Source: a virus. Taken from it: a stretch of 64,000 bases of DNA. This document shows positions 1 through 64,000 of this stretch, piece by piece. A program made the position numbers and the translations under genes. The stretch lies in the IMG/VR virus record IMGVR_UViG_3300035684_000001, positions 32,001 to 96,000 of that record; one strand, written 5' to 3'. The notes beneath the pieces are model-generated. The model made no database searches, was not told the DNA's origin, and saw only the letters and a list, made by a program, of their open reading frames with translations. Each line of letters opens with the position of its first letter. The stretch's first letter is position 1.

Positions 1-686
1 TAATAATCCCTGGGATTGACAAGATTTCCAGCGGATTGAATTGCTTGTCGAGCTCGCAGCATCGCTTCTGGAAGCGTCTCCGGTTCCTTCCCTTCAAACA
101 GCACTTCCGTATTGGCGACCGAATCGATCCAATTTATATCTTCGGAGATAATAGAGTATTCGCCGGGCCAAATATTCGTGGATACCTTGCCGGGGCGATC
201 AAGCCTGGCGGGTACTTCGCCCATATCGGAATTTTCATCTATATATAGATCGTAAATAGTCGTAGCAATTTCTCCGGCGATCGATTTAACCTCTGTCCCC
301 AGCGGAACTTTTGCCGGAATGCCGGAGACAATTGCATCGGGCGATCGTCGAAATACCAAATTGATTACGGGTCTTTCCGCCAAGCCCATCTCAACTCCGA
401 GCAATCGAAACCAGCGCACCCACAGGGAATCTGGGACTAAGTTGATTTCGTGACCGATTAAAGCGTGGAGGTAGGCGATCGCCCCCATAATTTGCCCGTG
501 CGCTGACAAAGGATTTCTAGAGCTAAACGGTGATTCAACCCCATCGATTGACTGCGCCAACATATCGAGCGAAGCAGCGTGAATCTTTTCAATGTTGACA
601 TTGTAGAGTTGAAACGAAGGAAGGATCGAGGGATCTTTTGCCAAGATCGCTTCTAATTGATAATGTCCAGAATATTTCTTAAACAT
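1..686 (-). CDS. Baseplate J-like protein (N-terminal part; runs off the left edge)
   Basis: Not in the ORF track. Hand translation from ATG at 686 is stop-free to position 1: MFKKYSGHYQLEAILAKDP...WIDSVANTEVLFEGKEPETLPEAMLRARQAIQSAGNLVNPRDY. The V-x-N...G-x-E-x-E-T...R...DY pattern is typical of baseplate J/gp47 proteins. Confidence 0.75.
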   Translation of the reverse strand, partial: MFKKYSGHYQLEAILAKDPSILPSFQLYNVNIEKIHAASLDMLAQSIDGVESPFSSRNPLSAHGQIMGAIAYLHALIGHEINLVPDSLWVRWFRLLGVEMGLAERPVINLVFRRSPDAIVSGIPAKVPLGTEVKSIAGEIATTIYDLYIDENSDMGEVPARLDRPGKVSTNIWPGEYSIISEDINWIDSVANTEVLFEGKEPETLPEAMLRARQAIQSAGNLVNPRDY

Positions 687-740
687 ATTGATTTGTCACG
701 AGAAACAATGTATTATAGTCCAAACTCAAACAATAAAACA

Positions 741-1076
741 ATGGACTCAATAATGTTGGATAGAATAATTGAACGCAAAATTGCATTACTCATTCCAAAT
801 ATTAATCAACTGACGATCTCCGAAATCAAGCTTTGCATTTTTGAAAACAGAAGACAAGAGACTCAAGCAGAAAATCTGCGAAGTGCGTGGCGCTGCGGTC
901 AGTCGATAGATCCGTCCCTAACAATCGAGCAAGAATTTACTTTGCACAAAAGTTCAACGATTGACGCTAACTCTAGTATTGAAGAGTTGAAATCAATACT
1001 TATTAGAGAAATAGAAACTTCTTTGAGGAGACAATTGCAAACCGAATCTTGGATGGCTATCGGAGGGCAAGCGTAA
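741..1076 (+). CDS. Hypothetical protein
   Basis: ORF 657-1076; start moved to ATG 741 (aaaacaATG context, avoids overlap with the divergent J gene). Stop overlaps the next start (TAATG). Confidence 0.6.
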   Translation: MDSIMLDRIIERKIALLIPNINQLTISEIKLCIFENRRQETQAENLRSAWRCGQSIDPSLTIEQEFTLHKSSTIDANSSIEELKSILIREIETSLRRQLQTESWMAIGGQA

Positions 1077-1561
1077 TGGGCGATCGCTTTGAAATTCCGG
1101 GATGCCCCGGATATAGTATAGACAAGTTTGGTAATGTTTATTCTAAAAAAGGAAATATCTTAAAGTTTCACCAAGAACGAAGAGGATACCGTCGGGTTTG
1201 TATTTTGAACAAAAAAGGTAATAAATCGCGATCGGTTTTGGTTCACCGACTGATGGCGGTAACTTTTTTAGGTTCTCCGCCGAGTCTTTCGCACCAAGTT
1301 CGACACCTAAACGGAGATCCAACCTGCAACAATATAGAAAACTTGGCGTGGGGAACTGCTAAAGACAATGCCAACGATAGAATTCGGCACGGGCGCAAAA
1401 CCGGAAAACCCTCTAGGTTCGGAATTCGAGAACGCCAAGAAATGCGTTCTTTGTGGAAGACTGGAATATCCATCAAGATTATTGCTACCATGTTTCAACT
1501 TTCAACATCCTACTGCCGAAAATTGATATACGAAACCGATCGCCCAACAACGTATGGGTAG
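1076..1561 (+). CDS. HNH endonuclease with C-terminal HTH-like DNA-binding segment
   Basis: VHRLMAVTFLG...VRHLNGDPTCNNIENLAWGT is a phage HNH motif. Confidence 0.9.
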   Translation: MGDRFEIPGCPGYSIDKFGNVYSKKGNILKFHQERRGYRRVCILNKKGNKSRSVLVHRLMAVTFLGSPPSLSHQVRHLNGDPTCNNIENLAWGTAKDNANDRIRHGRKTGKPSRFGIRERQEMRSLWKTGISIKIIATMFQLSTSYCRKLIYETDRPTTYG

Positions 1562-1904
1562 AACTAAGCGACGAGAAGGACACTGGAAAGAAGTCCTCTG
1601 GGCGCAGAAAATGCAGGTACGGGCGATTGGCAAACTTCCCAGCGCCGGGACGATCGTCCGCCAAACTGCTGCTTTTTGGGGAGTGACGGGCGATCGTGTC
1701 AACGAAAATATGTTGATTGCCATGCTCCGGCATCAGTACACCAATTACGATTCGCTGATCGAACAACTAAGAAAGAGGGTTGAAAAAAGAAAAAATCACA
1801 GGACGGTTTTTGCAGAAGCTTCAGAAATCCTCAAAAGTAATGCTAATATTGTTGCAAGGCGACTGTACAAAAAAGTGTTTGGATCAGCAAATAGTGGTCA
1901 ATAA
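1554..1904 (+). CDS. Hypothetical phage protein
   Basis: Coupled to the HNH stop; LRHQYTNYDSL motif followed by a basic helix. Confidence 0.7.
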   Translation: MGRTKRREGHWKEVLWAQKMQVRAIGKLPSAGTIVRQTAAFWGVTGDRVNENMLIAMLRHQYTNYDSLIEQLRKRVEKRKNHRTVFAEASEILKSNANIVARRLYKKVFGSANSGQ

Positions 1905-2115
1905 AAAACCGGGGGATTTCTATGGAAAACCAAACAACAAAGAGCCTGGAAATTACTGTGGTAATTGTTGGAACAAAGTCGTAATTAAACCTGGTTTACG
2001 AGGTTCAGTATGGTTAGAAGCATTGAACCGGAAGCCTATAAGGCTAGGATATTTGTGCAAAAAATGTCGTCTAAATTTTGAAAACGATGATTCTTTAGGC
2101 GGTTCTGTAAATTAA
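1894..2115 (+). CDS. Small zinc-ribbon protein
   Basis: CGNC...CKKC pairs; likely GTG start at 1894 within ORF 1780-2115. Confidence 0.6.
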   Translation: MVNKKPGDFYGKPNNKEPGNYCGNCWNKVVIKPGLRGSVWLEALNRKPIRLGYLCKKCRLNFENDDSLGGSVN

Positions 2116-2152
2116 ACTGTTATTTGCCCTCTTGTGACTACATTTTAAAATT

Positions 2153-2629
2153 ATGAAAGCACCGTTTGACTTCTTTTTTGTGCCAAAAGAATACTTAGAA
2201 ATTGATGATATTGACGTTAATGTTCAACACCTTTTCGATAAGGTCGCATCCCTAGAATTTTATAAAGCGATCAGCGCAATCGCCGAAAGATACAATATTG
2301 ACTATGTGTTAACAAGAACCTGCGTAATAAAAGTTAAGAAATCGCAACCTACATCTACGCTCAATTTGTATGCAATTTGTAAAAATGTCTTTGAGGGTGA
2401 TGAGGAAGATAATTGGGCAGCGCGACACTTAATTCTGCGTGTATATCTAATGTGTAAACTTTACTTACGGTCAAAATATTGCTCATTGTTACATCGCCAC
2501 ACTGGTAAATGCAAATTTTCCTTTCGGACCAGGCTCAAACAAACTAACCAGTACGCACATTTCAGCGAAGTTAGTTGCGTGGAAGTAGTGGTCGGGTGCC
2601 CCCGGTGCTTCTATCCACCTTCCGTTTGA
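2153..2629 (+). CDS. Hypothetical protein (3' end overlaps terL convergently)
   Basis: ATG ORF with plausible composition over the first ~105 aa; last 141 nt overlap terL. Confidence 0.5.
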   Translation: MKAPFDFFFVPKEYLEIDDIDVNVQHLFDKVASLEFYKAISAIAERYNIDYVLTRTCVIKVKKSQPTSTLNLYAICKNVFEGDEEDNWAARHLILRVYLMCKLYLRSKYCSLLHRHTGKCKFSFRTRLKQTNQYAHFSEVSCVEVVVGCPRCFYPPSV

Positions 2630-4510
2630 CTGTCGATCGCTCGTAATGAAGTGATACAAAAAATTTCCTTTGTCTTTGGCATTGTAGCTCAAGTCTTCAG
2701 GAAGGTGGAACAACCCTCGGTAGATCCGATCGCGGACGCTATCTAGTCCAAAGGTGCGGTCGATCGAGTAGATAGTAAACTCGGTTTCTTTCGCCGTACT
2801 CTTAACTTTCCGGGTAGTCCGCTTGAACTGTTCCTTCATGGAAACTTGATCGAAAAGATAAACTTGCCCCTTCTTTTGAACCCGATCGCCCTTCTTGGAC
2901 ACGCTCGCTCCCGTCGGCAAATGCAGGAGTGCATACTCCGTGGCCAGTTGAATTTCCGGTTCGGAATCCATGCCGATTAAATCGACTTCGTACTGTAGGG
3001 CGATCGCCTCGGCATCTTGGATCGTTCCGAGTTCTCCAAACCAAATGTTGTTCACTCTGGCGGTTTTCCACCAGTCATTTTTAGAACCATGAAAATTTAG
3101 ATACCATTTTTGAACGATTCCGTAATTCGGTCGCCCCTGATCTAGTCCCAGGACGGTTAAAGTAGGAATTTCGGCAAAATCGGGGTGCGATCGCCCGACG
3201 CAGCTCAGGAGTCTGCCCAGGTCAATCTTGCCGCCGGACAGAGAAATAGATTCTCCGAGCCTCTGCTGAATTTCATCTCTAGGGTTGTCCGTTGTGAACA
3301 ACCGTCGCAATCTTTCAGGCGCAGAAAACAGCAAAGATGCCAGCACCGGAAATTCAAGGGCTACTGTTTCGCGAACAATTTTGCGTTCCCGCGTCACTTC
3401 ATCGTTTAAATCTCTCAATGTAACACCCGATCTCGTACAAGCAAATTTTCCGTCGGTGATCGCATCTCTCGGTATTTCCTCGGTGCAGGACTGACAGCCT
3501 ATATAAGCCGAGTCGATTGCCCGCTCCTTGTCGTCTCCTTGTAGTTGCCAGTCTTCAGTGTTTGCTGGATTGGGCGATCGGTGGAACCACTTCAGCGGTC
3601 TGCCCGCAATATCGAAAAATCGCAGTTCTTCCGTGTCGGACTCTTTGAACAGAGCCGGACGCAAAAAATTGCCAGACTGGTTTTCGGTAGAAAAAGGAAC
3701 TAAAAATTGAGCGGTTTGGCAGTGGGGGCATTTAACCAGCCACTGAAAGGAATATTTTGCCCGTTTCATTTCAGAGTCGAGAATCGATCCTTCGTAGGAT
3801 GGAGTTGAACCGGCTCGGACAAGTTTGGTCGGCATTCGAGACGCGGCCATCCGACTGATGGCAATATCAAGTACGCCCTTGGGCCACAAGCTAAATTCGT
3901 CGGCTAAAATCGCGCAAGCTGTAAACGATCTGAGCGTAGCTGGGGCTTGTTCTGCTACAGTCTTTGATTTGACGCAGGCATAGAAAAACGAAATCTTTGT
4001 GCCGGCAACCGTTATCGAGGTTTTGTTGTCTATGTCTTCGCGCCCTGTCGCCCCGTGCCGATCACGGTTCAATTTCTGAATTGGCTCGCAGTAGTCTAGC
4101 GCTGGCTGAATCCGGGAGCCAACCATGTCCCGAAGTTTTTGTTGTTCCTCAAATCCAAAACCGATGGGTGATCGCAGGTAGCCGGCATAGAATTCGGCTG
4201 TGGCGACCAATCCTTCAGAGTAACCTACTTGAGCAGCTTTTTTAATGACTTCTTTTTCTAGCCAGGGACAGCCTATTGCCAGATAAACCTCTTCTAAAAA
4301 TACCTCGTCCCAAGAAAGCGGTTCTCCAGAACTTGTTCGGTGGTGTTCTTTGACCCACTGCAAGTAAACGTCGCCTCCCCCGTCGTACCAGCTAGCGATT
4401 GCTGCTTCGCGGGCGATCGCTGTCTCATCGACAAACTTTTCTCTCTGTTTTTTGTTAGACTTTTTTTGGCGGGCGATCGCCCGCGAGGCGCGACCTAAAC
4501 TGGGAGCCAT
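2489..4510 (-). CDS. terL: Phage terminase large subunit, GpA (lambda)-type
   Basis: KAAQVGYSE Walker A, ILADE Walker B, GSTPS coupling motif, CPHC/CQSC zinc ligands, LGLDQG nuclease motif. Confidence 0.92.
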   Translation of the reverse strand: MAPSLGRASRAIARQKKSNKKQREKFVDETAIAREAAIASWYDGGGDVYLQWVKEHHRTSSGEPLSWDEVFLEEVYLAIGCPWLEKEVIKKAAQVGYSEGLVATAEFYAGYLRSPIGFGFEEQQKLRDMVGSRIQPALDYCEPIQKLNRDRHGATGREDIDNKTSITVAGTKISFFYACVKSKTVAEQAPATLRSFTACAILADEFSLWPKGVLDIAISRMAASRMPTKLVRAGSTPSYEGSILDSEMKRAKYSFQWLVKCPHCQTAQFLVPFSTENQSGNFLRPALFKESDTEELRFFDIAGRPLKWFHRSPNPANTEDWQLQGDDKERAIDSAYIGCQSCTEEIPRDAITDGKFACTRSGVTLRDLNDEVTRERKIVRETVALEFPVLASLLFSAPERLRRLFTTDNPRDEIQQRLGESISLSGGKIDLGRLLSCVGRSHPDFAEIPTLTVLGLDQGRPNYGIVQKWYLNFHGSKNDWWKTARVNNIWFGELGTIQDAEAIALQYEVDLIGMDSEPEIQLATEYALLHLPTGASVSKKGDRVQKKGQVYLFDQVSMKEQFKRTTRKVKSTAKETEFTIYSIDRTFGLDSVRDRIYRGLFHLPEDLSYNAKDKGNFLYHFITSDRQSNGRWIEAPGAPDHYFHATNFAEMCVLVSLFEPGPKGKFAFTSVAM

Positions 4511-4530
4511 AGGCTGTATGGTAAAATTTA
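4448..4530. repeat. Copy 1 of an ~80-bp duplicated segment (terL first codons plus divergent promoter region)
   Basis: ttagactttttttggcgggcgatcgcccgcgaggcgcgacctaaactgggagccataggc aligns with 5214-5296 at offset 766. Confidence 0.9.
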
Positions 4531-4550
4531 GTAAAGTTTAAGGAAACAAT

Positions 4551-5198
4551 ATGCAAATGCAAAAGGTCAAATTATTTTTTGGAATTCACGAGGTGGCAAA
4601 ATCACCGGAACATATTATAAGCATAGCTGATAGACAAAAAGCACTTGATACTATAAATGAGAGGATAAATGAAATCATGTCACAAAGAACTTCTAATTTA
4701 TTTTTGTCAGGAGTTATAGACCCTCTTGATAAATGCAGAGATTGTACTTGGTTTCACTTACATAGTAAATTTTGTGCTGTTGCTCCACAAAATTTAACAA
4801 ACACTGAATGTAAAGATCGCAAAACCCCTGAACTATCTTCCAGTATCGATCGCCTCGATTATTTAGAATCTCGATCGCCCGAAAGGATTGCATTAGTCCG
4901 AGATGTAGCTAGAAGAATTGGCAGAAGCCCGGAAGAGTTAGAGCGAAAATTTCACGAAGCTTGGGCAAAAAATCCAGGGTCGTTCGATCGGCAGACAATA
5001 GAAATACTGGCAGAAATAAAAAAGATTGGAGGTTATTCAATTGCTCAAGTAGAATTGATTGGTGATGGTATCAGGGGAGCTTCGCAACGTTTCACTACAC
5101 ACGCTCATGCTTTAGATGTAAAAAATATAGTTCTTGCTGGTCATGAATTTCACGATATTATTTATCAAATGCTTTTGACATTGCCAGGTTATTTCTAA
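4551..5198 (+). CDS. Hypothetical protein with Cys cluster (CxxC...C...C)
   Basis: 215-aa ATG ORF; KCRDCTWF...FCAVAP...ECK. Confidence 0.75.
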   Translation: MQMQKVKLFFGIHEVAKSPEHIISIADRQKALDTINERINEIMSQRTSNLFLSGVIDPLDKCRDCTWFHLHSKFCAVAPQNLTNTECKDRKTPELSSSIDRLDYLESRSPERIALVRDVARRIGRSPEELERKFHEAWAKNPGSFDRQTIEILAEIKKIGGYSIAQVELIGDGIRGASQRFTTHAHALDVKNIVLAGHEFHDIIYQMLLTLPGYF

Positions 5199-5213
5199 GG
5201 ATGCAACTCTAAA

Positions 5214-5296
5214 TTTTTTATTAGACTTTTTTTGGCGGGTGATCGCCCGCGAAGCGCCACCTAAACTGGGAGTCATAGGCGGTGTAGTAAAATTAA
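5214..5296. repeat. Copy 2 of the duplicated terL 5' segment
   Basis: Encodes MTPSLGGASRAITRQKKSNKK versus terL MAPSLGRASRAIARQKKSNKK. Confidence 0.9.
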
Positions 5297-5316
5297 TCAA
5301 TCACATACAAACTACC

Positions 5317-6300
5317 ATGTTAATTGGATTTAGTGTTGAAAACCACAGGTCTTTTAAAGAAGCGGCAAGCTTAGTCTCTATCGATGAATTAAAAAAGCCC
5401 CTAAAATTTTCTTTCCTTTTTGGTGCAAACAATTCAGGCAAGACTAATTTTATTCGGGCGATCGAAGCAATGACAATGATGCGATTTTGTCTTTTCTGTT
5501 GTTTGCCATTTAAAATGGACGACATATCTAAAAATGAGTCATCATTTTTTGAGATTGTTATTTTAGCAGAATCAGGCGATCGTATTCAGTATGGATTTAA
5601 AGTTAAAGATGATCGGATAGAAGAAGAATGGTTGTACAAATATCATCCTTCTGATGACGTAGATACGCCTATTATTTTGTTTGAAAGATTTGCTTTTGTT
5701 GCAATGGGACGGTATCAGGAAGACTTGTTGGATACCCAGCCATTTTTAAACAAAACATCAATTTTTGAGGCTAAGCTAGTTCGAGAATTTTTTGATTCAA
5801 TTTATTTTGCATTTTCTACAAATAAAAACGATCTTGACGAGGACATTTTTGACTTTGTAAATAACAGCCCCACGCTGAAATCTCGATTGTCCGATCTGAT
5901 GTCAAGGATAGATTTGCCAATTCCAGATTCTTCTTTGGAATTACCTACCTCAAGAGGATTTGATGAAGCTTTTGGATTTTTGAATTTATTGTTATTTGCA
6001 GAAGCAAAAAAAATCAAACTTCTTGCGATCGACAATTTTGGAGAAAACCTGCATCCACTCTTAGCGAGTGAGTTAATAAATATAGCAAAGTCGATATCAG
6101 GTTTGCAGTTAATTATCTCGACACATCAAACAAGGTTGATAGATGAAGTGTCGCCTTGGGCTATATGGTTTGTTGAAAAAGATAACAAACAATCGTCTAC
6201 GCTCACGGGACTTGTAGAATATAAACTTAAGCCCGACAGCATTTCACAAAAATATTTAAATGGATTGTATGGCGACACTCCATTTGTTACTATTAGGTAA
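5317..6300 (+). CDS. ABC-type (AAA_21/RloA-like) ATPase
   Basis: Start MLIGFSVENHRSFK at ATG 5317; Walker A GANNSGKT; Walker B LLAIDNF...LHP; H-switch IISTH; C-terminal YLNGLYG. Confidence 0.85.
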   Translation: MLIGFSVENHRSFKEAASLVSIDELKKPLKFSFLFGANNSGKTNFIRAIEAMTMMRFCLFCCLPFKMDDISKNESSFFEIVILAESGDRIQYGFKVKDDRIEEEWLYKYHPSDDVDTPIILFERFAFVAMGRYQEDLLDTQPFLNKTSIFEAKLVREFFDSIYFAFSTNKNDLDEDIFDFVNNSPTLKSRLSDLMSRIDLPIPDSSLELPTSRGFDEAFGFLNLLLFAEAKKIKLLAIDNFGENLHPLLASELINIAKSISGLQLIISTHQTRLIDEVSPWAIWFVEKDNKQSSTLTGLVEYKLKPDSISQKYLNGLYGDTPFVTIR

Positions 6301-6314
6301 TTTGTGAAAAAATA

Positions 6315-6965
6315 ATGGAAAAAATACCTTGGGACAAACCAATTCCGGGTGAGTCAGCAAAAGCTTACGAGGCTTTTTCGATTTACCGCGATATGGGGGT
6401 CGGTCGAAGTTTAGACTCTGCATGGTGGAGTTCGACGGATACAGGTAAGAAAGGGGAAGAAAAAGGAACCAAAAAAGCACCGGGAAATTGGAAAAAATGG
6501 TCTACACAAAATAAGTGGCGATCGCGCTGCAAAGCTTATGACGATCGCCAAGCTGAAATAAAACGCAGAATCAAAGAAGAAGAAGGAACCGATCAATACA
6601 GGACTGAAATAAGAGAGGACTTACAACTTCGCAGAGAAAGAATAAAAGCGTTAAGGCAAGAACAATGGGAAATTGGGTGCAAACTCCAAGAATTAGCAAA
6701 AGCCGGTATCAAAGCATTGAGTAAAACTCCCGATAAAATGTCTGGCGCTGATATTGTTAAAACATTGCAACTGGCGATCGAGCTTAAGAAAGAATCTCTG
6801 GGTGTAACTAAAATGCCGGCGTTGGAGGCAATTACCACTCTTGCAGATGAAGGTCTACTGCCACCAGAAATAATTGAGTTTTTTGAAGAAATTATAAACG
6901 AACCGATCGCCCTAACATCAGAAAAAATTTCCGAACTTTACATTGAAAGGCTAAAAAATGAGTAG
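6315..6965 (+). CDS. terS: Putative terminase small subunit
   Basis: PW...PGESAKAYEAFSIYRDMG..RSL...WS....W..R..AYD, followed by a coiled coil; typical of terS-like proteins. Confidence 0.7.
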   Translation: MEKIPWDKPIPGESAKAYEAFSIYRDMGVGRSLDSAWWSSTDTGKKGEEKGTKKAPGNWKKWSTQNKWRSRCKAYDDRQAEIKRRIKEEEGTDQYRTEIREDLQLRRERIKALRQEQWEIGCKLQELAKAGIKALSKTPDKMSGADIVKTLQLAIELKKESLGVTKMPALEAITTLADEGLLPPEIIEFFEEIINEPIALTSEKISELYIERLKNE

Positions 6966-7296
6966 AAATCTTTGCACTTCTAGTTGCTGCGAAAATACGG
7001 TCAGGCTTTCTGATTTGCGCGGACGGGCGATCGAGTTTCGACGGTATGGCAATGACCCGCCAAATATTGGTACTAGGTGGGATTGCCCTACCTGTCAGAC
7101 TGCATACTTTGCTATCTGGAGAGATGCTCAGTATTCTTGGAATCCGGGCGCGCGATCGCTGTTATCTCGAGGATTTGTGATAGATCTGAGTTACTACGAA
7201 TCATTCAACGACGAACACGGAGATTTATCCAGAATGGATAATCCAAGTCATCTATGTCTTGACGATGCAGAAGACATTCAAGAAATCTGGGAATAG
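6958..7296 (+). CDS. Hypothetical zinc-binding protein
   Basis: CTSSCC and CPTC motifs; overlaps the terS stop. Confidence 0.7.
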   Translation: MSRNLCTSSCCENTVRLSDLRGRAIEFRRYGNDPPNIGTRWDCPTCQTAYFAIWRDAQYSWNPGARSLLSRGFVIDLSYYESFNDEHGDLSRMDNPSHLCLDDAEDIQEIWE

Positions 7297-7298
7297 AA

Positions 7299-7327
7299 AA
7301 ACCTTGGCAGGATCAGTGCCAAGGTTT
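7299..7327. terminator. Hairpin AAACCTTGGCA-N7-TGCCAAGGTTT
   Basis: Perfect 11-bp inverted repeat between convergent transcription units. Confidence 0.7.
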
Positions 7328-7395
7328 AAGAAATGTATCGTCCGCTGCAAACGAAACGACAACTTATATTACCACAATTAGCACGGGTTTGTAAA

Positions 7396-7560
7396 TTAAA
7401 TTGAGTCGCGCCAAATGTCTAATTTTTCTCTAATTTATCCCAATGCACACAATCCAATACTTTTCATTTGCAGTATTTCGTCATCACTGAGCGCAGCAAG
7501 TTTTTCTACAAAGTTTATTCCCGCTCTTTTACAAATATTGTAGACACGCACTGATAGACT
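7396..7560 (-). pseudogene. RNA polymerase alpha-subunit C-terminal-domain-like protein, pseudogene
   Basis: Hand translation SLSVRVYNICKRAGINFVEKLAALSDDEILQMKSIGLCALG*IREKLDIWRDSI* matches the alpha-CTD consensus LSVRAYNCLKRAGINTV...LL...G..SL.EI.EKL. In-frame TAA at 7435-7437; no in-frame ATG upstream of the domain. Confidence 0.8.
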
Positions 7561-7650
7561 GATAGATTTAAAACCACCAATGGTGTTCCTTGTTCTTAGA
7601 TCGCGCCGTGGATGGATTCAAAATGGGCGATCGCTGCCTGCAATTTTACA

Positions 7651-7857
7651 TCAATTTGTTTGATGTTCATTATTTATCTCCGTAGATGTATTTTTTGTGA
7701 GTGATTGACGATACTTTGATAGTTGAAGAAGCAAGTTTTTATGTAGATTATTTCGATCTTCTATCTCCTTAAGATACCGTGAAAAATCGTCACAAATTCT
7801 TGAGATATTGGCAAGAGCTTTCATTGTTTTTGCTTTATTAATTTGTTCGCTGTTCAT
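7651..7857 (-). CDS. Hypothetical coiled-coil protein
   Basis: ATG ORF translationally coupled to the upstream ORF (ATGA overlap). Confidence 0.65.
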   Translation of the reverse strand: MNSEQINKAKTMKALANISRICDDFSRYLKEIEDRNNLHKNLLLQLSKYRQSLTKNTSTEINNEHQTN

Positions 7858-8006
7858 AGTTTATCTCGGTAGGTGTATTTTTGCTTGTGTCCTTGTCCGC
7901 GTTTCCTGCTTAACTTTTTCTGGATAGTCTCCAGCGAATCCCCTTCCTTGTAAACGCCATCTTTGATAGCCAAATTTTTTAGAATTTGGGCGATCGTCTC
8001 ATCCAT
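7854..8006 (-). CDS. Small hypothetical protein (50 aa, MDETIAQILKNLAIKDG...)
   Basis: Hand-translated; below the ORF-track cutoff; fills the gap between coupled genes. Confidence 0.55.
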   Translation of the reverse strand: MDETIAQILKNLAIKDGVYKEGDSLETIQKKLSRKRGQGHKQKYTYRDKL

Positions 8007-8009
8007 ATT

Positions 8010-9179
8010 TTAAACCTCCATTATTTTGGTTGAGTGTTCCCGCAATAGTGCTGCGATGCGACAGGCTTCTGGGCGATCGACATTCAGGTAATCACAAAAG
8101 CGAGTCTCTGTAATTAGTCCCCGATCCAGCGCCTCGATCGCCAGACATTGATAGTGGAGGGGGAACGTTTCAGTGCGTCGCGGAACCGTCTTTGCACTAA
8201 ACTCCTGCTGTACCTTTTTTAATTTCAGCCCGCGATCGCGCAGTTTTTCCCAAGTTCCAGTCCGCACAAGCTCCATTTCCTCTAGCTGACAAGCAAGCAC
8301 TTTTGCGGAAACGCCGTAGTAATGAGCTAGCGTGAATAGATGGGTCGGAGTAAACTTGCCATGCGCGCGGCACATATCGTTGAACCGCTTGAGCAAGCCA
8401 CTTGTGGGAATGAGGAAATATTTAGCAAATGATTCGACCGATCGCTCGCTCTCTGGAGTTCGCTGATATTTCCCCTCAAAATCCAACACAGCTTTTCGCC
8501 GATCTGTTAGGAAGCGAAAGTATTGACGGGCGATCGACCAGCGCTGTCGTTCTTCCGAATGATTAACATTGATTGCCATGCAACCGCCAAGTCGCTCGTC
8601 GTAGGTGTAAATCCCTGAGTATTTGGGTGGTAGATCTAGATAGAAAATGCGAAGCCCCACATCCTGCGCTAGAATTTCGTGCAGTCGTGAAACCGGACTG
8701 TCACCAAGCCCAAGTTGCTGACGTTCTGAAATCGCTATGCTTTCCGCCGCAACCTTAATAGGTAAATTTGTCACATCCTGTTCGGAAGGATAGTTCTGGG
8801 GAAGCGACGCAGACACAATCTCTTCAAGCTCTAGGTAGTTCCGGCACAAGTCCTCTAAACGCAAAACGGATGATTTGATCTGTACTTCTTCCCCCTCGTT
8901 GCACCGATAAGCTACCTGAAAATGTATCTCGAAAGGTTGAACAACCGGGTGATCGCACACAAATTCATTGACCGATCGCCCGTAGAGACAAGCAAGTTGA
9001 TTTAATTCCGCTGCTTTGACGGGGCGCTCTCCTTTCTCGATCGCCACTATCGTAGTACGTGCAACATAAATGGCTTTAGCAACATCAGATTGCTTCATAC
9101 CGCATTTTTGACGTGCTTGCCGGAGAAGCTCTCCCAGTTCCTGCGGGTTGGTGTTATCGAGGACTATCGTAGCAGTCAT
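8010..9179 (-). CDS. XRE HTH + ImmA/IrrE (Peptidase M78)-like protein lacking the HExxH motif
   Basis: N-terminal HTH (LRQARQKCGMKQSDVA...IVAIEKGER); ImmA-like region GLRIFYLDLP..YSGIY...MAINVNH.EERQRWSIA followed by RQYFR where HExxH is expected. Confidence 0.85.
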   Translation of the reverse strand: MTATIVLDNTNPQELGELLRQARQKCGMKQSDVAKAIYVARTTIVAIEKGERPVKAAELNQLACLYGRSVNEFVCDHPVVQPFEIHFQVAYRCNEGEEVQIKSSVLRLEDLCRNYLELEEIVSASLPQNYPSEQDVTNLPIKVAAESIAISERQQLGLGDSPVSRLHEILAQDVGLRIFYLDLPPKYSGIYTYDERLGGCMAINVNHSEERQRWSIARQYFRFLTDRRKAVLDFEGKYQRTPESERSVESFAKYFLIPTSGLLKRFNDMCRAHGKFTPTHLFTLAHYYGVSAKVLACQLEEMELVRTGTWEKLRDRGLKLKKVQQEFSAKTVPRRTETFPLHYQCLAIEALDRGLITETRFCDYLNVDRPEACRIAALLREHSTKIMEV

Positions 9180-9188
9180 AAATTTTCC

Positions 9189-9458
9189 TCAACTTATTTT
9201 TTCAAAACAATCAGTTAGTATCTCGATAGCTTCTCGTTTTGCCGCATTATCGCCAGATTTAGAACGTCGCAAAAGTTCTCGAAATCTTTCTTGGGGTGAA
9301 CTGTAAAAACCTTTACTGACCTGCTGCTCAAAAAGATAAAGCGCTGTTTCGTAGTTTGCCCGATCGCCCCCCATTGTATGCAACCAGATAGCACTAGCTT
9401 TTGCTACGGGGGTTCCGGGTTGAAAGACAATCTCCTCGACTTCTTTTAATAATGACAT
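9189..9458 (-). CDS. Hypothetical protein
   Basis: ATG ORF in a tightly packed minus-strand operon. Confidence 0.7.
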   Translation of the reverse strand: MSLLKEVEEIVFQPGTPVAKASAIWLHTMGGDRANYETALYLFEQQVSKGFYSSPQERFRELLRRSKSGDNAAKREAIEILTDCFEKIS

Positions 9459-9829
9459 TGTTCTTCCTCTTTACAGCAATATTCAAGCTCATCCCAATCT
9501 AGGTATTCAGGATGATTTAGCTCAGCTTTTTGAGCAATCCACACAATGTGATTTATTAAGGCAGTCTCCCTTTTTGAGAGTGGAAACTTTACTTTGCCAG
9601 AAAATCCAGCAACTGTCTCTAATTTTTGGAGGCATTCAATTGCGGGTTGCGCGATCGAAAAGGTCGTGACGTGCCTGCCTGTCTCCTTGTGCAAAATCTG
9701 ATAGGCTTCGCAATCTTCAAATATTTCATTGCGGGGGCGGATGACGATTGCAAAATTTTCAAGGGCGATCGCGGGAAAATGTAAAATTCTGTCTTTATGT
9801 GCAACAAGTTGTTGTTCGATGTACGTCAT
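9446..9829 (-). CDS. Hypothetical protein
   Basis: Likely start ATG 9829 (MTYIEQQ). Confidence 0.7.
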   Translation of the reverse strand: MTYIEQQLVAHKDRILHFPAIALENFAIVIRPRNEIFEDCEAYQILHKETGRHVTTFSIAQPAIECLQKLETVAGFSGKVKFPLSKRETALINHIVWIAQKAELNHPEYLDWDELEYCCKEEEQCHY

Positions 9830-9848
9830 GTTTTTGTAGTGCTTGTGT

Positions 9849-10220
9849 TTAGGTGTGAACAATGACGGAAAGACCAAAAGACTTTAGATTGTCAGCTACT
9901 TCGTTAGCAAGAACAATAATTTTATTTCGGTCTTCACCTACGAGTATATGACCTGATACCAAAAATAGGTTTCCATACCTAGGCGGTAGATTTTCCTCAA
10001 AGATAGTACCAGCACTGTATTTTAGAGTAGCAGAACTACCTGCATTTGCTTTTACTCTTTCAGATACTTCTTCGGAATGAAGGTGTAAAGGCAATGCACA
10101 TTTGTTTTTGAGGATCAAAAGTATCGATCGCGCCAACTTATAACTCTCTTGAGTTGTGGTTATATAGAAAGCCCTCGAATTAATATTAGAAATGTGAACG
10201 TCTGCGTGTTTTAAAAACAT
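9849..10220 (-). CDS. Hypothetical protein
   Basis: Operon-packed ORF; likely ATG 10220. Confidence 0.65.
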   Translation of the reverse strand: MFLKHADVHISNINSRAFYITTTQESYKLARSILLILKNKCALPLHLHSEEVSERVKANAGSSATLKYSAGTIFEENLPPRYGNLFLVSGHILVGEDRNKIIVLANEVADNLKSFGLSVIVHT

Positions 10221-10224
10221 CTTT

Positions 10225-10749
10225 TCACTTGTAGATAGTTTTTGATTCAAGAACTTCGCAAATTACTTTCTCGACACAACCTAATTGATTGGGGTGGGTC
10301 ATCGCGGTTTGATTGATATTTACTATCGGGCGATCGTCTATAAAGTTTTCGATCTGGCGCATACCCCAGTTGAACAACATTTCCTCACCTTGTTCTAGTT
10401 GAAATTCTTCACGTTCTTGTTTCCAGAAATTGATCAAGTGATCTAAGAGCAAAAATCGAGAACCTCTTTTGGCTGCGTCTTGCAATTCCCACTTGATTTT
10501 GGCTAACCTTCGATCTACTTGGGAGATTTGAATTTCAAACTGTTGGTGGTAATGACTGCCATGCCAAAAACCAAGAATAATATCAGACTCAATGACGCTC
10601 CCAGTTACCTCTATTGACTGAAATACATTCGATGATAGACAATTCCATTCTGGATTTTTGATAAAATACCGCAAAGAGTCTAAATCCGGTGGGTAAATTG
10701 GTGAACAGTAATCCCTGATATAGAGTTCAATTAATCTATCTTGTTGCAT
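10225..10749 (-). CDS. Hypothetical protein
   Basis: 174-aa ATG ORF in the operon. Confidence 0.7.
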   Translation of the reverse strand: MQQDRLIELYIRDYCSPIYPPDLDSLRYFIKNPEWNCLSSNVFQSIEVTGSVIESDIILGFWHGSHYHQQFEIQISQVDRRLAKIKWELQDAAKRGSRFLLLDHLINFWKQEREEFQLEQGEEMLFNWGMRQIENFIDDRPIVNINQTAMTHPNQLGCVEKVICEVLESKTIYK

Positions 10750-11207
10750 TTTAAACTCTCCTGTTTCGAGTTTTTAACGTGAGCATTCCAGGCAGCGATA
10801 GTTTCCTTTATAGGTAAAGATGTATCACGGTAAGTAGAATCGTAATAAACAGGAGTTCCAGTTTCTTTTGAGAAATGAACCTCACGCCCCCCAATTTCTT
10901 TTAAAGTTATCCTCTTTTTTGTTATTTTACTAACAACCAAAATTTTGTCTGCTCTAAGAGACATCGTAGGAGGCTTTATCCAGATTGGTCGAAGACAAGC
11001 TTCATCTTTTTCGTGAGACTCAGTTTTTTCGATCTCATCAATTTTACTTCTAATTAGTCCATAACAAAATCTATCTCCATCAAGATCTTTTTTTAATTTG
11101 CTTACCACAGCTATCCTTTGTTCAAGTTCTTTTTCTTCCCTTGCTAAAGATTCGCGCTGTTTTTCCAATTCTTCTAGCTCACGTTTTAACTCTGTTGATG
11201 TTTTCAT
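10731..11207 (-). CDS. Hypothetical protein with N-terminal coiled coil
   Basis: Start MKTSTELKRELEELEK after aaaacaATG. Confidence 0.75.
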   Translation of the reverse strand: MKTSTELKRELEELEKQRESLAREEKELEQRIAVVSKLKKDLDGDRFCYGLIRSKIDEIEKTESHEKDEACLRPIWIKPPTMSLRADKILVVSKITKKRITLKEIGGREVHFSKETGTPVYYDSTYRDTSLPIKETIAAWNAHVKNSKQESLKCNKID

Positions 11208-11299
11208 TGTTTTGTGTGTGTTTAATGGCAATTGAGTTGTATTTATTAGTACACAGCCCCGCAAATCTCAGAAAAAACTACTTATAGTTTAATCAGTTT

Positions 11300-11503
11300 T
11301 TACTCGTAATTTTTTACACACCAATCATAGATATTTTCCATGCCTTTAGCAAGCAAAGGATTGTCAGTCATAACTATCGCAACCCACATAGCACTCAGTC
11401 TCTCATCTTTTTCTTGTTTAGTTAAATTATTCCAAGTAAGTTTCGTGCCTACTATAACTAAAGGAAGTTGTAGTAATCGTTTGAATTCATTATAATTAGG
11501 CAT
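11300..11503 (-). CDS. Small hypothetical protein
   Basis: 67-aa ATG ORF coupled to the dam C-terminal remnant. Confidence 0.6.
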   Translation of the reverse strand: MPNYNEFKRLLQLPLVIVGTKLTWNNLTKQEKDERLSAMWVAIVMTDNPLLAKGMENIYDWCVKNYE

Positions 11504-11656
11504 TATCTTCTTCCTTTTTTGTGTTTTTAGTTGCCAAAATTTCGATCGCCCCTTTCTTCCTTCCCCTTTGCAGTTAATAGCTCTAGTTTTGTGGAAGGTA
11601 GTAATTTGGAATCCTAGGTCAGAGTAAAGTTCGATGACGCGATCGGTCGCACGATC
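11496..11656 (-). pseudogene. dam: Dam-type (D12 class) methyltransferase, C-terminal remnant
   Basis: Hand translation DRATDRVIELYSDLGFQITTFHKTRAINCKGEGRK / (frameshift) GAIEILATKN...* resembles the cyanobacterial Dam C-terminus (NQAT.RI.ELY..LGF......R.I.C.G.R..A.E.LAT). Confidence 0.65.
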
Positions 11657-11659
11657 TCA

Positions 11660-12397
11660 TTACATCTGAGCGGGTTTGTCAGTACCTAACAACCTCTGCA
11701 AATCTTCTAGCGTTCGTCGTTTCCCAGAAGGATTCGCCCATTTATTGATTCGATGAGGGATTTCCCTTTTGACTTGTTCAACCGTAGGGCTTTCATCTGG
11801 GTTTTTGTAAAATAGCGGAATTTCTGCTTTCGATAGCGACAGAATCTCTGTTAATCCGCTATTATTTGACTTTTGCCAGCAATAGATATTCGTTGGACAC
11901 ATATCTGTAGCCCATTCTCCTTTAGCTGATTTTGTGTAACAGAATCTGGGGACGTTGATTATTAGCGTTGGTGGATGACGCTTGAGAAAGTCGGCGCGAT
12001 CGTCGCAGACCTCAAGCCAGTTCAACCGGAGAATCATAGCAATACCAACCTTTGCGTGGGAATATGCGTTTTGGACAATTGGTGCGGCAAGTTTGCCATA
12101 CGGCGGATTGCTAAAAATCCAGTCAGCTTCCGGCAAAGTTTCCCAGTGTTGCGCTTTGGTTGCATCGCCGTGATAGTCGGCAGGCTTGTTTGAATCGATA
12201 TCGTTGAGCCAAATACTGAAGCCAGCCTCTTTCATGATTGTGGCGATCGCGCCATGTCCCGCGCAAGGCTCCCCGATCGTGCCAGAAAAAGGAATGTGAG
12301 CTAGTCCTAAAAGTGTCAACCATGCAGGAGTCTCGTAAAAGTCAAACTCATGTCTAGTCGATCTTAAATTATCTGTTTTGTTGTTTAGTGCGTACAT
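11660..12397 (-). CDS. Amino-DNA methyltransferase (probably N6-adenine)
   Basis: DFYETP, motif I EPCAGHGAI, motif IV SNPPY; true start ATG 12397 (MYALNNK). Confidence 0.88.
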   Translation of the reverse strand: MYALNNKTDNLRSTRHEFDFYETPAWLTLLGLAHIPFSGTIGEPCAGHGAIATIMKEAGFSIWLNDIDSNKPADYHGDATKAQHWETLPEADWIFSNPPYGKLAAPIVQNAYSHAKVGIAMILRLNWLEVCDDRADFLKRHPPTLIINVPRFCYTKSAKGEWATDMCPTNIYCWQKSNNSGLTEILSLSKAEIPLFYKNPDESPTVEQVKREIPHRINKWANPSGKRRTLEDLQRLLGTDKPAQM

Positions 12398-12435
12398 GAT
12401 GAAGTATGTGGCTCCTAGTACAGATTGACAAGCGG

Positions 12436-12603
12436 TTAGGATAGTTTTGGGGCAATCGCCATTACATCCCCCAGACCGCCGACAAACAATGAAACATATC
12501 TGAGTCGGTGATCGTAGTGTTCTGCTATTAATGGGGCGACCAGGGTTTTTCCTCCAAGCCATTTGACTAATGGTGGTAGTCGCTTGATTGTTGTTTTTGA
12601 CAT
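12436..12603 (-). pseudogene. dam: Dam-type methyltransferase, N-terminal remnant
   Basis: MSKTTIKRLPPLVKWLGGKTLVAP...YVSLFVGG matches the Dam N-terminus (KWAGGK...YVEPF.GG); a stop follows, then PLVNLY. Confidence 0.8.
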
Positions 12604-12682
12604 TGCCTTGAATTGCCGGAGGCGACCCGGCAATGCGCCCAAAAATTATTTTGAGTTCTCAACAAAAGCCGTTATTAACTTT

Positions 12683-13888
12683 TTAGAAAGTGTCGGGTTC
12701 TGACTCGGTTTCTCCGGTTTCAACTTCAACTGCTGCAACATTTTGAACTTCCTCTTCTTCGTATTGGTAATTTTCAACTTGTTCCTCAACTTTTTCTAGA
12801 GCGTTTAGACAGTTGAGAAAATCCTGAAGATTGGTGATCGACAACTTGTCTGCAACGCCTGTGCCTTCTGGGCTGGTGACACCGTAGCGTCGAAACGCCA
12901 TCTCGCGAGCCCATTCAGACTCTTTCCCCGTTTCCTTGAGTCGCTTCCCCAGTTCCCGCATCAATTCTCGTTTTAGGGATTGATCTTCATCGGGAACTGG
13001 AGTCAATGCTCGCACACCTGCATCAGCACTTTTCAGTAAAGAACCATCCCCAAAACCAAGTTGGTGCAATACTGCTTGCGGAAGTTGAACCCCGCGTTCT
13101 TTGGCTTGCACGTACTGCTGCCACAAGAGGAACCGTTGATACCATAGCGGTTCCACCGTTAAAGTTATAGGCCAGTCTGGAGTTTCGTTGGTAGTGCCTG
13201 TTCGTTTTTTGGAATTTTTATCGAAATTGGGGGCTTTACGTTTTCCGCTCAATCTCTTCAAAGTGAACGGAATTTTACCAAAAGTTTCAGGCCAAGGAAA
13301 TGGGGATAGACTTAGCGAACCAAATTCTCTGTAGTAGTTGAGCAGTTGTTTGGCGATCGAGAACACCTCTCCGGAATGTACTGTAGTCAAACTAGCTAAC
13401 TGGTATGGCTCGATCGCCTGCATTTCCTGTAAGTAAAAATACAGCGTTCCCATACCTTTGCAGCTTTTAGGACATTCTGGAAACTCTTCACCATCTTGTG
13501 CAAACTTGGCACAAGGAATTTCTTCCCTAGCTTCGACAACTTTTCGATAATCACCTTTTTGTGTAGTTACTTTTATGCAGTGCTTGAGAATGTTCCTGCC
13601 GTCGCAAACAATTTCAAGACCGCTCAGTGAGTAAGCTTTGTTAAAGTTTGGGAATGTATGATCGGGTTTAGAGTATGCCAAAAAAATGGGTATTTCTTCG
13701 TGATACGAATCTTTCTCGTAATTGATTTTTTCCCGCAACCACGGTGTGTCTATATGAAGTCTGAGCTTTTCTTTTAAATTAGCCCCTGGTCTATCGTCTT
13801 GCTTGATATCTCCTTTAAACACCTGAATAGCTGTTTTGACTTCCCGTACTTCTAATGAGTCCAAATCGGTCTTTCCAAAGATCGGCAT
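12683..13888 (-). CDS. Recombination directionality factor-like (Gp3-like) phage recombination protein
   Basis: KG....RPG..L....R, CDG, C...CK..G.LYF, LTT.HS, IPF.L.R pattern; acidic C-terminal tail. Confidence 0.65.
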   Translation of the reverse strand: MPIFGKTDLDSLEVREVKTAIQVFKGDIKQDDRPGANLKEKLRLHIDTPWLREKINYEKDSYHEEIPIFLAYSKPDHTFPNFNKAYSLSGLEIVCDGRNILKHCIKVTTQKGDYRKVVEAREEIPCAKFAQDGEEFPECPKSCKGMGTLYFYLQEMQAIEPYQLASLTTVHSGEVFSIAKQLLNYYREFGSLSLSPFPWPETFGKIPFTLKRLSGKRKAPNFDKNSKKRTGTTNETPDWPITLTVEPLWYQRFLLWQQYVQAKERGVQLPQAVLHQLGFGDGSLLKSADAGVRALTPVPDEDQSLKRELMRELGKRLKETGKESEWAREMAFRRYGVTSPEGTGVADKLSITNLQDFLNCLNALEKVEEQVENYQYEEEEVQNVAAVEVETGETESEPDTF

Positions 13889-13966
13889 TGCTTTTTTCCT
13901 GTGTTGAGTGTTGAATGTTGTTGACAAGCGTTCCAGAATTAAGTTTCTTCTGGAATGCAGGACAAA

Positions 13967-15058
13967 TTAGGACAGATCGTCTGTTACAGAAGCACTTCCA
14001 CTGGCGATCGCCTCAACAGCCAACCTAATTTCAAGACAAGGCACTCGCCCTAGCTCGATAGACTGTGTTCGATGCACCACCAAGTCTGGAATTTCGCTGG
14101 GAGATTTAGGAAGGTGTTCCGGGGACACGATGTGAATGTCATCTTCTGTAAGCTCGTCCAAGGGACAGTCTTTTAGCCCAGACTTGTAATCTAGGACTTG
14201 CTCTTCAGTCCAATTGAGTTCATGCAGTGTGATCTCTGAAGCGATCGCCACCTCAAATTCGCGACAAATAGCTACCATGAGCTCGGCTGGTACATCTTCC
14301 GATTTCGTTACAGTGAAAAGCTCGATCGCGCTTGGTGTAACTTTCAACTTTCGAGAGTTAATACTGTTCGTCGGGGTTAACAGGTGGAAGTAACCGTCGC
14401 CGTCCGGGCGATCGGACAGTGACCAACCAAACTCAGTATCTGAGCTACAGCAACCACCTTTTGTCCAGATGATTTTGTACAGGTTTAAAGTTGCGTGATC
14501 GGGCCAAGTCCAAATAGAGTGCTTGTAATTCGCGATGTCGTTTTCAGTTTTTTGTGCTGCAACTTTAAGATCGGAATTGTATCGGTCTGAATTTGCTGCC
14601 CAAAAACGATATTTCTGGTATTGTTCGATAATCTCACCGATGAGAGCGAACAAGTAATGGCAAAGGTTGTCTCTGTCGATCCATTTCCTTTCTGCATAAC
14701 CGAAGTAGCCACCTACGACGCTGACGCCAACAGTGCACTTGCCACCGCAAAGATTTTCTGGAGCTGCTAATGTAATGACCGTGTGAGCTACCCTAAAACT
14801 GTAAAGCCACAGTCCAGAATCACTCTCAACAACTGGAATTTCTGTTGATAAATCCAATCGACGCAGGATAGCGCAGGTGTATTTGTCCAAAAAATCCAAA
14901 AAGGCTTGCTTGCTTTCTTCAATATGCTTGAACTCAAGAGCTTTTTTCTCTAAACGTTGGCGATCGAATTCTTCGAGTTGGCGATCGCGCATCTTTTTGG
15001 CTTCTTCCAACAAGGAATATTGGATACCGGGGATTGAAGCTGTGTTTTCGATTGTCAT
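13967..15058 (-). CDS. Hypothetical protein
   Basis: 363-aa ATG ORF with aaaacaATG start context. Confidence 0.8.
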   Translation of the reverse strand: MTIENTASIPGIQYSLLEEAKKMRDRQLEEFDRQRLEKKALEFKHIEESKQAFLDFLDKYTCAILRRLDLSTEIPVVESDSGLWLYSFRVAHTVITLAAPENLCGGKCTVGVSVVGGYFGYAERKWIDRDNLCHYLFALIGEIIEQYQKYRFWAANSDRYNSDLKVAAQKTENDIANYKHSIWTWPDHATLNLYKIIWTKGGCCSSDTEFGWSLSDRPDGDGYFHLLTPTNSINSRKLKVTPSAIELFTVTKSEDVPAELMVAICREFEVAIASEITLHELNWTEEQVLDYKSGLKDCPLDELTEDDIHIVSPEHLPKSPSEIPDLVVHRTQSIELGRVPCLEIRLAVEAIASGSASVTDDLS

Positions 15059-15140
15059 TGTTTTGTGTTGTTGATAAGTGAGTTATCCGCCCTTTTAGCT
15101 CCTGCAAACACTGAGCAAAACGGTTTGACGGTTTGTTCTT

Positions 15141-15359
15141 TTAGATACCCCAACAGCCTAGGGGTTTGTTAACGGGATGATATTTATCTTTTTGATCTGA
15201 CAAGTAATCTACGGTACATACCGGAAACCACTTGTAATTATGTCTCCAAGGAGAAGGGCGATGCCCTGTGTTAGCTGGTGGTACAACCCATCCAATTACA
15301 GCATTATTTTGTTCGACTGTCAGCAGATCAGGGATTAAAATTGTGTTTTTGGCTGTCAT
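15141..15359 (-). CDS. Small hypothetical protein
   Basis: Likely start ATG 15359 (MTAKNT). Confidence 0.6.
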   Translation of the reverse strand: MTAKNTILIPDLLTVEQNNAVIGWVVPPANTGHRPSPWRHNYKWFPVCTVDYLSDQKDKYHPVNKPLGCWGI

Positions 15360-15394
15360 TGTTTTGCAAAGTTGTAGTTTGGTTATTCGATTGC

Positions 15395-15592
15395 CTAAAA
15401 CAAACAAAGCTGACCGTTGGAAGCTATCTTGTATTGAACGGTATTTTGGCGCAGTTTAGCTTCTTTATCGAGCAGTTCGCCGCAGCACCGTCGGATTAAC
15501 TTTCTGGAATAGCTAAAACGGATTATTAATCTGTTCAGCACAGCAATTCTCTGCTTGAGTTTTGCAATTTGCTTGGGAGTCATTTTTGTCAC
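15395..15592 (-). CDS. Small basic protein ending in a QLCLF clamp-binding-like motif
   Basis: C-terminus NGQLCLF*; coupled to the upstream gene. Confidence 0.7.
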   Translation of the reverse strand: MTKMTPKQIAKLKQRIAVLNRLIIRFSYSRKLIRRCCGELLDKEAKLRQNTVQYKIASNGQLCLF

Positions 15593-16527
15593 CCCGCGAC
15601 AGAAGCTACCCGATCACCCGCGCCGACCTTAACACTCTTCATTTCTAAATACTTGAGTGCCATCGATCTGGTCAAGAACTTGTGTCCTCTGGCTTGCCCG
15701 TAACGCCACACCCACCACCAGCCATCGCACGACTGATGGATTCGTCCAAAGCGGCATAGTTCACCTATTTTACTTAAAGGATCGAACCTCTTGCCCGCTT
15801 CCACCGCCTGCCGGATTACCGTGTGGTGGTAGTTGCGGTGAGCGCGCTCGGAAGCACAAAAGTTTTTTGTACCCGATTGAAGCACGACATAGATGCAGTC
15901 GCCTTCGATAAAGAAAGGGCGACTTTTTTCTTCTCGACCCAATATCTCCCCTTGAAAAGGGGTTTTCCAGGTTATTGTCTCGCGATCCACACATTCAGTG
16001 CGGACGGGGCGATCAAGTAACTTTTTGGGGTTCAGGATGTCATCTTTCAAACTGGCGATCGCCTCCTCAATTTGGTCTAAACTCCAAACTTCTTCTACTG
16101 GTTTTACTAACGGTGCCGGTGCAGGCAAATACCATTCTTCTACTTGACTGCCAGCAGGGGTGCGGACTACCAAACGAATACGCCCGTCGTCCATTAATGT
16201 TTTGCCTGCAACCACCCACAGGGGGTGATATGGCATTCCGATGTACTCGCCGATCGCCACTTCTGAACTTACCTTATCCCATATCTTTGGGAGAGTTGAC
16301 AATGCAGGAGAGGTGGCGGGTTCGTTTTCTTGCTCTAGTTGCGAGGCGATCGGTTGAGGGGCGATCGGTTCTTCAACCTTCTGGGGTTGTACCTCTAGAA
16401 TCCGGTTCTCGTAATCTCGACGGGTGCGAGAATCGGCCGTTGCCTTCAAACCCAGAGAAGCGTGAAGCTTGCGAATTTCGTCCCAAGAAAGGGCGCTTAG
16501 AGTTTCTCGCGTGTGTACTGTTATCAT
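15589..16527 (-). CDS. Hypothetical early protein
   Basis: 312-aa ORF, first gene after the promoter at 16588-16617. Confidence 0.8.
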   Translation of the reverse strand: MITVHTRETLSALSWDEIRKLHASLGLKATADSRTRRDYENRILEVQPQKVEEPIAPQPIASQLEQENEPATSPALSTLPKIWDKVSSEVAIGEYIGMPYHPLWVVAGKTLMDDGRIRLVVRTPAGSQVEEWYLPAPAPLVKPVEEVWSLDQIEEAIASLKDDILNPKKLLDRPVRTECVDRETITWKTPFQGEILGREEKSRPFFIEGDCIYVVLQSGTKNFCASERAHRNYHHTVIRQAVEAGKRFDPLSKIGELCRFGRIHQSCDGWWWVWRYGQARGHKFLTRSMALKYLEMKSVKVGAGDRVASVAG

Positions 16528-16587
16528 TGTTAGGAAGTTTTATTTACCTTTGGGCGTTCTTGGCGGAGCGCTTTTTCGTGTGACTTC

Positions 16588-16617
16588 ATTATGCAAGGTA
16601 TACTTTACATCTGTCAA
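16588..16617 (-). promoter_or_regulatory. Sigma70-type promoter TTGACA-N18-CATAAT driving the leftward early operon
   Basis: Minus strand reads TTGACAgatgtaaagtataccttgCATAAT. Confidence 0.7.
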
Positions 16618-16880
16618 GCCTTTTCCGAATTTTTATTTTTGCGGGTACTGAATGCCAGTACGAACTCAGCAAATGTACACTCAAGAAGATCGATAACCGC
16701 AAACATCTCGGCGGGGGTAAAAGTCGGAATCTCCCGATTGTTAGCCCACGCTGAAACCGACTGCCTGCTTAACGATCGCCCAGATATATCAGCCCAAGCT
16801 TTCTGGGTTAGCTCCGTAAAGCGTTGCTGAGTTAGTCGCCTGCGCTTAAGGATTTTTTTAAAATTGAGATTTTCTTCCAC
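16614..16880 (-). CDS. XRE-family HTH transcriptional regulator
   Basis: LKRRRLTQQRFTE...LSRQSVSAWANNREIP. Confidence 0.85.
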   Translation of the reverse strand: MEENLNFKKILKRRRLTQQRFTELTQKAWADISGRSLSRQSVSAWANNREIPTFTPAEMFAVIDLLECTFAEFVLAFSTRKNKNSEKA

Positions 16881-17008
16881 TGGTTTTTTGGTGTAATGTG
16901 TGCTTTACTAAAATAACACAAGCGATCGCGCCCAATGTCGATACTTCAGAAAAAACCATCAGGTCGATCTGAAAGTTTCGAGTGATCGCCCACAAAGGAG
17001 ATTCAACA

Positions 17009-17284
17009 ATGCCTACCGACAGACTCAACCGTTTAATACTCAACATCAACAGACTGACCGAAGTCGAGATCGTACCGACCAACGACGACGAGGGTTGGTA
17101 CTGGGAGTGGCGGTGTGCTCATGGCGAAGTGTTCAAAAGTGAAGATCTGGCGCTGATCGACTGGATTCAACGCATTTGCAAAGATTACGAGAACTTGCTA
17201 GTAGAGGTTAACGATGACGATAGTGATGATGAAGTTGAAGATTCTCAGCCCATGACAACGATGAGACTTTTTTGCCCGGAGTGA
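17009..17284 (+). CDS. Hypothetical protein
   Basis: AAGGAG Shine-Dalgarno before ATG 17009. Confidence 0.75.
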   Translation: MPTDRLNRLILNINRLTEVEIVPTNDDEGWYWEWRCAHGEVFKSEDLALIDWIQRICKDYENLLVEVNDDDSDDEVEDSQPMTTMRLFCPE

Positions 17285-17338
17285 CCACAAGATAAGTTAA
17301 TAAGTAAATCACACCGCTCACCCACAACTTACAACAAA

Positions 17339-17725
17339 ATGTCCAAACAACACTCAGAGGTCAACATGAACGACAAAAACAACAAAATATCGAGAGAGTG
17401 TCTGGTCGAAATTAAATATTTTCAACCAGAAAAGAAATCATATTCAGGAAAATCCGCATTAGATGGTTATGCTCATTACCTGTCCCGGTACGTGTATACA
17501 AACTGTTGGCAGCGAATCACTGATCGCGGGCTAATTCAATGTCGCGAGGTTGGCGGTCAAGCTTGGTGGGATTTCCCTGATGGAGTGTGCGAGAAGTTTT
17601 TAAATCACTATCGAGCGGAAATTGTTGGGGAAATTGACGGCGATCGATATCTCGAAAGAAATAGATACGAACTCGCTCAACCAATTACTTGGGAATACGT
17701 AGAAAAAATCTGTAACGGAGGTTAA
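17339..17725 (+). CDS. Hypothetical protein
   Basis: 128-aa ATG ORF. Confidence 0.7.
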   Translation: MSKQHSEVNMNDKNNKISRECLVEIKYFQPEKKSYSGKSALDGYAHYLSRYVYTNCWQRITDRGLIQCREVGGQAWWDFPDGVCEKFLNHYRAEIVGEIDGDRYLERNRYELAQPITWEYVEKICNGG

Positions 17726-18025
17726 AATGGAAGACTTTAACGAAATATGATCGCGCTTATTTTTAACAAATCCCGATGCAGCGACGGCAGAAGCATTCGA
17801 TCGCGCGATCGATTCGGGTTCAATAATGAGAGACGATACTTGCCCGGTGCTGGATGCGAAACCGTTCAATTAATATTAATTTTCAGGGCGATCGCGAAGA
17901 TGCCGAAAAATTTGTCTTGTATTTACTTGCAAAACCAAAAAATTGCGTCTAGTAAAACGCTAAACCGATCGCCCATAAGAAAAATAGCGTATATCGGGAG
18001 ATAGCCCCCAACACCAATATTCCAC

Positions 18026-18055
18026 AAAAAGCCCCCAGAACAATCCGGGGGCTTT
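18026..18055. terminator. Bidirectional terminator-like hairpin
   Basis: AAAAAGCCCCC-agaacaatcc-GGGGGCTTT between convergent genes. Confidence 0.7.
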
Positions 18056-18100
18056 CGGGCGATCGGCATACAGCCAAGCGTACAAATTGTATGCAACTTA

Positions 18101-18550
18101 TTAGCGGTATGAACCATTCTCTACTAAAACACGAGCCTCATCTTGCTCGACTGAATGCTGGGATGCAGCAAATTTCACAGCGCGCTTGCTCAGAATTATT
18201 CGCGGTCCAGTAATTTGCGCTTCGCCTGAGTCGCGATCAATCGCGATGTCAATCTCATCGTCCTTATCAACACCGATCGCCTCCCACCAGTTTTTTCCGA
18301 TCACCACACCCCCAGCTTTTTGGCGGTGTAATACAGCAGAAGTAGGTTTGCCTCTCTTGTTGGCAGAAATTCCGCCAGCATCTAGTTCTTTCGCGTCTAT
18401 AAACGCTTCGTAATATTTTGCAAGCAGCGGTCTACCTTTTTTGTTTGCGTATCCTGCGGCGATCGCAATTTCTGGTCTTGTGGCTTGTGGCATAGACGCC
18501 ACTAATTCTAGCAACTTTTGTCCTGTTAGCATTTCCAATTTTTGAGACAT
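18101..18550 (-). CDS. Cyanobacterial AbrB-like (cyAbrB) transcriptional regulator
   Basis: LTGQKLLELV...EIAIAAGY...YYEAFIDAKE...RGK....HRQKAGGVVIG..W...G....DEIDI follows the cyAbrB pattern. Confidence 0.8.
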   Translation of the reverse strand: MSQKLEMLTGQKLLELVASMPQATRPEIAIAAGYANKKGRPLLAKYYEAFIDAKELDAGGISANKRGKPTSAVLHRQKAGGVVIGKNWWEAIGVDKDDEIDIAIDRDSGEAQITGPRIILSKRAVKFAASQHSVEQDEARVLVENGSYR

Positions 18551-18622
18551 TGTTGCAATCTTAACGCTTGTGGGGCGCGTACAGCAATATATTTTTCAAA
18601 ACGGGCGATCGGTTGCACTCAA

Positions 18623-18889
18623 TCAAAATTTATTGTCTGCTGTTAATTTAGTGTTACAAGGTACTCTTTTTAATTCGTCAAACAATAAATCTGTCGCTTT
18701 AACAGCGCATACCACCAATTCTTCAAGAGTAAGATTGCCGTGGTAATTTGCGTGAATTAATGCCGCTAGTTGTTCCGAAGCCACAGTTAATCTTGCCTGC
18801 TCTTTTAATTCTCTTTGTCTCTGTATTTCTACCGCTTTCTTTACTCCTACCAATCTAATCAATCTATCGTCTAACATTTTGTTTTCCAT
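18623..18889 (-). CDS. Hypothetical protein
   Basis: 88-aa ATG ORF. Confidence 0.7.
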   Translation of the reverse strand: MENKMLDDRLIRLVGVKKAVEIQRQRELKEQARLTVASEQLAALIHANYHGNLTLEELVVCAVKATDLLFDELKRVPCNTKLTADNKF

Positions 18890-19118
18890 ACTTTTACCGT
18901 GGTATAATCCTGATTGCTACTTTTTATTCTCAACAAAAATCGACTGTTATTCAAAATACAAAAATTAACAGCGGGCGATCGCGTTATGCTACATCAAAGT
19001 CTATTAAACCAAGCGTTACCCACTTTGCCTTGTAGAACAGATCCGTCCGCAAATCCAATGTTGATCGCTTCCAACGCTTGTTGTACAAAAAATACCAATT
19101 GTCTGTGTCACAACTTTA

Positions 19119-19319
19119 TCATTTGCAATATGTAACTATAAACCATCGCAATAAAGCTATAGCAGTAAGAATCGCTTGAAAAATTAGAATTTTATCAAAG
19201 AAGCGTAATAATTTTTTGTTTCTTCGTAACTCTCGAAATATTGCAAATTGATATTCTAGTGGAAACGTTGGCTTTTCCGATGGATCTTCAAAAGATCGTT
19301 TTTTGATCATAAAAATCAC
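19119..19319 (-). CDS. Small protein with C-terminal hydrophobic helix
   Basis: ILIFQAILTAIALLRWFIVT. Confidence 0.6.
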   Translation of the reverse strand: MIFMIKKRSFEDPSEKPTFPLEYQFAIFRELRRNKKLLRFFDKILIFQAILTAIALLRWFIVTYCK

Positions 19320-19374
19320 CTCGTTTTAAATCTTGGGTAAATTAGTAGTATTTGTTTCGCCCGCACCTCCAATA

Positions 19375-20844
19375 CTACCAAAGTATTGGCTCCTCCTCGT
19401 CTGATTCCTCGACAATAACAGCCTTCAGAGGTTTAACTGGGAAAAATTCTTCAATTTCAGAAATATTCGCAGCTAAAAACTCTTCCGCCTTAGTCGGTCT
19501 GCCAAATCTTTTGTTGAGGAGCGATCGCGCCCTTTCCCTCGCCGCCAAACTTTCGGGCGTCGGTGCATACGGATCTGCTTCTCCTGGGGCTGGCAACTCT
19601 TCAACTGCTGTCCCTTCTTTTTCTGTGTTTTTTTCCGCCGCTGCCTCAATTTGTGCCGGTGCAACAGATCCTTGCAGGGTGGCGATCGCCCCCGAAAATT
19701 CCTCAACGGTAATCTCCTGTTTGGGCTTCATCCACGGATCGACGATGGTAGAGTTTTCGACACCGAGTTCCGACAGGCGATCTGCTTCCCGCTTTAAGAA
19801 CATCACCCGTTCCTTGATCGACTGCCACAACTCTTGCATTTGTTTTGGCTTAGCGAGCGATCGGCCTGCTTGCACCGCCGCTTCTTGGTCTGTGGCTCCA
19901 GGCTTCGATCGGTAGTAATCTTTCAGGCATTCTCTGACAATCGAGCACGGTACACCCGGTTCAATTTCCCACTCCCGCTGCTCGAACGTACCCAGCGGAA
20001 CGCCGGCTTTAAACTCTTCCCAGTAAGTGCTCGCTTTGCCTTCCCTCAGATTTTGGACGATCGCGAACGCCCATCCCAGCGGACTGTGCCGCCCTAAATT
20101 TTTGCCCAAATTTTCTAACTGGGTCTTGAAACGGCTCAGCTCGTCTTCATCGAACTCAGCCGTCGCGGAATACTTGTCCGATCGCCCATCTTGTTCGCAG
20201 CCAAAATCTTCAACAAAAACTTGTGGTTCAACAGAAGATTCTGAAGCACACTCTTCTGTTGTTAATATTTCTTCTTCCAAAATATTAAAAGCTTCGCCAT
20301 CTCTCTCTAGATCTTGATAGATATTTGATGTATCTATATTACTTCCTGTTTGAAAACCCGTATGCGGAAAACCCGTATATGGATCGGAAGTCGAAGCAGT
20401 AGGGGTTTCAGACTGTCGTTCGACCTGGATGTTTTGGTCTTTTTGGTGGCGATCTTTAGCTTCGCGTCGCAGGTTTCTGGATTTTTTTTGCGGGTGATCG
20501 AACTCGACAATGTTTCCGTGAACGTCGCGATCGCCTGGAATGTGGACAGGAATTTCGTAAATGTCCCACTCAAATCGCAAGAACCTGCCGAGCGCGTCAC
20601 GAACGCTGCGACAGACGAGATGACCAAGTTGCTTCAACTCAGTCAATGCTCGCTGTATAGCATAGCGACCTTCCTTCATCTCTGTCATGAGACTGGTCGT
20701 ATTTGGTTGCCAACCATCAGGTTTTCCCGTCAAAATTTGCAGTATCTTAAATGCGGTTCCGCTCAGTTCCGTACTTCTGGCGACGGCTGAGCTAATCATT
20801 GTGTAGGGGTTTTCTGCGCTTCTACGAGCGAGGTAAGTAGTCAT
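19375..20844 (-). CDS. Phage replication initiator with N-terminal winged HTH
   Basis: YTMISSAVARSTELSGTAFKIL...KPDGWQ...EG..AI..AL.EL...G.L, followed by PYTGFPHTGF repeats. Confidence 0.8.
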   Translation of the reverse strand: MTTYLARRSAENPYTMISSAVARSTELSGTAFKILQILTGKPDGWQPNTTSLMTEMKEGRYAIQRALTELKQLGHLVCRSVRDALGRFLRFEWDIYEIPVHIPGDRDVHGNIVEFDHPQKKSRNLRREAKDRHQKDQNIQVERQSETPTASTSDPYTGFPHTGFQTGSNIDTSNIYQDLERDGEAFNILEEEILTTEECASESSVEPQVFVEDFGCEQDGRSDKYSATAEFDEDELSRFKTQLENLGKNLGRHSPLGWAFAIVQNLREGKASTYWEEFKAGVPLGTFEQREWEIEPGVPCSIVRECLKDYYRSKPGATDQEAAVQAGRSLAKPKQMQELWQSIKERVMFLKREADRLSELGVENSTIVDPWMKPKQEITVEEFSGAIATLQGSVAPAQIEAAAEKNTEKEGTAVEELPAPGEADPYAPTPESLAARERARSLLNKRFGRPTKAEEFLAANISEIEEFFPVKPLKAVIVEESDEEEPILW

Positions 20845-20938
20845 AGCATTCTCCTGTGAGTTTCTCTGAAACTCGCTAATGCCTTACCGCCCGATACCCA
20901 CCTCTACTGTTCTGTGCGTGTCAACTTTTTAAAAGGGG

Positions 20939-20968
20939 TTGACATAAAGTTTGATCGATCGTTATAAT
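20939..20968 (+). promoter_or_regulatory. Consensus sigma70 promoter TTGACA-N18-TATAAT; -35 lies in a TGTCAAC/GTTGACA inverted repeat (20919-20944)
   Basis: Read directly from the sequence, divergent from the rep gene; the inverted repeat may be an operator. Confidence 0.7.
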
Positions 20969-21271
20969 GAAACGATAAAATGAAAACTTTAACAGTTTGA
21001 GTTTTGGTAAACAATGGTTATTTGTGGGTATCGCGGGCTCTCCAAGGCATCAGCGATATTTTTTTGCCTATTTACCGGGCTTTGCGCCTCCAAGCGCTCT
21101 GACCGACCATCCTATTCTACGCGATTTTGGCTTAAGCGCAAGTGTTTTTTGAAAGTTGCACCGCCCTGTTTAGGTCAAAACACTGTTAAATCGATAAAAT
21201 CAATTTATTCTTTTTTTGATTAAATTATTTTTTAGATGTTAATATAGAATTGTTGTAACATTACGAAAGCA

Positions 21272-21667
21272 ATGCGACTATCACGCAAAGAATTAAAATT
21301 CTTAAAAGAAGAAGCTGAATTGAACGATTGTAATAATTTTCAGTTAGCACCACATTTTTTGACACTGGAATATCGTCGTCCTATTGCGATACTAACCCAA
21401 AAACTTGCGAACTACCCGATCAAGGAAAAGGTAAGTATTAATACGTTGGCTCAACTGTTTTGTGACAACGAACTCTGGGATTTTTTGAGTCAGCAAGTTC
21501 CAAATCTTGATAGTATTTTTGAGGGAACGAATAAGGAGTTAGGTTTTGAGTTAGACTCATTTCGTGTATTTATAGCGGTGTCTTGGGCTTACGGTCTAGG
21601 TGCTGAGACTGAATGGCGATCGCTGTTACCGCCAGAAGAGCGGTCATCTAAGGCAGGTTGCGAGTAG
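21272..21667 (+). CDS. Hypothetical protein
   Basis: 131-aa ATG ORF. Confidence 0.7.
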   Translation: MRLSRKELKFLKEEAELNDCNNFQLAPHFLTLEYRRPIAILTQKLANYPIKEKVSINTLAQLFCDNELWDFLSQQVPNLDSIFEGTNKELGFELDSFRVFIAVSWAYGLGAETEWRSLLPPEERSSKAGCE

Positions 21668-21690
21668 CATATACATTTTAAGAGAAGAGT

Positions 21691-21909
21691 ATGGTTGCTA
21701 ATAGAGTTGTAATTGCAGCAGACTTGAAAGTAGGCGATCGGTTTAGACGTATAGAAAGCGAAGAGCCGTGGCAAGAAATCGTGAGTTTAGAAAAAAAACG
21801 ATGTGGGACACATGGCTTAATTGCTTGTAAACTCAAATTAAACGGTGTTTTTGGTGGTGAATTTATTTTTGAGGCTGTCGGTCAACACGAAGTTGAAGTT
21901 TTAACTTAA
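21691..21909 (+). CDS. Small beta-rich hypothetical protein
   Basis: ADLKVGDRF motif; ATG ORF. Confidence 0.65.
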   Translation: MVANRVVIAADLKVGDRFRRIESEEPWQEIVSLEKKRCGTHGLIACKLKLNGVFGGEFIFEAVGQHEVEVLT

Positions 21910-22011
21910 ACTTTTAAAAGTGGTGGGTGGGCGATTTTTACTAGATGCACTTTACGATCGCCCACACTATCAATCAACGAAGTTAAGCAATATTAAAAAT
22001 TGAGGTTATTC

Positions 22012-22224
22012 ATGGATTGGGATAATATTACACCTGAAGAAGCGGCGGTACTTGAACGTCGGCGCAATGCGGGATTACTTTTTGAACAGGGTCTAATTAC
22101 CTTTAACGAAACGATCGCGCTTGTCGGTTCAAAACGTAGAGCTAAAAACGGGAATCTCTTTTGCGATCAAATGAAAGGTATTGCTCCAGTTTGGGAAGAA
22201 GGCGAAGAAAAAGAGACTGATTAG
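22012..22224 (+). CDS. Small hypothetical protein
   Basis: GAGG Shine-Dalgarno before ATG 22012. Confidence 0.65.
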   Translation: MDWDNITPEEAAVLERRRNAGLLFEQGLITFNETIALVGSKRRAKNGNLFCDQMKGIAPVWEEGEEKETD

Positions 22225-22280
22225 TTTTGAGTGCGTTCCAAGGAGCGATTGTCCACAATTTATCTAATCTAGAGTACACC

Positions 22281-22317
22281 AAAAAAGCCCGTCAGTTAAT
22301 CACTGAGGGGTTTTTTT
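22281..22317. terminator. Bidirectional terminator, family AAAAAGCCCCTCAG...CTGAGGGGCTTTTT (copy 1, degenerate)
   Basis: Hairpin with A and T tails; related copies at 25407, 26070 and 29719. Confidence 0.75.
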
Positions 22318-22369
22318 AGACTTCACTCATCGCCTCCGCCTGCAAAATTTTTACTAACCGTCAGTTCGA

Positions 22370-22639
22370 TTAGCGCCATATAATATAACGCTTAATTGCG
22401 ACGCCAGTAGAAAGAAATGCGTCTATTAATTCTATTTCTTGAAGCCAAGTTTCGTAAGGTTCACCTTCTTTTTCTTTAAATGGATATTTATTAGAAGATA
22501 TCCACTCTTTGCACTTCTTAACTTTTACGGGTTCACCCAAGCACAATTGTTGCATTTCGTATTCTAACAGTCCGCTAGCAATAGCATTGATTGATTTTGT
22601 TTCCCAAGTTGTTAACGGTTTAGTCCAGTGTGGTTTCAT
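22370..22639 (-). CDS. Hypothetical protein
   Basis: 89-aa ATG ORF. Confidence 0.7.
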   Translation of the reverse strand: MKPHWTKPLTTWETKSINAIASGLLEYEMQQLCLGEPVKVKKCKEWISSNKYPFKEKEGEPYETWLQEIELIDAFLSTGVAIKRYIIWR

Positions 22640-22883
22640 TTTTAGAGTTATCGATTTTTACAACTTTGATTCTACCAAACGGTATCTCGAATGAAATAAA
22701 GTCTAGCAATCTGTACGATTGAGGGCATGGATATCTTGGGGACGGTGCTGGGCGGAGATTTAGATTTGATTTTGTAGGGCGATCGGAAATGTCATTTATT
22801 TTTTACAAAATTGCATAATATGGTTTAAGGCTGCGATATAATAGTAAAGTCAAATATCTTGAAAATCAAGCAATCCAAAAATC

Positions 22884-23162
22884 ATGAACCCAACATACAG
22901 CGCTTTAATTAAAATCGATCCCACAGATGTAATAGTTTTGGAATTTTCGTGCCCACTAAACTCAGAAACAAAAAATAAAATTATAGACCTAAACCAATAC
23001 GAAGGTTTACAAGTAAAGAGTATTCCCGAATATATTGGTAAGTTGGGCTTTTATATTCCGTATTCAAAAGTTTGGGCAGGAGAAACTATAGCACAAAAAT
23101 GTTTTGATATTTTAATATCTGAAGGGTTTGACAAGAATAAAATTTTGATGATAACTGAATAA
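22884..23162 (+). CDS. Hypothetical protein
   Basis: 92-aa ATG ORF ending before the large hairpin. Confidence 0.7.
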   Translation: MNPTYSALIKIDPTDVIVLEFSCPLNSETKNKIIDLNQYEGLQVKSIPEYIGKLGFYIPYSKVWAGETIAQKCFDILISEGFDKNKILMITE

Positions 23163-23214
23163 TTTATTCATTAGTCTAGTCATTTGTGATCAGTTAAATC
23201 GCCTCTAAAAAGAT

Positions 23215-23262
23215 TAAAACAATAGCTCCAACTACAATTTTGTAGTTGGAGCTATTGTTTTA
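23215..23262. terminator. Near-perfect 48-bp palindrome / bidirectional terminator
   Basis: TAAAACAATAGCTCCAACTACAA-tt-TTGTAGTTGGAGCTATTGTTTTA. Confidence 0.8.
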
Positions 23263-23341
23263 AAAAAGTAAATTTGCCGATCGCTTTTTGTGACCAGGCG
23301 ACGTGATCGCACTACTTTTGAGTTTTTGGACTCTTCCAACA
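23263..23341 (-). ncRNA. Candidate (possibly degenerate) HDV-like/theta ribozyme in the tRNA 3' trailer
   Basis: P3/L3 GCG-AUCACGU-CGC, P2 AAAAGUAG/UUACUUUU, P4 GGUCAC/GCGAUC and J4/2 GGCAAA are present; P1 is not convincingly formed. Confidence 0.3.
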
Positions 23342-23414
23342 CAGCAAGAGCCGGATTTGAACCAACGCTTACCACTTCGCAGTGGTCGTGTTATCCAGAC
23401 TACACCATCTCGCT
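23342..23414 (-). tRNA. tRNA-Arg(GCG)-like gene with a 6-nt anticodon loop (possible pseudo-tRNA); no encoded CCA
   Basis: AGCGAGA/TCTTGCT acceptor, GTGT/ACAC D stem with GGA (A20), ACCAC-TGCGAA-GTGGT anticodon arm, GTTGG-TTCAAAT-CCGGC T arm, G73. Confidence 0.85.
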
Positions 23415-23418
23415 CTAT

Positions 23419-23533
23419 TGGTACTTGCAAGAATCGAACTTGCAGCCAGGTGTCCATCGATCCTGTATCCGTTGAGAGGTATTTCACTCTCTCTGTTGGC
23501 AGCGCTTAAGCTGTTCCATCACCAGATAGCACC
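23419..23533 (-). ncRNA. 115-nt tRNA-like RNA with an expanded central domain
   Basis: GGTGCT/AGTACC acceptor-like stem, canonical T arm GCAAG-TTCGATT-CTTGC, discriminator A; extra hairpins GAGAG/CTCTC and CAGG/CCTG. Confidence 0.7.
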
Positions 23534-23535
23534 AT

Positions 23536-23602
23536 AGTGGTTAATCCTGTAACACGGATAATAGACGTTTCGCCCGCACCGTTACTGCCTCGGTTCGCCA
23601 CC
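23536..23602 (-). ncRNA. Putative 67-nt multibranch RNA at the 5' end of the RNA operon
   Basis: Closing GGTGG/CCACT with three internal hairpins: ACCG/CGGT, GGGCG/CGTCT, ATCC/GGAT. Confidence 0.4.
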
Positions 23603-23607
23603 AAACA

Positions 23608-23616
23608 AATATAGCA
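23608..23616 (-). promoter_or_regulatory. Extended -10 promoter (TG-C-TATATT) for the non-coding RNA operon
   Basis: About 6 nt upstream of the first structured element; the same GTGCTA.. pattern occurs at 25265, 25926 and near 58278. Confidence 0.6.
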
Positions 23617-23626
23617 CACTTCCTAG

Positions 23627-24250
23627 TTAAGGAGTTAATGTTGTTCGTGCATCTAGATTGATAATACAAGGATTTAAACCTGTTAGTTGCGTTAGTTGCG
23701 CTTTTTCATACGCTTCTTCCCTAGATTTTCCTTGCTGAAGCCAATAACGATAACTACTTGTTATTGCCGATCGCCTATAATGAAAACGGTCATGATGCCA
23801 TAAAGATTCTAATCGTTGCTGCTCGCACAATCTGTCTAATTCAGCGGACGATCGTCGCATCCATTTTCCTGCAATTTTAATATAGTTCGCATACAAACGC
23901 TTAAATCCTTCTTTGATCACAGCATTAAGTGTTGCTACAGATTCAGGCGCAATCTTGCGATCTTCAGAAAAATACGACTCTGGAATTAAAGTTTGTGGCT
24001 GGGACTTACTCGTGCTCTCTCGAAATTTTGTCAAAGAACATCTAAGCTGCAATTCCGAAAATCCAGACCATTTCACTAGGTCTGCCACACTTTCTTCGTT
24101 AGGGCGCATTCCTTGAGCCATACGAATTAAAGTGGTCGAGTTCACTCCAGATTGCGCCGCTACCTGCGCCCAGGTTAATTTCCGCGATTGCCTCAAAGTG
24201 TCAAGTGTTTCGTAAAATTCTTCTGGATTAATTTCTAAGTAAATATTCAT
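23627..24250 (-). CDS. XRE HTH-containing protein
   Basis: LDTLRQSRKLTWAQVAAQSGVNSTTLIRMAQGMRP. Confidence 0.8.
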   Translation of the reverse strand: MNIYLEINPEEFYETLDTLRQSRKLTWAQVAAQSGVNSTTLIRMAQGMRPNEESVADLVKWSGFSELQLRCSLTKFRESTSKSQPQTLIPESYFSEDRKIAPESVATLNAVIKEGFKRLYANYIKIAGKWMRRSSAELDRLCEQQRLESLWHHDRFHYRRSAITSSYRYWLQQGKSREEAYEKAQLTQLTGLNPCIINLDARTTLTP

Positions 24251-24354
24251 TTTGGTAAAATTAGATATTAAAACTGCCTAGCGCTTATTGTACTACAAGA
24301 CTTGTTTGATTGATAGATGATCGTATTTTTTTGCGGGCGATCGCCCTTGCCAAA

Positions 24355-24606
24355 TTAAATAAACAAGCTAGCTGAAATTTTAAAATAATCGCCTAGTGCT
24401 TTAGTTTGTGCCTTGCTAATCGCTCTTTTCCCATTTACAACCTCAGACACCACACCGTTCGATCCAATGATACCTACCAAGTCCGCTTGACGGGTGCCGC
24501 TTTTCGCCGTTTGTTCTTTTGCTCTTTCGATAATTGCCAAATACATTTCAGTAATCTGCTCATGAGACAAAACTACAGGGTCTGATTTTTGAGGTAAATC
24601 GGTCAT
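24355..24606 (-). CDS. Chimeric ORF: unknown N-terminus fused to the HigA C-terminal HTH
   Basis: SGTRQADLVGIIGSNGVVSEVVNGKRAISKAQTKALGDYFKISASLFI is the C-terminal half of cyanobacterial HigA. Confidence 0.8.
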   Translation of the reverse strand: MTDLPQKSDPVVLSHEQITEMYLAIIERAKEQTAKSGTRQADLVGIIGSNGVVSEVVNGKRAISKAQTKALGDYFKISASLFI

Positions 24607-25058
24607 AAACAATCTCCAATAATGATACTTAATTTAGCAAAAATAAACCCGATCGCCCGCAGTTCCCTGTCTAAATCTACACAGCGCCGCCACAGTTCAC
24701 AGCAAAGAAGCACTGCGATGAAACTAGCGGAACTGCCCTTGACATCACACCCTCAGAATGAGAGCATGAGTATATTAAAGAAGCAACAGGTAAACCACAT
24801 GACAACTCTCACTTTTGATGAAATCAATTACAGTAAATTGCTTGCAGAAATTGCTCCTAGGGCGATCGAAACCGAAGAGGAATACGATCGCCTCCTGGCA
24901 GTGGCAGAGCGGCTAACGTTCGCTAAAAACCTCACTCCAGAGGAGAGAGCTTTATACAAGTTGTTAGTCACGCTGATTAAAGTTTATGAGACGGAAAATT
25001 ATCCGATGGACAAATCTGAGCCTCATGAGATTTTGCAACACGTTATGGAATCCAGCGG
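24497..25058. other. 562-bp inverted segment bounded by CCGCT (24497-24501) and AGCGG (25054-25058)
   Basis: Flipping it restores a 133-aa higA and a 73-aa second gene, both in frame. Confidence 0.85.
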
Positions 25059-25170
25059 TATGGATTTAACAATACGTGTGTCGCCAGAGATGCTTGAACG
25101 ATTTATAGATTCACAAGCAAAGAAAAATAAATGTGAATGTTGTGGTGTTGCGGGCGATCGAACCAGGTAA
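24799..25170 (+). CDS. Chimeric ORF: HigA N-terminal half fused to an unrelated Cys-containing tail
   Basis: MTTLTFDEINYSKLLAEIAPRAIETEEEYDR...KSEPHEILQHVMESSG, then MDLTIRV...CECCG. Confidence 0.8.
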   Translation: MTTLTFDEINYSKLLAEIAPRAIETEEEYDRLLAVAERLTFAKNLTPEERALYKLLVTLIKVYETENYPMDKSEPHEILQHVMESSGMDLTIRVSPEMLERFIDSQAKKNKCECCGVAGDRTR

Positions 25171-25263
25171 CGGTTGAGTTTATCAAACCCGATCGCCCGC
25201 TAAAATCCCAAGAACCTGTAGAATACTGTCGTTTTAAGAAAAACACTTGATTCTCTGCAAAGC

Positions 25264-25449
25264 CGTGCTATTATAGCAATATCTTGCTTTTCTAGGTAGT
25301 TCGCTGTGTTTCAAGCTGATCGAGCGACTTCGATTGCAGTCTCACTAATTCAAAGGTGGGGCTGCTTTGTTTGTTTTGGTAGTATTTGTGTTAGCCAGGA
25401 ATCCACAAACAAAAAGCCCCTCAGCAATTAGCTGAGAGGCTTTTTGTTT
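25264..25449 (+). ncRNA. Putative sRNA gene, copy 1 (promoter, two conserved hairpins, variable segment, terminator)
   Basis: TTGATT-N16-TATTAT with extended TG; 10-bp hairpin GCAGTCTCAC/GTGGGGCTGC; terminator 25407-25449. Confidence 0.6.
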
Positions 25450-25463
25450 CTGATACTTGTATT

Positions 25464-25778
25464 TTATTGCTCAATCATCTCTGCGGGTACAGGATAGTTG
25501 TCAATATCTGCTTGCGTTAACTCTCTTAAGCAGACGTATTTTGGGAGTTTAAACTCCCAAGTATCAGGTAGGGTTGATGGATATAGCGCGATCAAACTTC
25601 TGTCTGGAAAATAAAGAACTAAAACGATTTTTTTGATCGCTTCTTCTTCAGTTTTTGCTTTCACAATTCCATCTCTTTCTTCTGTGAAAAATCTTGGAGG
25701 ATATATTTCTAGATTTCTTTTGGATAACTCGTGAGAGAAGTGGGTATGTGTTGGGCAGTCCTGGCGTAATGTCATCAT
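25464..25778 (-). CDS. Hypothetical protein
   Basis: ATG ORF with its own upstream TGTTACAAT extended -10. Confidence 0.7.
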   Translation of the reverse strand: MMTLRQDCPTHTHFSHELSKRNLEIYPPRFFTEERDGIVKAKTEEEAIKKIVLVLYFPDRSLIALYPSTLPDTWEFKLPKYVCLRELTQADIDNYPVPAEMIEQ

Positions 25779-25924
25779 TGCTTTTGTTTGGCGTTGTTTT
25801 ACCTATACTTCATTGTAACATAAAACATACAAAAACATGAAAAAACGCACAAATTTGTGGGGTGAGTTGATTGAATTCGATCGCGCACATTGAAATTCCG
25901 CAAACCTGCTGATTTTTCAAAAGT

Positions 25925-26104
25925 CGTGCTAGTATAGCAATATTTTGCTTTTCTAGGTAGTTCGCTGTGTTTCAAGCTAATCGAGCGACTTCGATTGCAG
26001 TCTCACCAATTCAAAGGTGGGGCTGCTTTGTTTGTTTTGGTAATACGGATCAGCTGAAAACTTACAAGCAAAAAGCCCCTTAGCGTTTAACTGAGGGGCT
26101 TTTG
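25925..26104 (+). ncRNA. Putative sRNA gene, copy 2
   Basis: 25925-26041 is near-identical to 25264-25380 (offset 661), followed by a different ~25-nt segment and a related terminator. Confidence 0.6.
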
Positions 26105-26167
26105 ATGTTCGTGACTAATAGATGGTCAAAACAACTTTAACGCCGGACGAAGAATTGGTGTAATTGG

Positions 26168-26464
26168 TTACATTTCATCTTCTGGAACATAGTATTCCAA
26201 AATTCTTGGATTTGAGATTTGGTTCCCAAAATCTTGAGCCAATTCCTCTACCGACAAAGCTTGCATTTTTTTCCACAAAGCTTCATGTTCTTCTGATTCC
26301 CAATAAGGGAGCGAATGTACGTCGTTTCTTGGAACTTTTGAGCGACATACTCTTGTCGCTAAATCTAAATCAATATTTAACCGATTGTATCTTTTAACCG
26401 CTAAGGTGATGGCTTCTATTTGTTTTTTGTTAATTGCTGCGATATCAGATTTTTGAAGTTTCAT
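26168..26464 (-). CDS. Hypothetical protein
   Basis: ATG ORF, aaaaaacaATG start, upstream TGTTAAAAT. Confidence 0.7.
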   Translation of the reverse strand: MKLQKSDIAAINKKQIEAITLAVKRYNRLNIDLDLATRVCRSKVPRNDVHSLPYWESEEHEALWKKMQALSVEELAQDFGNQISNPRILEYYVPEDEM

Positions 26465-26568
26465 TGTTTTTTTGTTGTAACTTGATTTTGTGTTACTTCT
26501 ACTTGTTTATTTTAACACAAAATCAAGTTACAATTATTGCTGGAGTTAAACGCGATTGCCCGTATTGC

Positions 26569-26829
26569 TTAATTTGCTTTCTTTGTCCAATCTTTGCAAG
26601 AGTGAAGTGCATATGCAGTCCGACAATCTGCTGCCTCAAGTTCGACATTTGATATTTGGGGCGTATTGACGGGACAAACAAAGTCATCTTGCATATTTCC
26701 TGGATTTCCAGTCCAATATATACAATCACAACATCTAATTATTCCAGGATAATCAGGTTGTCTAAACTTTGTCGTTACTGGAATATGTTTTGCTTTGAGT
26801 TGTTCTTGTGTTGATGGAATGTATGTCAT
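26569..26829 (-). CDS. Small Cys-rich protein
   Basis: CCDCIYW...VCPVN...DC; upstream TGTTAAAAT. Confidence 0.7.
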   Translation of the reverse strand: MTYIPSTQEQLKAKHIPVTTKFRQPDYPGIIRCCDCIYWTGNPGNMQDDFVCPVNTPQISNVELEAADCRTAYALHSCKDWTKKAN

Positions 26830-26924
26830 TGTTTTCGTGTTGTAAATCTATAGTTAATTTTAACACAAAAAGGCTACAGATCAAACTAATTTCTCTGCAC
26901 TGTTTTACAACTCGGTTCACATAG

Positions 26925-29666
26925 TTAACGTTGATTATTTACGGAGTCAATATTACCTTGATGCGCTCGAAGGATAGCGATCGTCAGTTCAAGATTATTT
27001 CGTGTCGATTCCAGTACCTCTATTTTAGATTGCAATTCAGAGATTGTATTGGCTTGTGCAAGTAAACTCACGCTTAGAGTACGAATTATCTCAACCAAAA
27101 CATCTTGAGAATTTTCAGAAGACTTTACCGAGCGATCAACCCACAAAACCCAAGTGTCCTTGTTTAGATCCCAGCACTCAATCCGATCGCCGATCGCCCG
27201 ACAAAGTACATTTGGTTCGGTAACTTGAGTATTTGTTGGGGCAGGTGTTGGAATTGGAACGGGATTGGGATTGGGAACAGGCTCGGGGGTCGGGTTTGGA
27301 GTAGGCTCGGGAGTTAGAATTTCGTAAATCGTCAAACTGATAGCATTTGAAATCAGTCCGCTAGTATTTTGTACGGAGACAGACACAGAACCCAAGAGTG
27401 GCGGAACTTCTACTGAGAGTTGAGTAGCGCTTTGGACGATCGCCCCTACACCAAGAACATCCCCAAATTTAACTACTGTACCACTAGCGAAGTTGCTACC
27501 GTTCAAAGTAATTGTTTGACCTACGATCGCCCGTGCTGGAGAAATTGAAACAATACTAGGAGGGGCAGTCGGTGGTGTGACGGGATCGACTGCGGGCGAT
27601 CGGGGGGTGGTTCCAATTTCAAACCAATCATCATTTGAGTTTACTCTTGCTAAAATTTGCTGAGAAGAACCTGTATTTGCAAAATTTTCAACCAAAAATT
27701 CTTTATCTCCCAATCTCGAAGCTTCTATTTCACCAACACGCAAGGAAAATTCCATACCAGGTTTCCGACCAAGAGGAAGATTAGAAAGAGTGATTTTTAT
27801 AGAAGCGGTAATTGCCGCAATAACAGTCTGAATCTGAAATAAATCTTTTTTTCGCAATACAGCTCCAACGAGCGATCGATTTCCTTCCCATGCCCCAATA
27901 TTGGGAGGAATGGTTGACGTGATACCTTCAATAACTATACCTGCTTGCTCAAGTAGAGATCCTTGTTCCAAAGAATAATCAGAATTGAATTTGGAATCTT
28001 GCACTGCAATATTGTCTGGCAAACTAATTTCTTTGAACGCATTTTGGCGACATTCTATGTCAGGATGTAGACGAGTGCCTTGACCAAATTTAATTGCATA
28101 ATTGTTGATATACTTACACCCGGGATACCTATTTCGCATCCACCAACCAATAGAAGCGTCAAAAGTATTATTAAAAAATGAAATATTTTGAAGGTTTCCA
28201 CAAATATTTAACCCAAGAGAAGTTACTCTGGTAATTATATTGTGATGAAAAACAATCTGAGCTGTAGTGTCTTCAAAATAAATTCCACCAGTTCCATAGA
28301 ATTCTTTAGAGTTGTCACCCAATCCTAGACCATCATGCAAATAGTTATTAAAAACTTCCGCTGAAGTTCCTACTGCTGTTCTGGCAACAAGTAAAAGCCC
28401 TCCATCGGTAAAAGTTAAACCTCCATATCCAATGTCGTTGTTGTATACTTTTAGTCCAGTTATATCATTACTTAGTTTTAAGTTTCCATACGGACAATAC
28501 CATACGGTATTTTGTGAAAAACGAGACTCCGCCCCACCAAAATTTACATTTTCAGCATTAATTATTGTGCAATTTTCAACAATTGTACTCTCGTTCCCTG
28601 CTGGAAACAGAAAAGGTCCCATTGAATCTGTAAAGTCACAATCGGAAATCCTTAACCCACTTTTGTTATTGTACAAAGCTGGGTTAATCCATCCCCATGT
28701 GGTTGCATAAAAAATACGATGTGAGTACCACTTAAAAGTGCAATTTTCAAAAACCATACCGGAAGCATTAGTGATATTTGCGCTAGCCCCAATAAAATTT
28801 AAATTTTTAAGCTGGTAATAATTTCTAGACCAAAAATCAATTAATTTTTGTGTTTGCTTTGCTTCTACGATTGAATTAATAGGATTGCTACTATCTGGTA
28901 GCCAAGCGTAAATCGTATTAGAATTAGGTTCTCGCCACCAACTACCTGGGTAAGAAAGAAATTGTTGATGACCAAACAAAAAATAAAGACTGCGATCGTC
29001 AGGCTTGTAAAAAGATTCGTTACCAGGAGACTTAGCCATAAACGTTAGCTTGTCGCCATCATTTGCAATTACTTTCCCGGACAGGAGACTCCATCTAGCT
29101 CCAAGTAAAATAGTGATGTAACTACCTACCAAAGAGTTAGGCGAAAAAATGAGTAATTTGCTATCTGTGATCTCTGCTGTTACATCAGCATTTTTTACGC
29201 TTGGATCGGAGATCCATTCACCGTTATCTACGGTTGCCCATCCATTACAAGATTGTGGATATTCGTCAATCTTGGCTGGAGGCCAGCGGGCCTCGTTTAA
29301 AACAGTACCGTTACAAACAAGAAAATCTTCACCTGCGATAGCTGAAGATTCTCCACACAAAGTAAAAGGCATAGGAGCGCGGTAAATAGCCCGATCGCCA
29401 GTCACGTCGAAAGGCTCCCAGCCCAATAATTGCGTAAAAGCTGAAATATTTACGGTTTCCCCCGGATACGCTTCAATCACAATCGGATTGCTAGCTGTCG
29501 CCCTTCCTTCCGGGAACCAACCCCCTCTGTTCTTGTAGGTTCCGCCGCGCAGGATAACCCGATCGCCCGCAACCGCTTTATTTAAACCCTTGTCAAGAGT
29601 TTTAAGGGGACTGGCGATCGTCCCTAAGTTAGAATCGATTCCGTCTGGCGAGATATAGTAATCCAT
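26925..29666 (-). CDS. Right-handed beta-helix (pectin-lyase-like/DUF1565-type) protein with IPT/TIG domain, Pro-Thr linker and C-terminal coiled coil
   Basis: YYISPDG.DSN.GT..SPLKTL..G......GD.VILRGGTY; Asn-rich beta-helix repeats; PSIVSISPARAIVGQTITLNGSNF; PEPTPNPTPEP. Confidence 0.85.
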   Translation of the reverse strand: MDYYISPDGIDSNLGTIASPLKTLDKGLNKAVAGDRVILRGGTYKNRGGWFPEGRATASNPIVIEAYPGETVNISAFTQLLGWEPFDVTGDRAIYRAPMPFTLCGESSAIAGEDFLVCNGTVLNEARWPPAKIDEYPQSCNGWATVDNGEWISDPSVKNADVTAEITDSKLLIFSPNSLVGSYITILLGARWSLLSGKVIANDGDKLTFMAKSPGNESFYKPDDRSLYFLFGHQQFLSYPGSWWREPNSNTIYAWLPDSSNPINSIVEAKQTQKLIDFWSRNYYQLKNLNFIGASANITNASGMVFENCTFKWYSHRIFYATTWGWINPALYNNKSGLRISDCDFTDSMGPFLFPAGNESTIVENCTIINAENVNFGGAESRFSQNTVWYCPYGNLKLSNDITGLKVYNNDIGYGGLTFTDGGLLLVARTAVGTSAEVFNNYLHDGLGLGDNSKEFYGTGGIYFEDTTAQIVFHHNIITRVTSLGLNICGNLQNISFFNNTFDASIGWWMRNRYPGCKYINNYAIKFGQGTRLHPDIECRQNAFKEISLPDNIAVQDSKFNSDYSLEQGSLLEQAGIVIEGITSTIPPNIGAWEGNRSLVGAVLRKKDLFQIQTVIAAITASIKITLSNLPLGRKPGMEFSLRVGEIEASRLGDKEFLVENFANTGSSQQILARVNSNDDWFEIGTTPRSPAVDPVTPPTAPPSIVSISPARAIVGQTITLNGSNFASGTVVKFGDVLGVGAIVQSATQLSVEVPPLLGSVSVSVQNTSGLISNAISLTIYEILTPEPTPNPTPEPVPNPNPVPIPTPAPTNTQVTEPNVLCRAIGDRIECWDLNKDTWVLWVDRSVKSSENSQDVLVEIIRTLSVSLLAQANTISELQSKIEVLESTRNNLELTIAILRAHQGNIDSVNNQR

Positions 29667-29718
29667 GATTAATACCGTAGCAAAGCTATTTTGCTCTTAA
29701 TATTATCACACTTTGCCG

Positions 29719-29769
29719 AATACACAAAAAAAGCCCTTCAGTAGTTAGCTGAGGGGCTTTTTGTGTATT
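29719..29769. terminator. Bidirectional terminator, same family as 22281/25407/26070
   Basis: aatacacaaaaaaagcccttcag...ctgaggggctttttgtgtatt. Confidence 0.75.
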
Positions 29770-29795
29770 AGAGTGTTGGTGTCACTATTTAAGTT

Positions 29796-30431
29796 TTAGG
29801 CTGGTCCGTACTTGTCATGCCAACTGTCTCCTAATGAAGAGAAGTTATCGTTAGAACAACCTGTTTTAAAAGTTCCATTGCTGTGACAGGGCGATCGATC
29901 CTCGTAGATAAAAGAAGTAACTTCCACATACTGCGGAGTTACTTTGTAATGTTCTGCTTCGTAGTATTTGACCAGAAAATAGAAGTTTCCTAGTTCGTTG
30001 TCAAACCAGTTTACAATTTCTTGAGGTTTGCTTTCTCCGCGATCGAAAAAAACATAATCTGCTTCAAATTTTCCATTAGTATCGATTTCTGGATAATTAA
30101 TGGAAAAGTTTTTATTTGCTACTTGTTGAATTGCTTTCTCGCAGGTATGCCCAGAATATTGTTCGTCCCAATCTGGAAAACGAATTATTATTTTTTCGTC
30201 TCTTATTTTTACCATCCAAAAATTGTAACCATCTTTCATGGGTTTGTCTAAAGTTATACTATCTTTATCTATCCTACGTTGATTTTCTGCTTTTATCCAT
30301 TTTTTCTTTTTTTCTTCGTATCGATAAAGAATTTTGGTCTTATGCGTTGGAAACAAGTCGTACTCTTTTTGATAATTGCTAATCTTTTCCCAAAAAGGAT
30401 TTAGAAAACGTTGAGGATTAGGTTTTTTCAT
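29796..30431 (-). CDS. Hypothetical protein
   Basis: 211-aa ATG ORF. Confidence 0.75.
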   Translation of the reverse strand: MKKPNPQRFLNPFWEKISNYQKEYDLFPTHKTKILYRYEEKKKKWIKAENQRRIDKDSITLDKPMKDGYNFWMVKIRDEKIIIRFPDWDEQYSGHTCEKAIQQVANKNFSINYPEIDTNGKFEADYVFFDRGESKPQEIVNWFDNELGNFYFLVKYYEAEHYKVTPQYVEVTSFIYEDRSPCHSNGTFKTGCSNDNFSSLGDSWHDKYGPA

Positions 30432-30513
30432 GATGTTATGCTTGCGTTTGTTACTTTATTGTAACGCAAAAGAGTGACGCAGATCGGTATTAATCTGCGC
30501 CACTCTTAATTAA

Positions 30514-30675
30514 TTAGTCGCCAAAGAAGTCGCTATCATCGTCGAAATCATTGAGACTGGTACTAACAGGTTCTTCGGCGTCATCATCGAAAAAGTCACT
30601 GTCATCGTCAAAATCATTGCTAAAATCTTCGTCGTCATCGTCGTCGAAGAAATCGCTATCGTCATCAAAATCCTT
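30514..30675 (-). repeat. Three DFDDDSDFF peptide repeats at the helicase C-terminus
   Basis: Visible in the translation; degenerate at the DNA level. Confidence 0.85.
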
Positions 30676-33600
30676 GAATGTACAAAGATTTATTTCGTCA
30701 TTTGTGTCTTCACGATCGCCCGCAAAGACTTCTACATCTATTGAAGCCAACTTTGGAAGTACAGCTTCACAGGAAGACATAACCCGATCCACCCAGTTGG
30801 GCAATTGCTCTAGAAGTAGTTTTAATTCTTCTATCGTGTCACTGTCTACTCCCTCATAAGTGCAGGGAGAGTCGGTCTGCCAAAACTCATAAGTCTCAGT
30901 AGGTTCTGATTCTTTAGGCTCTGGTTCTTTTTGTGACTCTGCTGGAGAGTCTTGTTCTTGGGGAACTTCTTGAGGATTTAATTGCTCTTCGAGTTCCACT
31001 TGCTCATCTAAGAGTTGCTTTAGTTCTTCGGCTCCTACGAAAGGAGTCGATAGTGCATCCCCCAAAGATTTATAGTTGGCGCGAGCCAGTCTTAACTCCT
31101 CCGTGGATGAGTCGATTTCTTTTTGAATCACATTGCAAATACTCTCAATGTTTAAAGATTCTACAATCTTCGTTCTGTTACTTGAGGGAAGAATGTAGCT
31201 TCCTTTTCCGCCCAGAATTAAATTTATCGAGAGGGTTCGCGGACTTAGTTCTGCGCGTAGTTGGTAATCAGCAAACTTGCCGATAACAGGATTGAATTTG
31301 TTGACCGCCGCAGGATTGTCTTTAATATTTCGCAGGTTATTTAGTTTTTCTGCGATTATCTTGCCAATTTCCTCGGCATTTTTCTTATTGTTATCGATTT
31401 CTTGACCCACCAAGAACAATTTCGGTTCGGCAGTTTTGACTTGTGCCAAATCTGCCTGCATCTTTTCGATCGAATCGCATAGAAAATCTATCCTTTTTAC
31501 GGACCTATCTAAGGCTACAGTGTTTTGATAGCGTTGCTGCTCGTATCCTCTTTGCTGAATCAGCAAAGAATTTACGAGGCGATCAACATCTATTTTGCGC
31601 TTGATGCATTCGTCACCGCTGGCGATCGCCATCATCGTTGCAGCAGAAGCTACAAACGGGTCGATGTCGTCGCTGGCGTTACCGGGAGCTTCTCCCGACA
31701 TCAAGAATTGGAACGATTCTAATTTCTGAAGGATTACCCCCCAGATGTAGGAATCGAAACCGGGTTTACCTTCCACGCCTTGAGTAGCGTAGCGGAAAAT
31801 AAACACGTTGTCGAACAAGTTACCTTGACGCACGATGCGCCCAGATCGCTGTTCGATATCTGAAGGCCTCCAAGGACAATCCATGTCGTGAACGGCCAGC
31901 AGTCGAGATTGGATGTTGACTCCGGTTCCCAGTTTTTGAGTCGAACCCAAAATAACTCGGATTTCACCGGAATTAACTTTTCCCATCATTTTTTTACGAG
32001 CGCTATCAGTTTTAGCGTCGTGGATAAAGGCTATTTCTTTGGCAGGAATGCCCAGCGCAATTAAAATATCGCGCAGGGAAGTGTACGCTTCAAAGATTTT
32101 GCCGTCTTTGGGTGTTGAGAAATCGCAAAAAATAGCTTGTGTTGCTTTTGCTGCGGTTCCCATTTTCCAAATACGGTATACGTTGAGGGCGCAAGTATTT
32201 ATTTTGTTAAAAATAAAGTCCTTGCCATCCTTCCACCGCAGCCGGATGTCGATACCGAAGGCGGCGCGGGCATCCGTGTAAACCTTTAGAGCATTGTCCT
32301 CGTCAGGTGTTACTAACCTCTTCTGAATGTAATGCAGTCGTTCAATCAGGTAGTTCATGTAAGCTGCCTGTTCGGTCGATGCCGGACATTCAACAGGGAT
32401 TATTTCGTGGTTGGGCGCTGGTAGAGCCAGCATTTTGGCTGATTGTACATCTACGAACGATCGCCACAGCGACATGAATACTTGTAAATTCACGATACCG
32501 CTGCACCGAGTTCGAGTTTTGTACCCAGTAGGAGTCTGTTCGGCGCTCGTCGTCAGATTGAAGAAAGTTGACAAACACGAATCGAAGGATTCAATGCCTG
32601 CTTTCTTCAGCATGGACGGCGCTAGATAGCGCATCATTGTCCAAGACTCGACCAGCGTGTTCGATACTGGTGTTCCTGTGGCAAAGACGACTTTCTTTTT
32701 CGTAGATAGCATCCACTGAACTTTCATATAGCAGTCAAAACTGCGAGACGTAAGTGTCCCGCCGTTCTTTCTGCTGTAGAAAGACGTGTTTGGTAGACCT
32801 GCTACGTTGGTTTGCCTCGTGTGATAAGGCAAGTTCTTAAAGGCGTGAGCTTCATCTATAAATAAAGCGTCAATCCCAGTTTGTTCGAGGTAGATTACCC
32901 CGTCTCCGTTTTGGTTGGCTGCTTCAATAGCTGCTGCAATCTTGGATTCGATCCTTTCTTTTGCTTTTGCAACTTGTTTGATCGATTTTTTGTCGCCACT
33001 TTCTATTGTTTCTAGTAAAAATTGATTGGCTATTTCTAGCTCTCTTTCTAGAAAAACAAGAGTTGATTCTGGCGACAGAGATATACCTGTCTTGAATTGA
33101 GTATGCGTGATTATCACGCAATCCCAATCTCCCATAGCTATTTCCGTACAAAACCGTTTGCGGTTGTCCGGCGACAGCGATTCTTGGGTTGACACTTTCA
33201 ATTTGGCAAATGGATACAACCGTCGAAACTCTGCTTCTATTCCTGAAATCGTAGAATTAAGAACCACGATCATGGGTTTATTTGCGAGTCCTAATCGACG
33301 TAACTCCATAGCGCTGGCGACCATTGCGGCGGTTTTGCCTGCTCCGACGGAGTGACTGTATAAAACAGATTCTTCTTGGAGCGTTCGCCAGATGGCGTTT
33401 TTCTGGTGCGATCGCCAGATAAAATCTGGATTAGCATCAGCGAGTGTTAATACTTCGCCTCGGTATTTGCGATCTACAAAGCAGTTAAACTGCTCGTTAT
33501 AGAGTCGCGTAATATGTTCGGCGCGATCAACATCGAGGTAAAGCCATTCTGCAAATTTTTGTTTGATTTCTTGCATTTTGGCTCTGGCATTTTCCGTTTC

Positions 33601-35790
33601 TTGTACGTTGACAACTGCTTTTTTGTCAACTATGTCTTTGATAACGGGGTCTTTTTGACTTAATCCCATTTCCAACAACGTTAAGAAATCAGCTTTTGGA
33701 GTACCCCATTGCTGCTTGTTTGCAGCGCTTCGGTCGATTGAGTAATAGGGTGTGATTCTATAGTAGTCGATCGGGTGCGGGATGTATGTGATTTCTACAG
33801 GTGCATCCATCAAATGAGATGCAAATTGCCCGTAGTAATGGGCTGGAACCCAAGTTGAGCCGAACAGAACTTGGTAATAGATCGAAATATCCGGTTCGCA
33901 CTTGGATGCTCCAATGCGGGTTGCAACTTCCGCTCTGGTTTCGGTACTGGCTTTTGGCAGAAAATATAGAGGTTGAATTAATTCCAGCGCTTCTATGTTT
34001 TTGAAATTGCCAGCCAACTGGGCGATCGCCAGTTTTTCTCGAACGTTGCCGCTGAGATACTCCTCAGCAGACACCCAGGTTGAGGTATTTGTGTCGAAGA
34101 AAGCTGACGAACTTTTTTCCAGTTCGTCGATTACCCCTTCGCCGCGCAGTTTGATTAGAAAATCGGTATCGATCGCCCCAAATTGATTTAGGGATAGAAT
34201 GATCGCGTCTTCGATTGAATCTGCGGACTCAGGAGTTATTTGCGGTGAAGCTGTACGCTTTGTGAATATGTCAGCTTTCGAGAAATGCTGTGTGCTTTTT
34301 AACAGATCTTTGAAGCTGTAGCCACACTGTTGTGTTGGAACCTCCAGCGCCATTAATAAATAGTATCGGGGGTCGCTACAGCAAATTTTGATGTTTGACG
34401 GGCTATTGAGATAGCCGTATTTTTTGATCCAGCGGTCGTAGGAATCGTTGAGATCCTTTCGACCTTCGATCAATCGATCTTTGTCTTGACCTTGTTGAGC
34501 CTTCAGAAGTTTTTCCAAATCTCCCCACAGCTTGAGCATGGAGTCAATTTTTTCAACTTCCTTGACTACTTCAAAGGCTTTAAATTCTCTTTTCTGCCAC
34601 AGTTTCTGGTTTTTCCAAAAAAAGTGATTGTGGGGGATGCAAGTGACCTCTGGGTCTGCCATTACAATTGTTTGAGTTTTTGCGGGTTCGTACTGCACGT
34701 CAAACTCTTTGAAGCAGCGGACTATTTCTTGCGACAAGTCGCGATCGTCACCTTTGAGGGCTATGCGTCCTCCGTATAATTCACACTCAGCAGATTCGCC
34801 GAGCATCATTGACGGATTGAACAAATAGTACCCGTTTAGAGGTAAATGCCTTACCTTTCCTAGGCTTTTTACATCACCTAGTTTGTCAAAAATTTCTTTA
34901 ATCCATTCGTTGTTTTTAGACTTGAGATGATCGGGCAGGAGGTGTGCAAATGTTTTTGCAAAAGGATCTCCCTTTACGATCGTCTGGATTACTGGTGATA
35001 CAGTCCAAACCTTATTTATACAAGGCTCTTTTTTGAACACCAAAATATCGGTTGTTATTTCCGTGTTCTCCTCCAGAAAAGTCGTATTTGGTAGGCGGAT
35101 TGCGCCTACTAATTCGACCGAATTACTGAGAAGTTCGCGGAAACCATTGCCACGGGCATCTAGAGTGCCTGACGTAGTTATCAGGACTATGAATCCGCCT
35201 GGGCGTACTAAATCCACTGACCTGTTAATAAAGTAGTTGTGGATATGTAAGTTCCCGATCTTGACATCTCCGAATGGGATGTTGCCGATCGCCAGATCGA
35301 ACAATCCCTCGCAATTAAAATCTTGAAATTTTTCGTTCACTATTTTTGCCTGCGGGTGAATCGCGTGGGCGATCGCTGCGGGAATGATATCCCGCTCTAT
35401 TCCAATCCAATCTATATCTAGATCGGGCGGAGCGCATTCAATAAACCGCCCAATACCGCACCCCGGCTCAAGGGCGTTAATTTTACCTCTCAAGCCGAGT
35501 GCGACTAATCCGTCCCACATGGCTTTTACCACGGGGAACGAAGTGTAATGGGCGTTAAACGTGGAAGCTTGCGCCTCTGCGTATTCTTTTTTTGTGAGCA
35601 ACGTTTGGAGTTCGTTGCGAATGTCTTGTCGCCATCCACATTTGGATGTATCAAAGACATCGGCGATCGCGCCCCAACCCGTAAATCTTGCAAGGATTGC
35701 TCTTTCTTCTTGCGAAGGGAGTTTTCCGCACAGAGATTTTAGGACTTGCACTGCTTTGAGGTTTGCACGTCCGATTGCTTCGTTATTCAT
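30514..35790 (-). CDS. DarB-like N6-adenine methylase / SNF2-type (SF2) helicase polyvalent protein
   Basis: FTGWG, ALEPGCGIGRF (motif I), IGNIPF (motif IV); helicase HSVGAGKT, IDEAH, FATGTP, GTGVNIQ, EQRSGRIVRQGN; acidic repeat tail. Confidence 0.9.
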   Translation of the reverse strand: MNNEAIGRANLKAVQVLKSLCGKLPSQEERAILARFTGWGAIADVFDTSKCGWRQDIRNELQTLLTKKEYAEAQASTFNAHYTSFPVVKAMWDGLVALGLRGKINALEPGCGIGRFIECAPPDLDIDWIGIERDIIPAAIAHAIHPQAKIVNEKFQDFNCEGLFDLAIGNIPFGDVKIGNLHIHNYFINRSVDLVRPGGFIVLITTSGTLDARGNGFRELLSNSVELVGAIRLPNTTFLEENTEITTDILVFKKEPCINKVWTVSPVIQTIVKGDPFAKTFAHLLPDHLKSKNNEWIKEIFDKLGDVKSLGKVRHLPLNGYYLFNPSMMLGESAECELYGGRIALKGDDRDLSQEIVRCFKEFDVQYEPAKTQTIVMADPEVTCIPHNHFFWKNQKLWQKREFKAFEVVKEVEKIDSMLKLWGDLEKLLKAQQGQDKDRLIEGRKDLNDSYDRWIKKYGYLNSPSNIKICCSDPRYYLLMALEVPTQQCGYSFKDLLKSTQHFSKADIFTKRTASPQITPESADSIEDAIILSLNQFGAIDTDFLIKLRGEGVIDELEKSSSAFFDTNTSTWVSAEEYLSGNVREKLAIAQLAGNFKNIEALELIQPLYFLPKASTETRAEVATRIGASKCEPDISIYYQVLFGSTWVPAHYYGQFASHLMDAPVEITYIPHPIDYYRITPYYSIDRSAANKQQWGTPKADFLTLLEMGLSQKDPVIKDIVDKKAVVNVQETENARAKMQEIKQKFAEWLYLDVDRAEHITRLYNEQFNCFVDRKYRGEVLTLADANPDFIWRSHQKNAIWRTLQEESVLYSHSVGAGKTAAMVASAMELRRLGLANKPMIVVLNSTISGIEAEFRRLYPFAKLKVSTQESLSPDNRKRFCTEIAMGDWDCVIITHTQFKTGISLSPESTLVFLERELEIANQFLLETIESGDKKSIKQVAKAKERIESKIAAAIEAANQNGDGVIYLEQTGIDALFIDEAHAFKNLPYHTRQTNVAGLPNTSFYSRKNGGTLTSRSFDCYMKVQWMLSTKKKVVFATGTPVSNTLVESWTMMRYLAPSMLKKAGIESFDSCLSTFFNLTTSAEQTPTGYKTRTRCSGIVNLQVFMSLWRSFVDVQSAKMLALPAPNHEIIPVECPASTEQAAYMNYLIERLHYIQKRLVTPDEDNALKVYTDARAAFGIDIRLRWKDGKDFIFNKINTCALNVYRIWKMGTAAKATQAIFCDFSTPKDGKIFEAYTSLRDILIALGIPAKEIAFIHDAKTDSARKKMMGKVNSGEIRVILGSTQKLGTGVNIQSRLLAVHDMDCPWRPSDIEQRSGRIVRQGNLFDNVFIFRYATQGVEGKPGFDSYIWGVILQKLESFQFLMSGEAPGNASDDIDPFVASAATMMAIASGDECIKRKIDVDRLVNSLLIQQRGYEQQRYQNTVALDRSVKRIDFLCDSIEKMQADLAQVKTAEPKLFLVGQEIDNNKKNAEEIGKIIAEKLNNLRNIKDNPAAVNKFNPVIGKFADYQLRAELSPRTLSINLILGGKGSYILPSSNRTKIVESLNIESICNVIQKEIDSSTEELRLARANYKSLGDALSTPFVGAEELKQLLDEQVELEEQLNPQEVPQEQDSPAESQKEPEPKESEPTETYEFWQTDSPCTYEGVDSDTIEELKLLLEQLPNWVDRVMSSCEAVLPKLASIDVEVFAGDREDTNDEINLCTFKDFDDDSDFFDDDDDEDFSNDFDDDSDFFDDDAEEPVSTSLNDFDDDSDFFGD

Positions 35791-35889
35791 TGTTTTTAAT
35801 TGTTTTGAATGCTTACCTCTTTATTATACTCTATTCAAATAATATATGATATAATACGAGAGTAAATACAAAAACAAAGGTATTTTATC

Positions 35890-37305
35890 ATGTCAATTAA
35901 AGAATTTTCCAATCTTCTTTCTGACTCTTCTACCGCCATTTGCGCGTACAACGGTTTTGGCAAACTCAAGATTTTTGCTGAAATTGGCGGCGTGACCCAG
36001 ATGATCAAAGTTTCAGTTGAAGGAGGAGAAATCCCTTGGACTGGAAAAGCAAGCAAAGAAATTCTTCAACATATTAACCAAACGATCGGTCAAGACAGTG
36101 GATTTATCTTCGATCCGGCTACAAAAATAGTAGCAACCGATCGCGAATTGTTCCACTCGTCAGACGAGTATGAAATTCCGAGTTTTAATCCAAGCGACAA
36201 TCAAATTGCAGAAATCGCTACTATTTCACTTATTACTAAAGAATGGAAAGCGATCAACAAGTTTGGCGCGATCGCCAAAGACAAGGTGTATATCCAGGTA
36301 ACTGGAAATATCTTATCTTTGTCGGCGATCGCGCCTGATGGATTGATTGTAACTAATACGGTCGTCCTAGAGCATCCGCTCCAGGACGAGCAATCGATAA
36401 ATTTCAGTATTCCCAAACAAGCGCTGTTCGAGGCAGAATCTGTTGCTATCGAAATAGGCTCAGAAAAGATACTGATCGAGTCGAGCGATCGCGCATCTAT
36501 ATGGACGATCAACATCGATGAGCCAGCCTTTTTTCCGGGGTTGATTCCAGAAGGCGCGATCGAAATAGGTATCGCCCGCAAAGACTTAAACCCCCTTCTC
36601 GAAAAAGGAGGCTCTGTAAAAATTAACATCAATAAAAACAAAGGTGTTCAATTAAAAAGTACCAATGGAAAGCAGATGTTAATTCAAATAGACATCTCTT
36701 GCGACGTACCCCCGCGCACGTCATTTCAAGTGATGGCGGAAGCCCTTGAATCAGCTATCAAGCTAATTGGGACGGCGAAGCTCATAACGCTAGCCCTCCC
36801 TGTAGGGCTGCAATATATAGCAGTTTCCGCTGCTGCCGTGCGATGTCTGTTGCCAACAGTCGTCGGTGCAGCTAAAGCGCTGACAGCAAAAGAAGTGATT
36901 TCCCCAGATCCAATAGTTTTGGAATCCGAGTCTACCACTGTCGAAGTGGACGGATCTGAAGTCACGATGACGGTTTCAACCGTCGAACAACTCGACATTT
37001 CGCAGTCTGTCGAACCGAATTCTCGACAGGAGGCGATCAACAAACTTGAAGAAGCAACCGAATCAGCTAAAGAAGCGATCGCTCGCATCCCTGTTGGTTC
37101 GGAACTAGAGGTCGCTAAACAGGCGATCAAGGAAACTCTCGTAGAGCAAGCACAAGCTGTGCTTGACGCAGAAAAGAAAGGATGTCCCTTCTCGAAAGAG
37201 GATGTCAAAAAAATAACAAATGCGATCGTTCGCGCGATCGCCCGGATTGAGTCAATACGCCTCAATATGCAAACCTGGGAACTCCAGGTAACGTTCCGAA
37301 GGTAA
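35890..37305 (+). CDS. Divergent DNA polymerase III beta-clamp-like protein with C-terminal helical extension
   Basis: IVATDRELF (cf. VATDGHRL); FSIPKQAL; F......L..AIK......TLA......V......LLP C-terminal pattern. Confidence 0.5.
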   Translation: MSIKEFSNLLSDSSTAICAYNGFGKLKIFAEIGGVTQMIKVSVEGGEIPWTGKASKEILQHINQTIGQDSGFIFDPATKIVATDRELFHSSDEYEIPSFNPSDNQIAEIATISLITKEWKAINKFGAIAKDKVYIQVTGNILSLSAIAPDGLIVTNTVVLEHPLQDEQSINFSIPKQALFEAESVAIEIGSEKILIESSDRASIWTINIDEPAFFPGLIPEGAIEIGIARKDLNPLLEKGGSVKININKNKGVQLKSTNGKQMLIQIDISCDVPPRTSFQVMAEALESAIKLIGTAKLITLALPVGLQYIAVSAAAVRCLLPTVVGAAKALTAKEVISPDPIVLESESTTVEVDGSEVTMTVSTVEQLDISQSVEPNSRQEAINKLEEATESAKEAIARIPVGSELEVAKQAIKETLVEQAQAVLDAEKKGCPFSKEDVKKITNAIVRAIARIESIRLNMQTWELQVTFRR

Positions 37306-37350
37306 CAAATAGGGGACGCATTCAAATACTGAATGCGTCCCCTATTTGTT
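37304..37350. terminator. Perfect 21-bp-stem bidirectional terminator
   Basis: AACAAATAGGGGACGCATTCA-aatac-TGAATGCGTCCCCTATTTGTT. Confidence 0.85.
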
Positions 37351-37354
37351 TGAT

Positions 37355-37543
37355 TTATTCTAAAATAGAATCGCTATTAAACATCCTCCCAAAAAGATCA
37401 AAGACAGCTTCTTTCGTGGTTGTTGAGTGTGTTTTTAGTAAGTCCTCACATAATAAATCAAATTCTGTCTCATCCTCAGTTTCTACAAAGATTTCACAAA
37501 TTTTCGTCAATAGATCGTCTATTATTTTACTATCGGCTATCAT
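37355..37543 (-). CDS. Small acidic hypothetical protein
   Basis: 62-aa ATG ORF ending at the terminator. Confidence 0.6.
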   Translation of the reverse strand: MIADSKIIDDLLTKICEIFVETEDETEFDLLCEDLLKTHSTTTKEAVFDLFGRMFNSDSILE

Positions 37544-37596
37544 GTTTTTGTTTTGGTAGATAGATTATTACAACTGTAACACAACCTACTGCTTGT

Positions 37597-38916
37597 TTAA
37601 GGATGTGGTACAAGCTTACCGTTTTTAACGATAGCTCGCATACTGTCATTTTCTGTTTCCGCAAATCCCATTAACTTATAGAAAGTAACTCGCTTTTCTT
37701 TATAACCATCTTCTGCGTGTGGATGACAATCGAAAATTGTTCCATCTGGCGATTTTTTGACATCTTCTTTAAGAAGCGCCCGCAATTTATACATAATAGC
37801 TTTACTCTCTTCAGGTTTCAATGGCTTTTTGTCAAATGAATCGTTAACTTTAAAATCAATAGTTTTCATTAAAAATTCAATACCTTCCTCGGCTTCTTCT
37901 GTACTTGAATTTACAGTAAACGCTACCTTATTTTTTCCAACCTTAAATGTAGATATTGTACTATTTATTTCAATGTCACCTAGTGCAGATTTTAAGATTT
38001 TTTTCTGTTTTACCTGCTTAAAATTTTCTACTAATGATTTTGTTAAAGTTTTTGCTTCTTTCTTTAACCCTTCAGCAACAATTTTTTTTGCTCCCAATTC
38101 TGCTATTTTTTTAGCTGCTAATCTAATAACTTGGTCAGATGCAATTCCTGCTACTAGCAGAACACCAACCTTGAGGACTGGATTGTCAACTTTGGCTTTG
38201 TCTAACCCTTTTTCTGCACCTTTATAAACTGCTTCTCCTAAAACAGCACTAGCAATTGCGTGGTTTAACGATTCTTTCAACAATAGTCCTATCGTAACAC
38301 CTATACCAACATTGATTGCTATGTTCGTAACGAGTGGAATAGATGCTCTAATAGACTTACCAACTAATTCCTGTTGCTGCGGTGGCGTGTATTTTTCGGG
38401 GTTTGCCAAAGCTTCTGTGTAGAGTTGATATTTGGCAACAGCAAATTCCATTTTTTCTGCAAACGAGCTATTTGCGAGTGGCTCAAGTCCATCAGATTTA
38501 CGAATAGCTTGGGCAAGCGGGTCTTTGTCTCCCCCATAATCTTTTGCCAATTTATCCGCAGATTGTTGAACAAAGCCATCTATTTTTTTCTCTAATTCCG
38601 GAGTTTTTTCTATAGCTTTTGATGTAGCCTTGATTATTTCAGCTATCCCCATTCCTGCAGAAAGTCCGACTCTTTCTCTGAATCCTGGGTCTGTAAGGGA
38701 TAGTTTAATCACATCTTTTGTGATGCCGACTGTTTTAACTGTGGAATCAATTACATCCTTTGCCTCTTTAGTTACTTTAACTGTACCACCACCAAATCTA
38801 CCATTTTCACCTCGGTTTACCCAGTCAGGGTCTTTGTCCCAACCTTCAGCTTTGATCGTCAATTGAATTCCGAGTAGCTGTAATTGGGCTTTTGCTACCG
38901 ATCCTCTTAAATCCAT
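37597..38916 (-). CDS. Putative virion-associated protein with an RGENGRF motif and a GNAT-like C-terminal domain
   Basis: WDKDPDWVNRGENGRFGGG near the N-terminus; hydrophobic central helices; KRVTFYKLMGF near the C-terminus. Confidence 0.6.
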   Translation of the reverse strand: MDLRGSVAKAQLQLLGIQLTIKAEGWDKDPDWVNRGENGRFGGGTVKVTKEAKDVIDSTVKTVGITKDVIKLSLTDPGFRERVGLSAGMGIAEIIKATSKAIEKTPELEKKIDGFVQQSADKLAKDYGGDKDPLAQAIRKSDGLEPLANSSFAEKMEFAVAKYQLYTEALANPEKYTPPQQQELVGKSIRASIPLVTNIAINVGIGVTIGLLLKESLNHAIASAVLGEAVYKGAEKGLDKAKVDNPVLKVGVLLVAGIASDQVIRLAAKKIAELGAKKIVAEGLKKEAKTLTKSLVENFKQVKQKKILKSALGDIEINSTISTFKVGKNKVAFTVNSSTEEAEEGIEFLMKTIDFKVNDSFDKKPLKPEESKAIMYKLRALLKEDVKKSPDGTIFDCHPHAEDGYKEKRVTFYKLMGFAETENDSMRAIVKNGKLVPHP

Positions 38917-38920
38917 ATTT

Positions 38921-41900
38921 TTGGTACAATTCAATGAAACTAATATATCACGCTACGCAGGCCACCCCACCCAATGGGGCGGCTTTTGTTGTTTGGGGGG
39001 AATTTTGGAAGAGAGTCTGGATCGGTACGGCTTAGTCGGTCAGTTTAATTTCTTAGTTGCAGACGGCAGTTTTTCTTCCATGAAATCTGTTGTCAAACAC
39101 CTGAGCAACATGGAGAAGGCTGTTGCAGACGCTTCCAAATCCGTAGACAGCAACGGGCTAGCAGGTCAATTTAAATCTGCAGCCCGATCGCTCGACACCT
39201 CCTCCGGCAACATGGCAAAGAGCTTGCAGCCTTTAAAAGCTGAGTTTAGGGTGTTAAAAGCTACTGCGGCAAATATTGATTTTGGAGATGTGCTGGACGA
39301 TCGCCAGTTCAAAAAAGCTACAACTGCTGTCAACACTTACGTTAAAAATCTCAAAGAATTAAGAAAGCAAGTTCAGGGCGAAACGGCAGCGGAGCGGGAG
39401 TTTACGGAAGTCCTCAAACGGCAGCAGCGCGTTATTAAGGACAAACTTGCTTTGCACGATGCTGAGCGCAAGGCTGCGTTTTTCTCTCAAAGAAAGGGTG
39501 AGTTTGGGGCGCTGCAACAAGTTGGGAATATAGCACTCAATCCGCTGAAGCAAGCCGGAAAAGAAGCCATTCAAGTTTTTGCTGGTTTTGACGACAAGAT
39601 GAGCGCGGTGGCAGCTATCTCGCGATCAACGGGCAAGGATTTAGATCGGTTGCGGGGTAAGGCTAAGTTATTGGGGGCGACGACTCGATTTACCGCAGGA
39701 GAGGCTGCGGATGCCGAAAAATACTTGGCGGCAGCGGGCTTTAACGCTCAACAGATTTTTGCAGGCGTTCCTGCAACTTTGGATTTAGCTTCGGCGGGAC
39801 AACTGGGATTGGCGGAATCGGCTGACATCGCTTCCAACGTGCTCAGCGGGATGCGGATGGGCGTTAGCGATTTAGGTCACATTACCGATGTTATGGCGTT
39901 GTCGGCTGCTAGCGCAAATACCAACATTCAGCAGTTGGGTGTAGCGATGAGCTACGCTGCTCCCAATGCTGCACTGTTTGGTGCGGGAATAGAAGAAACC
40001 TCTGCTTTAATTGGGGTGATGTCAAATGCGGGGATTCAGTCCGACAAGGCAGGAACGGCTGCAAGAGGAGCTTTTTTAAAGTTGGCCGCACCTACGGTCA
40101 GAGGTCGAATGGCTTTAATTCAATATGGAATTTCGCTGACCGACACCAGCGGTAAAATGCGGAATATCGTTGATGTGATGCAGGATATCGGTACAAACCT
40201 GCAATTAGATCCAGCTTCTTTAGACTCGATAATTCAAGCTGGCGATGACGTAGAAAAACTGGGACAACTTGCCCAGTCAAAGCAAATTTCTGCATTAAAA
40301 GATATTTTTGGCACAACTGGAATTTCGGGGGCATCGGCCGCAATCAGCCAAATGCAAGAATTTACTCGTCTGAGTTTGGCGGGTAGGGGCAGCTCTTTTG
40401 CTATTGAAGACTACGAAAAATTATTTAAATCTCAGGGTATTGATAAATTAGCCACAGATAAAGATGTTTTCGCTTCGCTGCTGCGAGAAGCGGGCAGCTA
40501 TCAAGATGCGCTACAAAAATTAGATGCTGCTACGATCGCCTTAGTTAAATCCAATGAATATTTAGGAAATCTTTCGAGCACCCAGCTAAGTCAATTGTCA
40601 GGATATTTCCAAATACCCGAAGGTGAGAATTTATTTGATGCGATTTTGGCGACTGCTCCCGACGCGAATGCGGCAGTCAGCAAGCTAACCTCAGCGATGG
40701 GCGAATTAGGGATTGAATTTAAGGGAAAATCCGGCGCAGCGAAAACGATGGCGCAGGTGATGGAAAACAACCTGGCCGGTTCTTTCCGATCGCTCGGTTC
40801 TGCGTTTGAAGCAGTTCAGGTCAATTTGATCGAACCGATCGCCCCAATCGTGCGGGCGATCTCCGACACATTAACTAAGTTGCTGCTGGCGATCGCCAAC
40901 CTTCCTTCCCCAATTCGAGGATTGATTGCCGGAGTTGGGGTGCTTACCGCAGGGTTTGCAGCGGTATCGGTTGCAGTCGGAACAGTTGGTGTAGTGCTGT
41001 TTGGATTTTCGCAAGCTGCGGCAACCGCGACTGCTGCGGGAATTGCACTGCAAGCTAGCGTGATTCCGCTGACCGGATTTTTCCCGGCGGCGATGGCGGC
41101 TTTTGAGGGTACGGCGTCCAACCCGTTCAAGACTGCCTCGTTTGCTGCGGAAGCTTTTTCGGACACGATCGCCTCTACGTCCAAAGATGTCAACTTGGGA
41201 TTGAACGGGATTGCTCGAAATATTGCGGTAGTTTCGAGGTCGCTGATTTCGATGTCGGTATCGTTTGCTCTGTCTCCAATGGGAATCGCGATTGCAAGCT
41301 TCCTTGCACTTAATGCTATTTTGCAACAAATTAACCCAGAAATTAATTTGCTGGGTACTATTTTCAGCGCCGTCAGTTCCATCGCTGGTTTTGCAGTTGG
41401 AATAATTCAAGGATTTGGCGAAGCGCTGCTCGCTGCACTAGATGTTCCAACATCTGTTGCAGGTTCGATGTTGACCGCTCCGTTTGCAGCAGTCAGCAGC
41501 GCTATAGAATATGCAACTGTGGCTTTTGAAACTTGGCGGAAATCCGGGCGGGCGATCGGGGTCGATATTTTTAAATTTGTAGCGCAGCCGTTTCAGCTTG
41601 CAGGCAGGGCGATCGAGACTTCATGGAACTTCACACTGAACTATATCAAGGGCTTGCTGACGCCTTTTGCTGGCTTCGTAGCTCGGATTGGCAAATTGCT
41701 GCAAGGGGGTCTAGCTGAGGCATCGCCGGGTCCGACCTACATGATTCGGGAAAAGTGGGATTACACGATCGCCTTTTTGGAAAAGCTGTTCACCAGAATT
41801 AGAAACGCTGCAGGTTTAGTTAATCGGGCTTTTTTAGGTATTGGAAGTGTAACAGAATCCTCGAAGATGGAAGCTCAGCAACAAATATTGCAAGGGGCGA

Positions 41901-44900
41901 TCAATTTAGTTACTAACTCTGTCAAGAAGCTTTCGGTTATTGGGGGAACTATTACTCAAATCCAGCAATTTGAGCGAAGTATTATTGATGGAGTTAGAGA
42001 AAACTTCGATTTTCTCAGCTTTACACTGCTAACCTTGTCGTCACTGCCTCTAACATTGCTAGCTCAATTAGAAGAAGGGGCAGCACTAATCGTTCCAGAG
42101 CTAGCGTTCATTATTGGAGAAGGAATCCCTAGGGCTTTTTTGTATGCAATGCCTGGGCTGGTCGCGATCGCCACTTCTACGGGATTAATTCAGGGAATTG
42201 AACGGGGATTCATGGGCGCAATCGATGCAATACCGGAATTTCTGGAAAGAATTTCCGACAAAATTTACAATTCCCTCTCTGTCGGGATGAAACAGAAGTT
42301 AAATCAAGGGTTGAGCGAAGGCTTGACATCTTTTGCGCGATCAATGCCTGCAATATTTCCAGGGGGGGTCGCGATCAATGTTGATATCGACAAAAGTTAC
42401 TTAGCAATTAAAGACTTTATTCGAGGTCCGCTAGTAGGACTGATTGCTTACCTCCACCGCGTCGGAGATTTGTCCAAGGAAATTGGTAAGGAAATTTACG
42501 CCGGAATCGAACCAATTTTAAGTTTCAATCCATTTACTTTTTTCCCGCTTTTTTCGGCACTGCCACCCCTGATACCGCTAGTGACTGCTATTTTGCCGAT
42601 GGAAAAGGCACTGGTGTCGCTAGCTAAGTCTCCTTCAGTTCAGGGGATTATGGGATTTTTAACTGGAACCGTTTTACCCGCTGCGCTCAGGACGATCGCG
42701 GCTATTTCTTCTCTAGTTATTTTTACTTTTAACGCGATCGTTACTTTGCCTGTATTGGCGGTATTGCAGGAAGTTATCAGCAGGCTGACTCCAATTACAG
42801 AGATCCTTCGGGCGATCGCGCTTAACGCTCAATCTGTCGCTGCTGCTGTTGGGAGGTCGCTGCTGCTGGCGGTGGATCGCGCAGTAATTGGTATTGCTGC
42901 GCTAATCCTCGAAATTCCCTATATCGGAAAACACTTGTCGGCTGCATTTTTGGTCGGAACCAAAGCCCTAGGCGGATTTTTTCAGTTAATTGCAGCATCT
43001 GCGCCTCGCTACTTAAACTTGCTGCTGAGGTTTTTTCCTACAAAACAATTAGTTGCTCTTTTCTCAAGCTACAGAAAGATTTTTACCGATTTAATGTCGG
43101 GAGTGGTTTACGCATTTAGAGAGGGGTTGAACCCAGTTTCTAATATCTTGATGAAAGCGCTCAATCCGGCAGCAGCTTTCAAGTTCTTGGCTTTTTACAT
43201 CCGAACCAAAGGATTAGCGGGAATTATTAAGAAGGGTGGTTTTGGAGGATTGTCCCAAATATTTAATCTTGCAAACTACATCAACCCTATCGATATTGCA
43301 CTGGGATTGAATAAAAGTTTGAACGAAGTTGCGAGGTTGGTATCGGGAAGTGCAGTTCCTCTGGACTTTATTTCCAGAAAACAAGCTGAAATATTCCAGG
43401 TTTTAGCTACTCCCGCAGCGAGGAGACTAGCTGAAAGAGAGAAGCGTTTGGTATCGCTAGTTGAAATTCTCGAAAGTGCATCGGGTCCGATGAAAGTATT
43501 TATCAAGCTCGTCCAGGGATTGATGATGGTTTCCCCGATCGTCCAGATTGTCAGTCGATTGGGTCTGACAATGCTGTTTTGGTACAACATCCTGAAACCA
43601 GTCAATAAAGAGATGTTGGACGCGATCGCCAATACCAGACTTTTGGGTGTCAGTTTGATGCCCGTCGCCAAGGTGTTGGAAGTCATGCGGTTTGTGGTAG
43701 TCGATCTCGGTGAAATCCTGTTCCGATTCTTAAAGGCGATACCGGGGATGGCTGCAACCGTTATGGATGTCTTTGACAAATTAGGGACAGGTATTGGGGT
43801 GACAATCCACGAAATTGTCGGAGTTTCGTCTATCCTTGCCAATGTTTTCAAATTCTCTGTCATAAACCCGCTAGCGGGCATACTCCTCGCGGTGATAGCG
43901 GTGGCAGACGGTACACTGATTGCAGTATTGGCAACATTTAAGCTGATTCGATTGAAAACTCAGCAGTACGGTGACGCGATCACGGCATTGTTGCGCGGTA
44001 ACTTTGTACCGCTAGTCAAGCAAATTTTTAGTGATTTGTTTGGAGTCATCAACTTCGGGTTTCAGCAGACAGCGATGCGGGCGGTAAGCGCGATCTCCTA
44101 TTTGGGTAAAACAGTAGGGACGATCGTCGGGGCAAGCGCCGCTGAAATTGTCAGGTTAATTCGAGATCCGATCGGTGAAATCACCAGATTAACGGAACTG
44201 TCTGTAAAAAGTTTGGCTGCTGCAACCGCCGGGGTGATGGTTTACGTCCGCCAGTTGCAACTCGATAAATTAATTCGATTTGCTGCGGATTTTTGGCCGG
44301 AAATTTTGGCAGTCGCCAGCGTGTTAGGTAGGATTTATGGTTTACTGAGTCCGATCCAGTTTGCGATCGTGGGACTGATCGAACTCGGCGGATTCTTGTC
44401 CTACGAGTACGCTACCGGATTTCAAAATTTAGATAAAATCATCACCGCTCTCCAGCACCCGATCGACGCATTGAATATGGCGATGCAGGGAATAGCTGGA
44501 TTCCTAGGGTTGTACATCTCACCGGATTTAACTGGGTTTATCGGCAACCTCGCAGAGCAATTTGTCAAATTCCTCCCGGTAATTGGGTCGGGAGTGTTTG
44601 CGATTGCGCTGTTGCTGACGCGGAATATCGGTGGTGCGTTTCAGATGATTTCTAACAACGTGCTCTTGTTTATCGGACGGATTTTGCAAGTTTCCGAGGC
44701 AATTGCAGGGGTGGGTGATCGGGTCAGACAAGTTGCTAGCAGTGCCAACATACAGGTTGGCTTGAGCGAAGTTGCAAATAAAGTGCGCCGCAGATCGACA
44801 GTTGCCGGAATTGCCAACCCGCTAGCTTATTCTCAAGATTTTCAAACCCAGCAGCAGGCAACGTTTCTCGGAGATCAAAGAGTTGCCAAATCTAAAGCAG

Positions 44901-47900
44901 CGCTACGCTATCAAAAGGAGTTAGCCAAAGCCCAGCAACAAGAACAGGCGTTATCGGAACGCGCTCTAATTTCCGAAGTTAAGCGGGGAACTGATTTTGG
45001 TAAGGGATTAGCAGATGCAGAGCGACGGTATTACCTTAAGGACAAAAACGGCATTACCGAGGGGGTGAGCGGAGCTGCTGTAGAAAAACGCCGCAACCGA
45101 TTCGGTATAGAGCAGTACCAAGTTACCGACATCGGTCGCCAACTCCTAAAAATGAGCGGTCAAGGTGGCGAAAACGTCAAGGCGGGGCGGGGCTTGCAAT
45201 TTGAAAACATACGCCGGGAGGCGGCGAAGAGATCCGGGCTAGATGCTGAGTTTTCTCGATTTGGAAATGCGCCGAGCAACGAAGAGTTGGTGAAGTTAGC
45301 CGGTGGCAAAAACGTGGCAATCGACCTTTTGACTAATTTTCAAAAGGCGATGGCTAACTTGCACGTTGAGGATATTAAAGCTGAGTACCTTTACGTGAGT
45401 AAATCAAAATTGCCGCAAGTATCGAAAGATAAACCAGATAGCGAGAGAGCTTTCGATATTCAAGTTCAACGATTCAAGGATAAGGGAAATAAAGATATAG
45501 GTATTAATAGCGTCGCTTCATCGTCAGAGATCCGAAAGGAAATGGAGGCTGCAAAAAAAGCGACCGTCAATGCTAGCACTGCCTTTTATTCAAGGTTGAA
45601 TGCTATTTTAGCTAAGGTTAAAACCTCACCGACTGACTCATCTCCTAGTTCCAAAATGTTTAACCCCGAAGCTGATACGCAAAACTACGCTGATAGGCTA
45701 AAAGCCGCTAAAGCTGTGGACAAGCAAAGGCCACAAGGAGAATTTGAGAGAACTCTTGCAGATATCATTCACACGATCAACGAAAGACAGACTAAGATGA
45801 TCGTTCAAACGGTCACGGGGTTCAATAACTTTGAAGAAGCAAACAAGCAGGCAGCTAGAGAGTTGCAAGAATCTTCTGGGCGATCAAGGCAAGTAGCTAT
45901 AGGTTTTGGCGAGGTAGCAGTACAGGGGGTAAGAAACCTCGGTCATTCAATGCAAGAGTCGTCTAACTTGCTAGAAGGACAGGTTGCTTCCACTCGGAAT
46001 TCTTTGGTTCGTACTTTGTTTGGATGGACTGGAATTCCCAAGATATTAGAAGCTATGCGATTCGATAAAACAATTGCAATTCAAGCGCGAATCGTTCAGG
46101 CTAGAACCGAAAGAATAGCTCGATCTGAAGCTACTGCCGCTTTAGTGTTAAAGAGGGCGCGAGAAAGAGGGCTAGATGCTTTAGTTAAAAACAATCCAGA
46201 ACACGCAAATTTAGATTTACTTCTAGTGAAAATGAGGCAACCAGAAAATAAACAGTTGTATCAATTCTTTAATCAGTTCATGGAGACTGGAAAGTACCAG
46301 CGAGAAGCTACTGGTAACGAAATTACCCAACTAACTGAAATGTTGAAAGCTAGCTTTGGTGAAAAGCGACCTGAGTTTCAGGGAGTAGATAATTTAAAGA
46401 CATTTTTAGACAGATTAAAATCTGCACCCGATCTGAACAAAGAAGATATTCAAAAGTTGCGAAGATATTTGACGCACGGCACGGGGGATCGTGGCAAACA
46501 ACTTAAAGAAAATGAATTTGAAGCATTAGCGAAACAATTAACCAATGCTGGCATAGGAGGAGAAAATGAATTACTGGATTTGCGAACAGCACTTCGCAGA
46601 GATGAGTCACTTGCTACTGTATTCGATCAATATTTGTTAACTGGTAAGTTTGTTTTAAAAGCGAGTCAAGAACAGCAAAATCAAATTGCTGGATTTCTTG
46701 GATTATCTTCGTCCCGTGAACTCAAAAATATTGATCAGATTAAATTAAAAAATCCTTTGGAGCAACTAAAAGTCAATGTTCGGGTTTACCTCGAAAGTAT
46801 AGACGCGGGTTTTGAACGATTCAATCGATCTACAATTAGCCAGATAGATTCCCTAGAATCGAAATTAATTAAAATACCGTTCATGAGTGTAGAGATGGCA
46901 GAAAACATTGTCCGTCCTCTCCGTAACTTTTACGCTGGTATTTACAGATCTGCTTTATCTGCCAAAGATTCATCAATCAAACTAGCTGGCGATCTGTATA
47001 ATGCCGCAGAAGCTAGTGTTAAAGGATCTAAGTTTGTTCAAAGAATTGAAAAACTGAATAAAGATTTTAGAATTGCTCAGCGAAACAGTTTACAACACAT
47101 GATGACAGAAGGGCGCGAGAAAGCCCCGAAAACTCATTATCAATTTATGGGTCAAATGTTTGCGGAGTTGACAAAAACTGACATCAAGGATCGGCAAGTT
47201 CAAGACAAAATACTGCAATCTATTCTCAAGGATCAAAAAGATAGTGAAGGAAATAACATCTCGATCAAAGACAGGCTGCTTAAGTTAGGGATGGGTGATA
47301 GGATTGAAAATATTACTAAAGCACTAGGAAAAGCTTTAGACGTAAATGAGGCTAGAGTTCGTGAGATCGTGGAGAATCCTGATTACACGGCGAAGTCTGT
47401 TGCACCTTATCAATTCTTTTTAGCCAAAGCATTCCCTGATTTAATCAAAAATTTCACCGGGGGAGTGACGTTACTTGCTGCTAAAAGCGGAGCGGGCGGA
47501 TTGATTAAAAAGATAGTTGCAGATATTTCTCCCGCATTAGGTAAACCAGTATTAATTGGACTTTCCAATGTCATCGATCGCGCCCGAATCGCTATGTCAG
47601 TCGGAACCAACCGAATCGCCCGTGAAGTCGAAGGGTTGATCGGGACAAACCCGTTTAGCAATTTCCTTAATAACTTCTCCCGATTTTTAGCTCGCAGTGG
47701 CGATTCGCTGTCCAAGTTTTTTGTTGATCGTGCCAACGGATTTGACGCAGAACGAGCTAAATCTTGGACGGTCAAAATAGTTGATAAAGCAGGAGAACTG
47801 TTCAAGACGGTTGCTGGAGTGTTGGTTCAAGCAGGGAACCAAGCGAAATCGCAGCAGGGCGGAATTTTAGGGGCGATCGGCAATTTATTCTCTGGAGTTA

Positions 47901-50900
47901 AAAAGTTTTTTTCTAATGTTTTTGGTAACAAAGATATTGCAAAGTTGCAAAAGCAAAAAGAGGCAGCAGAAAGACTGGCGCAGTCCGAAGGGGATTCTAG
48001 ATTGGGTCTTGCAGCTAAACGCCGTGCAGCAACTTTGGGTGATCGGATTGAATACACCAAACAGTTTAACTCTCCTGCTTCTAAGGCAAAAGCAGCTTTG
48101 TTTGGACTTGCTGAATTGCTGAAGACTGCTTCTCAAAAAGTTGGGCAGGGAGCTGATGCGCTGAACGCGCAATCGCGCCAAGCTGCAATTCCCCAAAGCG
48201 AAACAACAATTAGAGAAGCCAGTCGGGGAGGGCGACGCCACTACAGAAGTTTAGAGCGTCGCGGACTGATAGATTCGGCCGACGTTAGCATTGACAGCGG
48301 GATGGCTGAATATGCTAGCAATATACTCCCCTTGACCGAGAAGATATCCGCATCAATACTGAAGGGCGCTTCGTCCGCAGCCAGAGGAATTTCTACTTAC
48401 TTTCAAGGAGCGGCTACCCGCACGGAAACAGCATGGCAAGAAGCCACCAACAGAATTACTGGGAATAATTGGTGGACGATGGTGAAGCGCGCTGCGTGGG
48501 CGGGAGTCAAGATTGTGACCAGCCTCAACCACCGCGCATCCGACGTAACCAGCGCAGCCTGGGAAAATACCGAGCATTCTACCGCTGCAAATATGAACCA
48601 GATGGCTCAGGTGGCGGCGGGGACAGGGGCTGAAATTGCCCAAGATATGCAGCGCGCGGCGCAAGTTACTCAGCAGTCGATCGCCCACATCCCTCAAGTC
48701 GCAGAGCAAGCCACAACAAAATCAGTTGGATTTTTCCATAAATTAGTCGGTGCGATGGGCGGAGTTGGCAAGGCTGGAATGGCAGTGGGCGGTGCAGTGA
48801 CAGCAGCCGGATTTGCAGCGCAGACAGCTTTTTTCTCGCTACAAAACATGGGCTTTATCGACGAAGCTACAGGTCAAAGTCTTTATAAAGTAACAGAGTT
48901 GTTCACGTTGGTAGGTGCAGTTGGCGGACTGGCCGCTCCGGTACTGACTGCGTTGGGAGCTAGCTTTGGGGCGATTGTCTCAATTTCGGGCGCAACGATC
49001 GCCGGACTAACTGGCATTGGCGGAGCGATTGCCGGAGCGATGGGAGTAGCAGCGCTACCGCTAGCTCCTTTGATTGCAGGGGTTGCGGCGATCGGGCTAG
49101 CTGCGGGGGGACTATATTTAGCATTTAAAAATAACTTTTTAGGAATTGGAAATTTGGCGCGATCAACTGGAGATATGCTTTCTCAAGCCCTGTCAGCCCC
49201 GATTTCCTTTATTACCGCTGCGTGGCAAAGATTTATCGATGCGTTTGGCGGGAAATTGATGGCGATCATCCAGCCAGCACTAAACGTAGCGCAAGGTTTG
49301 ATAAACGCTCTCAACCACAACCCTACGGAGAAAATACCGACGGCATGGGAGGGAGCTGTTGCAAGCATAACAGGCTTGATACAAGGGATGGTCGCTCCAG
49401 CGAAGGGGGTAGGAGAAGAAATGTCCGAAGTGCTCCAAGCTGATGATGCCAAGCAGCGACGCAAAACGGAATTTATAAATTCAATAGCATTAGGAGCTAC
49501 AGGTGAAAAACAGAAATTGTCGTGGCAGGAGAATCTACAGATAGGCTTCGGTAAGGTTGTCGCTGCACTTACTTCGGTACTGTCGCCTCTTGACTCTGTT
49601 GGTAAGAAGTTAGACATTCAAGCTCAACTCCTCCACGCTCAAATCAGGCAGCAGCAGACCGCACAGGCGCAAACACTTTGGAGGTTCGCCACCAACAAAG
49701 AAAGGAATAAAAATCTAGCGACAAGAATAGAGGGAATGCTTCAAAGAAGATTCTCAAGGGAAGCGCCGCAGCAGTTAAGTCACTCTGCCCGGACTATGGG
49801 CGGTTTTGTCCCTAGAAGCGGTACAACAGCAACTGCTCCGCCGATGTTGGGGGCATTACAGCAAAGTGGAGCGGGTAAAGGTATTTCAAAATTCGGTAGT
49901 TTGCTTAAACCGATTTTTGGGTTAGGGATGTTAGGAGAAGTTGGCACATTAATGCTAGGTATAGGGGGGATAACAACCGCTCTATCTGTTCTCACGCTTG
50001 CTTTCACTACTGACTTTGCGGATATTAGGACAAAGACGGTTAAGTTAACAACGGCGATTGGTCATCTATTCTCCGGTGCAGTTCAAACGATTCAAAGAGC
50101 TTGGACGGGATTTGTACACTGGTTTCTTGATATGCCATTGGTCGATACCGCTTTAGAAATGGCATTGGGTCTTATTGATGCTTTAAATCACAACCCCACA
50201 GAGAAAATCCCAGCAGCATGGGAAGGTGCTGTAGAAAGAATATCAGGAGCGATAAATTGGTTGATAACACCAGCTAAGGAAGTTGCTGGGATATTGACGG
50301 GTGTATTTTCGCCAGTTAGTGACTTTTTTAGTAGTAAAGCAAAACAGGCAAACTTAGTCGTTAGTCAAGGTAAAGAAGCTGTTGTTAATACCAAAAATTC
50401 ACTGACAAACACTTATGCCGGAATGGAAGGTTTTTTCACCCAAGGTTCTCGGGCGATCGAGTCTGAGTTGCATCTACACGGACAGATATTTCTATCGATA
50501 GTTTCTACGCTCAATAACATTGCTTCTTATACTAAATCTTTGCTTTCTCTACTCGACAAGACTCAAGAAGAAACAAGGTCGTCGGCAGTCGCTCAAGCTC
50601 CCGATCTAGGAAAAAGTTCTGTGTTGGCGCAGCGCAAATATCAAATCGGGTTTGGCTTAAAAGGTGAAGGATGGAAAAAAAGAACCGAACAATCAAGACA
50701 AAAAGATATTTCCAATGATTTAGGTCAACAAAAAAGAGGATGGAATCTATTTGATAGAGTACACATTCCCGATTTTATAGAAATTAGAAATGTATTTGAC
50801 AAAGAATCTGCGTTTAGAACGCAAATTCAAGCTCAGATGCAGAAAGAAGAACTTAAGATTGCAGACACGATTCTCCAAGGACTGAATTCAAAATCATTGT

Positions 50901-53900
50901 CCTCTCAAGCAGAATATGCAGGTTTGGCAACGAAGATTACTGTACAGAAAAAAGGTCTTGGCGGACTGCTGGGTCAAACAGAAGATGTCTACAAAATTAA
51001 TCAAGCCGGTCAAAAATATATAGAAGAGCAATTGGCAGCATCTGCCAAAAATCAAGAAGGGATGTTTTCTAATGCTAGGTTGAGTGCTACGGCTGCATCT
51101 GTGGGAGCCAAGATTCCCGATCAATCGCTGTTAGATAAAGCTTTAATTGGGCAAGATTCATTGAATGATGCCATAAAAATTGCACCGGGGCAACCTGGAA
51201 AGTCGCAACAAATCCTACAACTGGAATCAATAAACAGCATATTAGCTGAAATTTTAACAGTTATAATTGGGCTGCAACCAGCATCAGTTCAAATACCCAG
51301 TAAACAGGTAATTGCTGAACCGCCCCGTGAAAAACTTCTACCATTAGAGGTTAAAGAAACAAGTTCTGCACAGAAATTCTTTGGCTTTTTAAGTCAAAGT
51401 ATAAAAGAAAATGCGCCAAAAATAACCAACTCTATTCAAGGTACTGTTAAATCTGGGATTGACAAAACTAAAGATTTTATTTCTTCACGAAAGCAAGCTT
51501 TTATCGAAAAGAAAACGTACTTGGCAGCTAAAGCAGGTGCGGGTATATTTGGTGGCACAGTTCCAAAAACCCCCGACGCGGTTGGTGTCACTGGAACGAT
51601 TGGCTTTGGTGATTTAGGTGCTAGCAGCACAAATGCAGCATGGGCTAATACCGCTTCAGCTATCACGGCGAACATTAATTCCTTGGTACAGCCAGCGGAG
51701 GATTCTGGGTACGAACTGCAAAAAGCTGTTTCTGAAGGTTCTCCCGGCCCAACTTACTGGATTCGACATTACTGGGAAAAAACTGTCGGGGCGATCGCTG
51801 GGTGGATGGGCGACATCCAGTCAACCGCTCAAGAAACCGGATCGGTTCTGCGCGGTAGCTTAACAAATTCAGCTAGCAAGATATTGCTATCGCCACCAAA
51901 AAACGACCTCAAAAGTCAGGCGATTCGATCTGCAAGTTTCTTCATGCTAGCTGTGGGTGATCGCTATCAGTATCTAGCCGATCGCGGAATAGGTAGCGCC
52001 AGTATTCTGTTCGCACCTGGGATGGAGTATGTCACAAGCAGCCTGAGTCAACTGGGTGAAGATTTAGTTGATTTTACCGGGCGATCGGCAAGAGCCTTGC
52101 TAACTCTAAATTTTGTGGAATTAGGGGACGCAGCTCACGACTTCTTCGGTAACTTCAAATATGGGGTGGGAGGGGTACTGTCGGGATTCAGTAGCATGAG
52201 TTTATCGGCGATCGCCTTCGGACTGTTTTCGCTGTCCGGTATTTCTCCGCTGCTTCTAGTCCTGGGGGGTGTCGCATTTACGGCTGCGGTAATCGTTGCG
52301 AACTTCTTGGGTATCCGAACGATTTTAACTGGGCTAATCAAAATTGGGATTGGTGCTGGCAAGATTTTGGCTGGAGTGCTGTGGGGATTAGTGGAAGCAG
52401 CGAGTGCTTTTAAAACGATCGCCCTAGGTATATTGCCCGCGCTGAAAGGAGATTTCACTCTAATCCAAGACGGCTTCCGGCGGCTGGGGTTTGCGTTTGA
52501 GAATTTTCAGCGTAGCGCGAGCGACGGGTTGAAGACGATCGCCCAAGGTTCAATCCAGATATTGCAGGGATTTGGTGAAGCGCTTGAACAAATTTTCCGA
52601 CCGTTAGGTTTTACCATCAAACAGACAACCGAATCTATCCAGAACTTTTTTTCAGCTTTCCGGTCTGGTGAGCAGGCGGGAGAAATGGTCGCATCTATAT
52701 TGATTGCTGCGGTCAAATCATTCACCAATGCTATCGGTTTTGCCATTGACAGTATTAAAAAGCATTTTCCAGTAATCAAGCAGCTTTTGGTAGAGCAACT
52801 TGATCTCGGAGTGCAGTCGATCAAAGACAAAATCTTTCAGGTTCAGGAAGCGATCAAGAATTTTACATTCAAAGATGCGATCACCAGTATCAGTCAACTC
52901 TTTGGTTCCATAGACGGATCTGTTGAGTCAGTTCCCGATCGCATCAAAAGATTAGCACCGGGAATCACTGAAGCTCTGACAGCACCTCTTAGATATGTTG
53001 GAGACTTCTGGCGGAGCTTTTTCAACACAATTCTCGCTGAGCTACCCCCAGAGATTGTGGCGACGATTCAGAAAGGGTTTGGCGACGCAATCTCCGCAGT
53101 TGAGCCGACGTTCCGGCAAATCCTCAAGACGTTGAACATTGAGGAATACTTTGATCGTGCGATAGTCAAGGTTCAAACTTCCTGGCAACACCTAAAAAAT
53201 TGGCTGGGGCAGAGTAACTTATTTCAAGTTGTGGGCGATCGGCTGCGCGAGGCTTTTAAGCCAGAAAACCTGTCTCAAGCTTTTCTTTCAACTATCAATA
53301 TCTTAGAGGCTGCATGGAGCAAGTTCGTTGGTTGGATGAGCGCAACTAATTTATTTGATTGGTTGTTCGCTCTCTTGCTCAAAGTCGGATCGGAATTTAC
53401 ATTGTTTGGAGATTTACTAAGAGAGAAGTGGTCGGATGTTCAAAAGTTGCTGGCATCTGGACAAGTATTCCAAGGATTCTTTGAGGGGATGAAGGATTTA
53501 GGTAGTAAACTAACTACCTGGGCGCTCGAAATTGGCTTAAAATTCGAGATACCAGCGATTCAAGACTTGTTTGTCAAGATTGCTTTATTAGGGGAAAATC
53601 TTAGCAATACAACGGCATTTATTCGAGAAAAATGGAATAAATTATCTGTTTGGTTAGCTGAGACTCCTCTGATTCCAGGGGCTTTAGACTTCCTAGTAGC
53701 ACTTGGTACAAAGTTTGGCGAGACAATATCTTGGATTAAATCTGAATGGCCCAATTTTATCACCTTCTTAACGTCGGCAGATTTGTTTGCGAATATATCT
53801 GCAAAGATGAAGAGTTTTGGCGAATCAATTCCCTCTTTGTTTGAAGAAATAAAAGGACAGGTAGCTAAAATTATTCCTAGCATGAATGGTGCAATCGGAT

Positions 53901-56900
53901 CTATCCAGGTTCAATGGCAACGTCTCACAGAATTCTTGAATAAAAAGGGTCTGTTTACACGGGTGTTTGCGGGACTGAGTGAAGCTCTGAATGAAAAGGG
54001 CTTGTTTACTAGGATTTTTACGGGAATCCAAGATATTCCGATCGCCCTTGGGAAAGTAGCAGACTGGATTAAGGAGAAATGGCAAAAGTTTGCCGTAGAG
54101 TTTCAAACGATATTGACTCCTATCGTAGACTTTGCTAAATGGCTGGGTCAAACCTTGATCAACTTATTGAACCATAGCCCGACGGTCAAGATCCCTGAAG
54201 CTTGGAAGGAAGCAGTCACCAAAATAACGAATTCGTTGTTGGCACTGATAGCGCCTGCGAGTTGGGTGGCAAGTCAAATTATCGAGAAGTTTAATTTAGA
54301 TGCAGTAAAAAATGGGTTTAAATCCCTGACTGGATTTATCTCTAATTTTGCAACCAGCTTGTTTTCTGAAGTTCAACAGCCACTGACAGACTTGATTGGC
54401 ATCGTAGTTTCTGCAAGTAAGTCAGTCATTGATTTTGGCAAAACTTTGTTCGACATTGCCAAGGCGGTAAATAGTGGGGCGATCGCCTCCGATGAGATGA
54501 CATCTAAATTAACGGGTGTGTCATCCGCCGTCAGACATTTGGGTGAATTCTTAGGAGTAATTCTACGGAGTTTAGGGCAGTTCTCTCAAGGATTAACTTC
54601 CGCTGGTGATGATGCCGATCGCGCATCTTCTGCGGGGAAAGGGTTGGGGCAAGTTGTAGGAAAGATGTTAGCTGGCATAGTTAGTTTCTCTACGACAGTC
54701 CTGCCACCTTTGTTCAAAGTGTTGTGGGTGTTTACGCAGATAGGTATTGAGATTTCAGCGTTCGCACTAAAGTTTGTATGGGCATTTCGCTTTGTACTGG
54801 ATTGGCCTAGTCGGGTAATGACCGCTGTTTTAGGTTTATACAATGCGGTCATGAGGTTTGTCGCGCTGTTGTCGTCATTCTCTCGTAAATCTAAGGAAGT
54901 TTTTGTAGGATTACAGGAAGGTTTTGCAAGCTTTAAGACTCAACTAGCAGGTGTTGCGCTGACTGCGAGTGAAATTGCAAGCAGTTTCCTCGGTTTCGCT
55001 AAAGACATCGGTACTTTCGGCTCGAAGATGGGAAGTGTCATAGCTGAAATATTAATCGGGCTGAAAGATGTAGGTGTTGCGCTTTTCAAGCTCGGCTTAG
55101 ATGTTTCCCTACCATTCGACATCTTCAGTGTGTTTAAAGGGATTCCCGACATAATTTCTAGCATAGGTGCTCTTGGCAGTAACGCCACTGAATTAAAAGG
55201 AAGGTTGATTTCAGAGTTGGGAGAATTGGGTGCAGCGATCACCCAGTTTCTCGAACAACCACTGAAAGCGGTGGGGGCAATTTGGGAAAAAACCGGAGGC
55301 AAAATTGTCGGGGCGATCGCGGGTATCGGTAGAAAAGCCAAGCAAACCGGACAACAATTGCAGGGCGATTTGTCGGAAGCGTCGCCGGGTCCGACTTACT
55401 GGATTCGCAAAAATTGGCTCAATACTACAGAGACTATCCAGAGTCAGTTGTCGGACTTGGCGCTGTCTGCAAAAATTGAAGGCAACGCAATTTACAAATT
55501 CTTAGACCGATCGCTCACCGCGTTATCTCCATCTAAAATTGCCGAAGCCGGGGAAGCACTTGGCGGACTGAAGTTTGATGCGCGACTAGCGATGTCGAAC
55601 GTGGGTCGTAATCCGAAAGTTGACACGCAAAGTAACCTTCATGTCATTACCGCACGGCAGTTGAGATTGAATGAACTCTACAAACAAGGGACGATCGACA
55701 GCAAAGTCTACACCCAAGGTTTGAAGAATTTAGAATCTGCCCACAAGCGGGTAACGCAAGCAGTCGAACAGGATACCGCTGCTAGGAAACAAGCTGGTGA
55801 AAGCGTTAGATCTTTGTCGCTGTCGATCGGTTCCGCACTGTCGAACATTGCCCCGCAGCTAGCGACGCCGATATTCATGTTCAATGACTTAGTGACTGCA
55901 TTCCTAGATATTCGGACTGCAATACCGGGGATGCGAGCTTTTTACGCAGCGAACGCAGCAAGTTCCGTAGCTGCTGACAGCGCGATCTCCGCATCCGCTT
56001 TAACCAAAGCTGGAATCGTGGGGGGTGCTAACGGGGCGATCGCCGCTTCTTACGGGTTTGTTGCGGGTGCTGCCAAGCTTGCCTATAGGTCAATGATTGT
56101 ACCGTTGCTGCCGTTTTTACCTTTGATATTAGGGATTAGCTCTGCCATATTTTTGCTGTACCGAGCTTACAAGGACAACATTGGCGACATTCAAGGGGTT
56201 ATGGAAAATGCAAAAAATAGTCTAGGTAATTTTGGATCGTGGATTCTTGAGTCTATTTCCAGTGTTGCTTCTGGAATTGTTGGAATGATTGCAGGCGTCC
56301 TTGGCCCATTGATTGAGGTCAGCAAATTTGCTTTTACTGTATTTGGGGTATTCGTTGAGTCACTACTGAAGATTGGCGCTGCTTTAGCTGTATTTTCTTT
56401 CCTGGGTCAAATAGGGAGTCTGTTTGTCAGCGCTGGGGCATTTGTTACTGGATTGGGGCTAGCAATTGTTGAATTTTCGACGATCGCTGGAAGTGTAGCC
56501 GCAGTATTTAGCGGAGTATTAGTTCCAGTGATTCTCAGTGGATTGAGTGCAATCTTTGCTGCGGCAGCCGCAGTAATCACCCCCTTTCTTCCTTTGATTC
56601 CATTAATTCTAGGAATTGTCACGGTCGGGTGGGTGCTGGGGAAAGTCTTCAACTTTGTTGGCAGTATTATCGGTGGCGTTTTCGGGGGGATTTGGAATTC
56701 GAGTACCGAAGTGGTTGGAACACTATTTCAGGAAATCAGTAATGTCTGGAGCGCACTCGCGGATCTAGGTGATCAAATTGTCCAACCATTCGCCCAAGCT
56801 TTTGGGGCTATCGCCAGTATCTTTGGCGGGGTAGATGGAAACATATCAGGGGTTGCCTCAACAATCATCCATGTGTTGCTGATTCCAGTTAAGCTTCTAG

Positions 56901-57880
56901 CTGCTGGCTTAATTACAATCATCAAGGCAATTTCATTTACGCTAATTGGCGTAATTAAAACGCTAGGGTTTGTTTTCAAGGTTGTCTCGAAGATTGTTCA
57001 ATCGGTTGCAATTGTCGGTACAGTGATCGCCGGAACAGTCGCGACTTTAGCCTTGATAGCAAATTTTGGTGTCGTGCTTGCTGGGATAACAGGAGCTCTT
57101 GGGGCGATCGGTACTGCTGTATCGGGAGTTGGCAGTGCCTTGATGGCGATCGGAGGCGTATTTGTCACAGTTGTCATTCCAGTCATTATGGGCGGCATTG
57201 GGGCTATAATTGCAGGTATTTCTGCTGCGGTGGTTGCAGCGTCACCTTTCTTGGCGATAATTCTTGGAGTTGTGGCGATCGGGTGGGTTTTGAAAGAAAC
57301 TTTCGTTGTAGTTGGAGGTGCTATTACTAGAGTTTTCCAAGGAATTTGGAACTTAATTCAGTGGGTTGTCACTAATTCAATGGGGATTCTAGCTAATATC
57401 CCCTTCGTTGGCGGATTGTTTGCTCCTTCATTGCGGAGTCAACCTTTACCGAGCCACCCACTACAGGTTCAGCCAGTACAGCGTTATGCGGTCGGTGGTT
57501 TGATATCGGGTCCGGGAACATCTACAGGCGATCGCGTTCCTATTTTGGCTTCACCTGGGGAGTATGTTATCAACGCTGCTGCTACGCGATCAAACCTACC
57601 GTTGTTGGAATCGATTAATCAGGGCGATCGGGTAGAAGCTTCTAACCTCCGCGCATTGCCCGTTCCCGCAACTCCAATTCCCCTTCCCCCTGTTGCATCT
57701 TCGCAGGCGACAGAGTATAACGTTCAATTAATTTTTGGAGATATTATAGTACAGGGTGCAAATCCAGGTTTTGCAGCAGAAGAATTATTACGCGAACTCA
57801 TGAAGCATTTGGAATCACCGCAAGCACAAAGAGTTATTCGCAATCAATTGCGCGATATTGTTGAAAAAGCGAAGCAATAA
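38921..57880 (+). CDS. Giant phage tail tape measure protein (~6,300 aa; likely TTG start at 39005)
   Basis: TP901/PhageMin_Tail-type N-terminal domain (FDDKMSAVAAIS...LGATTRFTAGEAADA.KYLA.AG...LDLASAG); Ala/Gly/Leu-rich amphipathic helices; C-terminal YAVGGLISGPGTSTGDRVPILASPGEYVINAAAT. Confidence 0.93.
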   Translation: MVQFNETNISRYAGHPTQWGGFCCLGGILEESLDRYGLVGQFNFLVADGSFSSMKSVVKHLSNMEKAVADASKSVDSNGLAGQFKSAARSLDTSSGNMAKSLQPLKAEFRVLKATAANIDFGDVLDDRQFKKATTAVNTYVKNLKELRKQVQGETAAEREFTEVLKRQQRVIKDKLALHDAERKAAFFSQRKGEFGALQQVGNIALNPLKQAGKEAIQVFAGFDDKMSAVAAISRSTGKDLDRLRGKAKLLGATTRFTAGEAADAEKYLAAAGFNAQQIFAGVPATLDLASAGQLGLAESADIASNVLSGMRMGVSDLGHITDVMALSAASANTNIQQLGVAMSYAAPNAALFGAGIEETSALIGVMSNAGIQSDKAGTAARGAFLKLAAPTVRGRMALIQYGISLTDTSGKMRNIVDVMQDIGTNLQLDPASLDSIIQAGDDVEKLGQLAQSKQISALKDIFGTTGISGASAAISQMQEFTRLSLAGRGSSFAIEDYEKLFKSQGIDKLATDKDVFASLLREAGSYQDALQKLDAATIALVKSNEYLGNLSSTQLSQLSGYFQIPEGENLFDAILATAPDANAAVSKLTSAMGELGIEFKGKSGAAKTMAQVMENNLAGSFRSLGSAFEAVQVNLIEPIAPIVRAISDTLTKLLLAIANLPSPIRGLIAGVGVLTAGFAAVSVAVGTVGVVLFGFSQAAATATAAGIALQASVIPLTGFFPAAMAAFEGTASNPFKTASFAAEAFSDTIASTSKDVNLGLNGIARNIAVVSRSLISMSVSFALSPMGIAIASFLALNAILQQINPEINLLGTIFSAVSSIAGFAVGIIQGFGEALLAALDVPTSVAGSMLTAPFAAVSSAIEYATVAFETWRKSGRAIGVDIFKFVAQPFQLAGRAIETSWNFTLNYIKGLLTPFAGFVARIGKLLQGGLAEASPGPTYMIREKWDYTIAFLEKLFTRIRNAAGLVNRAFLGIGSVTESSKMEAQQQILQGAINLVTNSVKKLSVIGGTITQIQQFERSIIDGVRENFDFLSFTLLTLSSLPLTLLAQLEEGAALIVPELAFIIGEGIPRAFLYAMPGLVAIATSTGLIQGIERGFMGAIDAIPEFLERISDKIYNSLSVGMKQKLNQGLSEGLTSFARSMPAIFPGGVAINVDIDKSYLAIKDFIRGPLVGLIAYLHRVGDLSKEIGKEIYAGIEPILSFNPFTFFPLFSALPPLIPLVTAILPMEKALVSLAKSPSVQGIMGFLTGTVLPAALRTIAAISSLVIFTFNAIVTLPVLAVLQEVISRLTPITEILRAIALNAQSVAAAVGRSLLLAVDRAVIGIAALILEIPYIGKHLSAAFLVGTKALGGFFQLIAASAPRYLNLLLRFFPTKQLVALFSSYRKIFTDLMSGVVYAFREGLNPVSNILMKALNPAAAFKFLAFYIRTKGLAGIIKKGGFGGLSQIFNLANYINPIDIALGLNKSLNEVARLVSGSAVPLDFISRKQAEIFQVLATPAARRLAEREKRLVSLVEILESASGPMKVFIKLVQGLMMVSPIVQIVSRLGLTMLFWYNILKPVNKEMLDAIANTRLLGVSLMPVAKVLEVMRFVVVDLGEILFRFLKAIPGMAATVMDVFDKLGTGIGVTIHEIVGVSSILANVFKFSVINPLAGILLAVIAVADGTLIAVLATFKLIRLKTQQYGDAITALLRGNFVPLVKQIFSDLFGVINFGFQQTAMRAVSAISYLGKTVGTIVGASAAEIVRLIRDPIGEITRLTELSVKSLAAATAGVMVYVRQLQLDKLIRFAADFWPEILAVASVLGRIYGLLSPIQFAIVGLIELGGFLSYEYATGFQNLDKIITALQHPIDALNMAMQGIAGFLGLYISPDLTGFIGNLAEQFVKFLPVIGSGVFAIALLLTRNIGGAFQMISNNVLLFIGRILQVSEAIAGVGDRVRQVASSANIQVGLSEVANKVRRRSTVAGIANPLAYSQDFQTQQQATFLGDQRVAKSKAALRYQKELAKAQQQEQALSERALISEVKRGTDFGKGLADAERRYYLKDKNGITEGVSGAAVEKRRNRFGIEQYQVTDIGRQLLKMSGQGGENVKAGRGLQFENIRREAAKRSGLDAEFSRFGNAPSNEELVKLAGGKNVAIDLLTNFQKAMANLHVEDIKAEYLYVSKSKLPQVSKDKPDSERAFDIQVQRFKDKGNKDIGINSVASSSEIRKEMEAAKKATVNASTAFYSRLNAILAKVKTSPTDSSPSSKMFNPEADTQNYADRLKAAKAVDKQRPQGEFERTLADIIHTINERQTKMIVQTVTGFNNFEEANKQAARELQESSGRSRQVAIGFGEVAVQGVRNLGHSMQESSNLLEGQVASTRNSLVRTLFGWTGIPKILEAMRFDKTIAIQARIVQARTERIARSEATAALVLKRARERGLDALVKNNPEHANLDLLLVKMRQPENKQLYQFFNQFMETGKYQREATGNEITQLTEMLKASFGEKRPEFQGVDNLKTFLDRLKSAPDLNKEDIQKLRRYLTHGTGDRGKQLKENEFEALAKQLTNAGIGGENELLDLRTALRRDESLATVFDQYLLTGKFVLKASQEQQNQIAGFLGLSSSRELKNIDQIKLKNPLEQLKVNVRVYLESIDAGFERFNRSTISQIDSLESKLIKIPFMSVEMAENIVRPLRNFYAGIYRSALSAKDSSIKLAGDLYNAAEASVKGSKFVQRIEKLNKDFRIAQRNSLQHMMTEGREKAPKTHYQFMGQMFAELTKTDIKDRQVQDKILQSILKDQKDSEGNNISIKDRLLKLGMGDRIENITKALGKALDVNEARVREIVENPDYTAKSVAPYQFFLAKAFPDLIKNFTGGVTLLAAKSGAGGLIKKIVADISPALGKPVLIGLSNVIDRARIAMSVGTNRIAREVEGLIGTNPFSNFLNNFSRFLARSGDSLSKFFVDRANGFDAERAKSWTVKIVDKAGELFKTVAGVLVQAGNQAKSQQGGILGAIGNLFSGVKKFFSNVFGNKDIAKLQKQKEAAERLAQSEGDSRLGLAAKRRAATLGDRIEYTKQFNSPASKAKAALFGLAELLKTASQKVGQGADALNAQSRQAAIPQSETTIREASRGGRRHYRSLERRGLIDSADVSIDSGMAEYASNILPLTEKISASILKGASSAARGISTYFQGAATRTETAWQEATNRITGNNWWTMVKRAAWAGVKIVTSLNHRASDVTSAAWENTEHSTAANMNQMAQVAAGTGAEIAQDMQRAAQVTQQSIAHIPQVAEQATTKSVGFFHKLVGAMGGVGKAGMAVGGAVTAAGFAAQTAFFSLQNMGFIDEATGQSLYKVTELFTLVGAVGGLAAPVLTALGASFGAIVSISGATIAGLTGIGGAIAGAMGVAALPLAPLIAGVAAIGLAAGGLYLAFKNNFLGIGNLARSTGDMLSQALSAPISFITAAWQRFIDAFGGKLMAIIQPALNVAQGLINALNHNPTEKIPTAWEGAVASITGLIQGMVAPAKGVGEEMSEVLQADDAKQRRKTEFINSIALGATGEKQKLSWQENLQIGFGKVVAALTSVLSPLDSVGKKLDIQAQLLHAQIRQQQTAQAQTLWRFATNKERNKNLATRIEGMLQRRFSREAPQQLSHSARTMGGFVPRSGTTATAPPMLGALQQSGAGKGISKFGSLLKPIFGLGMLGEVGTLMLGIGGITTALSVLTLAFTTDFADIRTKTVKLTTAIGHLFSGAVQTIQRAWTGFVHWFLDMPLVDTALEMALGLIDALNHNPTEKIPAAWEGAVERISGAINWLITPAKEVAGILTGVFSPVSDFFSSKAKQANLVVSQGKEAVVNTKNSLTNTYAGMEGFFTQGSRAIESELHLHGQIFLSIVSTLNNIASYTKSLLSLLDKTQEETRSSAVAQAPDLGKSSVLAQRKYQIGFGLKGEGWKKRTEQSRQKDISNDLGQQKRGWNLFDRVHIPDFIEIRNVFDKESAFRTQIQAQMQKEELKIADTILQGLNSKSLSSQAEYAGLATKITVQKKGLGGLLGQTEDVYKINQAGQKYIEEQLAASAKNQEGMFSNARLSATAASVGAKIPDQSLLDKALIGQDSLNDAIKIAPGQPGKSQQILQLESINSILAEILTVIIGLQPASVQIPSKQVIAEPPREKLLPLEVKETSSAQKFFGFLSQSIKENAPKITNSIQGTVKSGIDKTKDFISSRKQAFIEKKTYLAAKAGAGIFGGTVPKTPDAVGVTGTIGFGDLGASSTNAAWANTASAITANINSLVQPAEDSGYELQKAVSEGSPGPTYWIRHYWEKTVGAIAGWMGDIQSTAQETGSVLRGSLTNSASKILLSPPKNDLKSQAIRSASFFMLAVGDRYQYLADRGIGSASILFAPGMEYVTSSLSQLGEDLVDFTGRSARALLTLNFVELGDAAHDFFGNFKYGVGGVLSGFSSMSLSAIAFGLFSLSGISPLLLVLGGVAFTAAVIVANFLGIRTILTGLIKIGIGAGKILAGVLWGLVEAASAFKTIALGILPALKGDFTLIQDGFRRLGFAFENFQRSASDGLKTIAQGSIQILQGFGEALEQIFRPLGFTIKQTTESIQNFFSAFRSGEQAGEMVASILIAAVKSFTNAIGFAIDSIKKHFPVIKQLLVEQLDLGVQSIKDKIFQVQEAIKNFTFKDAITSISQLFGSIDGSVESVPDRIKRLAPGITEALTAPLRYVGDFWRSFFNTILAELPPEIVATIQKGFGDAISAVEPTFRQILKTLNIEEYFDRAIVKVQTSWQHLKNWLGQSNLFQVVGDRLREAFKPENLSQAFLSTINILEAAWSKFVGWMSATNLFDWLFALLLKVGSEFTLFGDLLREKWSDVQKLLASGQVFQGFFEGMKDLGSKLTTWALEIGLKFEIPAIQDLFVKIALLGENLSNTTAFIREKWNKLSVWLAETPLIPGALDFLVALGTKFGETISWIKSEWPNFITFLTSADLFANISAKMKSFGESIPSLFEEIKGQVAKIIPSMNGAIGSIQVQWQRLTEFLNKKGLFTRVFAGLSEALNEKGLFTRIFTGIQDIPIALGKVADWIKEKWQKFAVEFQTILTPIVDFAKWLGQTLINLLNHSPTVKIPEAWKEAVTKITNSLLALIAPASWVASQIIEKFNLDAVKNGFKSLTGFISNFATSLFSEVQQPLTDLIGIVVSASKSVIDFGKTLFDIAKAVNSGAIASDEMTSKLTGVSSAVRHLGEFLGVILRSLGQFSQGLTSAGDDADRASSAGKGLGQVVGKMLAGIVSFSTTVLPPLFKVLWVFTQIGIEISAFALKFVWAFRFVLDWPSRVMTAVLGLYNAVMRFVALLSSFSRKSKEVFVGLQEGFASFKTQLAGVALTASEIASSFLGFAKDIGTFGSKMGSVIAEILIGLKDVGVALFKLGLDVSLPFDIFSVFKGIPDIISSIGALGSNATELKGRLISELGELGAAITQFLEQPLKAVGAIWEKTGGKIVGAIAGIGRKAKQTGQQLQGDLSEASPGPTYWIRKNWLNTTETIQSQLSDLALSAKIEGNAIYKFLDRSLTALSPSKIAEAGEALGGLKFDARLAMSNVGRNPKVDTQSNLHVITARQLRLNELYKQGTIDSKVYTQGLKNLESAHKRVTQAVEQDTAARKQAGESVRSLSLSIGSALSNIAPQLATPIFMFNDLVTAFLDIRTAIPGMRAFYAANAASSVAADSAISASALTKAGIVGGANGAIAASYGFVAGAAKLAYRSMIVPLLPFLPLILGISSAIFLLYRAYKDNIGDIQGVMENAKNSLGNFGSWILESISSVASGIVGMIAGVLGPLIEVSKFAFTVFGVFVESLLKIGAALAVFSFLGQIGSLFVSAGAFVTGLGLAIVEFSTIAGSVAAVFSGVLVPVILSGLSAIFAAAAAVITPFLPLIPLILGIVTVGWVLGKVFNFVGSIIGGVFGGIWNSSTEVVGTLFQEISNVWSALADLGDQIVQPFAQAFGAIASIFGGVDGNISGVASTIIHVLLIPVKLLAAGLITIIKAISFTLIGVIKTLGFVFKVVSKIVQSVAIVGTVIAGTVATLALIANFGVVLAGITGALGAIGTAVSGVGSALMAIGGVFVTVVIPVIMGGIGAIIAGISAAVVAASPFLAIILGVVAIGWVLKETFVVVGGAITRVFQGIWNLIQWVVTNSMGILANIPFVGGLFAPSLRSQPLPSHPLQVQPVQRYAVGGLISGPGTSTGDRVPILASPGEYVINAAATRSNLPLLESINQGDRVEASNLRALPVPATPIPLPPVASSQATEYNVQLIFGDIIVQGANPGFAAEELLRELMKHLESPQAQRVIRNQLRDIVEKAKQ
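38922..38930 (+). promoter_or_regulatory. Extended -10 (TG-G-TACAAT) upstream of the tape measure gene
   Basis: Direct match in the divergent intergenic region. Confidence 0.5.
38960..38995 (+). terminator. GC-rich hairpin plus U-tract in the tape measure leader
   Basis: GGCCACCCCA-cccaa-TGGGGCGGCT-TTTGTT. Confidence 0.5.
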
Positions 57881-57946
57881 AATACGCAATCGTGTGTTAT
57901 TATTAACAGACGACACAAAACAAATTTTGGATTAAAACGTAAAATT

Positions 57947-58237
57947 ATGGCGGTCAAAAAAGAAATCAAGTATCAAATAGCATTCCCGGAATACATTCCG
58001 GAAAGTGCGGTACACTTAATGCCTAAAAAAGAATTGTGGGGCATTGACAAACGATGTGGAACTCATGCTACTAGAATTGCTGCCATCAGAAGTCAATTAC
58101 CAGACTATGCAGGCTTTTCGGATGAACAGGTTAAATACCATTATCAATGTATTTATCGAAACCTCAGACACTGGAAAGTCGTAAAAGCTGATAGTCTTCC
58201 AGACTTAGCAGTTGTTCGACAAAGTTTTAAAGAATGA
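57947..58237 (+). CDS. Hypothetical protein
   Basis: 96-aa ATG ORF. Confidence 0.7.
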   Translation: MAVKKEIKYQIAFPEYIPESAVHLMPKKELWGIDKRCGTHATRIAAIRSQLPDYAGFSDEQVKYHYQCIYRNLRHWKVVKADSLPDLAVVRQSFKE

Positions 58238-58320
58238 GTTTAATTACGATAAAACTTGCTAAAGTCGTGTGCAAACTGTGCTACAATTAGGTTTAAACAC
58301 AAATCAAGCAATGTTAAATC

Positions 58321-58740
58321 ATGCAATATACTTTGATTTCATCACATAAAACTGTGTGCAAAAATAGGCGGGAAAGAATCGAATTTGTAGAAAAGTTTCT
58401 CGATCTACCAAAAAATGAATTTGGTGGCACTACTTACTGGCCGATTTTTTGCTCCCACGGGGGAGGATATGTCGAACCAAAAGAAAATCAAAGCTCAATA
58501 AGCTATTACTACGAAGAAGAAATTCTTCGTCGCGAAAAATTGCCTGTTTGTGGTTCCCATCCGGGAACAATGGAGTTCATTTTTTGGAAAACGAAAAGAT
58601 TTACTTTTACTGCAAATGAAGTCATGGTAGAAGAGGCTGAGTCTTCTAGCCATATAGATGGAACAGATCAAGATTTTCCCAATACAAGTTCTGATTCTTT
58701 TGGAAACCAAGGTTTTGGTCGCTGGAATGATAATAGATAG
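58321..58740 (+). CDS. Hypothetical protein
   Basis: 139-aa ATG ORF with upstream TGCTACAAT and a downstream terminator. Confidence 0.7.
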   Translation: MQYTLISSHKTVCKNRRERIEFVEKFLDLPKNEFGGTTYWPIFCSHGGGYVEPKENQSSISYYYEEEILRREKLPVCGSHPGTMEFIFWKTKRFTFTANEVMVEEAESSSHIDGTDQDFPNTSSDSFGNQGFGRWNDNR

Positions 58741-58770
58741 CACCGGAATGTGGAACTGGGATTAAAGTTT

Positions 58771-58813
58771 AAACAAAAAGCCCAACAGCCAATAACTGTT
58801 TGGCTTTTTGTTT
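58771..58813. terminator. Bidirectional terminator
   Basis: aaacaaaaagcccaacag...ctgtttggctttttgttt. Confidence 0.7.
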
Positions 58814-59126
58814 GTGTACTTAATGTTGAATATCCTTTCTATATTTCTGTTACGTGCAAACCGATCGCCCAATCAAGGTGCAACTTTCCTCCACGTCCTA
58901 TAAATGCTTACATAGAAAAAATTACAAGTATTTTACCTCCCGAAAAACTACCAGTTCTCTCTCTATCAAAAAACGTATACAAAAAGCGATGTAAATTAAA
59001 AATATAATTGCATCGCTTTTTGCAGCTTCTTTAGTTAGACTATTGAATTTGAAAATTGCCTACCTTTCTAACACTTCTTTGTTGTTTTTTGTGTTTTTTT
59101 GCCAAATACCTCGTCAAAAATATCAT

Positions 59127-59310
59127 CTATTTCTTTTGTGAGATATTTAAAAAAGCATCTTGAACTGGATTTTGAACCGATCGCCCGTATTCCAAATCAA
59201 AAAACTCATCTTCTGGAAAGTTTTCTTTAAATCGCGCTATTTGTTCTGGGGTCAATCGTCCATCTTTAAATTCAGTAGCAAGTTCTTCGCCAGCTTGTTT
59301 CCACTGATAA
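59127..59310 (-). pseudogene. Probable 3' remnant of a gene truncated by cassette insertion
   Basis: QWKQAGEELATEFKDGRL...QKK* looks protein-like, but its upstream part is the promoter region of the plus-strand gene at 59357. Confidence 0.35.
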
Positions 59311-59356
59311 TGTGTTAAATGTGTTACAATAAGTATAATTCTAAACACAAACGACA

Positions 59357-59899
59357 ATGAAAAAACAAATAGCAGCCTGTTTTCAAATTTCCGCCTACTC
59401 GGAAAAAACAAGAGAACAAATTGCTGAACGTATTCGCAATACCATCAAAGACTTAGACAAACCTTCCGATCCGATCGTAGAAGATTGGACAGGAGTAGAC
59501 CAAGAATGGCCACCAGAGCCAGAAGTCTATATCTTCTTCGACATGGAAGAAGAAGATGAAGTAGATGATAAAGGAATCCCGCTAAAAATCCTAAATGCGA
59601 TCGCGGGCGAAAATGTTTTTTTGTGGATGGGAGATGCCCCATCGTCTGAAGGTACTGTTCTTTTAGAAGCGAAACATCCAGAGAATGTCGAACAACACAT
59701 TCAATGGGTTGGTGTTTCGATAGATATGTACCAGCACACTTACATTGCCTGGAAAGCACACCCCTGTGCAGAGAAATACAAATGTAGCACGTCAGGGTGT
59801 CAAAAATTCGGAGAATGGTACTCGCTCCCGAAAAGTTTTGTTGAACTGACACGACCTGAGTGTCCGTCGTGCAATAAATTAGGCACAAAAATATCCTAA
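59357..59899 (+). CDS. Hypothetical protein with C-terminal zinc ribbon (paralog A1)
   Basis: CSTSGC...CPSC; tandem paralog at 60221. Confidence 0.8.
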   Translation: MKKQIAACFQISAYSEKTREQIAERIRNTIKDLDKPSDPIVEDWTGVDQEWPPEPEVYIFFDMEEEDEVDDKGIPLKILNAIAGENVFLWMGDAPSSEGTVLLEAKHPENVEQHIQWVGVSIDMYQHTYIAWKAHPCAEKYKCSTSGCQKFGEWYSLPKSFVELTRPECPSCNKLGTKIS

Positions 59900-60220
59900 T
59901 TAATTACCAAGCCTCGCACAATTTTAAACTTAAGTGAGGTTTTGATCTAAAAAAACAGCATTTTAAATTTATTGTTTAAGGTGCTGTTTTTTGTTTAAAT
60001 ATAAATCTCAACAATCGCCCGCTTATAAATTTAAATTTATTCCAAAATGCGCCCCCAGCCTAAAAACCGGGTGGCGCATTTTGCGTTGAGCCGAAAATCA
60101 AATTAAGAGGCAGGTATTGGCTGAATCGTAGGGGGTAGTTCGATTGTAGGTATTGAGTCGGCAGCAGCGGTTTGAAATGTGTTATAATAAAATATATAGT
60201 TGAAGTAAACACAAACGATA

Positions 60221-60742
60221 ATGAAAAAACAAATAGCAGCAGCTTGCCAAATCTCTGTCTACTCTGAATCTAAGGCAGAAGAAATAGCTAGTCGTCTTTG
60301 CAACACAATCACAGACTCAGGAAAACCATGTAATCCTATCGTAGAAGACTGGACGGGGGATGATACAAGTTGGCCACCAGAGCCCGAAGTCTACATCTTT
60401 TTCTGTATACAGGAAGAATGTGATGTGGATAATCGGGGAATCCCCGTAAAGATCCTAAATGCGATCACAGATGAAAATGTTAGCTTACGGATGGAGGAAG
60501 ATTTCTTGCTTGAAGCAAAACGTCCAGAAAGTATTGAGCAGCACTTTGAATGGGTGGGTGTTACTATCAATGAATATCAATCGATATACGCCAATCGAAA
60601 ATTCCATCCTGATGCGGAGCAATATAAACGCAACGTACCCAAATGGGAAAAATGGAACACCTAATGTTTGCTACCAAGAAACTTTAAATTTGCAGGATCA
60701 AAATGCTCGTCCTGCAACAAATTAGAGCAAAAAATATCCTGA
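60221..60742 (+). pseudogene. Paralog A2 with premature TAA at 60662-60664
   Basis: The frame continues CLLPRNFKFAGSKCSSCNKLEQKIS*, aligning to the A1 C-terminus. Confidence 0.75.
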
Positions 60743-60961
60743 TTAATTACTAAACCTCGCACAATTTTAACATTACGTGAGGTTTAGCTTACTAAAAGCA
60801 GCATCTTAAATTCATTATTTAGGATGTTGCTTTTTTGTTGCTTGAATGTGTGTCTTGACGATCACCCCTTATAAAAAAACATAGATTTAGCCTACTTATT
60901 GCAAAATGCGCCACCCAGCTTTTAGGCTGGGGGCGCATTTTGCTTTGAGCCGAAAATGAAA

Positions 60962-61363
60962 TTAAGAGGCAGGTGTTGGCTGAATCGTAGGGAGTGGTTC
61001 GATTCTAGGTATTGAGTCGGCAGTAGCGGTTGGAGTAGCGGTTGGCTCTACATTAGCAACTGGTTGGGCTGGAATCTCGGATGCTGTTGGGTCTTCAACA
61101 ACAGTTGCCGTAAGTTTTTCGTTCATTGTGGCAATAGTAGCGCTGAACGTCCTCAGAGAAGCTACTAAAGCCTCTTCATCTTGTGCTTGCTTTGCATCTT
61201 CAGCCAGCTCTGTGCCTTTCAGGGAGTCAATTTCCGCTCGCTGCGATTTTATTAAACCAATCGCTTGTTCAATCGCCGGAGCAAAAACGTTCAATCCAGT
61301 GATTAGTTCTTGTACTTCTTGGAATACTTGTTGCATCTGAGTTTGCCTTATACTGGTTGCCAA
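60962..61363 (-). CDS. Coiled-coil protein with a Pro/Thr-rich tail (gene B)
   Basis: 133-aa ATG ORF; its 3' end is duplicated at ~60104-60172. Confidence 0.75.
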   Translation of the reverse strand: MATSIRQTQMQQVFQEVQELITGLNVFAPAIEQAIGLIKSQRAEIDSLKGTELAEDAKQAQDEEALVASLRTFSATIATMNEKLTATVVEDPTASEIPAQPVANVEPTATPTATADSIPRIEPLPTIQPTPAS

Positions 61364-61398
61364 TGTATTGTAAAAGAAAAAGCGGTTGATTGCAAGTC

Positions 61399-61782
61399 AT
61401 GTATAACACAGAATCAGAGTTGATTTTTGCATTGAAACAATTGGCTGTTAAGCTCGATGAATTCAAAGCCTGGGCTGTTAGGCTAGATGTAGTTAAAGCT
61501 GCGGAAGTCGTAACAATCGCCCCGCCCGATAAACTTGATCGCGCGATCTCCGACCTAAAAATAGCCCTTGCGATTTCTGAAAAAATGCGATCGGATTGGG
61601 GGTTGCAAAAATTCAACGACAAAACGGTTACGGGGCGGTTGATGATTTTGGAGACAAAAATATTCGAGATTCCGCCACTGCTGATCCGATCGCGTCACCA
61701 TTTAAACGACGAGCTGGTTGAGTTGATTGGCTGGGATATTAAGGGCGATCAGCTGCGACTAACTTTTCGGATACTGAGTTAA
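61399..61782 (+). CDS. Hypothetical protein
   Basis: Likely ATG 61399. Confidence 0.65.
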   Translation: MYNTESELIFALKQLAVKLDEFKAWAVRLDVVKAAEVVTIAPPDKLDRAISDLKIALAISEKMRSDWGLQKFNDKTVTGRLMILETKIFEIPPLLIRSRHHLNDELVELIGWDIKGDQLRLTFRILS

Positions 61783-62684
61783 CGGAAGAGTTGTTCGATA
61801 ACAACCCTGATTTTATTTTGTATTTCAGGTAATTTGCTTGTCCATTTACTCCATAGCGAAGATGTGACAACAATTGTGGTAATAAAAGTAACAAATATCA
61901 TCTTTAGATTGTCAAAAACCATTTTATAGATTTCACTAAAAATAAATACACATAAATTACAAAACTTTTGATTGAGCTTAAGTAGCCAAATAGCTTTGCT
62001 TAATAGATTCAAAAGTTTAATATTTTTTTCTGTGCTTATAATTTTGAACTCCAATTGAAACTCGCTAAACTTTATATCTATAGTTTTGTAATTTTTTTCA
62101 ATTTCTGTAATTTGCTCTTTCAATTCATAAAGTAAGTTAAGTTGAGATTCTATAGCTTTAATATCGGTTGCTAGCGCCTGCAAGTTACTTGCTCCCGACA
62201 TTAGTAATATTCCGTCAAGTTGTTTTTCTACTCTACCGAGTCTTGCAAACAGCTCGTTAACGTAAATATTTTGTCGCAAGTTTAAATTATTTGACTCAAG
62301 GTTGGCGATCGCGTCTGGCAATGCGCTAGACTTTTGAACTAAATCTAACGCATTTTCTTTTGTTAGGCATTGATATCCTCTTTGTTTTATTTCTTGAACG
62401 AGAGCGGGATTTTTGTTTCCTGTTAGTACAACTATTTGAAGATCGGGAAAACCTTCTGCCTCTAGTGCGTCTAACGCTGCAAGGGGGTTGTCTGATTTTC
62501 TTACTAACCCTCCTAAGTCCAAAACAACACGCTTGATAGTATTATCAGCTTTTAAAATTTCTATCGCATCAGAAAGTTTTGTAGTAGAAGTAACTCCTTC
62601 AAAACCAGACTCTCGAAGAATTATTTCTGCAAATTCCCCATCGTTTGGGGAATCGTCTATTATCAATATTGGTGCGTTTGTCAT
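61779..62684 (-). CDS. Receiver (REC) domain + coiled coil + C-terminal transmembrane helix
   Basis: ILIIDDSPND, VVLDL (phospho-Asp), VLTG, LTKE; heptad region; MIFVTFITTIVVTSSLW. Confidence 0.85.
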   Translation of the reverse strand: MTNAPILIIDDSPNDGEFAEIILRESGFEGVTSTTKLSDAIEILKADNTIKRVVLDLGGLVRKSDNPLAALDALEAEGFPDLQIVVLTGNKNPALVQEIKQRGYQCLTKENALDLVQKSSALPDAIANLESNNLNLRQNIYVNELFARLGRVEKQLDGILLMSGASNLQALATDIKAIESQLNLLYELKEQITEIEKNYKTIDIKFSEFQLEFKIISTEKNIKLLNLLSKAIWLLKLNQKFCNLCVFIFSEIYKMVFDNLKMIFVTFITTIVVTSSLWSKWTSKLPEIQNKIRVVIEQLFR

Positions 62685-63094
62685 AAATTTTTAGGTAATA
62701 GCGTGTGCCTGCAATAGAACATCAATATATTATTCAACAGATCTATTGTGTCGTCAAACTCCAAAGGTTTTACAGTATAAGCATTGCAATGACCGTCATA
62801 AGCATCGATGATGTCGTGAGTGTTTTTTGATGTAGTTAAAATAACTACTGGAATCCGTTTTATCCTCGCAGTATTTTTAATGAAACGTAAAACGTCTTTC
62901 CCTGAAACAAGCGGTAAATTCCAATCAAGAATCACTAAGTCTGGCTGATTTGGCTCTTGCAATCGCAAGATAGCCGATCGCCCGGTTTTGACAACTTCTA
63001 GGTTGATGTTAAGTTCTGTTTTTTCAAAAGCAATTTTTGCTATTTCAGCATCGTCGGGTGAATCTTCAACCAATAAAACACTATATTTAGTCAT
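62681..63094 (-). CDS. Single-domain response regulator (Rcp1/CheY-like)
   Basis: VLLVEDSPDD, LVILDWNLP, ILTTS, AYTVKP. Confidence 0.92.
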   Translation of the reverse strand: MTKYSVLLVEDSPDDAEIAKIAFEKTELNINLEVVKTGRSAILRLQEPNQPDLVILDWNLPLVSGKDVLRFIKNTARIKRIPVVILTTSKNTHDIIDAYDGHCNAYTVKPLEFDDTIDLLNNILMFYCRHTLLPKNL

Positions 63095-63099
63095 TGTTT

Positions 63100-64000
63100 T
63101 TAAATTGCACTAAATAACAATCCTTCTGTTGATGCTGGAATTGTAAAGTAAAATATACTTCCAGTACCATCACCTTCAGACTCTACCCAAATATTGCCTT
63201 TGTGTCTATTAATCACTTTGCGACAAATAGCTAAGCCCATTCCCGTTCCAGGAAAATCAGATTCGCTGTGCAGTCTTTTCCAAATTTCAAAAATCTGTTT
63301 TTGATACTGCGGATCGATGCCAATACCGTTATCGGCAATTGCATATTTCCAAAACCTAGACCCTTCTAGGTGGCAACTAATCCATACCGAAGGAGTTTCA
63401 GTAAGGTCGTTAAACTTGATGGCATTGCTAATTAAATTTTGAAATACCGAAACCAACTGAGAACGATCGCAATTAATCGTTGGAAAATTTGGCGTTAAAA
63501 ATTCAATTTTTGCTTTTTTTCTAGTTATTAGATCTGTTAAATTGTCTATCGCTTCCTGAATGATAGATTCACTGCTGTTTGGCTCAAATGGTTTTTTATT
63601 TGAATTTATTCGACTTAACTGTAACTGTTCTTCAATTTGTTCAGATAGTTTTCTAACGCTTGACGATACCTTTTCTAGACGATTGGTAATTTCACTGTCT
63701 TTGACTCCAATAATAGTTAACCGATTTTCTAGTAGTTTTTGATTATTGGAAATCGCTCTTAATGGTTCTTGCAAATCATGAGACAGTGAATAAACCACTG
63801 TTTCTAGATCTTTTTGAAACATAAATTGTTCTGTGTAGTCGATCGCTACACCTATAATGTCTCCGTTTTCTAACAACACGGTATGATTGTGAAAAATTGT
63901 TCCGTTAGCGCTAACGAACCCTGAGTGAGTAGAAAGTTCAAAAGCTTCCTTAAAAAACTGTTGATTTTTTGGATAATTTGCATTTTCTTCAAAGATATTT
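63100..64000 (-). CDS. Sensor histidine kinase with upstream PAS-like region (5' end beyond the window)
   Basis: H-box SHDLQEPLR, N-box FQNLISNAIKF, DNGIGI, GTGMGLAIC; frame is stop-free from 64000 (..NGTIFHNHTVLLENGDIIGVAIDYTE is a PAS C-terminal strand). Confidence 0.92.
   Translation of the reverse strand, partial: NIFEENANYPKNQQFFKEAFELSTHSGFVSANGTIFHNHTVLLENGDIIGVAIDYTEQFMFQKDLETVVYSLSHDLQEPLRAISNNQKLLENRLTIIGVKDSEITNRLEKVSSSVRKLSEQIEEQLQLSRINSNKKPFEPNSSESIIQEAIDNLTDLITRKKAKIEFLTPNFPTINCDRSQLVSVFQNLISNAIKFNDLTETPSVWISCHLEGSRFWKYAIADNGIGIDPQYQKQIFEIWKRLHSESDFPGTGMGLAICRKVINRHKGNIWVESEGDGTGSIFYFTIPASTEGLLFSAI

What the first reader, a model, noticed from the sequence alone, without database searches (positions are those of the whole stretch)
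23419..23533. 115-nt tRNA-like RNA with an extra domain and a tmRNA-tag-like reading frame
Seen: acceptor-like stem (extended by CUAU/AUAG flanks), perfect T arm, AUC-UGGU-GAU mini D arm, CAGC-UUAAGC-GCUG arm (again a 6-nt loop) and two additional hairpins. The insert reads GCC AAC...CUG GCU GCA = ANRESEIPLNGYRIDGHLAA, starting AN and reaching LAA like tmRNA tags. However, there is no stop codon, no G3-U70 pair and no pseudoknots. Inference: a novel tRNA-mimic class or an extremely reduced tmRNA derivative; the tag resemblance may be chance.
Basis: partly seen in the sequence, partly recalled or inferred. Interest (0 to 1): 0.75.

Follow-up and report, generated by a model that had tools for sequence, protein, structure and literature searches.

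The report
tRNA-shaped small RNA on mobile elements
The 115-nt stretch is a real gene for a small RNA that copies the upper half of a tRNA but cannot decode; it belongs to an undescribed family passed among phages and prophages of filamentous cyanobacteria, and its job is unknown.

Summary
The 115-nt element (minus strand, 23533 to 23419) is real. It belongs to a family of about 95-123-nt RNAs that Rfam and ARAGORN miss; I collected 25 copies, 2 of them doubtful. Six helices are kept by compensatory changes (27 of 30 pairs; 92% paired against 33-52% in slid controls). They are a 6-bp acceptor, a 2-3-bp D-like stem with a UGGU loop, an anticodon-like hairpin, two extra hairpins, and a 6-bp T arm with the loop GUUCGAUUC.

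The window lies in a 189-kb cyanophage. Its nearest relative (TerL 96% identical) lacks the RNA. Other copies sit in Microcoleus-family genomes and metagenomes, mostly at one end of small inovirus-like prophages (Rep_trans, Zot-like, PadR, TraX with or without DUF192). Three lie beside a Prim-Pol gene. It looks like an accessory cassette exchanged among mobile elements.

In leaderless copies a TATAAT-like box ends 4-8 nt before the RNA. The window copy has a 69-nt structured leader and is followed 4 nt later by a tRNA.

The hairpin loop varies from 3 to 9 nt and the discriminator varies. The 'tag' frame meets stops in homologues. So it is neither a decoding tRNA nor a tmRNA. Best reading: a non-decoding tRNA mimic acting in trans, target unknown.

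The parts
23608..23616 (-). Promoter-like extended -10 box (TGcTATATT), about 6 nt before the leader
   Evidence: Read. The same box (TGTTATATT or TATAAT-like) stands at the same place in the other copies. The simple -35/-10 scan finds no full sigma-70 site, so this rests on conservation only.
23534..23602 (-). 69-nt structured leader between the promoter box and the tRNA mimic, with U at position -1
   Evidence: Seven copies carry a leader. It has a closing helix GUGG(C)/(G)CCAC and a first hairpin with 3 pairs changed on both sides. The 3' half of the window's leader differs from the others. The 17 other copies in the list lack a leader.
23419..23533 (-). The tRNA-mimic RNA (115 nt) as a whole
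   Evidence: Model R1 scores it 125 bits and R2 111.8 bits. Covariation is shown.
23528..23533 (-). Acceptor 5' strand GGUGCU. It pairs with 23420-23425 (AGUACC). Base 23419 is the discriminator A, and no CCA is encoded.
   Evidence: All 6 pairs change on both sides somewhere in the family and 96.6% of cells pair.
23518..23527 (-). D-like mini arm AUC-UGGU-GAU
   Evidence: The outer pair is U-A in 11 copies and G-C in 8. The inner pair is C-G in 17 and U-G in 3. UGGUG is nearly invariant.
23497..23518 (-). Anticodon-like arm: UGG/CCA, a 2-nt bulge, then CAGC-UUAAGC-GCUG
   Evidence: A-U changes to C-G in close copies. Both helices covary in the 25-copy set. Loop length is 3-9 nt across the family.
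23474..23491 (-). Extra hairpin 1 (GAGAG-UGAAAUAC-CUCUC)
   Evidence: All 6 pairs change on both sides somewhere in the family. The window copy has lost one base on each strand of the stem, so pairing is kept.
23466..23473 (-). Conserved junction AACGGAUA (family consensus YCGAUAYAGG runs into hairpin 2)
   Evidence: Conserved as sequence. The pairing with bases 7-11 that the single-sequence fold proposes is not supported, because a G-to-C change breaks it.
23447..23465 (-). Extra hairpin 2 (CAGG-loop-CCUG)
   Evidence: C-G and U-A occur in 10 copies each at the closing pair, and 94.7% of cells pair. The loop sequence is not conserved.
23426..23444 (-). T arm: 6-bp stem and loop UUCGAUU
   Evidence: 94.6% of cells pair and 4 pairs change on both sides. 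GUUCGAUUC is nearly invariant. The 6-bp acceptor and 6-bp T stem together give a 12-bp stack.
23342..23414 (-). Downstream tRNA with a 6-nt anticodon loop UGCGAA, 4 nt after the mimic
   Evidence: Rfam tRNA 44.8 bits. ARAGORN reports 'tRNA-??? (cg)'. Only its 3' half is shared with the sister phage.
23216..23261 (-). Strong hairpin-plus-U terminator that closes the unit

Best explanation
This is a gene for a stable, non-decoding tRNA mimic. It belongs to an undescribed family of small RNAs carried as an accessory cassette by mobile elements of Microcoleus-type cyanobacteria: inovirus-like prophages, a Prim-Pol element, and this 189-kb siphophage.

Shown:
- The fold is under selection on this strand.
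- The upper half of a tRNA is kept: a 6-bp acceptor stacked on a 6-bp T stem (12 bp in all), a canonical T loop, and a GG-bearing D-like loop.
- The lower half is replaced by three hairpins and a conserved junction.

Inferred:
- In the window it is transcribed from its own -10 box as leader, mimic and tRNA in one transcript.
- RNase P cuts before G1, where U stands at -1 in all seven leader-bearing copies.
- The 3' end is made by RNase Z, or by RNase P cleavage of the next tRNA, and a CCA tail is added.
- The tRNA-like top gives processing and stability, much as engineered tRNA scaffolds do.
- The RNA then acts in trans through host factors, because no protein travels with it.

My preferred guess for the trans action, at about 0.25-0.3, is a decoy or sponge for a host factor that recognises the tRNA acceptor and elbow, such as a tRNA-directed defence toxin. 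My confidence that this is a real structured RNA gene of this family is about 0.9. Confidence in the whole statement, including maturation and trans action, is lower.
For: Fold:
- 9 compensated pairs in 7 close copies.
- 27 of 30 compensated pairs in 25 copies, 92.2% paired against 33-52% in slid controls.
- RNAalifold finds the same helices independently.

Strand: 62 G-U cells against 16 A-C cells.

Transcription: a TATAAT-like box ends 4-8 nt before the RNA in 14 of 17 leaderless copies. Where the leader is missing in a close copy (L005), the box moves up to the RNA.

Not decoding:
- Loop length is 3-9 nt.
- The discriminator is A, U, C or G.
- The best match of the tRNA/tmRNA clan is 6.8 bits, so the tRNA model scores no higher than that.

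Accessory and mobile:
- One copy in this phage and none in the whole sister phage, whose TerL is 96% identical.
- 12 of 144 genomes of the Microcoleus family carry it, against about 1 of 150 in a phylum-wide sample.
- Copies lie next to TraX or DUF192 in about 15 loci and next to Prim-Pol in 3. Some of these loci are flanked by housekeeping genes (HSP90-family and histidine-biosynthesis genes).
- Only the roughly 200-bp RNA cassette is shared between those elements and this phage.

Selection in the phage copy itself: hairpin 1 lost one base on each strand, so pairing is kept.
Against:
- The promoter is inferred from a conserved -10 box only, and the sigma-70 scan finds no -35/-10 pair.
- Processing by RNase P, RNase Z and the CCA enzyme is inferred from shape, not shown.
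- The 25-copy alignment was fitted to the model, which favours the structure.
- Nothing points to a particular target. The decoy idea rests only on the RNA being conserved in shape rather than in acceptor sequence, and on its riding on unrelated mobile elements.
- In most prophage copies a gene converges on the RNA's 3' end within about 10 nt, which could mean a cis role.
- In inovirus-like carriers the same strand would be packaged as single-stranded DNA, so part of the covariation could serve DNA folding.
Confidence: 0.55

Rival explanations
1. It is a DNA-level or single-stranded-DNA element of the inovirus-like carriers, such as an attachment site, a complementary-strand origin or a packaging signal. 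The copy in this double-stranded-DNA phage would then be a passenger picked up by recombination.
For: - The gene sits at the very end of integrated inovirus-like elements.
- tRNA-shaped genes are classic integration sites.
- The RNA-sense strand is the coding strand of the Rep_trans and Zot-like genes in L005, so it would be the packaged strand.
- In the window, the breakpoint with the sister phage falls in the anticodon loop of the adjacent tRNA.
Against: - No integrase was found by Pfam in the L005 element, and no repeat of the RNA lies at its other end.
- Both acceptor strands covary together, which an attachment site made of a 3' tRNA fragment would not need.
- G-U pairs are frequent, 62 cells against 16 A-C.
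- A -10 box tracks the 5' end in most copies, also when the leader is lost.
- The copy in a dsDNA phage keeps its pairing through a two-sided deletion.
- Copies also occur in a Prim-Pol context.
Confidence: 0.12
2. It acts in cis on the neighbouring convergent gene (TraX, DUF192 and others), as an antisense RNA, a roadblock or a two-way terminator. The tRNA shape would serve only for stability.
For: In about 15 of 25 loci the stop codon of TraX or DUF192 lies within about 0-10 nt of the RNA's 3' end. Two further loci (L030, L034) have an unrelated convergent ORF at the same place.
Against: - The window copy has no convergent gene. It is followed by a tRNA on the same strand.
- TraX and DUF192 are absent from this phage.
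- The fold is kept in contexts that lack such a neighbour.
Confidence: 0.1
3. It is an aberrant but working tRNA (class II, Leu-UAA-like, with a giant variable region) that is charged and used in translation or recoding. The neighbouring 6-nt-loop tRNA would work the same way.
For: - The loop UUAAGC can be read as U33-UAA-G37-C38.
- The acceptor-T stack is 12 bp.
- The T loop and GG loop are canonical.
- The next gene is a tRNA that also has a 6-nt loop.
Against: - Across the family the loop is UUAAGC, UUAAAU, UUUAGC, UUCGGC, GUAAGA or other forms of 3-9 nt.
- The discriminator and acceptor sequence vary freely.
- There is no full D stem.
- The best match of the tRNA/tmRNA clan is 6.8 bits, so the tRNA model scores no higher.
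- ARAGORN does not call it at its default threshold, even with introns allowed.
Confidence: 0.04
4. It is a reduced tmRNA: alanyl-charged, with SmpB, adding the tag ANRES...HLAA.
For: The window copy reads Ala-Asn at the start and Leu-Ala-Ala at the end of an open frame. The tRNA-like top with a weak D arm recalls the tmRNA tRNA-like domain.
Against: - There is no stop codon in this copy. The closest homologues stop after 5 codons, and other copies stop after 2-12 or shift frame.
- Pair 3-70 is U-A here and varies in the family.
- The best tmRNA model scores 6.8 bits against a threshold of 84.
- ARAGORN finds no tmRNA.
- The nested helices account for almost the whole 115 nt.
Confidence: 0.01

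Closest known systems
Class II tRNAs (Leu, Ser, Tyr; long variable arm)
   Same: The ends pair as an acceptor stem directly abutting a T arm. The T loop is GUUCGAUUC. There is a GG-bearing loop after the acceptor. Extra structure lies between the anticodon-like arm and the T arm. No CCA is encoded, as is usual for cyanobacterial tRNA genes (my knowledge).
   Different: The stack is 6+6 rather than 7+5. The D stem has only 2-3 bp. There are two hairpins plus a conserved junction (about 50 nt) in place of one variable arm. The loop is 3-9 nt with no conserved anticodon. The discriminator varies. tRNA models and finders do not recognise it.
tRNA-like domain of tmRNA
   Same: A tRNA top half with a reduced D arm, joined to a non-tRNA body.
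   Different: There is no conserved G3-U70, no conserved tag frame, no room for pseudoknots, and no model match.
Bacterial Y RNAs YrlA and Yrn1 (PMC4201824)
   Same: Non-coding RNAs of bacteria and phages with T-arm, D-arm and acceptor mimicry. M. smegmatis YrlA is cut by RNase P and receives CCA. Yrn1 even has a 6-nt 'anticodon loop'.
   Different: In YrlA the 'acceptor' is an internal stem-loop lying between the D and T stem-loops. Here the two ends of the RNA form the acceptor. No YrlA model match. No Ro60/TROVE gene was found in this phage or in the Microcoleus genome that holds three copies.
Viral and cellular tRNA-like RNAs that are processed but not charged (gammaherpesvirus 68 vtRNAs, mascRNA) and engineered tRNA scaffolds
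   Same: In these (from my knowledge, not tested here) a tRNA-like fold recruits RNase P, RNase Z and the CCA enzyme and stabilises an RNA that does not decode. That is the working principle I propose here.
   Different: Those are eukaryotic or artificial. There is no sequence relation. Processing of this RNA has not been shown.
Phage immunity RNAs C4 (P1/P7) and CI (P4)
   Same: Small phage or prophage RNAs released from a leader transcript by RNase P, with a tRNA-like substrate shape (my knowledge).
   Different: The Rfam scans, which cover all curated families, give no match. No complementary target sites were identified. Most copies here have no leader.

Membership tests
tRNA (decoding) | Scores above threshold with the Rfam tRNA covariance model (29 bits) or is called by ARAGORN | tested here: not met
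   No tRNA hit. The best tRNA-clan hit is 6.8 bits. ARAGORN finds nothing at its default threshold, with or without introns allowed.
tRNA (decoding) | A 7-nt anticodon loop with a conserved anticodon | tested here: not met
   The loop is 6 nt here and 3-9 nt with varied sequence across 25 copies.
tRNA (decoding) | A T arm with G53-UUCRAUY-C61 stacked on the acceptor to give 12 bp | tested here: met
   GUUCGAUUC is nearly invariant. The 6-bp T stem and the 6-bp acceptor both covary.
tRNA (decoding) | A D arm (3-4 bp) with G18 G19 | tested here: inconclusive
   Only a 2-3-bp stem around UGGU. The outer pair is U-A in 11 copies and G-C in 8, with 5 not paired.
tRNA (decoding) | Aminoacylation and use on the ribosome | not testable with these tools
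   The discriminator (A, U, C or G) and the acceptor sequence vary, which argues against one synthetase identity.
tmRNA | A G3-U70 pair for alanylation | tested here: not met
   U3-A70 in the window copy. Across the family the pair is UA 7, AU 7, GU 5, GC 4, CG 2.
tmRNA | A conserved tag reading frame ending in a stop | tested here: not met
   There is no stop in the window copy. Homologues read ANREL*, ASRGM* and AR*, or are shifted by indels.
tmRNA | A match to tmRNA models or the ARAGORN tmRNA search | tested here: not met
   beta_tmRNA scores 6.8 bits against a threshold of 84. ARAGORN's tmRNA search at its default threshold calls nothing here.
tmRNA | Pseudoknots PK1-PK4 | not tested
   No pseudoknot search was run. 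The nested helices already use most of the 115 nt.
YrlA / bacterial Y RNA | The tRNA-like 'acceptor' is an internal stem-loop between the D and T stem-loops | tested here: not met
   Here the 5' and 3' ends themselves form the covarying acceptor. The YrlA layout is taken from PMC4201824.
YrlA / bacterial Y RNA | A Ro60 (TROVE) partner gene in the genome, usually adjacent | tested here: not met
   PF05731 was not found in the phage record or in Microcoleus genome G002. The control search does find it in Deinococcus.
YrlA / bacterial Y RNA | A match to the curated model | tested here: not met
   No hit at E up to 10.
C4/CI phage antisense RNAs | A match to the curated model, plus complementary target boxes upstream in the same transcript | tested here: not met
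   No Rfam hit. Target boxes were not searched systematically.

The most novel reading that the evidence does not exclude
The RNA is a tRNA-shaped decoy that unrelated mobile elements of filamentous cyanobacteria (inovirus-like prophages, a Prim-Pol element, a 189-kb siphophage) exchange to blunt host immunity aimed at the tRNA acceptor or elbow. An alternative reading, given its fixed place at the prophage end, is an RNA cofactor for integration of elements that carry no recognisable integrase.
Probability: 0.2. Interest if true: 0.85.

Novelty: new variant of a known kind. Interest (0 to 1): 0.62.

Why it matters
Non-decoding tRNA mimics are few in bacteria (tmRNA, YrlA). This one has unusually clear covariation for a small family. 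It has a distinct build, with a 6+6 stack, a minimal D arm and a three-hairpin body. It lives on mobile elements, with no protein travelling with it.

It is missed by Rfam, ARAGORN and homology searches of phage databases, so similar cassettes are probably being overlooked in phage and prophage annotation. That three unrelated kinds of element in one host family carry it suggests a portable benefit. This can be tested directly in culturable Microcoleus strains.

It is also a natural example of an RNA displayed on a tRNA scaffold.

Tried and rejected
- blastn of the locus against 50,697 phage records: no match.
- Exact 24-mer of the T arm in viral contigs: none.
- Relatives of the upstream ORF (207 aa, HTH): none in viral contigs and none in the carrier loci.
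- TerL against isolated phages: no match.
- Three GC-rich metagenome hits to my pattern (L008, L009, L012) have no T arm. I set them aside as chance.
- Weak model hits at window 40111-40213 (inside the tape-measure ORF), at L033 (inside a 795-aa ORF) and at L036 are doubtful.
- The long-range helix 7-11 with 63-67 of the single-sequence fold is not supported. It never covaries and a G-to-C change breaks it.
- The CUAU/AUAG flank pairing is not conserved.
- Search for attachment-type repeats of the RNA at the far end of the L005/L007 element: none of 10 nt or more.
- Proteins shared between carrier elements and this phage: none.
- Cobalamin-riboswitch idea for the leader: one copy (L016) gives 25 bits, below threshold. 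The match rests on sequence upstream of the cassette, and no other locus scanned matches. It reads best as an insertion next to or into a riboswitch.
- A second pattern scan of viral contigs: no further copies.
- Close host homologue of the neighbouring tRNA in Microcoleus G002: none.

Full report
WHAT IS THERE. The finding lies on the minus strand, 23533 to 23419. The window is part of a 188,553-bp virus record. The record has 112 copies of GCGATCGC, a terminase large subunit at window 2489-4510 and a 6,319-aa ORF, so it is a large tailed cyanophage.

Read 5' to 3', the RNA has these parts:
- an acceptor GGUGCU pairing with AGUACC;
- a small stem AUC/GAU around UGGU;
- a hairpin CAGC-UUAAGC-GCUG, lengthened by UGG/CCA;
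- hairpin 1, GAGAG/CUCUC;
- a junction AACGGAUA;
- hairpin 2, CAGG/CCUG;
- a T arm UGCAAG-UUCGAUU-CUUGCA;
- the discriminator A.

Four bases later a tRNA begins (23414-23342). It scores 44.8 bits with the Rfam tRNA model, and ARAGORN reports a 6-nt loop. A strong terminator follows at 23261-23216.

Nothing curated recognises the 115 nt. Rfam gives no hit at gathering score or at E up to 10. The best tRNA-clan hit is a tmRNA model at 6.8 bits. ARAGORN calls nothing at its default threshold, even with introns allowed. The single-sequence fold is only modestly better than shuffles (z = -2.0).

IS IT MORE THAN CHANCE. Yes, and the proof is comparative. A pattern made of the D-like loop and the T loop found one viral contig (L005). 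A pattern allowing stem changes in the hairpin found four metagenome contigs with true copies (two of them the same sequence) and a Microcoleus genome. That genome holds three copies.

On seven close copies, 97.9% of cells pair and 9 pairs changed on both sides, spread over the acceptor, the hairpin, both extra hairpins and the T stem. Slid controls gave 0-1 such pairs.

A covariance model built from these found more distant copies: 6 of 41 genomes of the genus and 12 of 144 of the family. In samples of about 150 genomes each from the order and the phylum, one other genome matched in each, weakly in the phylum sample.

On 25 copies (two of them doubtful), 92.2% of cells pair and 27 of 30 pairs show compensatory change. 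The covariation score is 0.68, against 0.22 in shuffles and at most 0.20 in slid versions. That alignment was fitted to the model and so leans towards it. However, RNAalifold recovers the same five helices by itself.

G-U pairs outnumber A-C mismatches 62 to 16, which fixes the strand. The helix 7-11 with 63-67 that the single-sequence fold draws is not supported.

WHAT THE FAMILY LOOKS LIKE. These features are constant:
- a 6-bp acceptor abutting a 6-bp T stem, so the stack has the 12 bp of a tRNA;
- the loop GUUCGAUUC;
- UGGUG after the acceptor;
- the junction YCGAUAYAGG.

These features vary:
- the acceptor sequence;
- the discriminator (A, U, C or G);
- the loop of the anticodon-like hairpin (UUAAGC, UUAAAU, UUUAGC, UUCGGC, GUAAGA and others, 3-9 nt);
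- the loop of hairpin 2.

So the 6-nt loop is not a family trait and there is no anticodon.

The open frame that reads AN...LAA exists only here. The nearest homologues read ANREL-stop or ASRGM-stop, and others stop after 2-12 codons or are shifted by indels. Pair 3-70 is U-A here and varies in the family. The tmRNA reading is therefore rejected, and so is an ordinary tRNA with a random insert: the 'insert' is the most clearly covarying part.

IS IT TRANSCRIBED. In 14 of 17 leaderless copies a TATAAT-like hexamer ends 4-8 nt before the first base. Most copies are followed at once by a U-rich stretch.

Seven copies, the window's among them, carry a leader of about 70 nt between the same box and the RNA (here TGcTATATT at 23616-23608, leader 23602-23534). 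The leader has a closing helix and a covarying first hairpin. U stands at -1 in all seven.

In L005, a close relative that lacks the leader, the box sits directly before the RNA. This behaviour fits a promoter, not a DNA site. A simple -35/-10 scan finds nothing in the window. I could obtain no reads, so transcription remains an inference.

WHERE IT LIVES. The nearest phage (188,942 bp, TerL 96% identical) is collinear with this one but has no copy anywhere. Homology there resumes exactly in the anticodon loop of the neighbouring tRNA. The segment holding the 207-aa HTH gene, the RNA and the 5' half of the tRNA is replaced by about 4.2 kb. That replacement includes an HNH homing-endonuclease-like ORF. 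So this is an accessory gene in a mosaic region.

Elsewhere, about 15 of 25 copies have a TraX gene (PF05857), with or without DUF192, converging on the RNA's 3' end within about 10 nt. The 8.5-kb contig L005 and its 70-81% identical relative L006 carry Rep_trans, a Zot-like ATPase and a PadR-like regulator. That is an inovirus-like element, with the RNA gene at its very end. The flanks of three of these TraX-linked loci are ordinary chromosomal genes: an HSP90-family gene, a histidine-biosynthesis gene and DUF4332.

Three copies sit between a 496-aa ORF and a Prim-Pol gene. Others are solitary. Only the roughly 200-bp cassette is shared with the phage, and no protein is.

HOW IT MOST LIKELY WORKS. 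Shown: a fold under selection on this strand, which keeps what tRNA-processing enzymes measure (the acceptor-T stack and the elbow loops) and replaces the decoding half with a conserved three-hairpin body.

Inferred from established knowledge of tRNA maturation: RNase P cuts before G1 in leader-bearing copies. The 3' end is made by RNase Z, or in the window by RNase P cleavage of the next tRNA, and CCA is added. The tRNA-like top thus gives defined ends and stability, and the body carries the function.

Because the cassette moves alone between unrelated elements and keeps its fold in each, a trans action through host factors is the best reading. A decoy for a factor that recognises tRNA shape is my preferred guess, and it is only a guess.

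Rivals are a DNA or single-stranded-DNA role in the inovirus-like carriers, a cis role on the convergent gene, a charged aberrant tRNA, and a tmRNA. Their odds are given in the rival section.

COMPARISON WITH KNOWN FAMILIES. The RNA works like known non-decoding tRNA mimics, but it is a member of none.
- YrlA places its acceptor-like stem as an internal stem-loop between the D and T stem-loops and works with Ro60 (PMC4201824). Here the ends form the acceptor. No TROVE gene is found in the phage or in the Microcoleus genome, while the control genome does show one.
- tmRNA and decoding tRNA fail on tested defining features.
- Two literature searches found no description of such an RNA.

VERDICT. 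'New tRNA-mimic class' is supported and 'tmRNA derivative' is rejected. The RNA is a new variant of a known kind, of good interest, with its function open.

Noticed in passing
window 23342-23414 (-) and L003 1490-1545: The tRNA next door has a 6-nt anticodon loop (UGCGAA). The sister phage keeps only its 3' half, from the anticodon loop onward (there CUGCAAA, 7 nt), plus about 75 nt downstream at 90% identity. The recombination breakpoint therefore lies exactly in the loop. No close homologue of this tRNA is found in Microcoleus genome G002.
   Followed up: partly
L004 6055-6900 (-), sister phage G001: The roughly 4.2-kb segment that replaces the RNA cassette in the sister phage encodes an HNH_3 plus multi-HTH protein that looks like a homing endonuclease. 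This fits a mosaic accessory region.
   Followed up: partly
L005 (8.5 kb), L006, and loci in Microcoleus-family genomes: These are small inovirus-like elements of filamentous cyanobacteria carrying Rep_trans, a Zot-like ATPase, PadR, TraX and sometimes DUF192. They are present in several copies per genome and often sit at contig ends. Some are integrated beside chromosomal genes such as an HSP90-family gene and a histidine-biosynthesis gene. No integrase was recognised in L005.
   Followed up: partly
L016 1491-1652 (-): Upstream of one Microcoleus copy the sequence matches the core of a cobalamin riboswitch (25 bits, below the 31.5 threshold). It looks as if the cassette or element inserted into or beside a riboswitch.
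   Followed up: partly
window 23534-23602 (-) and the matching stretch in six other copies: A leader of about 70 nt with its own closing helix and a covarying hairpin precedes the mimic in one subgroup. If RNase P releases it, it may be a second small RNA.
   Followed up: partly
L011 1-132 (-): A HEARO (HNH endonuclease-associated) RNA match of 69.7 bits, cut off by the contig end, about 1.8 kb from a copy of the mimic.
   Followed up: no
L005 17-119 (+): About 180 nt upstream of the mimic lies a stretch with a perfect anticodon arm (loop UUUGUAA, Thr-UGU-like) and a T arm, but no matching 5' acceptor strand. It may be a truncated host tRNA gene at the element's edge. It scores 11 bits with model R1.
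   Followed up: no
whole phage record (G000): GCGATCGC (HIP1) occurs 112 times in 188.5 kb. Only two tRNA genes are called in the record: the odd one here and a tRNA-Met at record position 136376.
   Followed up: no
L030 1619-2200 (-) and L034 1622-2227 (-): In two solitary copies, an unrelated ORF of 193-201 aa with no Pfam family converges on the RNA's 3' end at the same distance as TraX does elsewhere.
   Followed up: partly

What the first reader, a model, noticed from the sequence alone, without database searches (positions are those of the whole stretch)
38921..57880. A ~6,300-residue tape measure protein, implying a tail near 1 micrometre
Seen: one uninterrupted 18.9-kb ORF with tape measure N- and C-terminal signatures. 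Established: tail length scales at roughly 0.15 nm per residue, and the very long-tailed Thermus phages P23-45/P74-26 have tape measures of about 5,000 aa. Inference: ~0.9-1 micrometre if used whole, beyond those phages and remarkable if the tail is contractile (baseplate J present). It could be an adaptation for crossing the cyanobacterial sheath, or the protein could be a processed polyprotein.
Basis: partly seen in the sequence, partly recalled or inferred. Interest (0 to 1): 0.85.

Follow-up and report, generated by a model that had tools for sequence, protein, structure and literature searches.

The report
Giant tape measure, contractile-tailed Nostoc-type phage
The 18.9-kb gene is real and is the only tail-length "ruler" protein (about 6,290 residues, a quarter longer than the longest studied) of a ~189-kb contractile-tailed phage of Nostoc-like cyanobacteria, which predicts a tail of about 1 micrometre that nobody has yet seen.

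Summary
Window 38921-57880 (+) is one open frame of 6,319 codons. The likely start is TTG 39005, giving about 6,291 aa.

It is a true TP901-type tail tape measure protein (TMP):
- A strong PF10145 domain and a C-terminal TMP signature.
- No Cys after the start, and a largely helical predicted middle.
- No enzyme domain detected.

It is the only TMP in the record. The record is circularly permuted relative to a 188.9-kb sister contig, so the ~189-kb genome is essentially whole.

dN/dS against the sister is 0.11, and 0.04-0.17 in every 500-codon bin. Twenty-three other 50%-identity clusters hold TMPs longer than 5,002 aa.

The closest named relative is the 223-kb circular plasmid pC052_F of cultured Nostoc sp. 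C052. It carries a colinear 8,170-aa TMP plus homologous sheath, portal, terminase and baseplate genes.

The phage encodes a 1,000-aa tail sheath, a gpV-type spike and gpJ/gpI-like baseplate proteins, so the tail is contractile.

At 0.15-0.17 nm per residue the tail would be 0.94-1.07 µm. That figure is inference, because no particle has been seen.

I found no paper describing these proteins. This scan has already met the same family on other DNA (7,310, 7,312 and 8,234 aa).

The parts
38921..57880 (+). Giant tape measure ORF as listed (6,319 codons, including a probably untranslated 28-codon leader)
39005..57880 (+). Most likely coding sequence (TTG start, about 6,291 aa). The alternative ATG at 39080 gives 6,266 aa
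   Evidence: Homologues align from aa 29-34. A G-rich stretch lies just upstream
39656..40312 (+). PF10145 PhageMin_Tail core domain (aa 246-464)
   Evidence: E 2e-39; PDB 9g8s 'Tail tape measure' E 2e-26
44768..48520 (+). Hydrophilic, charged, mostly alpha-helical middle region (aa ~1950-3200)
   Evidence: Composition. The AF2 model of aa 2001-3100 is mostly helix, mean pLDDT 61. No fold match in the PDB. Language-model neighbours are TMP clusters only
49415..51484 (+). Variable cassette (aa ~3499-4188), replaced or resized even in 57-82% identical relatives
   Evidence: Colinearity breaks in P0003, P0004 and P0005
52520..52906 (+). Weak second PhageMin_Tail-like stretch (aa ~4534-4662), inside a second TMP-like unit (aa ~4230-5540)
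   Evidence: E 0.0018, below cut-off; phrog_1272 at aa 4428-4846, E 8e-25; internal repeats
56078..57340 (+). Very hydrophobic Gly/Ala/Val/Ile-rich C-terminal region (aa ~5720-6140) with many membrane-span-like stretches
57302..57625 (+). C-terminal tape measure signature (aa 6128-6235, ...GGLISGPGTSTGDRVPILASPGEYVINA...)
   Evidence: phrog_25241 E 1.6e-14
37597..38916 (-). Divergently transcribed 439-aa gene of unknown function. The TMP gene is therefore not preceded by tube or chaperone genes
3..686 (-). 3' part of the baseplate wedge / gpJ-like gene (full ORF 391 aa, running off the left edge of the window)
   Evidence: 48% identical homologue in pC052_F
2489..4510 (-). Large terminase subunit of the same phage
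   Evidence: 44% identical homologue in pC052_F

Best explanation
The ORF encodes the single tail tape measure protein of a ~189-kb, probably episomal, contractile-tailed phage of Nostoc-type cyanobacteria. As in other long-tailed phages, a few copies of the extended, mostly helical protein would be anchored by their C-terminus in the baseplate hub. Tube and then sheath subunits would polymerise around them until the N-terminal end is reached, so the ~6,290 residues would set a tail of roughly 0.94-1.07 µm. On contraction the protein would be expelled ahead of the DNA, and its very hydrophobic C-terminal part probably helps form the passage through the envelope. Shown here: that it is a TMP, that it is unique in the genome, that it is intact and conserved, that no enzyme domain is detectable, and that the tail gene set is contractile. 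Inferred: the oligomeric extended state, the tail length, and the channel role.
For: TMP identity: PF10145 at 135.8 bits; N-terminal, middle and C-terminal PHROG tape-measure hits; PDB 9g8s tape measure, E 2e-26.
Only TMP in the record. No other large ORF has TMP-like composition.
Genome essentially complete: the two ends of the contig lie next to each other in the 188,942-bp sister contig G001, which CheckV rates 98% complete.
Selection: dN/dS 0.11 over 5,842 codons, and 0.04-0.17 in every 500-codon bin.
Size is conserved. Colinear homologues of 6,321-7,596 aa reach down to 27-38% identity. Among the best hits, 28 other 50%-identity clusters exceed 4,000 aa and 23 exceed 5,002 aa. The Nostoc sp. 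C052 plasmid pC052_F carries a colinear 8,170-aa copy.
No cargo found: no other Pfam or PDB sequence hit, no DxDGD or HExxH motif and no Cys after the start, a helical middle with no fold match.
Contractile tail: the 1,000-aa sheath matches phrog_23 at 1e-16 and solved sheaths 9ezm at 2e-8, 8bky and Afp3. The spike matches Phage_base_V above its cut-off and gp5-like phrog_430. There are gpI- and gpJ-like baseplate proteins.
Calibration: Anabaena myophage A-1(L) has a 1045-Å tail and a TMP of about 689 aa, which is 0.152 nm/aa (PMC10966104). P23-45 has a 5,002-aa TMP and an 'extraordinarily long tail' (PMC10770324).
Host: 36 ORFs, including the virion module, are shared with the Nostoc plasmid. 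The contig's TnpB is 70-72% identical to TnpBs of Nostoc plasmids.
Against: The gene is not in a tail module. It lies ~40 kb from the sheath, its upstream neighbour is divergent, and its neighbours are not conserved in pC052_F.
The AF2 model of the middle shows many short helices and turns rather than one continuous helix, at modest confidence. Part of the chain could therefore be packed more compactly than 0.15 nm/aa.
A 690-aa cassette is exchangeable among close relatives, and a second degenerate TMP unit exists, so not every residue need be ruler.
From memory, not checked here: some jumbo myophage tape-measure-like proteins such as phiKZ gp181 are longer than their tails require.
A ~1-µm sheath built from a 110-kDa subunit would outweigh the capsid several-fold (inference).
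Confidence: 0.6

Rival explanations
1. It is a true tape measure, but only part of it rules the length. Large sections (the hydrophobic blocks, the charged middle, the second TMP-like unit) would be ejected cargo, or would be folded back inside the tube or head. The tail would then be long but clearly below about 0.6 µm.
For: The architecture is modular. Motifs are repeated: SPGPTYWIR three times and LNHNPTEKIP-type four times. There are internal duplications, a weak second PF10145 unit and an exchangeable 690-aa cassette. The middle is predicted as many short helices. There is precedent for cargo in a TMP: the P23-45 TMP carries an RNA polymerase at about aa 327-1124 (PMC10770324).
Against: No recognisable enzyme or globular fold was found anywhere outside PF10145. 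The overall size is kept at 6.3-8.2 kaa across relatives that are only 26-38% identical. That fits selection on length itself. P23-45 still has an extraordinarily long tail despite its fused enzyme.
Confidence: 0.25
2. It is a polyprotein. It would be cleaved after synthesis into a normal-sized tape measure plus separate virion or ejection proteins.
For: Two TMP-like units lie in one frame. From general knowledge, many tape measures are trimmed during assembly.
Against: No protease domain or conserved cleavage module was detected in the protein or next to it. The single C-terminal signature and the single strong N-terminal core domain sit at the two extremes of the protein, as in an ordinary one-piece TMP. 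Colinearity without gene fission holds in about 30 divergent clusters.
Confidence: 0.1
3. It is a relic or an assembly artefact: a non-functional or chimeric reading frame in a defective element that makes no particles.
For: IMG/VR classes the record as linear and CheckV rates it 67% complete. No integrase or ParA was found.
Against: dN/dS is 0.11 in all bins. Independent assemblies from JGI, ENA, NCBI and Logan give the same length class. A finished circular plasmid of a pure culture carries the same gene. A full set of terminase, portal, capsid-like, sheath and baseplate genes is present.
Confidence: 0.03

Closest known systems
[quoted passage not shown]
   Same: Both are giant single-ORF tape measures that imply a micrometre-scale tail.
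   Different: This one is about 1.26 times longer. The family-specific region shows no detectable sequence relation to any deposited phage. It has no fused RNA polymerase or other enzyme. Its phage has a sheath and a contractile-type baseplate rather than a flexible siphovirus tail. The host is a mesophilic cyanobacterium rather than Thermus.
Nostoc sp. C052 plasmid pC052_F (NZ_CP040278.1), WP_179070682.1 'phage tail tape measure protein', 8,170 aa
   Same: The protein is colinear over the whole length at 26-46% identity. The same element type: 36 shared ORFs including terminase, portal, sheath (48%), tube candidate, gpJ, gpI and spike.
   Different: It is 1,850-1,880 aa longer, on a 223-kb circular replicon in a cultured strain. 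Its neighbouring genes are different. It is annotated only automatically, and I found no paper describing it.
TP901-1-type tape measure proteins (Pfam PF10145 / PHROG 1533, 28, 1272; solved example 9g8s, 1,424 aa)
   Same: They share the core domain, the hydrophobic segments, the HSPS-like short motifs and the C-terminal signature.
   Different: This one is 4-9 times longer. It contains at least one degenerate internal repeat of the TMP unit. Its gene lies outside the tail gene cluster.
Anabaena myophage A-1(L) tail (gp13 TMP ~689 aa, 1045-Å contractile tail, 24 tube/sheath rings; PMC10966104)
   Same: A contractile-tailed phage of a Nostocales host. It supplies the residues-to-length calibration used here (0.152 nm/aa).
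   Different: Its tail is about nine times shorter than the one predicted here, and its genome is far smaller.

Membership tests
TP901-family tail tape measure protein (PF10145) | PhageMin_Tail core domain above Pfam's gathering score | tested here: met
   135.8 bits against a cut-off of 33.2, aa 246-464
TP901-family tail tape measure protein (PF10145) | C-terminal tape-measure signature and TMP-like sequence along the body | tested here: met
   phrog_25241 at aa 6128-6235, E 1.6e-14; phrog_1272 at aa 4428-4846, E 8e-25
TP901-family tail tape measure protein (PF10145) | Mostly alpha-helical, Ala/Leu/Gly-rich, (near) Cys-free chain without globular enzymes | tested here: met
   No Cys after the start. 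AF2 predicts aa 2001-3100 as mostly helix, but mean pLDDT is only 61. No other Pfam or PDB hits
TP901-family tail tape measure protein (PF10145) | Gene placed in the tail module, after the tube and frameshifted chaperone genes and before the baseplate hub | tested here: not met
   The upstream neighbour is divergent and unknown. The sheath and tube candidate lie about 40 kb away. The gene is detached in pC052_F as well
TP901-family tail tape measure protein (PF10145) | Protein length determines tail length | not testable with these tools
   This needs particles and deletion mutants
Oshimavirus-type giant TMP with fused virion RNA polymerase (P23-45 gp96) | N-terminal cell-type RNA polymerase module (DxDGD catalytic loop) | tested here: not met
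   No DxDGD or DGD motif. No Pfam or PDB hit other than the TMP core
Oshimavirus-type giant TMP with fused virion RNA polymerase (P23-45 gp96) | Sequence relationship to the Thermus phage proteins beyond the generic TMP core | tested here: not met
   tblastn of aa 1528-2527 against 50,697 deposited phage records found no match
Contractile (myovirus-type) tail | Tail sheath protein | tested here: met
   1,000-aa ORF at genome 129856-132858: phrog_23 at 1.4e-16; PDB sheaths 9ezm at 2.3e-8, 8bky at 1.6e-6, Afp3. Pfam sheath models missed it
Contractile (myovirus-type) tail | Baseplate with gpV/gp5-type spike and gpJ and gpI wedge proteins | tested here: met
   Phage_base_V at 24.3 bits against a cut-off of 23.8, and phrog_430; Tail_P2_I at 23.6 bits against 20.6; phrog_6 at 9e-14
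Contractile (myovirus-type) tail | Tail tube protein | tested here: inconclusive
   The 188-aa ORF directly after the sheath is conserved in G001 (87%) and pC052_F (40%). It has no family hit and its AF2 model was unusable, pLDDT 31
Phage-plasmid (episomal temperate phage) | Persistence as a circular extrachromosomal replicon with a full virion gene set | tested here: inconclusive
   The relative pC052_F is a finished circular plasmid of a pure culture. This contig and G001 are circular permutations of each other, and no integrase was found. However, no ParA was found either, and circular permutation also fits headful packaging of a lytic phage

The most novel reading that the evidence does not exclude
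A lineage of Nostocales phages or phage-plasmids builds contractile tails of about 1-1.25 µm. These would be longer than any phage tail measured, and (from memory) about twice the longest contractile tail known. The ruler would be an enzyme-free tape measure of 6.3-8.2 kaa that grew by internal duplication of TMP units. One member sits in a culturable strain, Nostoc sp. C052, so the limit of sheath-driven injection could be tested directly.
Probability: 0.5. Interest if true: 0.85.

Novelty: new variant of a known kind. Interest (0 to 1): 0.66.

Why it matters
Tape measures are the textbook example of a molecular ruler, and the rule has been checked only up to about 5,000 residues and only in a non-contractile tail. 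A 6,300-8,200-residue ruler paired with a sheath raises several questions:
- Can a contractile machine of about 230 rings assemble, stay straight and fire?
- How far can it drive its tube? This could be hundreds of nanometres, which is relevant to the thick slime and envelope layers of Nostoc.
- How is a very hydrophobic 700-kDa chain kept soluble during assembly?

The related plasmid in a pure Nostoc culture makes these questions testable at the bench. If the tail proves ordinary, the protein would instead show that huge non-ruler payloads can hide in tape measures. That would also be new.

Tried and rejected
- Megablast of the first 5 kb of the gene against plasmids and phages found no match.
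- Pfam sheath models PF04984 and PF17482 did not hit the record. The sheath was found only with PHROGs and PDB sequences.
- Foldseek of the middle-region model against the PDB gave only generic helical-repeat noise, E above 0.04.
- The Atlas feature search gave only TMP-like clusters with scores below 0.9, which is a lead and no more.
- The AF2 model of the tube candidate was unusable, pLDDT 31.
- PDB searches of the 765-aa and 547-aa ORFs, checked as possible ordinary rulers, found nothing. Their Cys-rich composition is not TMP-like.
- The GTDB scan found one relative only, on a Lake Mendota scaffold binned as Acetobacteraceae. This is probably a mis-binned phage contig and gives no host evidence.
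- The histidine-kinase tblastn was uninformative for host.
- Relatives cannot be drawn for a virus record.
- Five literature searches on giant or cyanobacterial tape measures, cyanobacterial phage-plasmids and Nostoc sp. C052 found no description of this protein family.
- The reading that the ORF is a chance or decayed frame is rejected on dN/dS and on conservation.

Full report
**Observation**

The window holds one open frame at 38921..57880 (+) of 6,319 codons, with no internal stop. GC skew is positive throughout it.

Distant homologues start to align at aa 29-34. A TTG at 39005 follows a G-rich stretch. It gives an N-terminus, MEESLDRYGLVGQF, that parallels the annotated start of the Nostoc homologue. 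The protein is therefore most likely 6,291 aa, or 6,266 aa if the ATG at 39080 is used.

The upstream gene (37597-38916) is on the other strand, so the gene has its own upstream region.

**What it is**

- Pfam finds a single family, PF10145 PhageMin_Tail, at aa 246-464: 135.8 bits against a cut-off of 33.2.
- PHROGs gives tape-measure families at the N-terminus (phrog_1533, 1e-75), in the second half (phrog_1272, aa 4428-4846, 8e-25) and at the C-terminus (phrog_25241, aa 6128-6235, 1.6e-14).
- The only PDB sequence relative is a solved tail tape measure, 9g8s, at 2e-26.
- Composition is typical of tape measures: Ala 12%, Leu 11%, Gly 9%. The only two Cys lie before the probable start. No HExxH, DxDGD or CxxC motif is present.
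- There are about 18 merged hydrophobic blocks, and aa 5720-6140 is almost continuously hydrophobic.
- Short motifs recur: SPGPTY(W/M)IR three times and LNH(N/S)PTxKIPxAW-type four times.
- Several 70-140-aa segments are internally duplicated at 25-67% identity.
- A weak second PhageMin_Tail-like stretch lies at aa 4534-4662.

These repeats indicate that the protein grew by duplication of tape-measure units.

An AlphaFold2 model of aa 2001-3100, built with an 11-sequence alignment, is mostly helical. Its mean pLDDT is 61. It has no significant fold match in the PDB. Language-model neighbours are tape-measure clusters only.

I therefore see no hidden enzyme. This differs from P23-45, whose tape measure carries an RNA polymerase (PMC10770324).

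**The element**

The record is a 188,553-bp IMG/VR virus contig. CheckV rates it 67% complete. However, its two ends map next to each other in the 188,942-bp sister contig G001, which is rated 98% complete. The two contigs are circular permutations of each other, so the ~189-kb genome is essentially whole.

PF10145 occurs only in this ORF. No other large ORF has a TMP-like composition or a TMP hit. This is therefore the phage's only ruler.

Virion genes are scattered around the genome:

| Gene | Location | Evidence |
|---|---|---|
| Large terminase | window 2489-4510 | |
| Small terminase | window 6315-6965 | |
| gpJ-like wedge | window 3-686 and leftwards | |
| Portal | outside the window | |
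| Weak major-capsid candidate | outside the window | |
| 1,000-aa sheath | genome 129856-132858 | |
| gpI-like protein | outside the window | |
| 1,468-aa gpV/gp5-type spike | outside the window | |

The sheath's C-terminal domain matches phrog_23 (1.4e-16) and the solved sheaths 9ezm (2.3e-8), 8bky and Afp3. The tail is thus of the contractile type.

The tube candidate is the 188-aa ORF just after the sheath. It is supported only by its position and its conservation.

**Conservation**

Against the G001 orthologue, dN/dS is 0.11 over 5,842 aligned codons. It is 0.04-0.17 in each 500-codon bin.

The word-indexed search found ten homologues of 6,321-7,596 aa. They are colinear end to end, down to 27-38% identity. 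One exchangeable cassette, aa ~3499-4188, differs even among close relatives.

The exhaustive search with aa 54-1253 put 28 further 50%-identity clusters of more than 4,000 aa among the best hits. Twenty-three of them exceed 5,002 aa, and the longest is 7,596 aa. Some of these proteins are in NCBI records.

**A named relative and the host**

tblastn of a family-specific segment found one plasmid: pC052_F of Nostoc sp. C052. It is 223,442 bp, circular, and comes from a pure culture isolated from Blasia pusilla. Its CDS 20766..45278 is annotated 'phage tail tape measure protein' and is 8,170 aa long. That protein is colinear with this one at 26-46% identity.

Thirty-six ORFs are shared between the two elements. 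They include TerL (44%), gpJ (48%), sheath (48%), tube candidate (40%), portal (48%), capsid candidate, gpI and spike.

The contig's TnpB has its best plasmid matches in Nostoc plasmids, at 70-72% identity over the full length. Other cyanobacteria follow.

The host is therefore very probably a Nostoc-like cyanobacterium. No tyrosine integrase and no ParA were found, so an episomal or a lytic lifestyle both remain possible.

**Tail length (inference)**

- A-1(L), a contractile phage of Anabaena, has a 1045-Å tail, 24 rings and a TMP of about 689 aa. That gives 0.152 nm/aa (PMC10966104).
- P23-45 has a 5,002-aa TMP. P74-26's tail is called the longest of any virus, 'nearly 1 µm' (PMC10770324, PMC10034513).
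- Applying 0.15-0.17 nm/aa to 6,291 aa gives 0.94-1.07 µm. That corresponds to roughly 220-240 rings, or about 1,300-1,450 copies each of tube and of the 110-kDa sheath.
- The Nostoc plasmid's protein would give about 1.2-1.4 µm.

This extrapolation has not been checked beyond 5,000 residues, nor in a contractile tail of this size. Three features leave room for a shorter tail: the modular build, the exchangeable cassette and the short-helix prediction.

**Literature and novelty**

Searches on giant or longest tape measures, cyanophage tape measures, Nostoc plasmids or prophages, cyanobacterial phage-plasmids and strain C052 found no description of these proteins. No deposited phage matches the family-specific region.

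The family does exist in databases under automatic annotation.

This scan has already reported it on other DNA:
- e1-5710682: 7,310 aa.
- e1-5691675: 7,312 aa, contractile cyanophage of about 245 kb. The 7,312-aa protein P0164, on a 242-kb contig, also appeared in my.
- e1-3272774: 8,234 codons.
- e1-3422034.

This report adds:
- Evidence that this genome is complete and circularly permuted.
- The per-bin selection test.
- The single-ruler check.
- The sheath, spike and baseplate evidence for this genome.
- The culturable Nostoc strain as a test system.

**Verdict**

The gene is real and it is a tape measure: a size-extreme, enzyme-free variant tied to a contractile tail. The micrometre tail is the most likely consequence, at about 0.6, but it is unproven.

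Noticed in passing
window 30514-35790 (-): A 1,758-aa methyltransferase-helicase protein matches the DarB-like antirestriction family phrog_10089 over nearly its whole length (E 0, 1,038 bits). It lies two genes upstream of the tape measure gene.
   Followed up: no
G000 ends (L001:1-2000, L008:14554-16553) against G001:C1:31542-36129: The two ends of the 188.5-kb record are adjacent in the 188.9-kb sister contig, so the two are circular permutations. CheckV's 67% completeness for this record is probably an underestimate.
   Followed up: yes
NZ_CP040278.1 (L021, L032-L043): Plasmid pC052_F of cultured Nostoc sp. C052 carries a full virion gene set related to this phage and an 8,170-aa tape measure. 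It looks like a phage-plasmid, or a phage genome recovered from the culture.
   Followed up: partly
P0006 (7,596 aa homologue): The precomputed Pfam list shows a DnaJ (PF00226) domain inside this giant tape measure relative. A chaperone J-domain fused to a ruler would be unusual. Its position was not examined, because the protein is too long for the family scan.
   Followed up: no
L026 (JBIPLY010000571.1, 51.6-kb scaffold): A Lake Mendota MAG labelled Acetobacteraceae holds a 36%-identical relative of the family-specific TMP segment. It is probably a phage contig mis-binned into a bacterial MAG.
   Followed up: no
window 23342-23414 (-): ARAGORN calls a tRNA-like gene with an aberrant two-base 'anticodon' (tRNA-???). 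A normal tRNA-Met lies at genome 136376-136449, just before the gpI-like gene.
   Followed up: no
window 1049-1561 (+) and genome 8380-9195 (-): There are two HNH endonuclease genes, one beside the large terminase gene. The terminase subunits are on opposite strands, and virion genes are scattered over more than 120 kb rather than clustered.
   Followed up: no
genome 113635-114840 (-) (L004:1635-2840): The TnpB gene on the phage is 70-72% identical over its full length to TnpBs on plasmids of three Nostoc strains. This suggests exchange of this element between the phage and Nostoc replicons.
   Followed up: partly
window 61779-63094 (-) and on to genome 97121: Two response-regulator receiver proteins (301 and 137 aa) and a 673-aa GAF/PAS histidine kinase lie about 4 kb downstream of the tape measure gene, on the opposite strand.
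   Followed up: no
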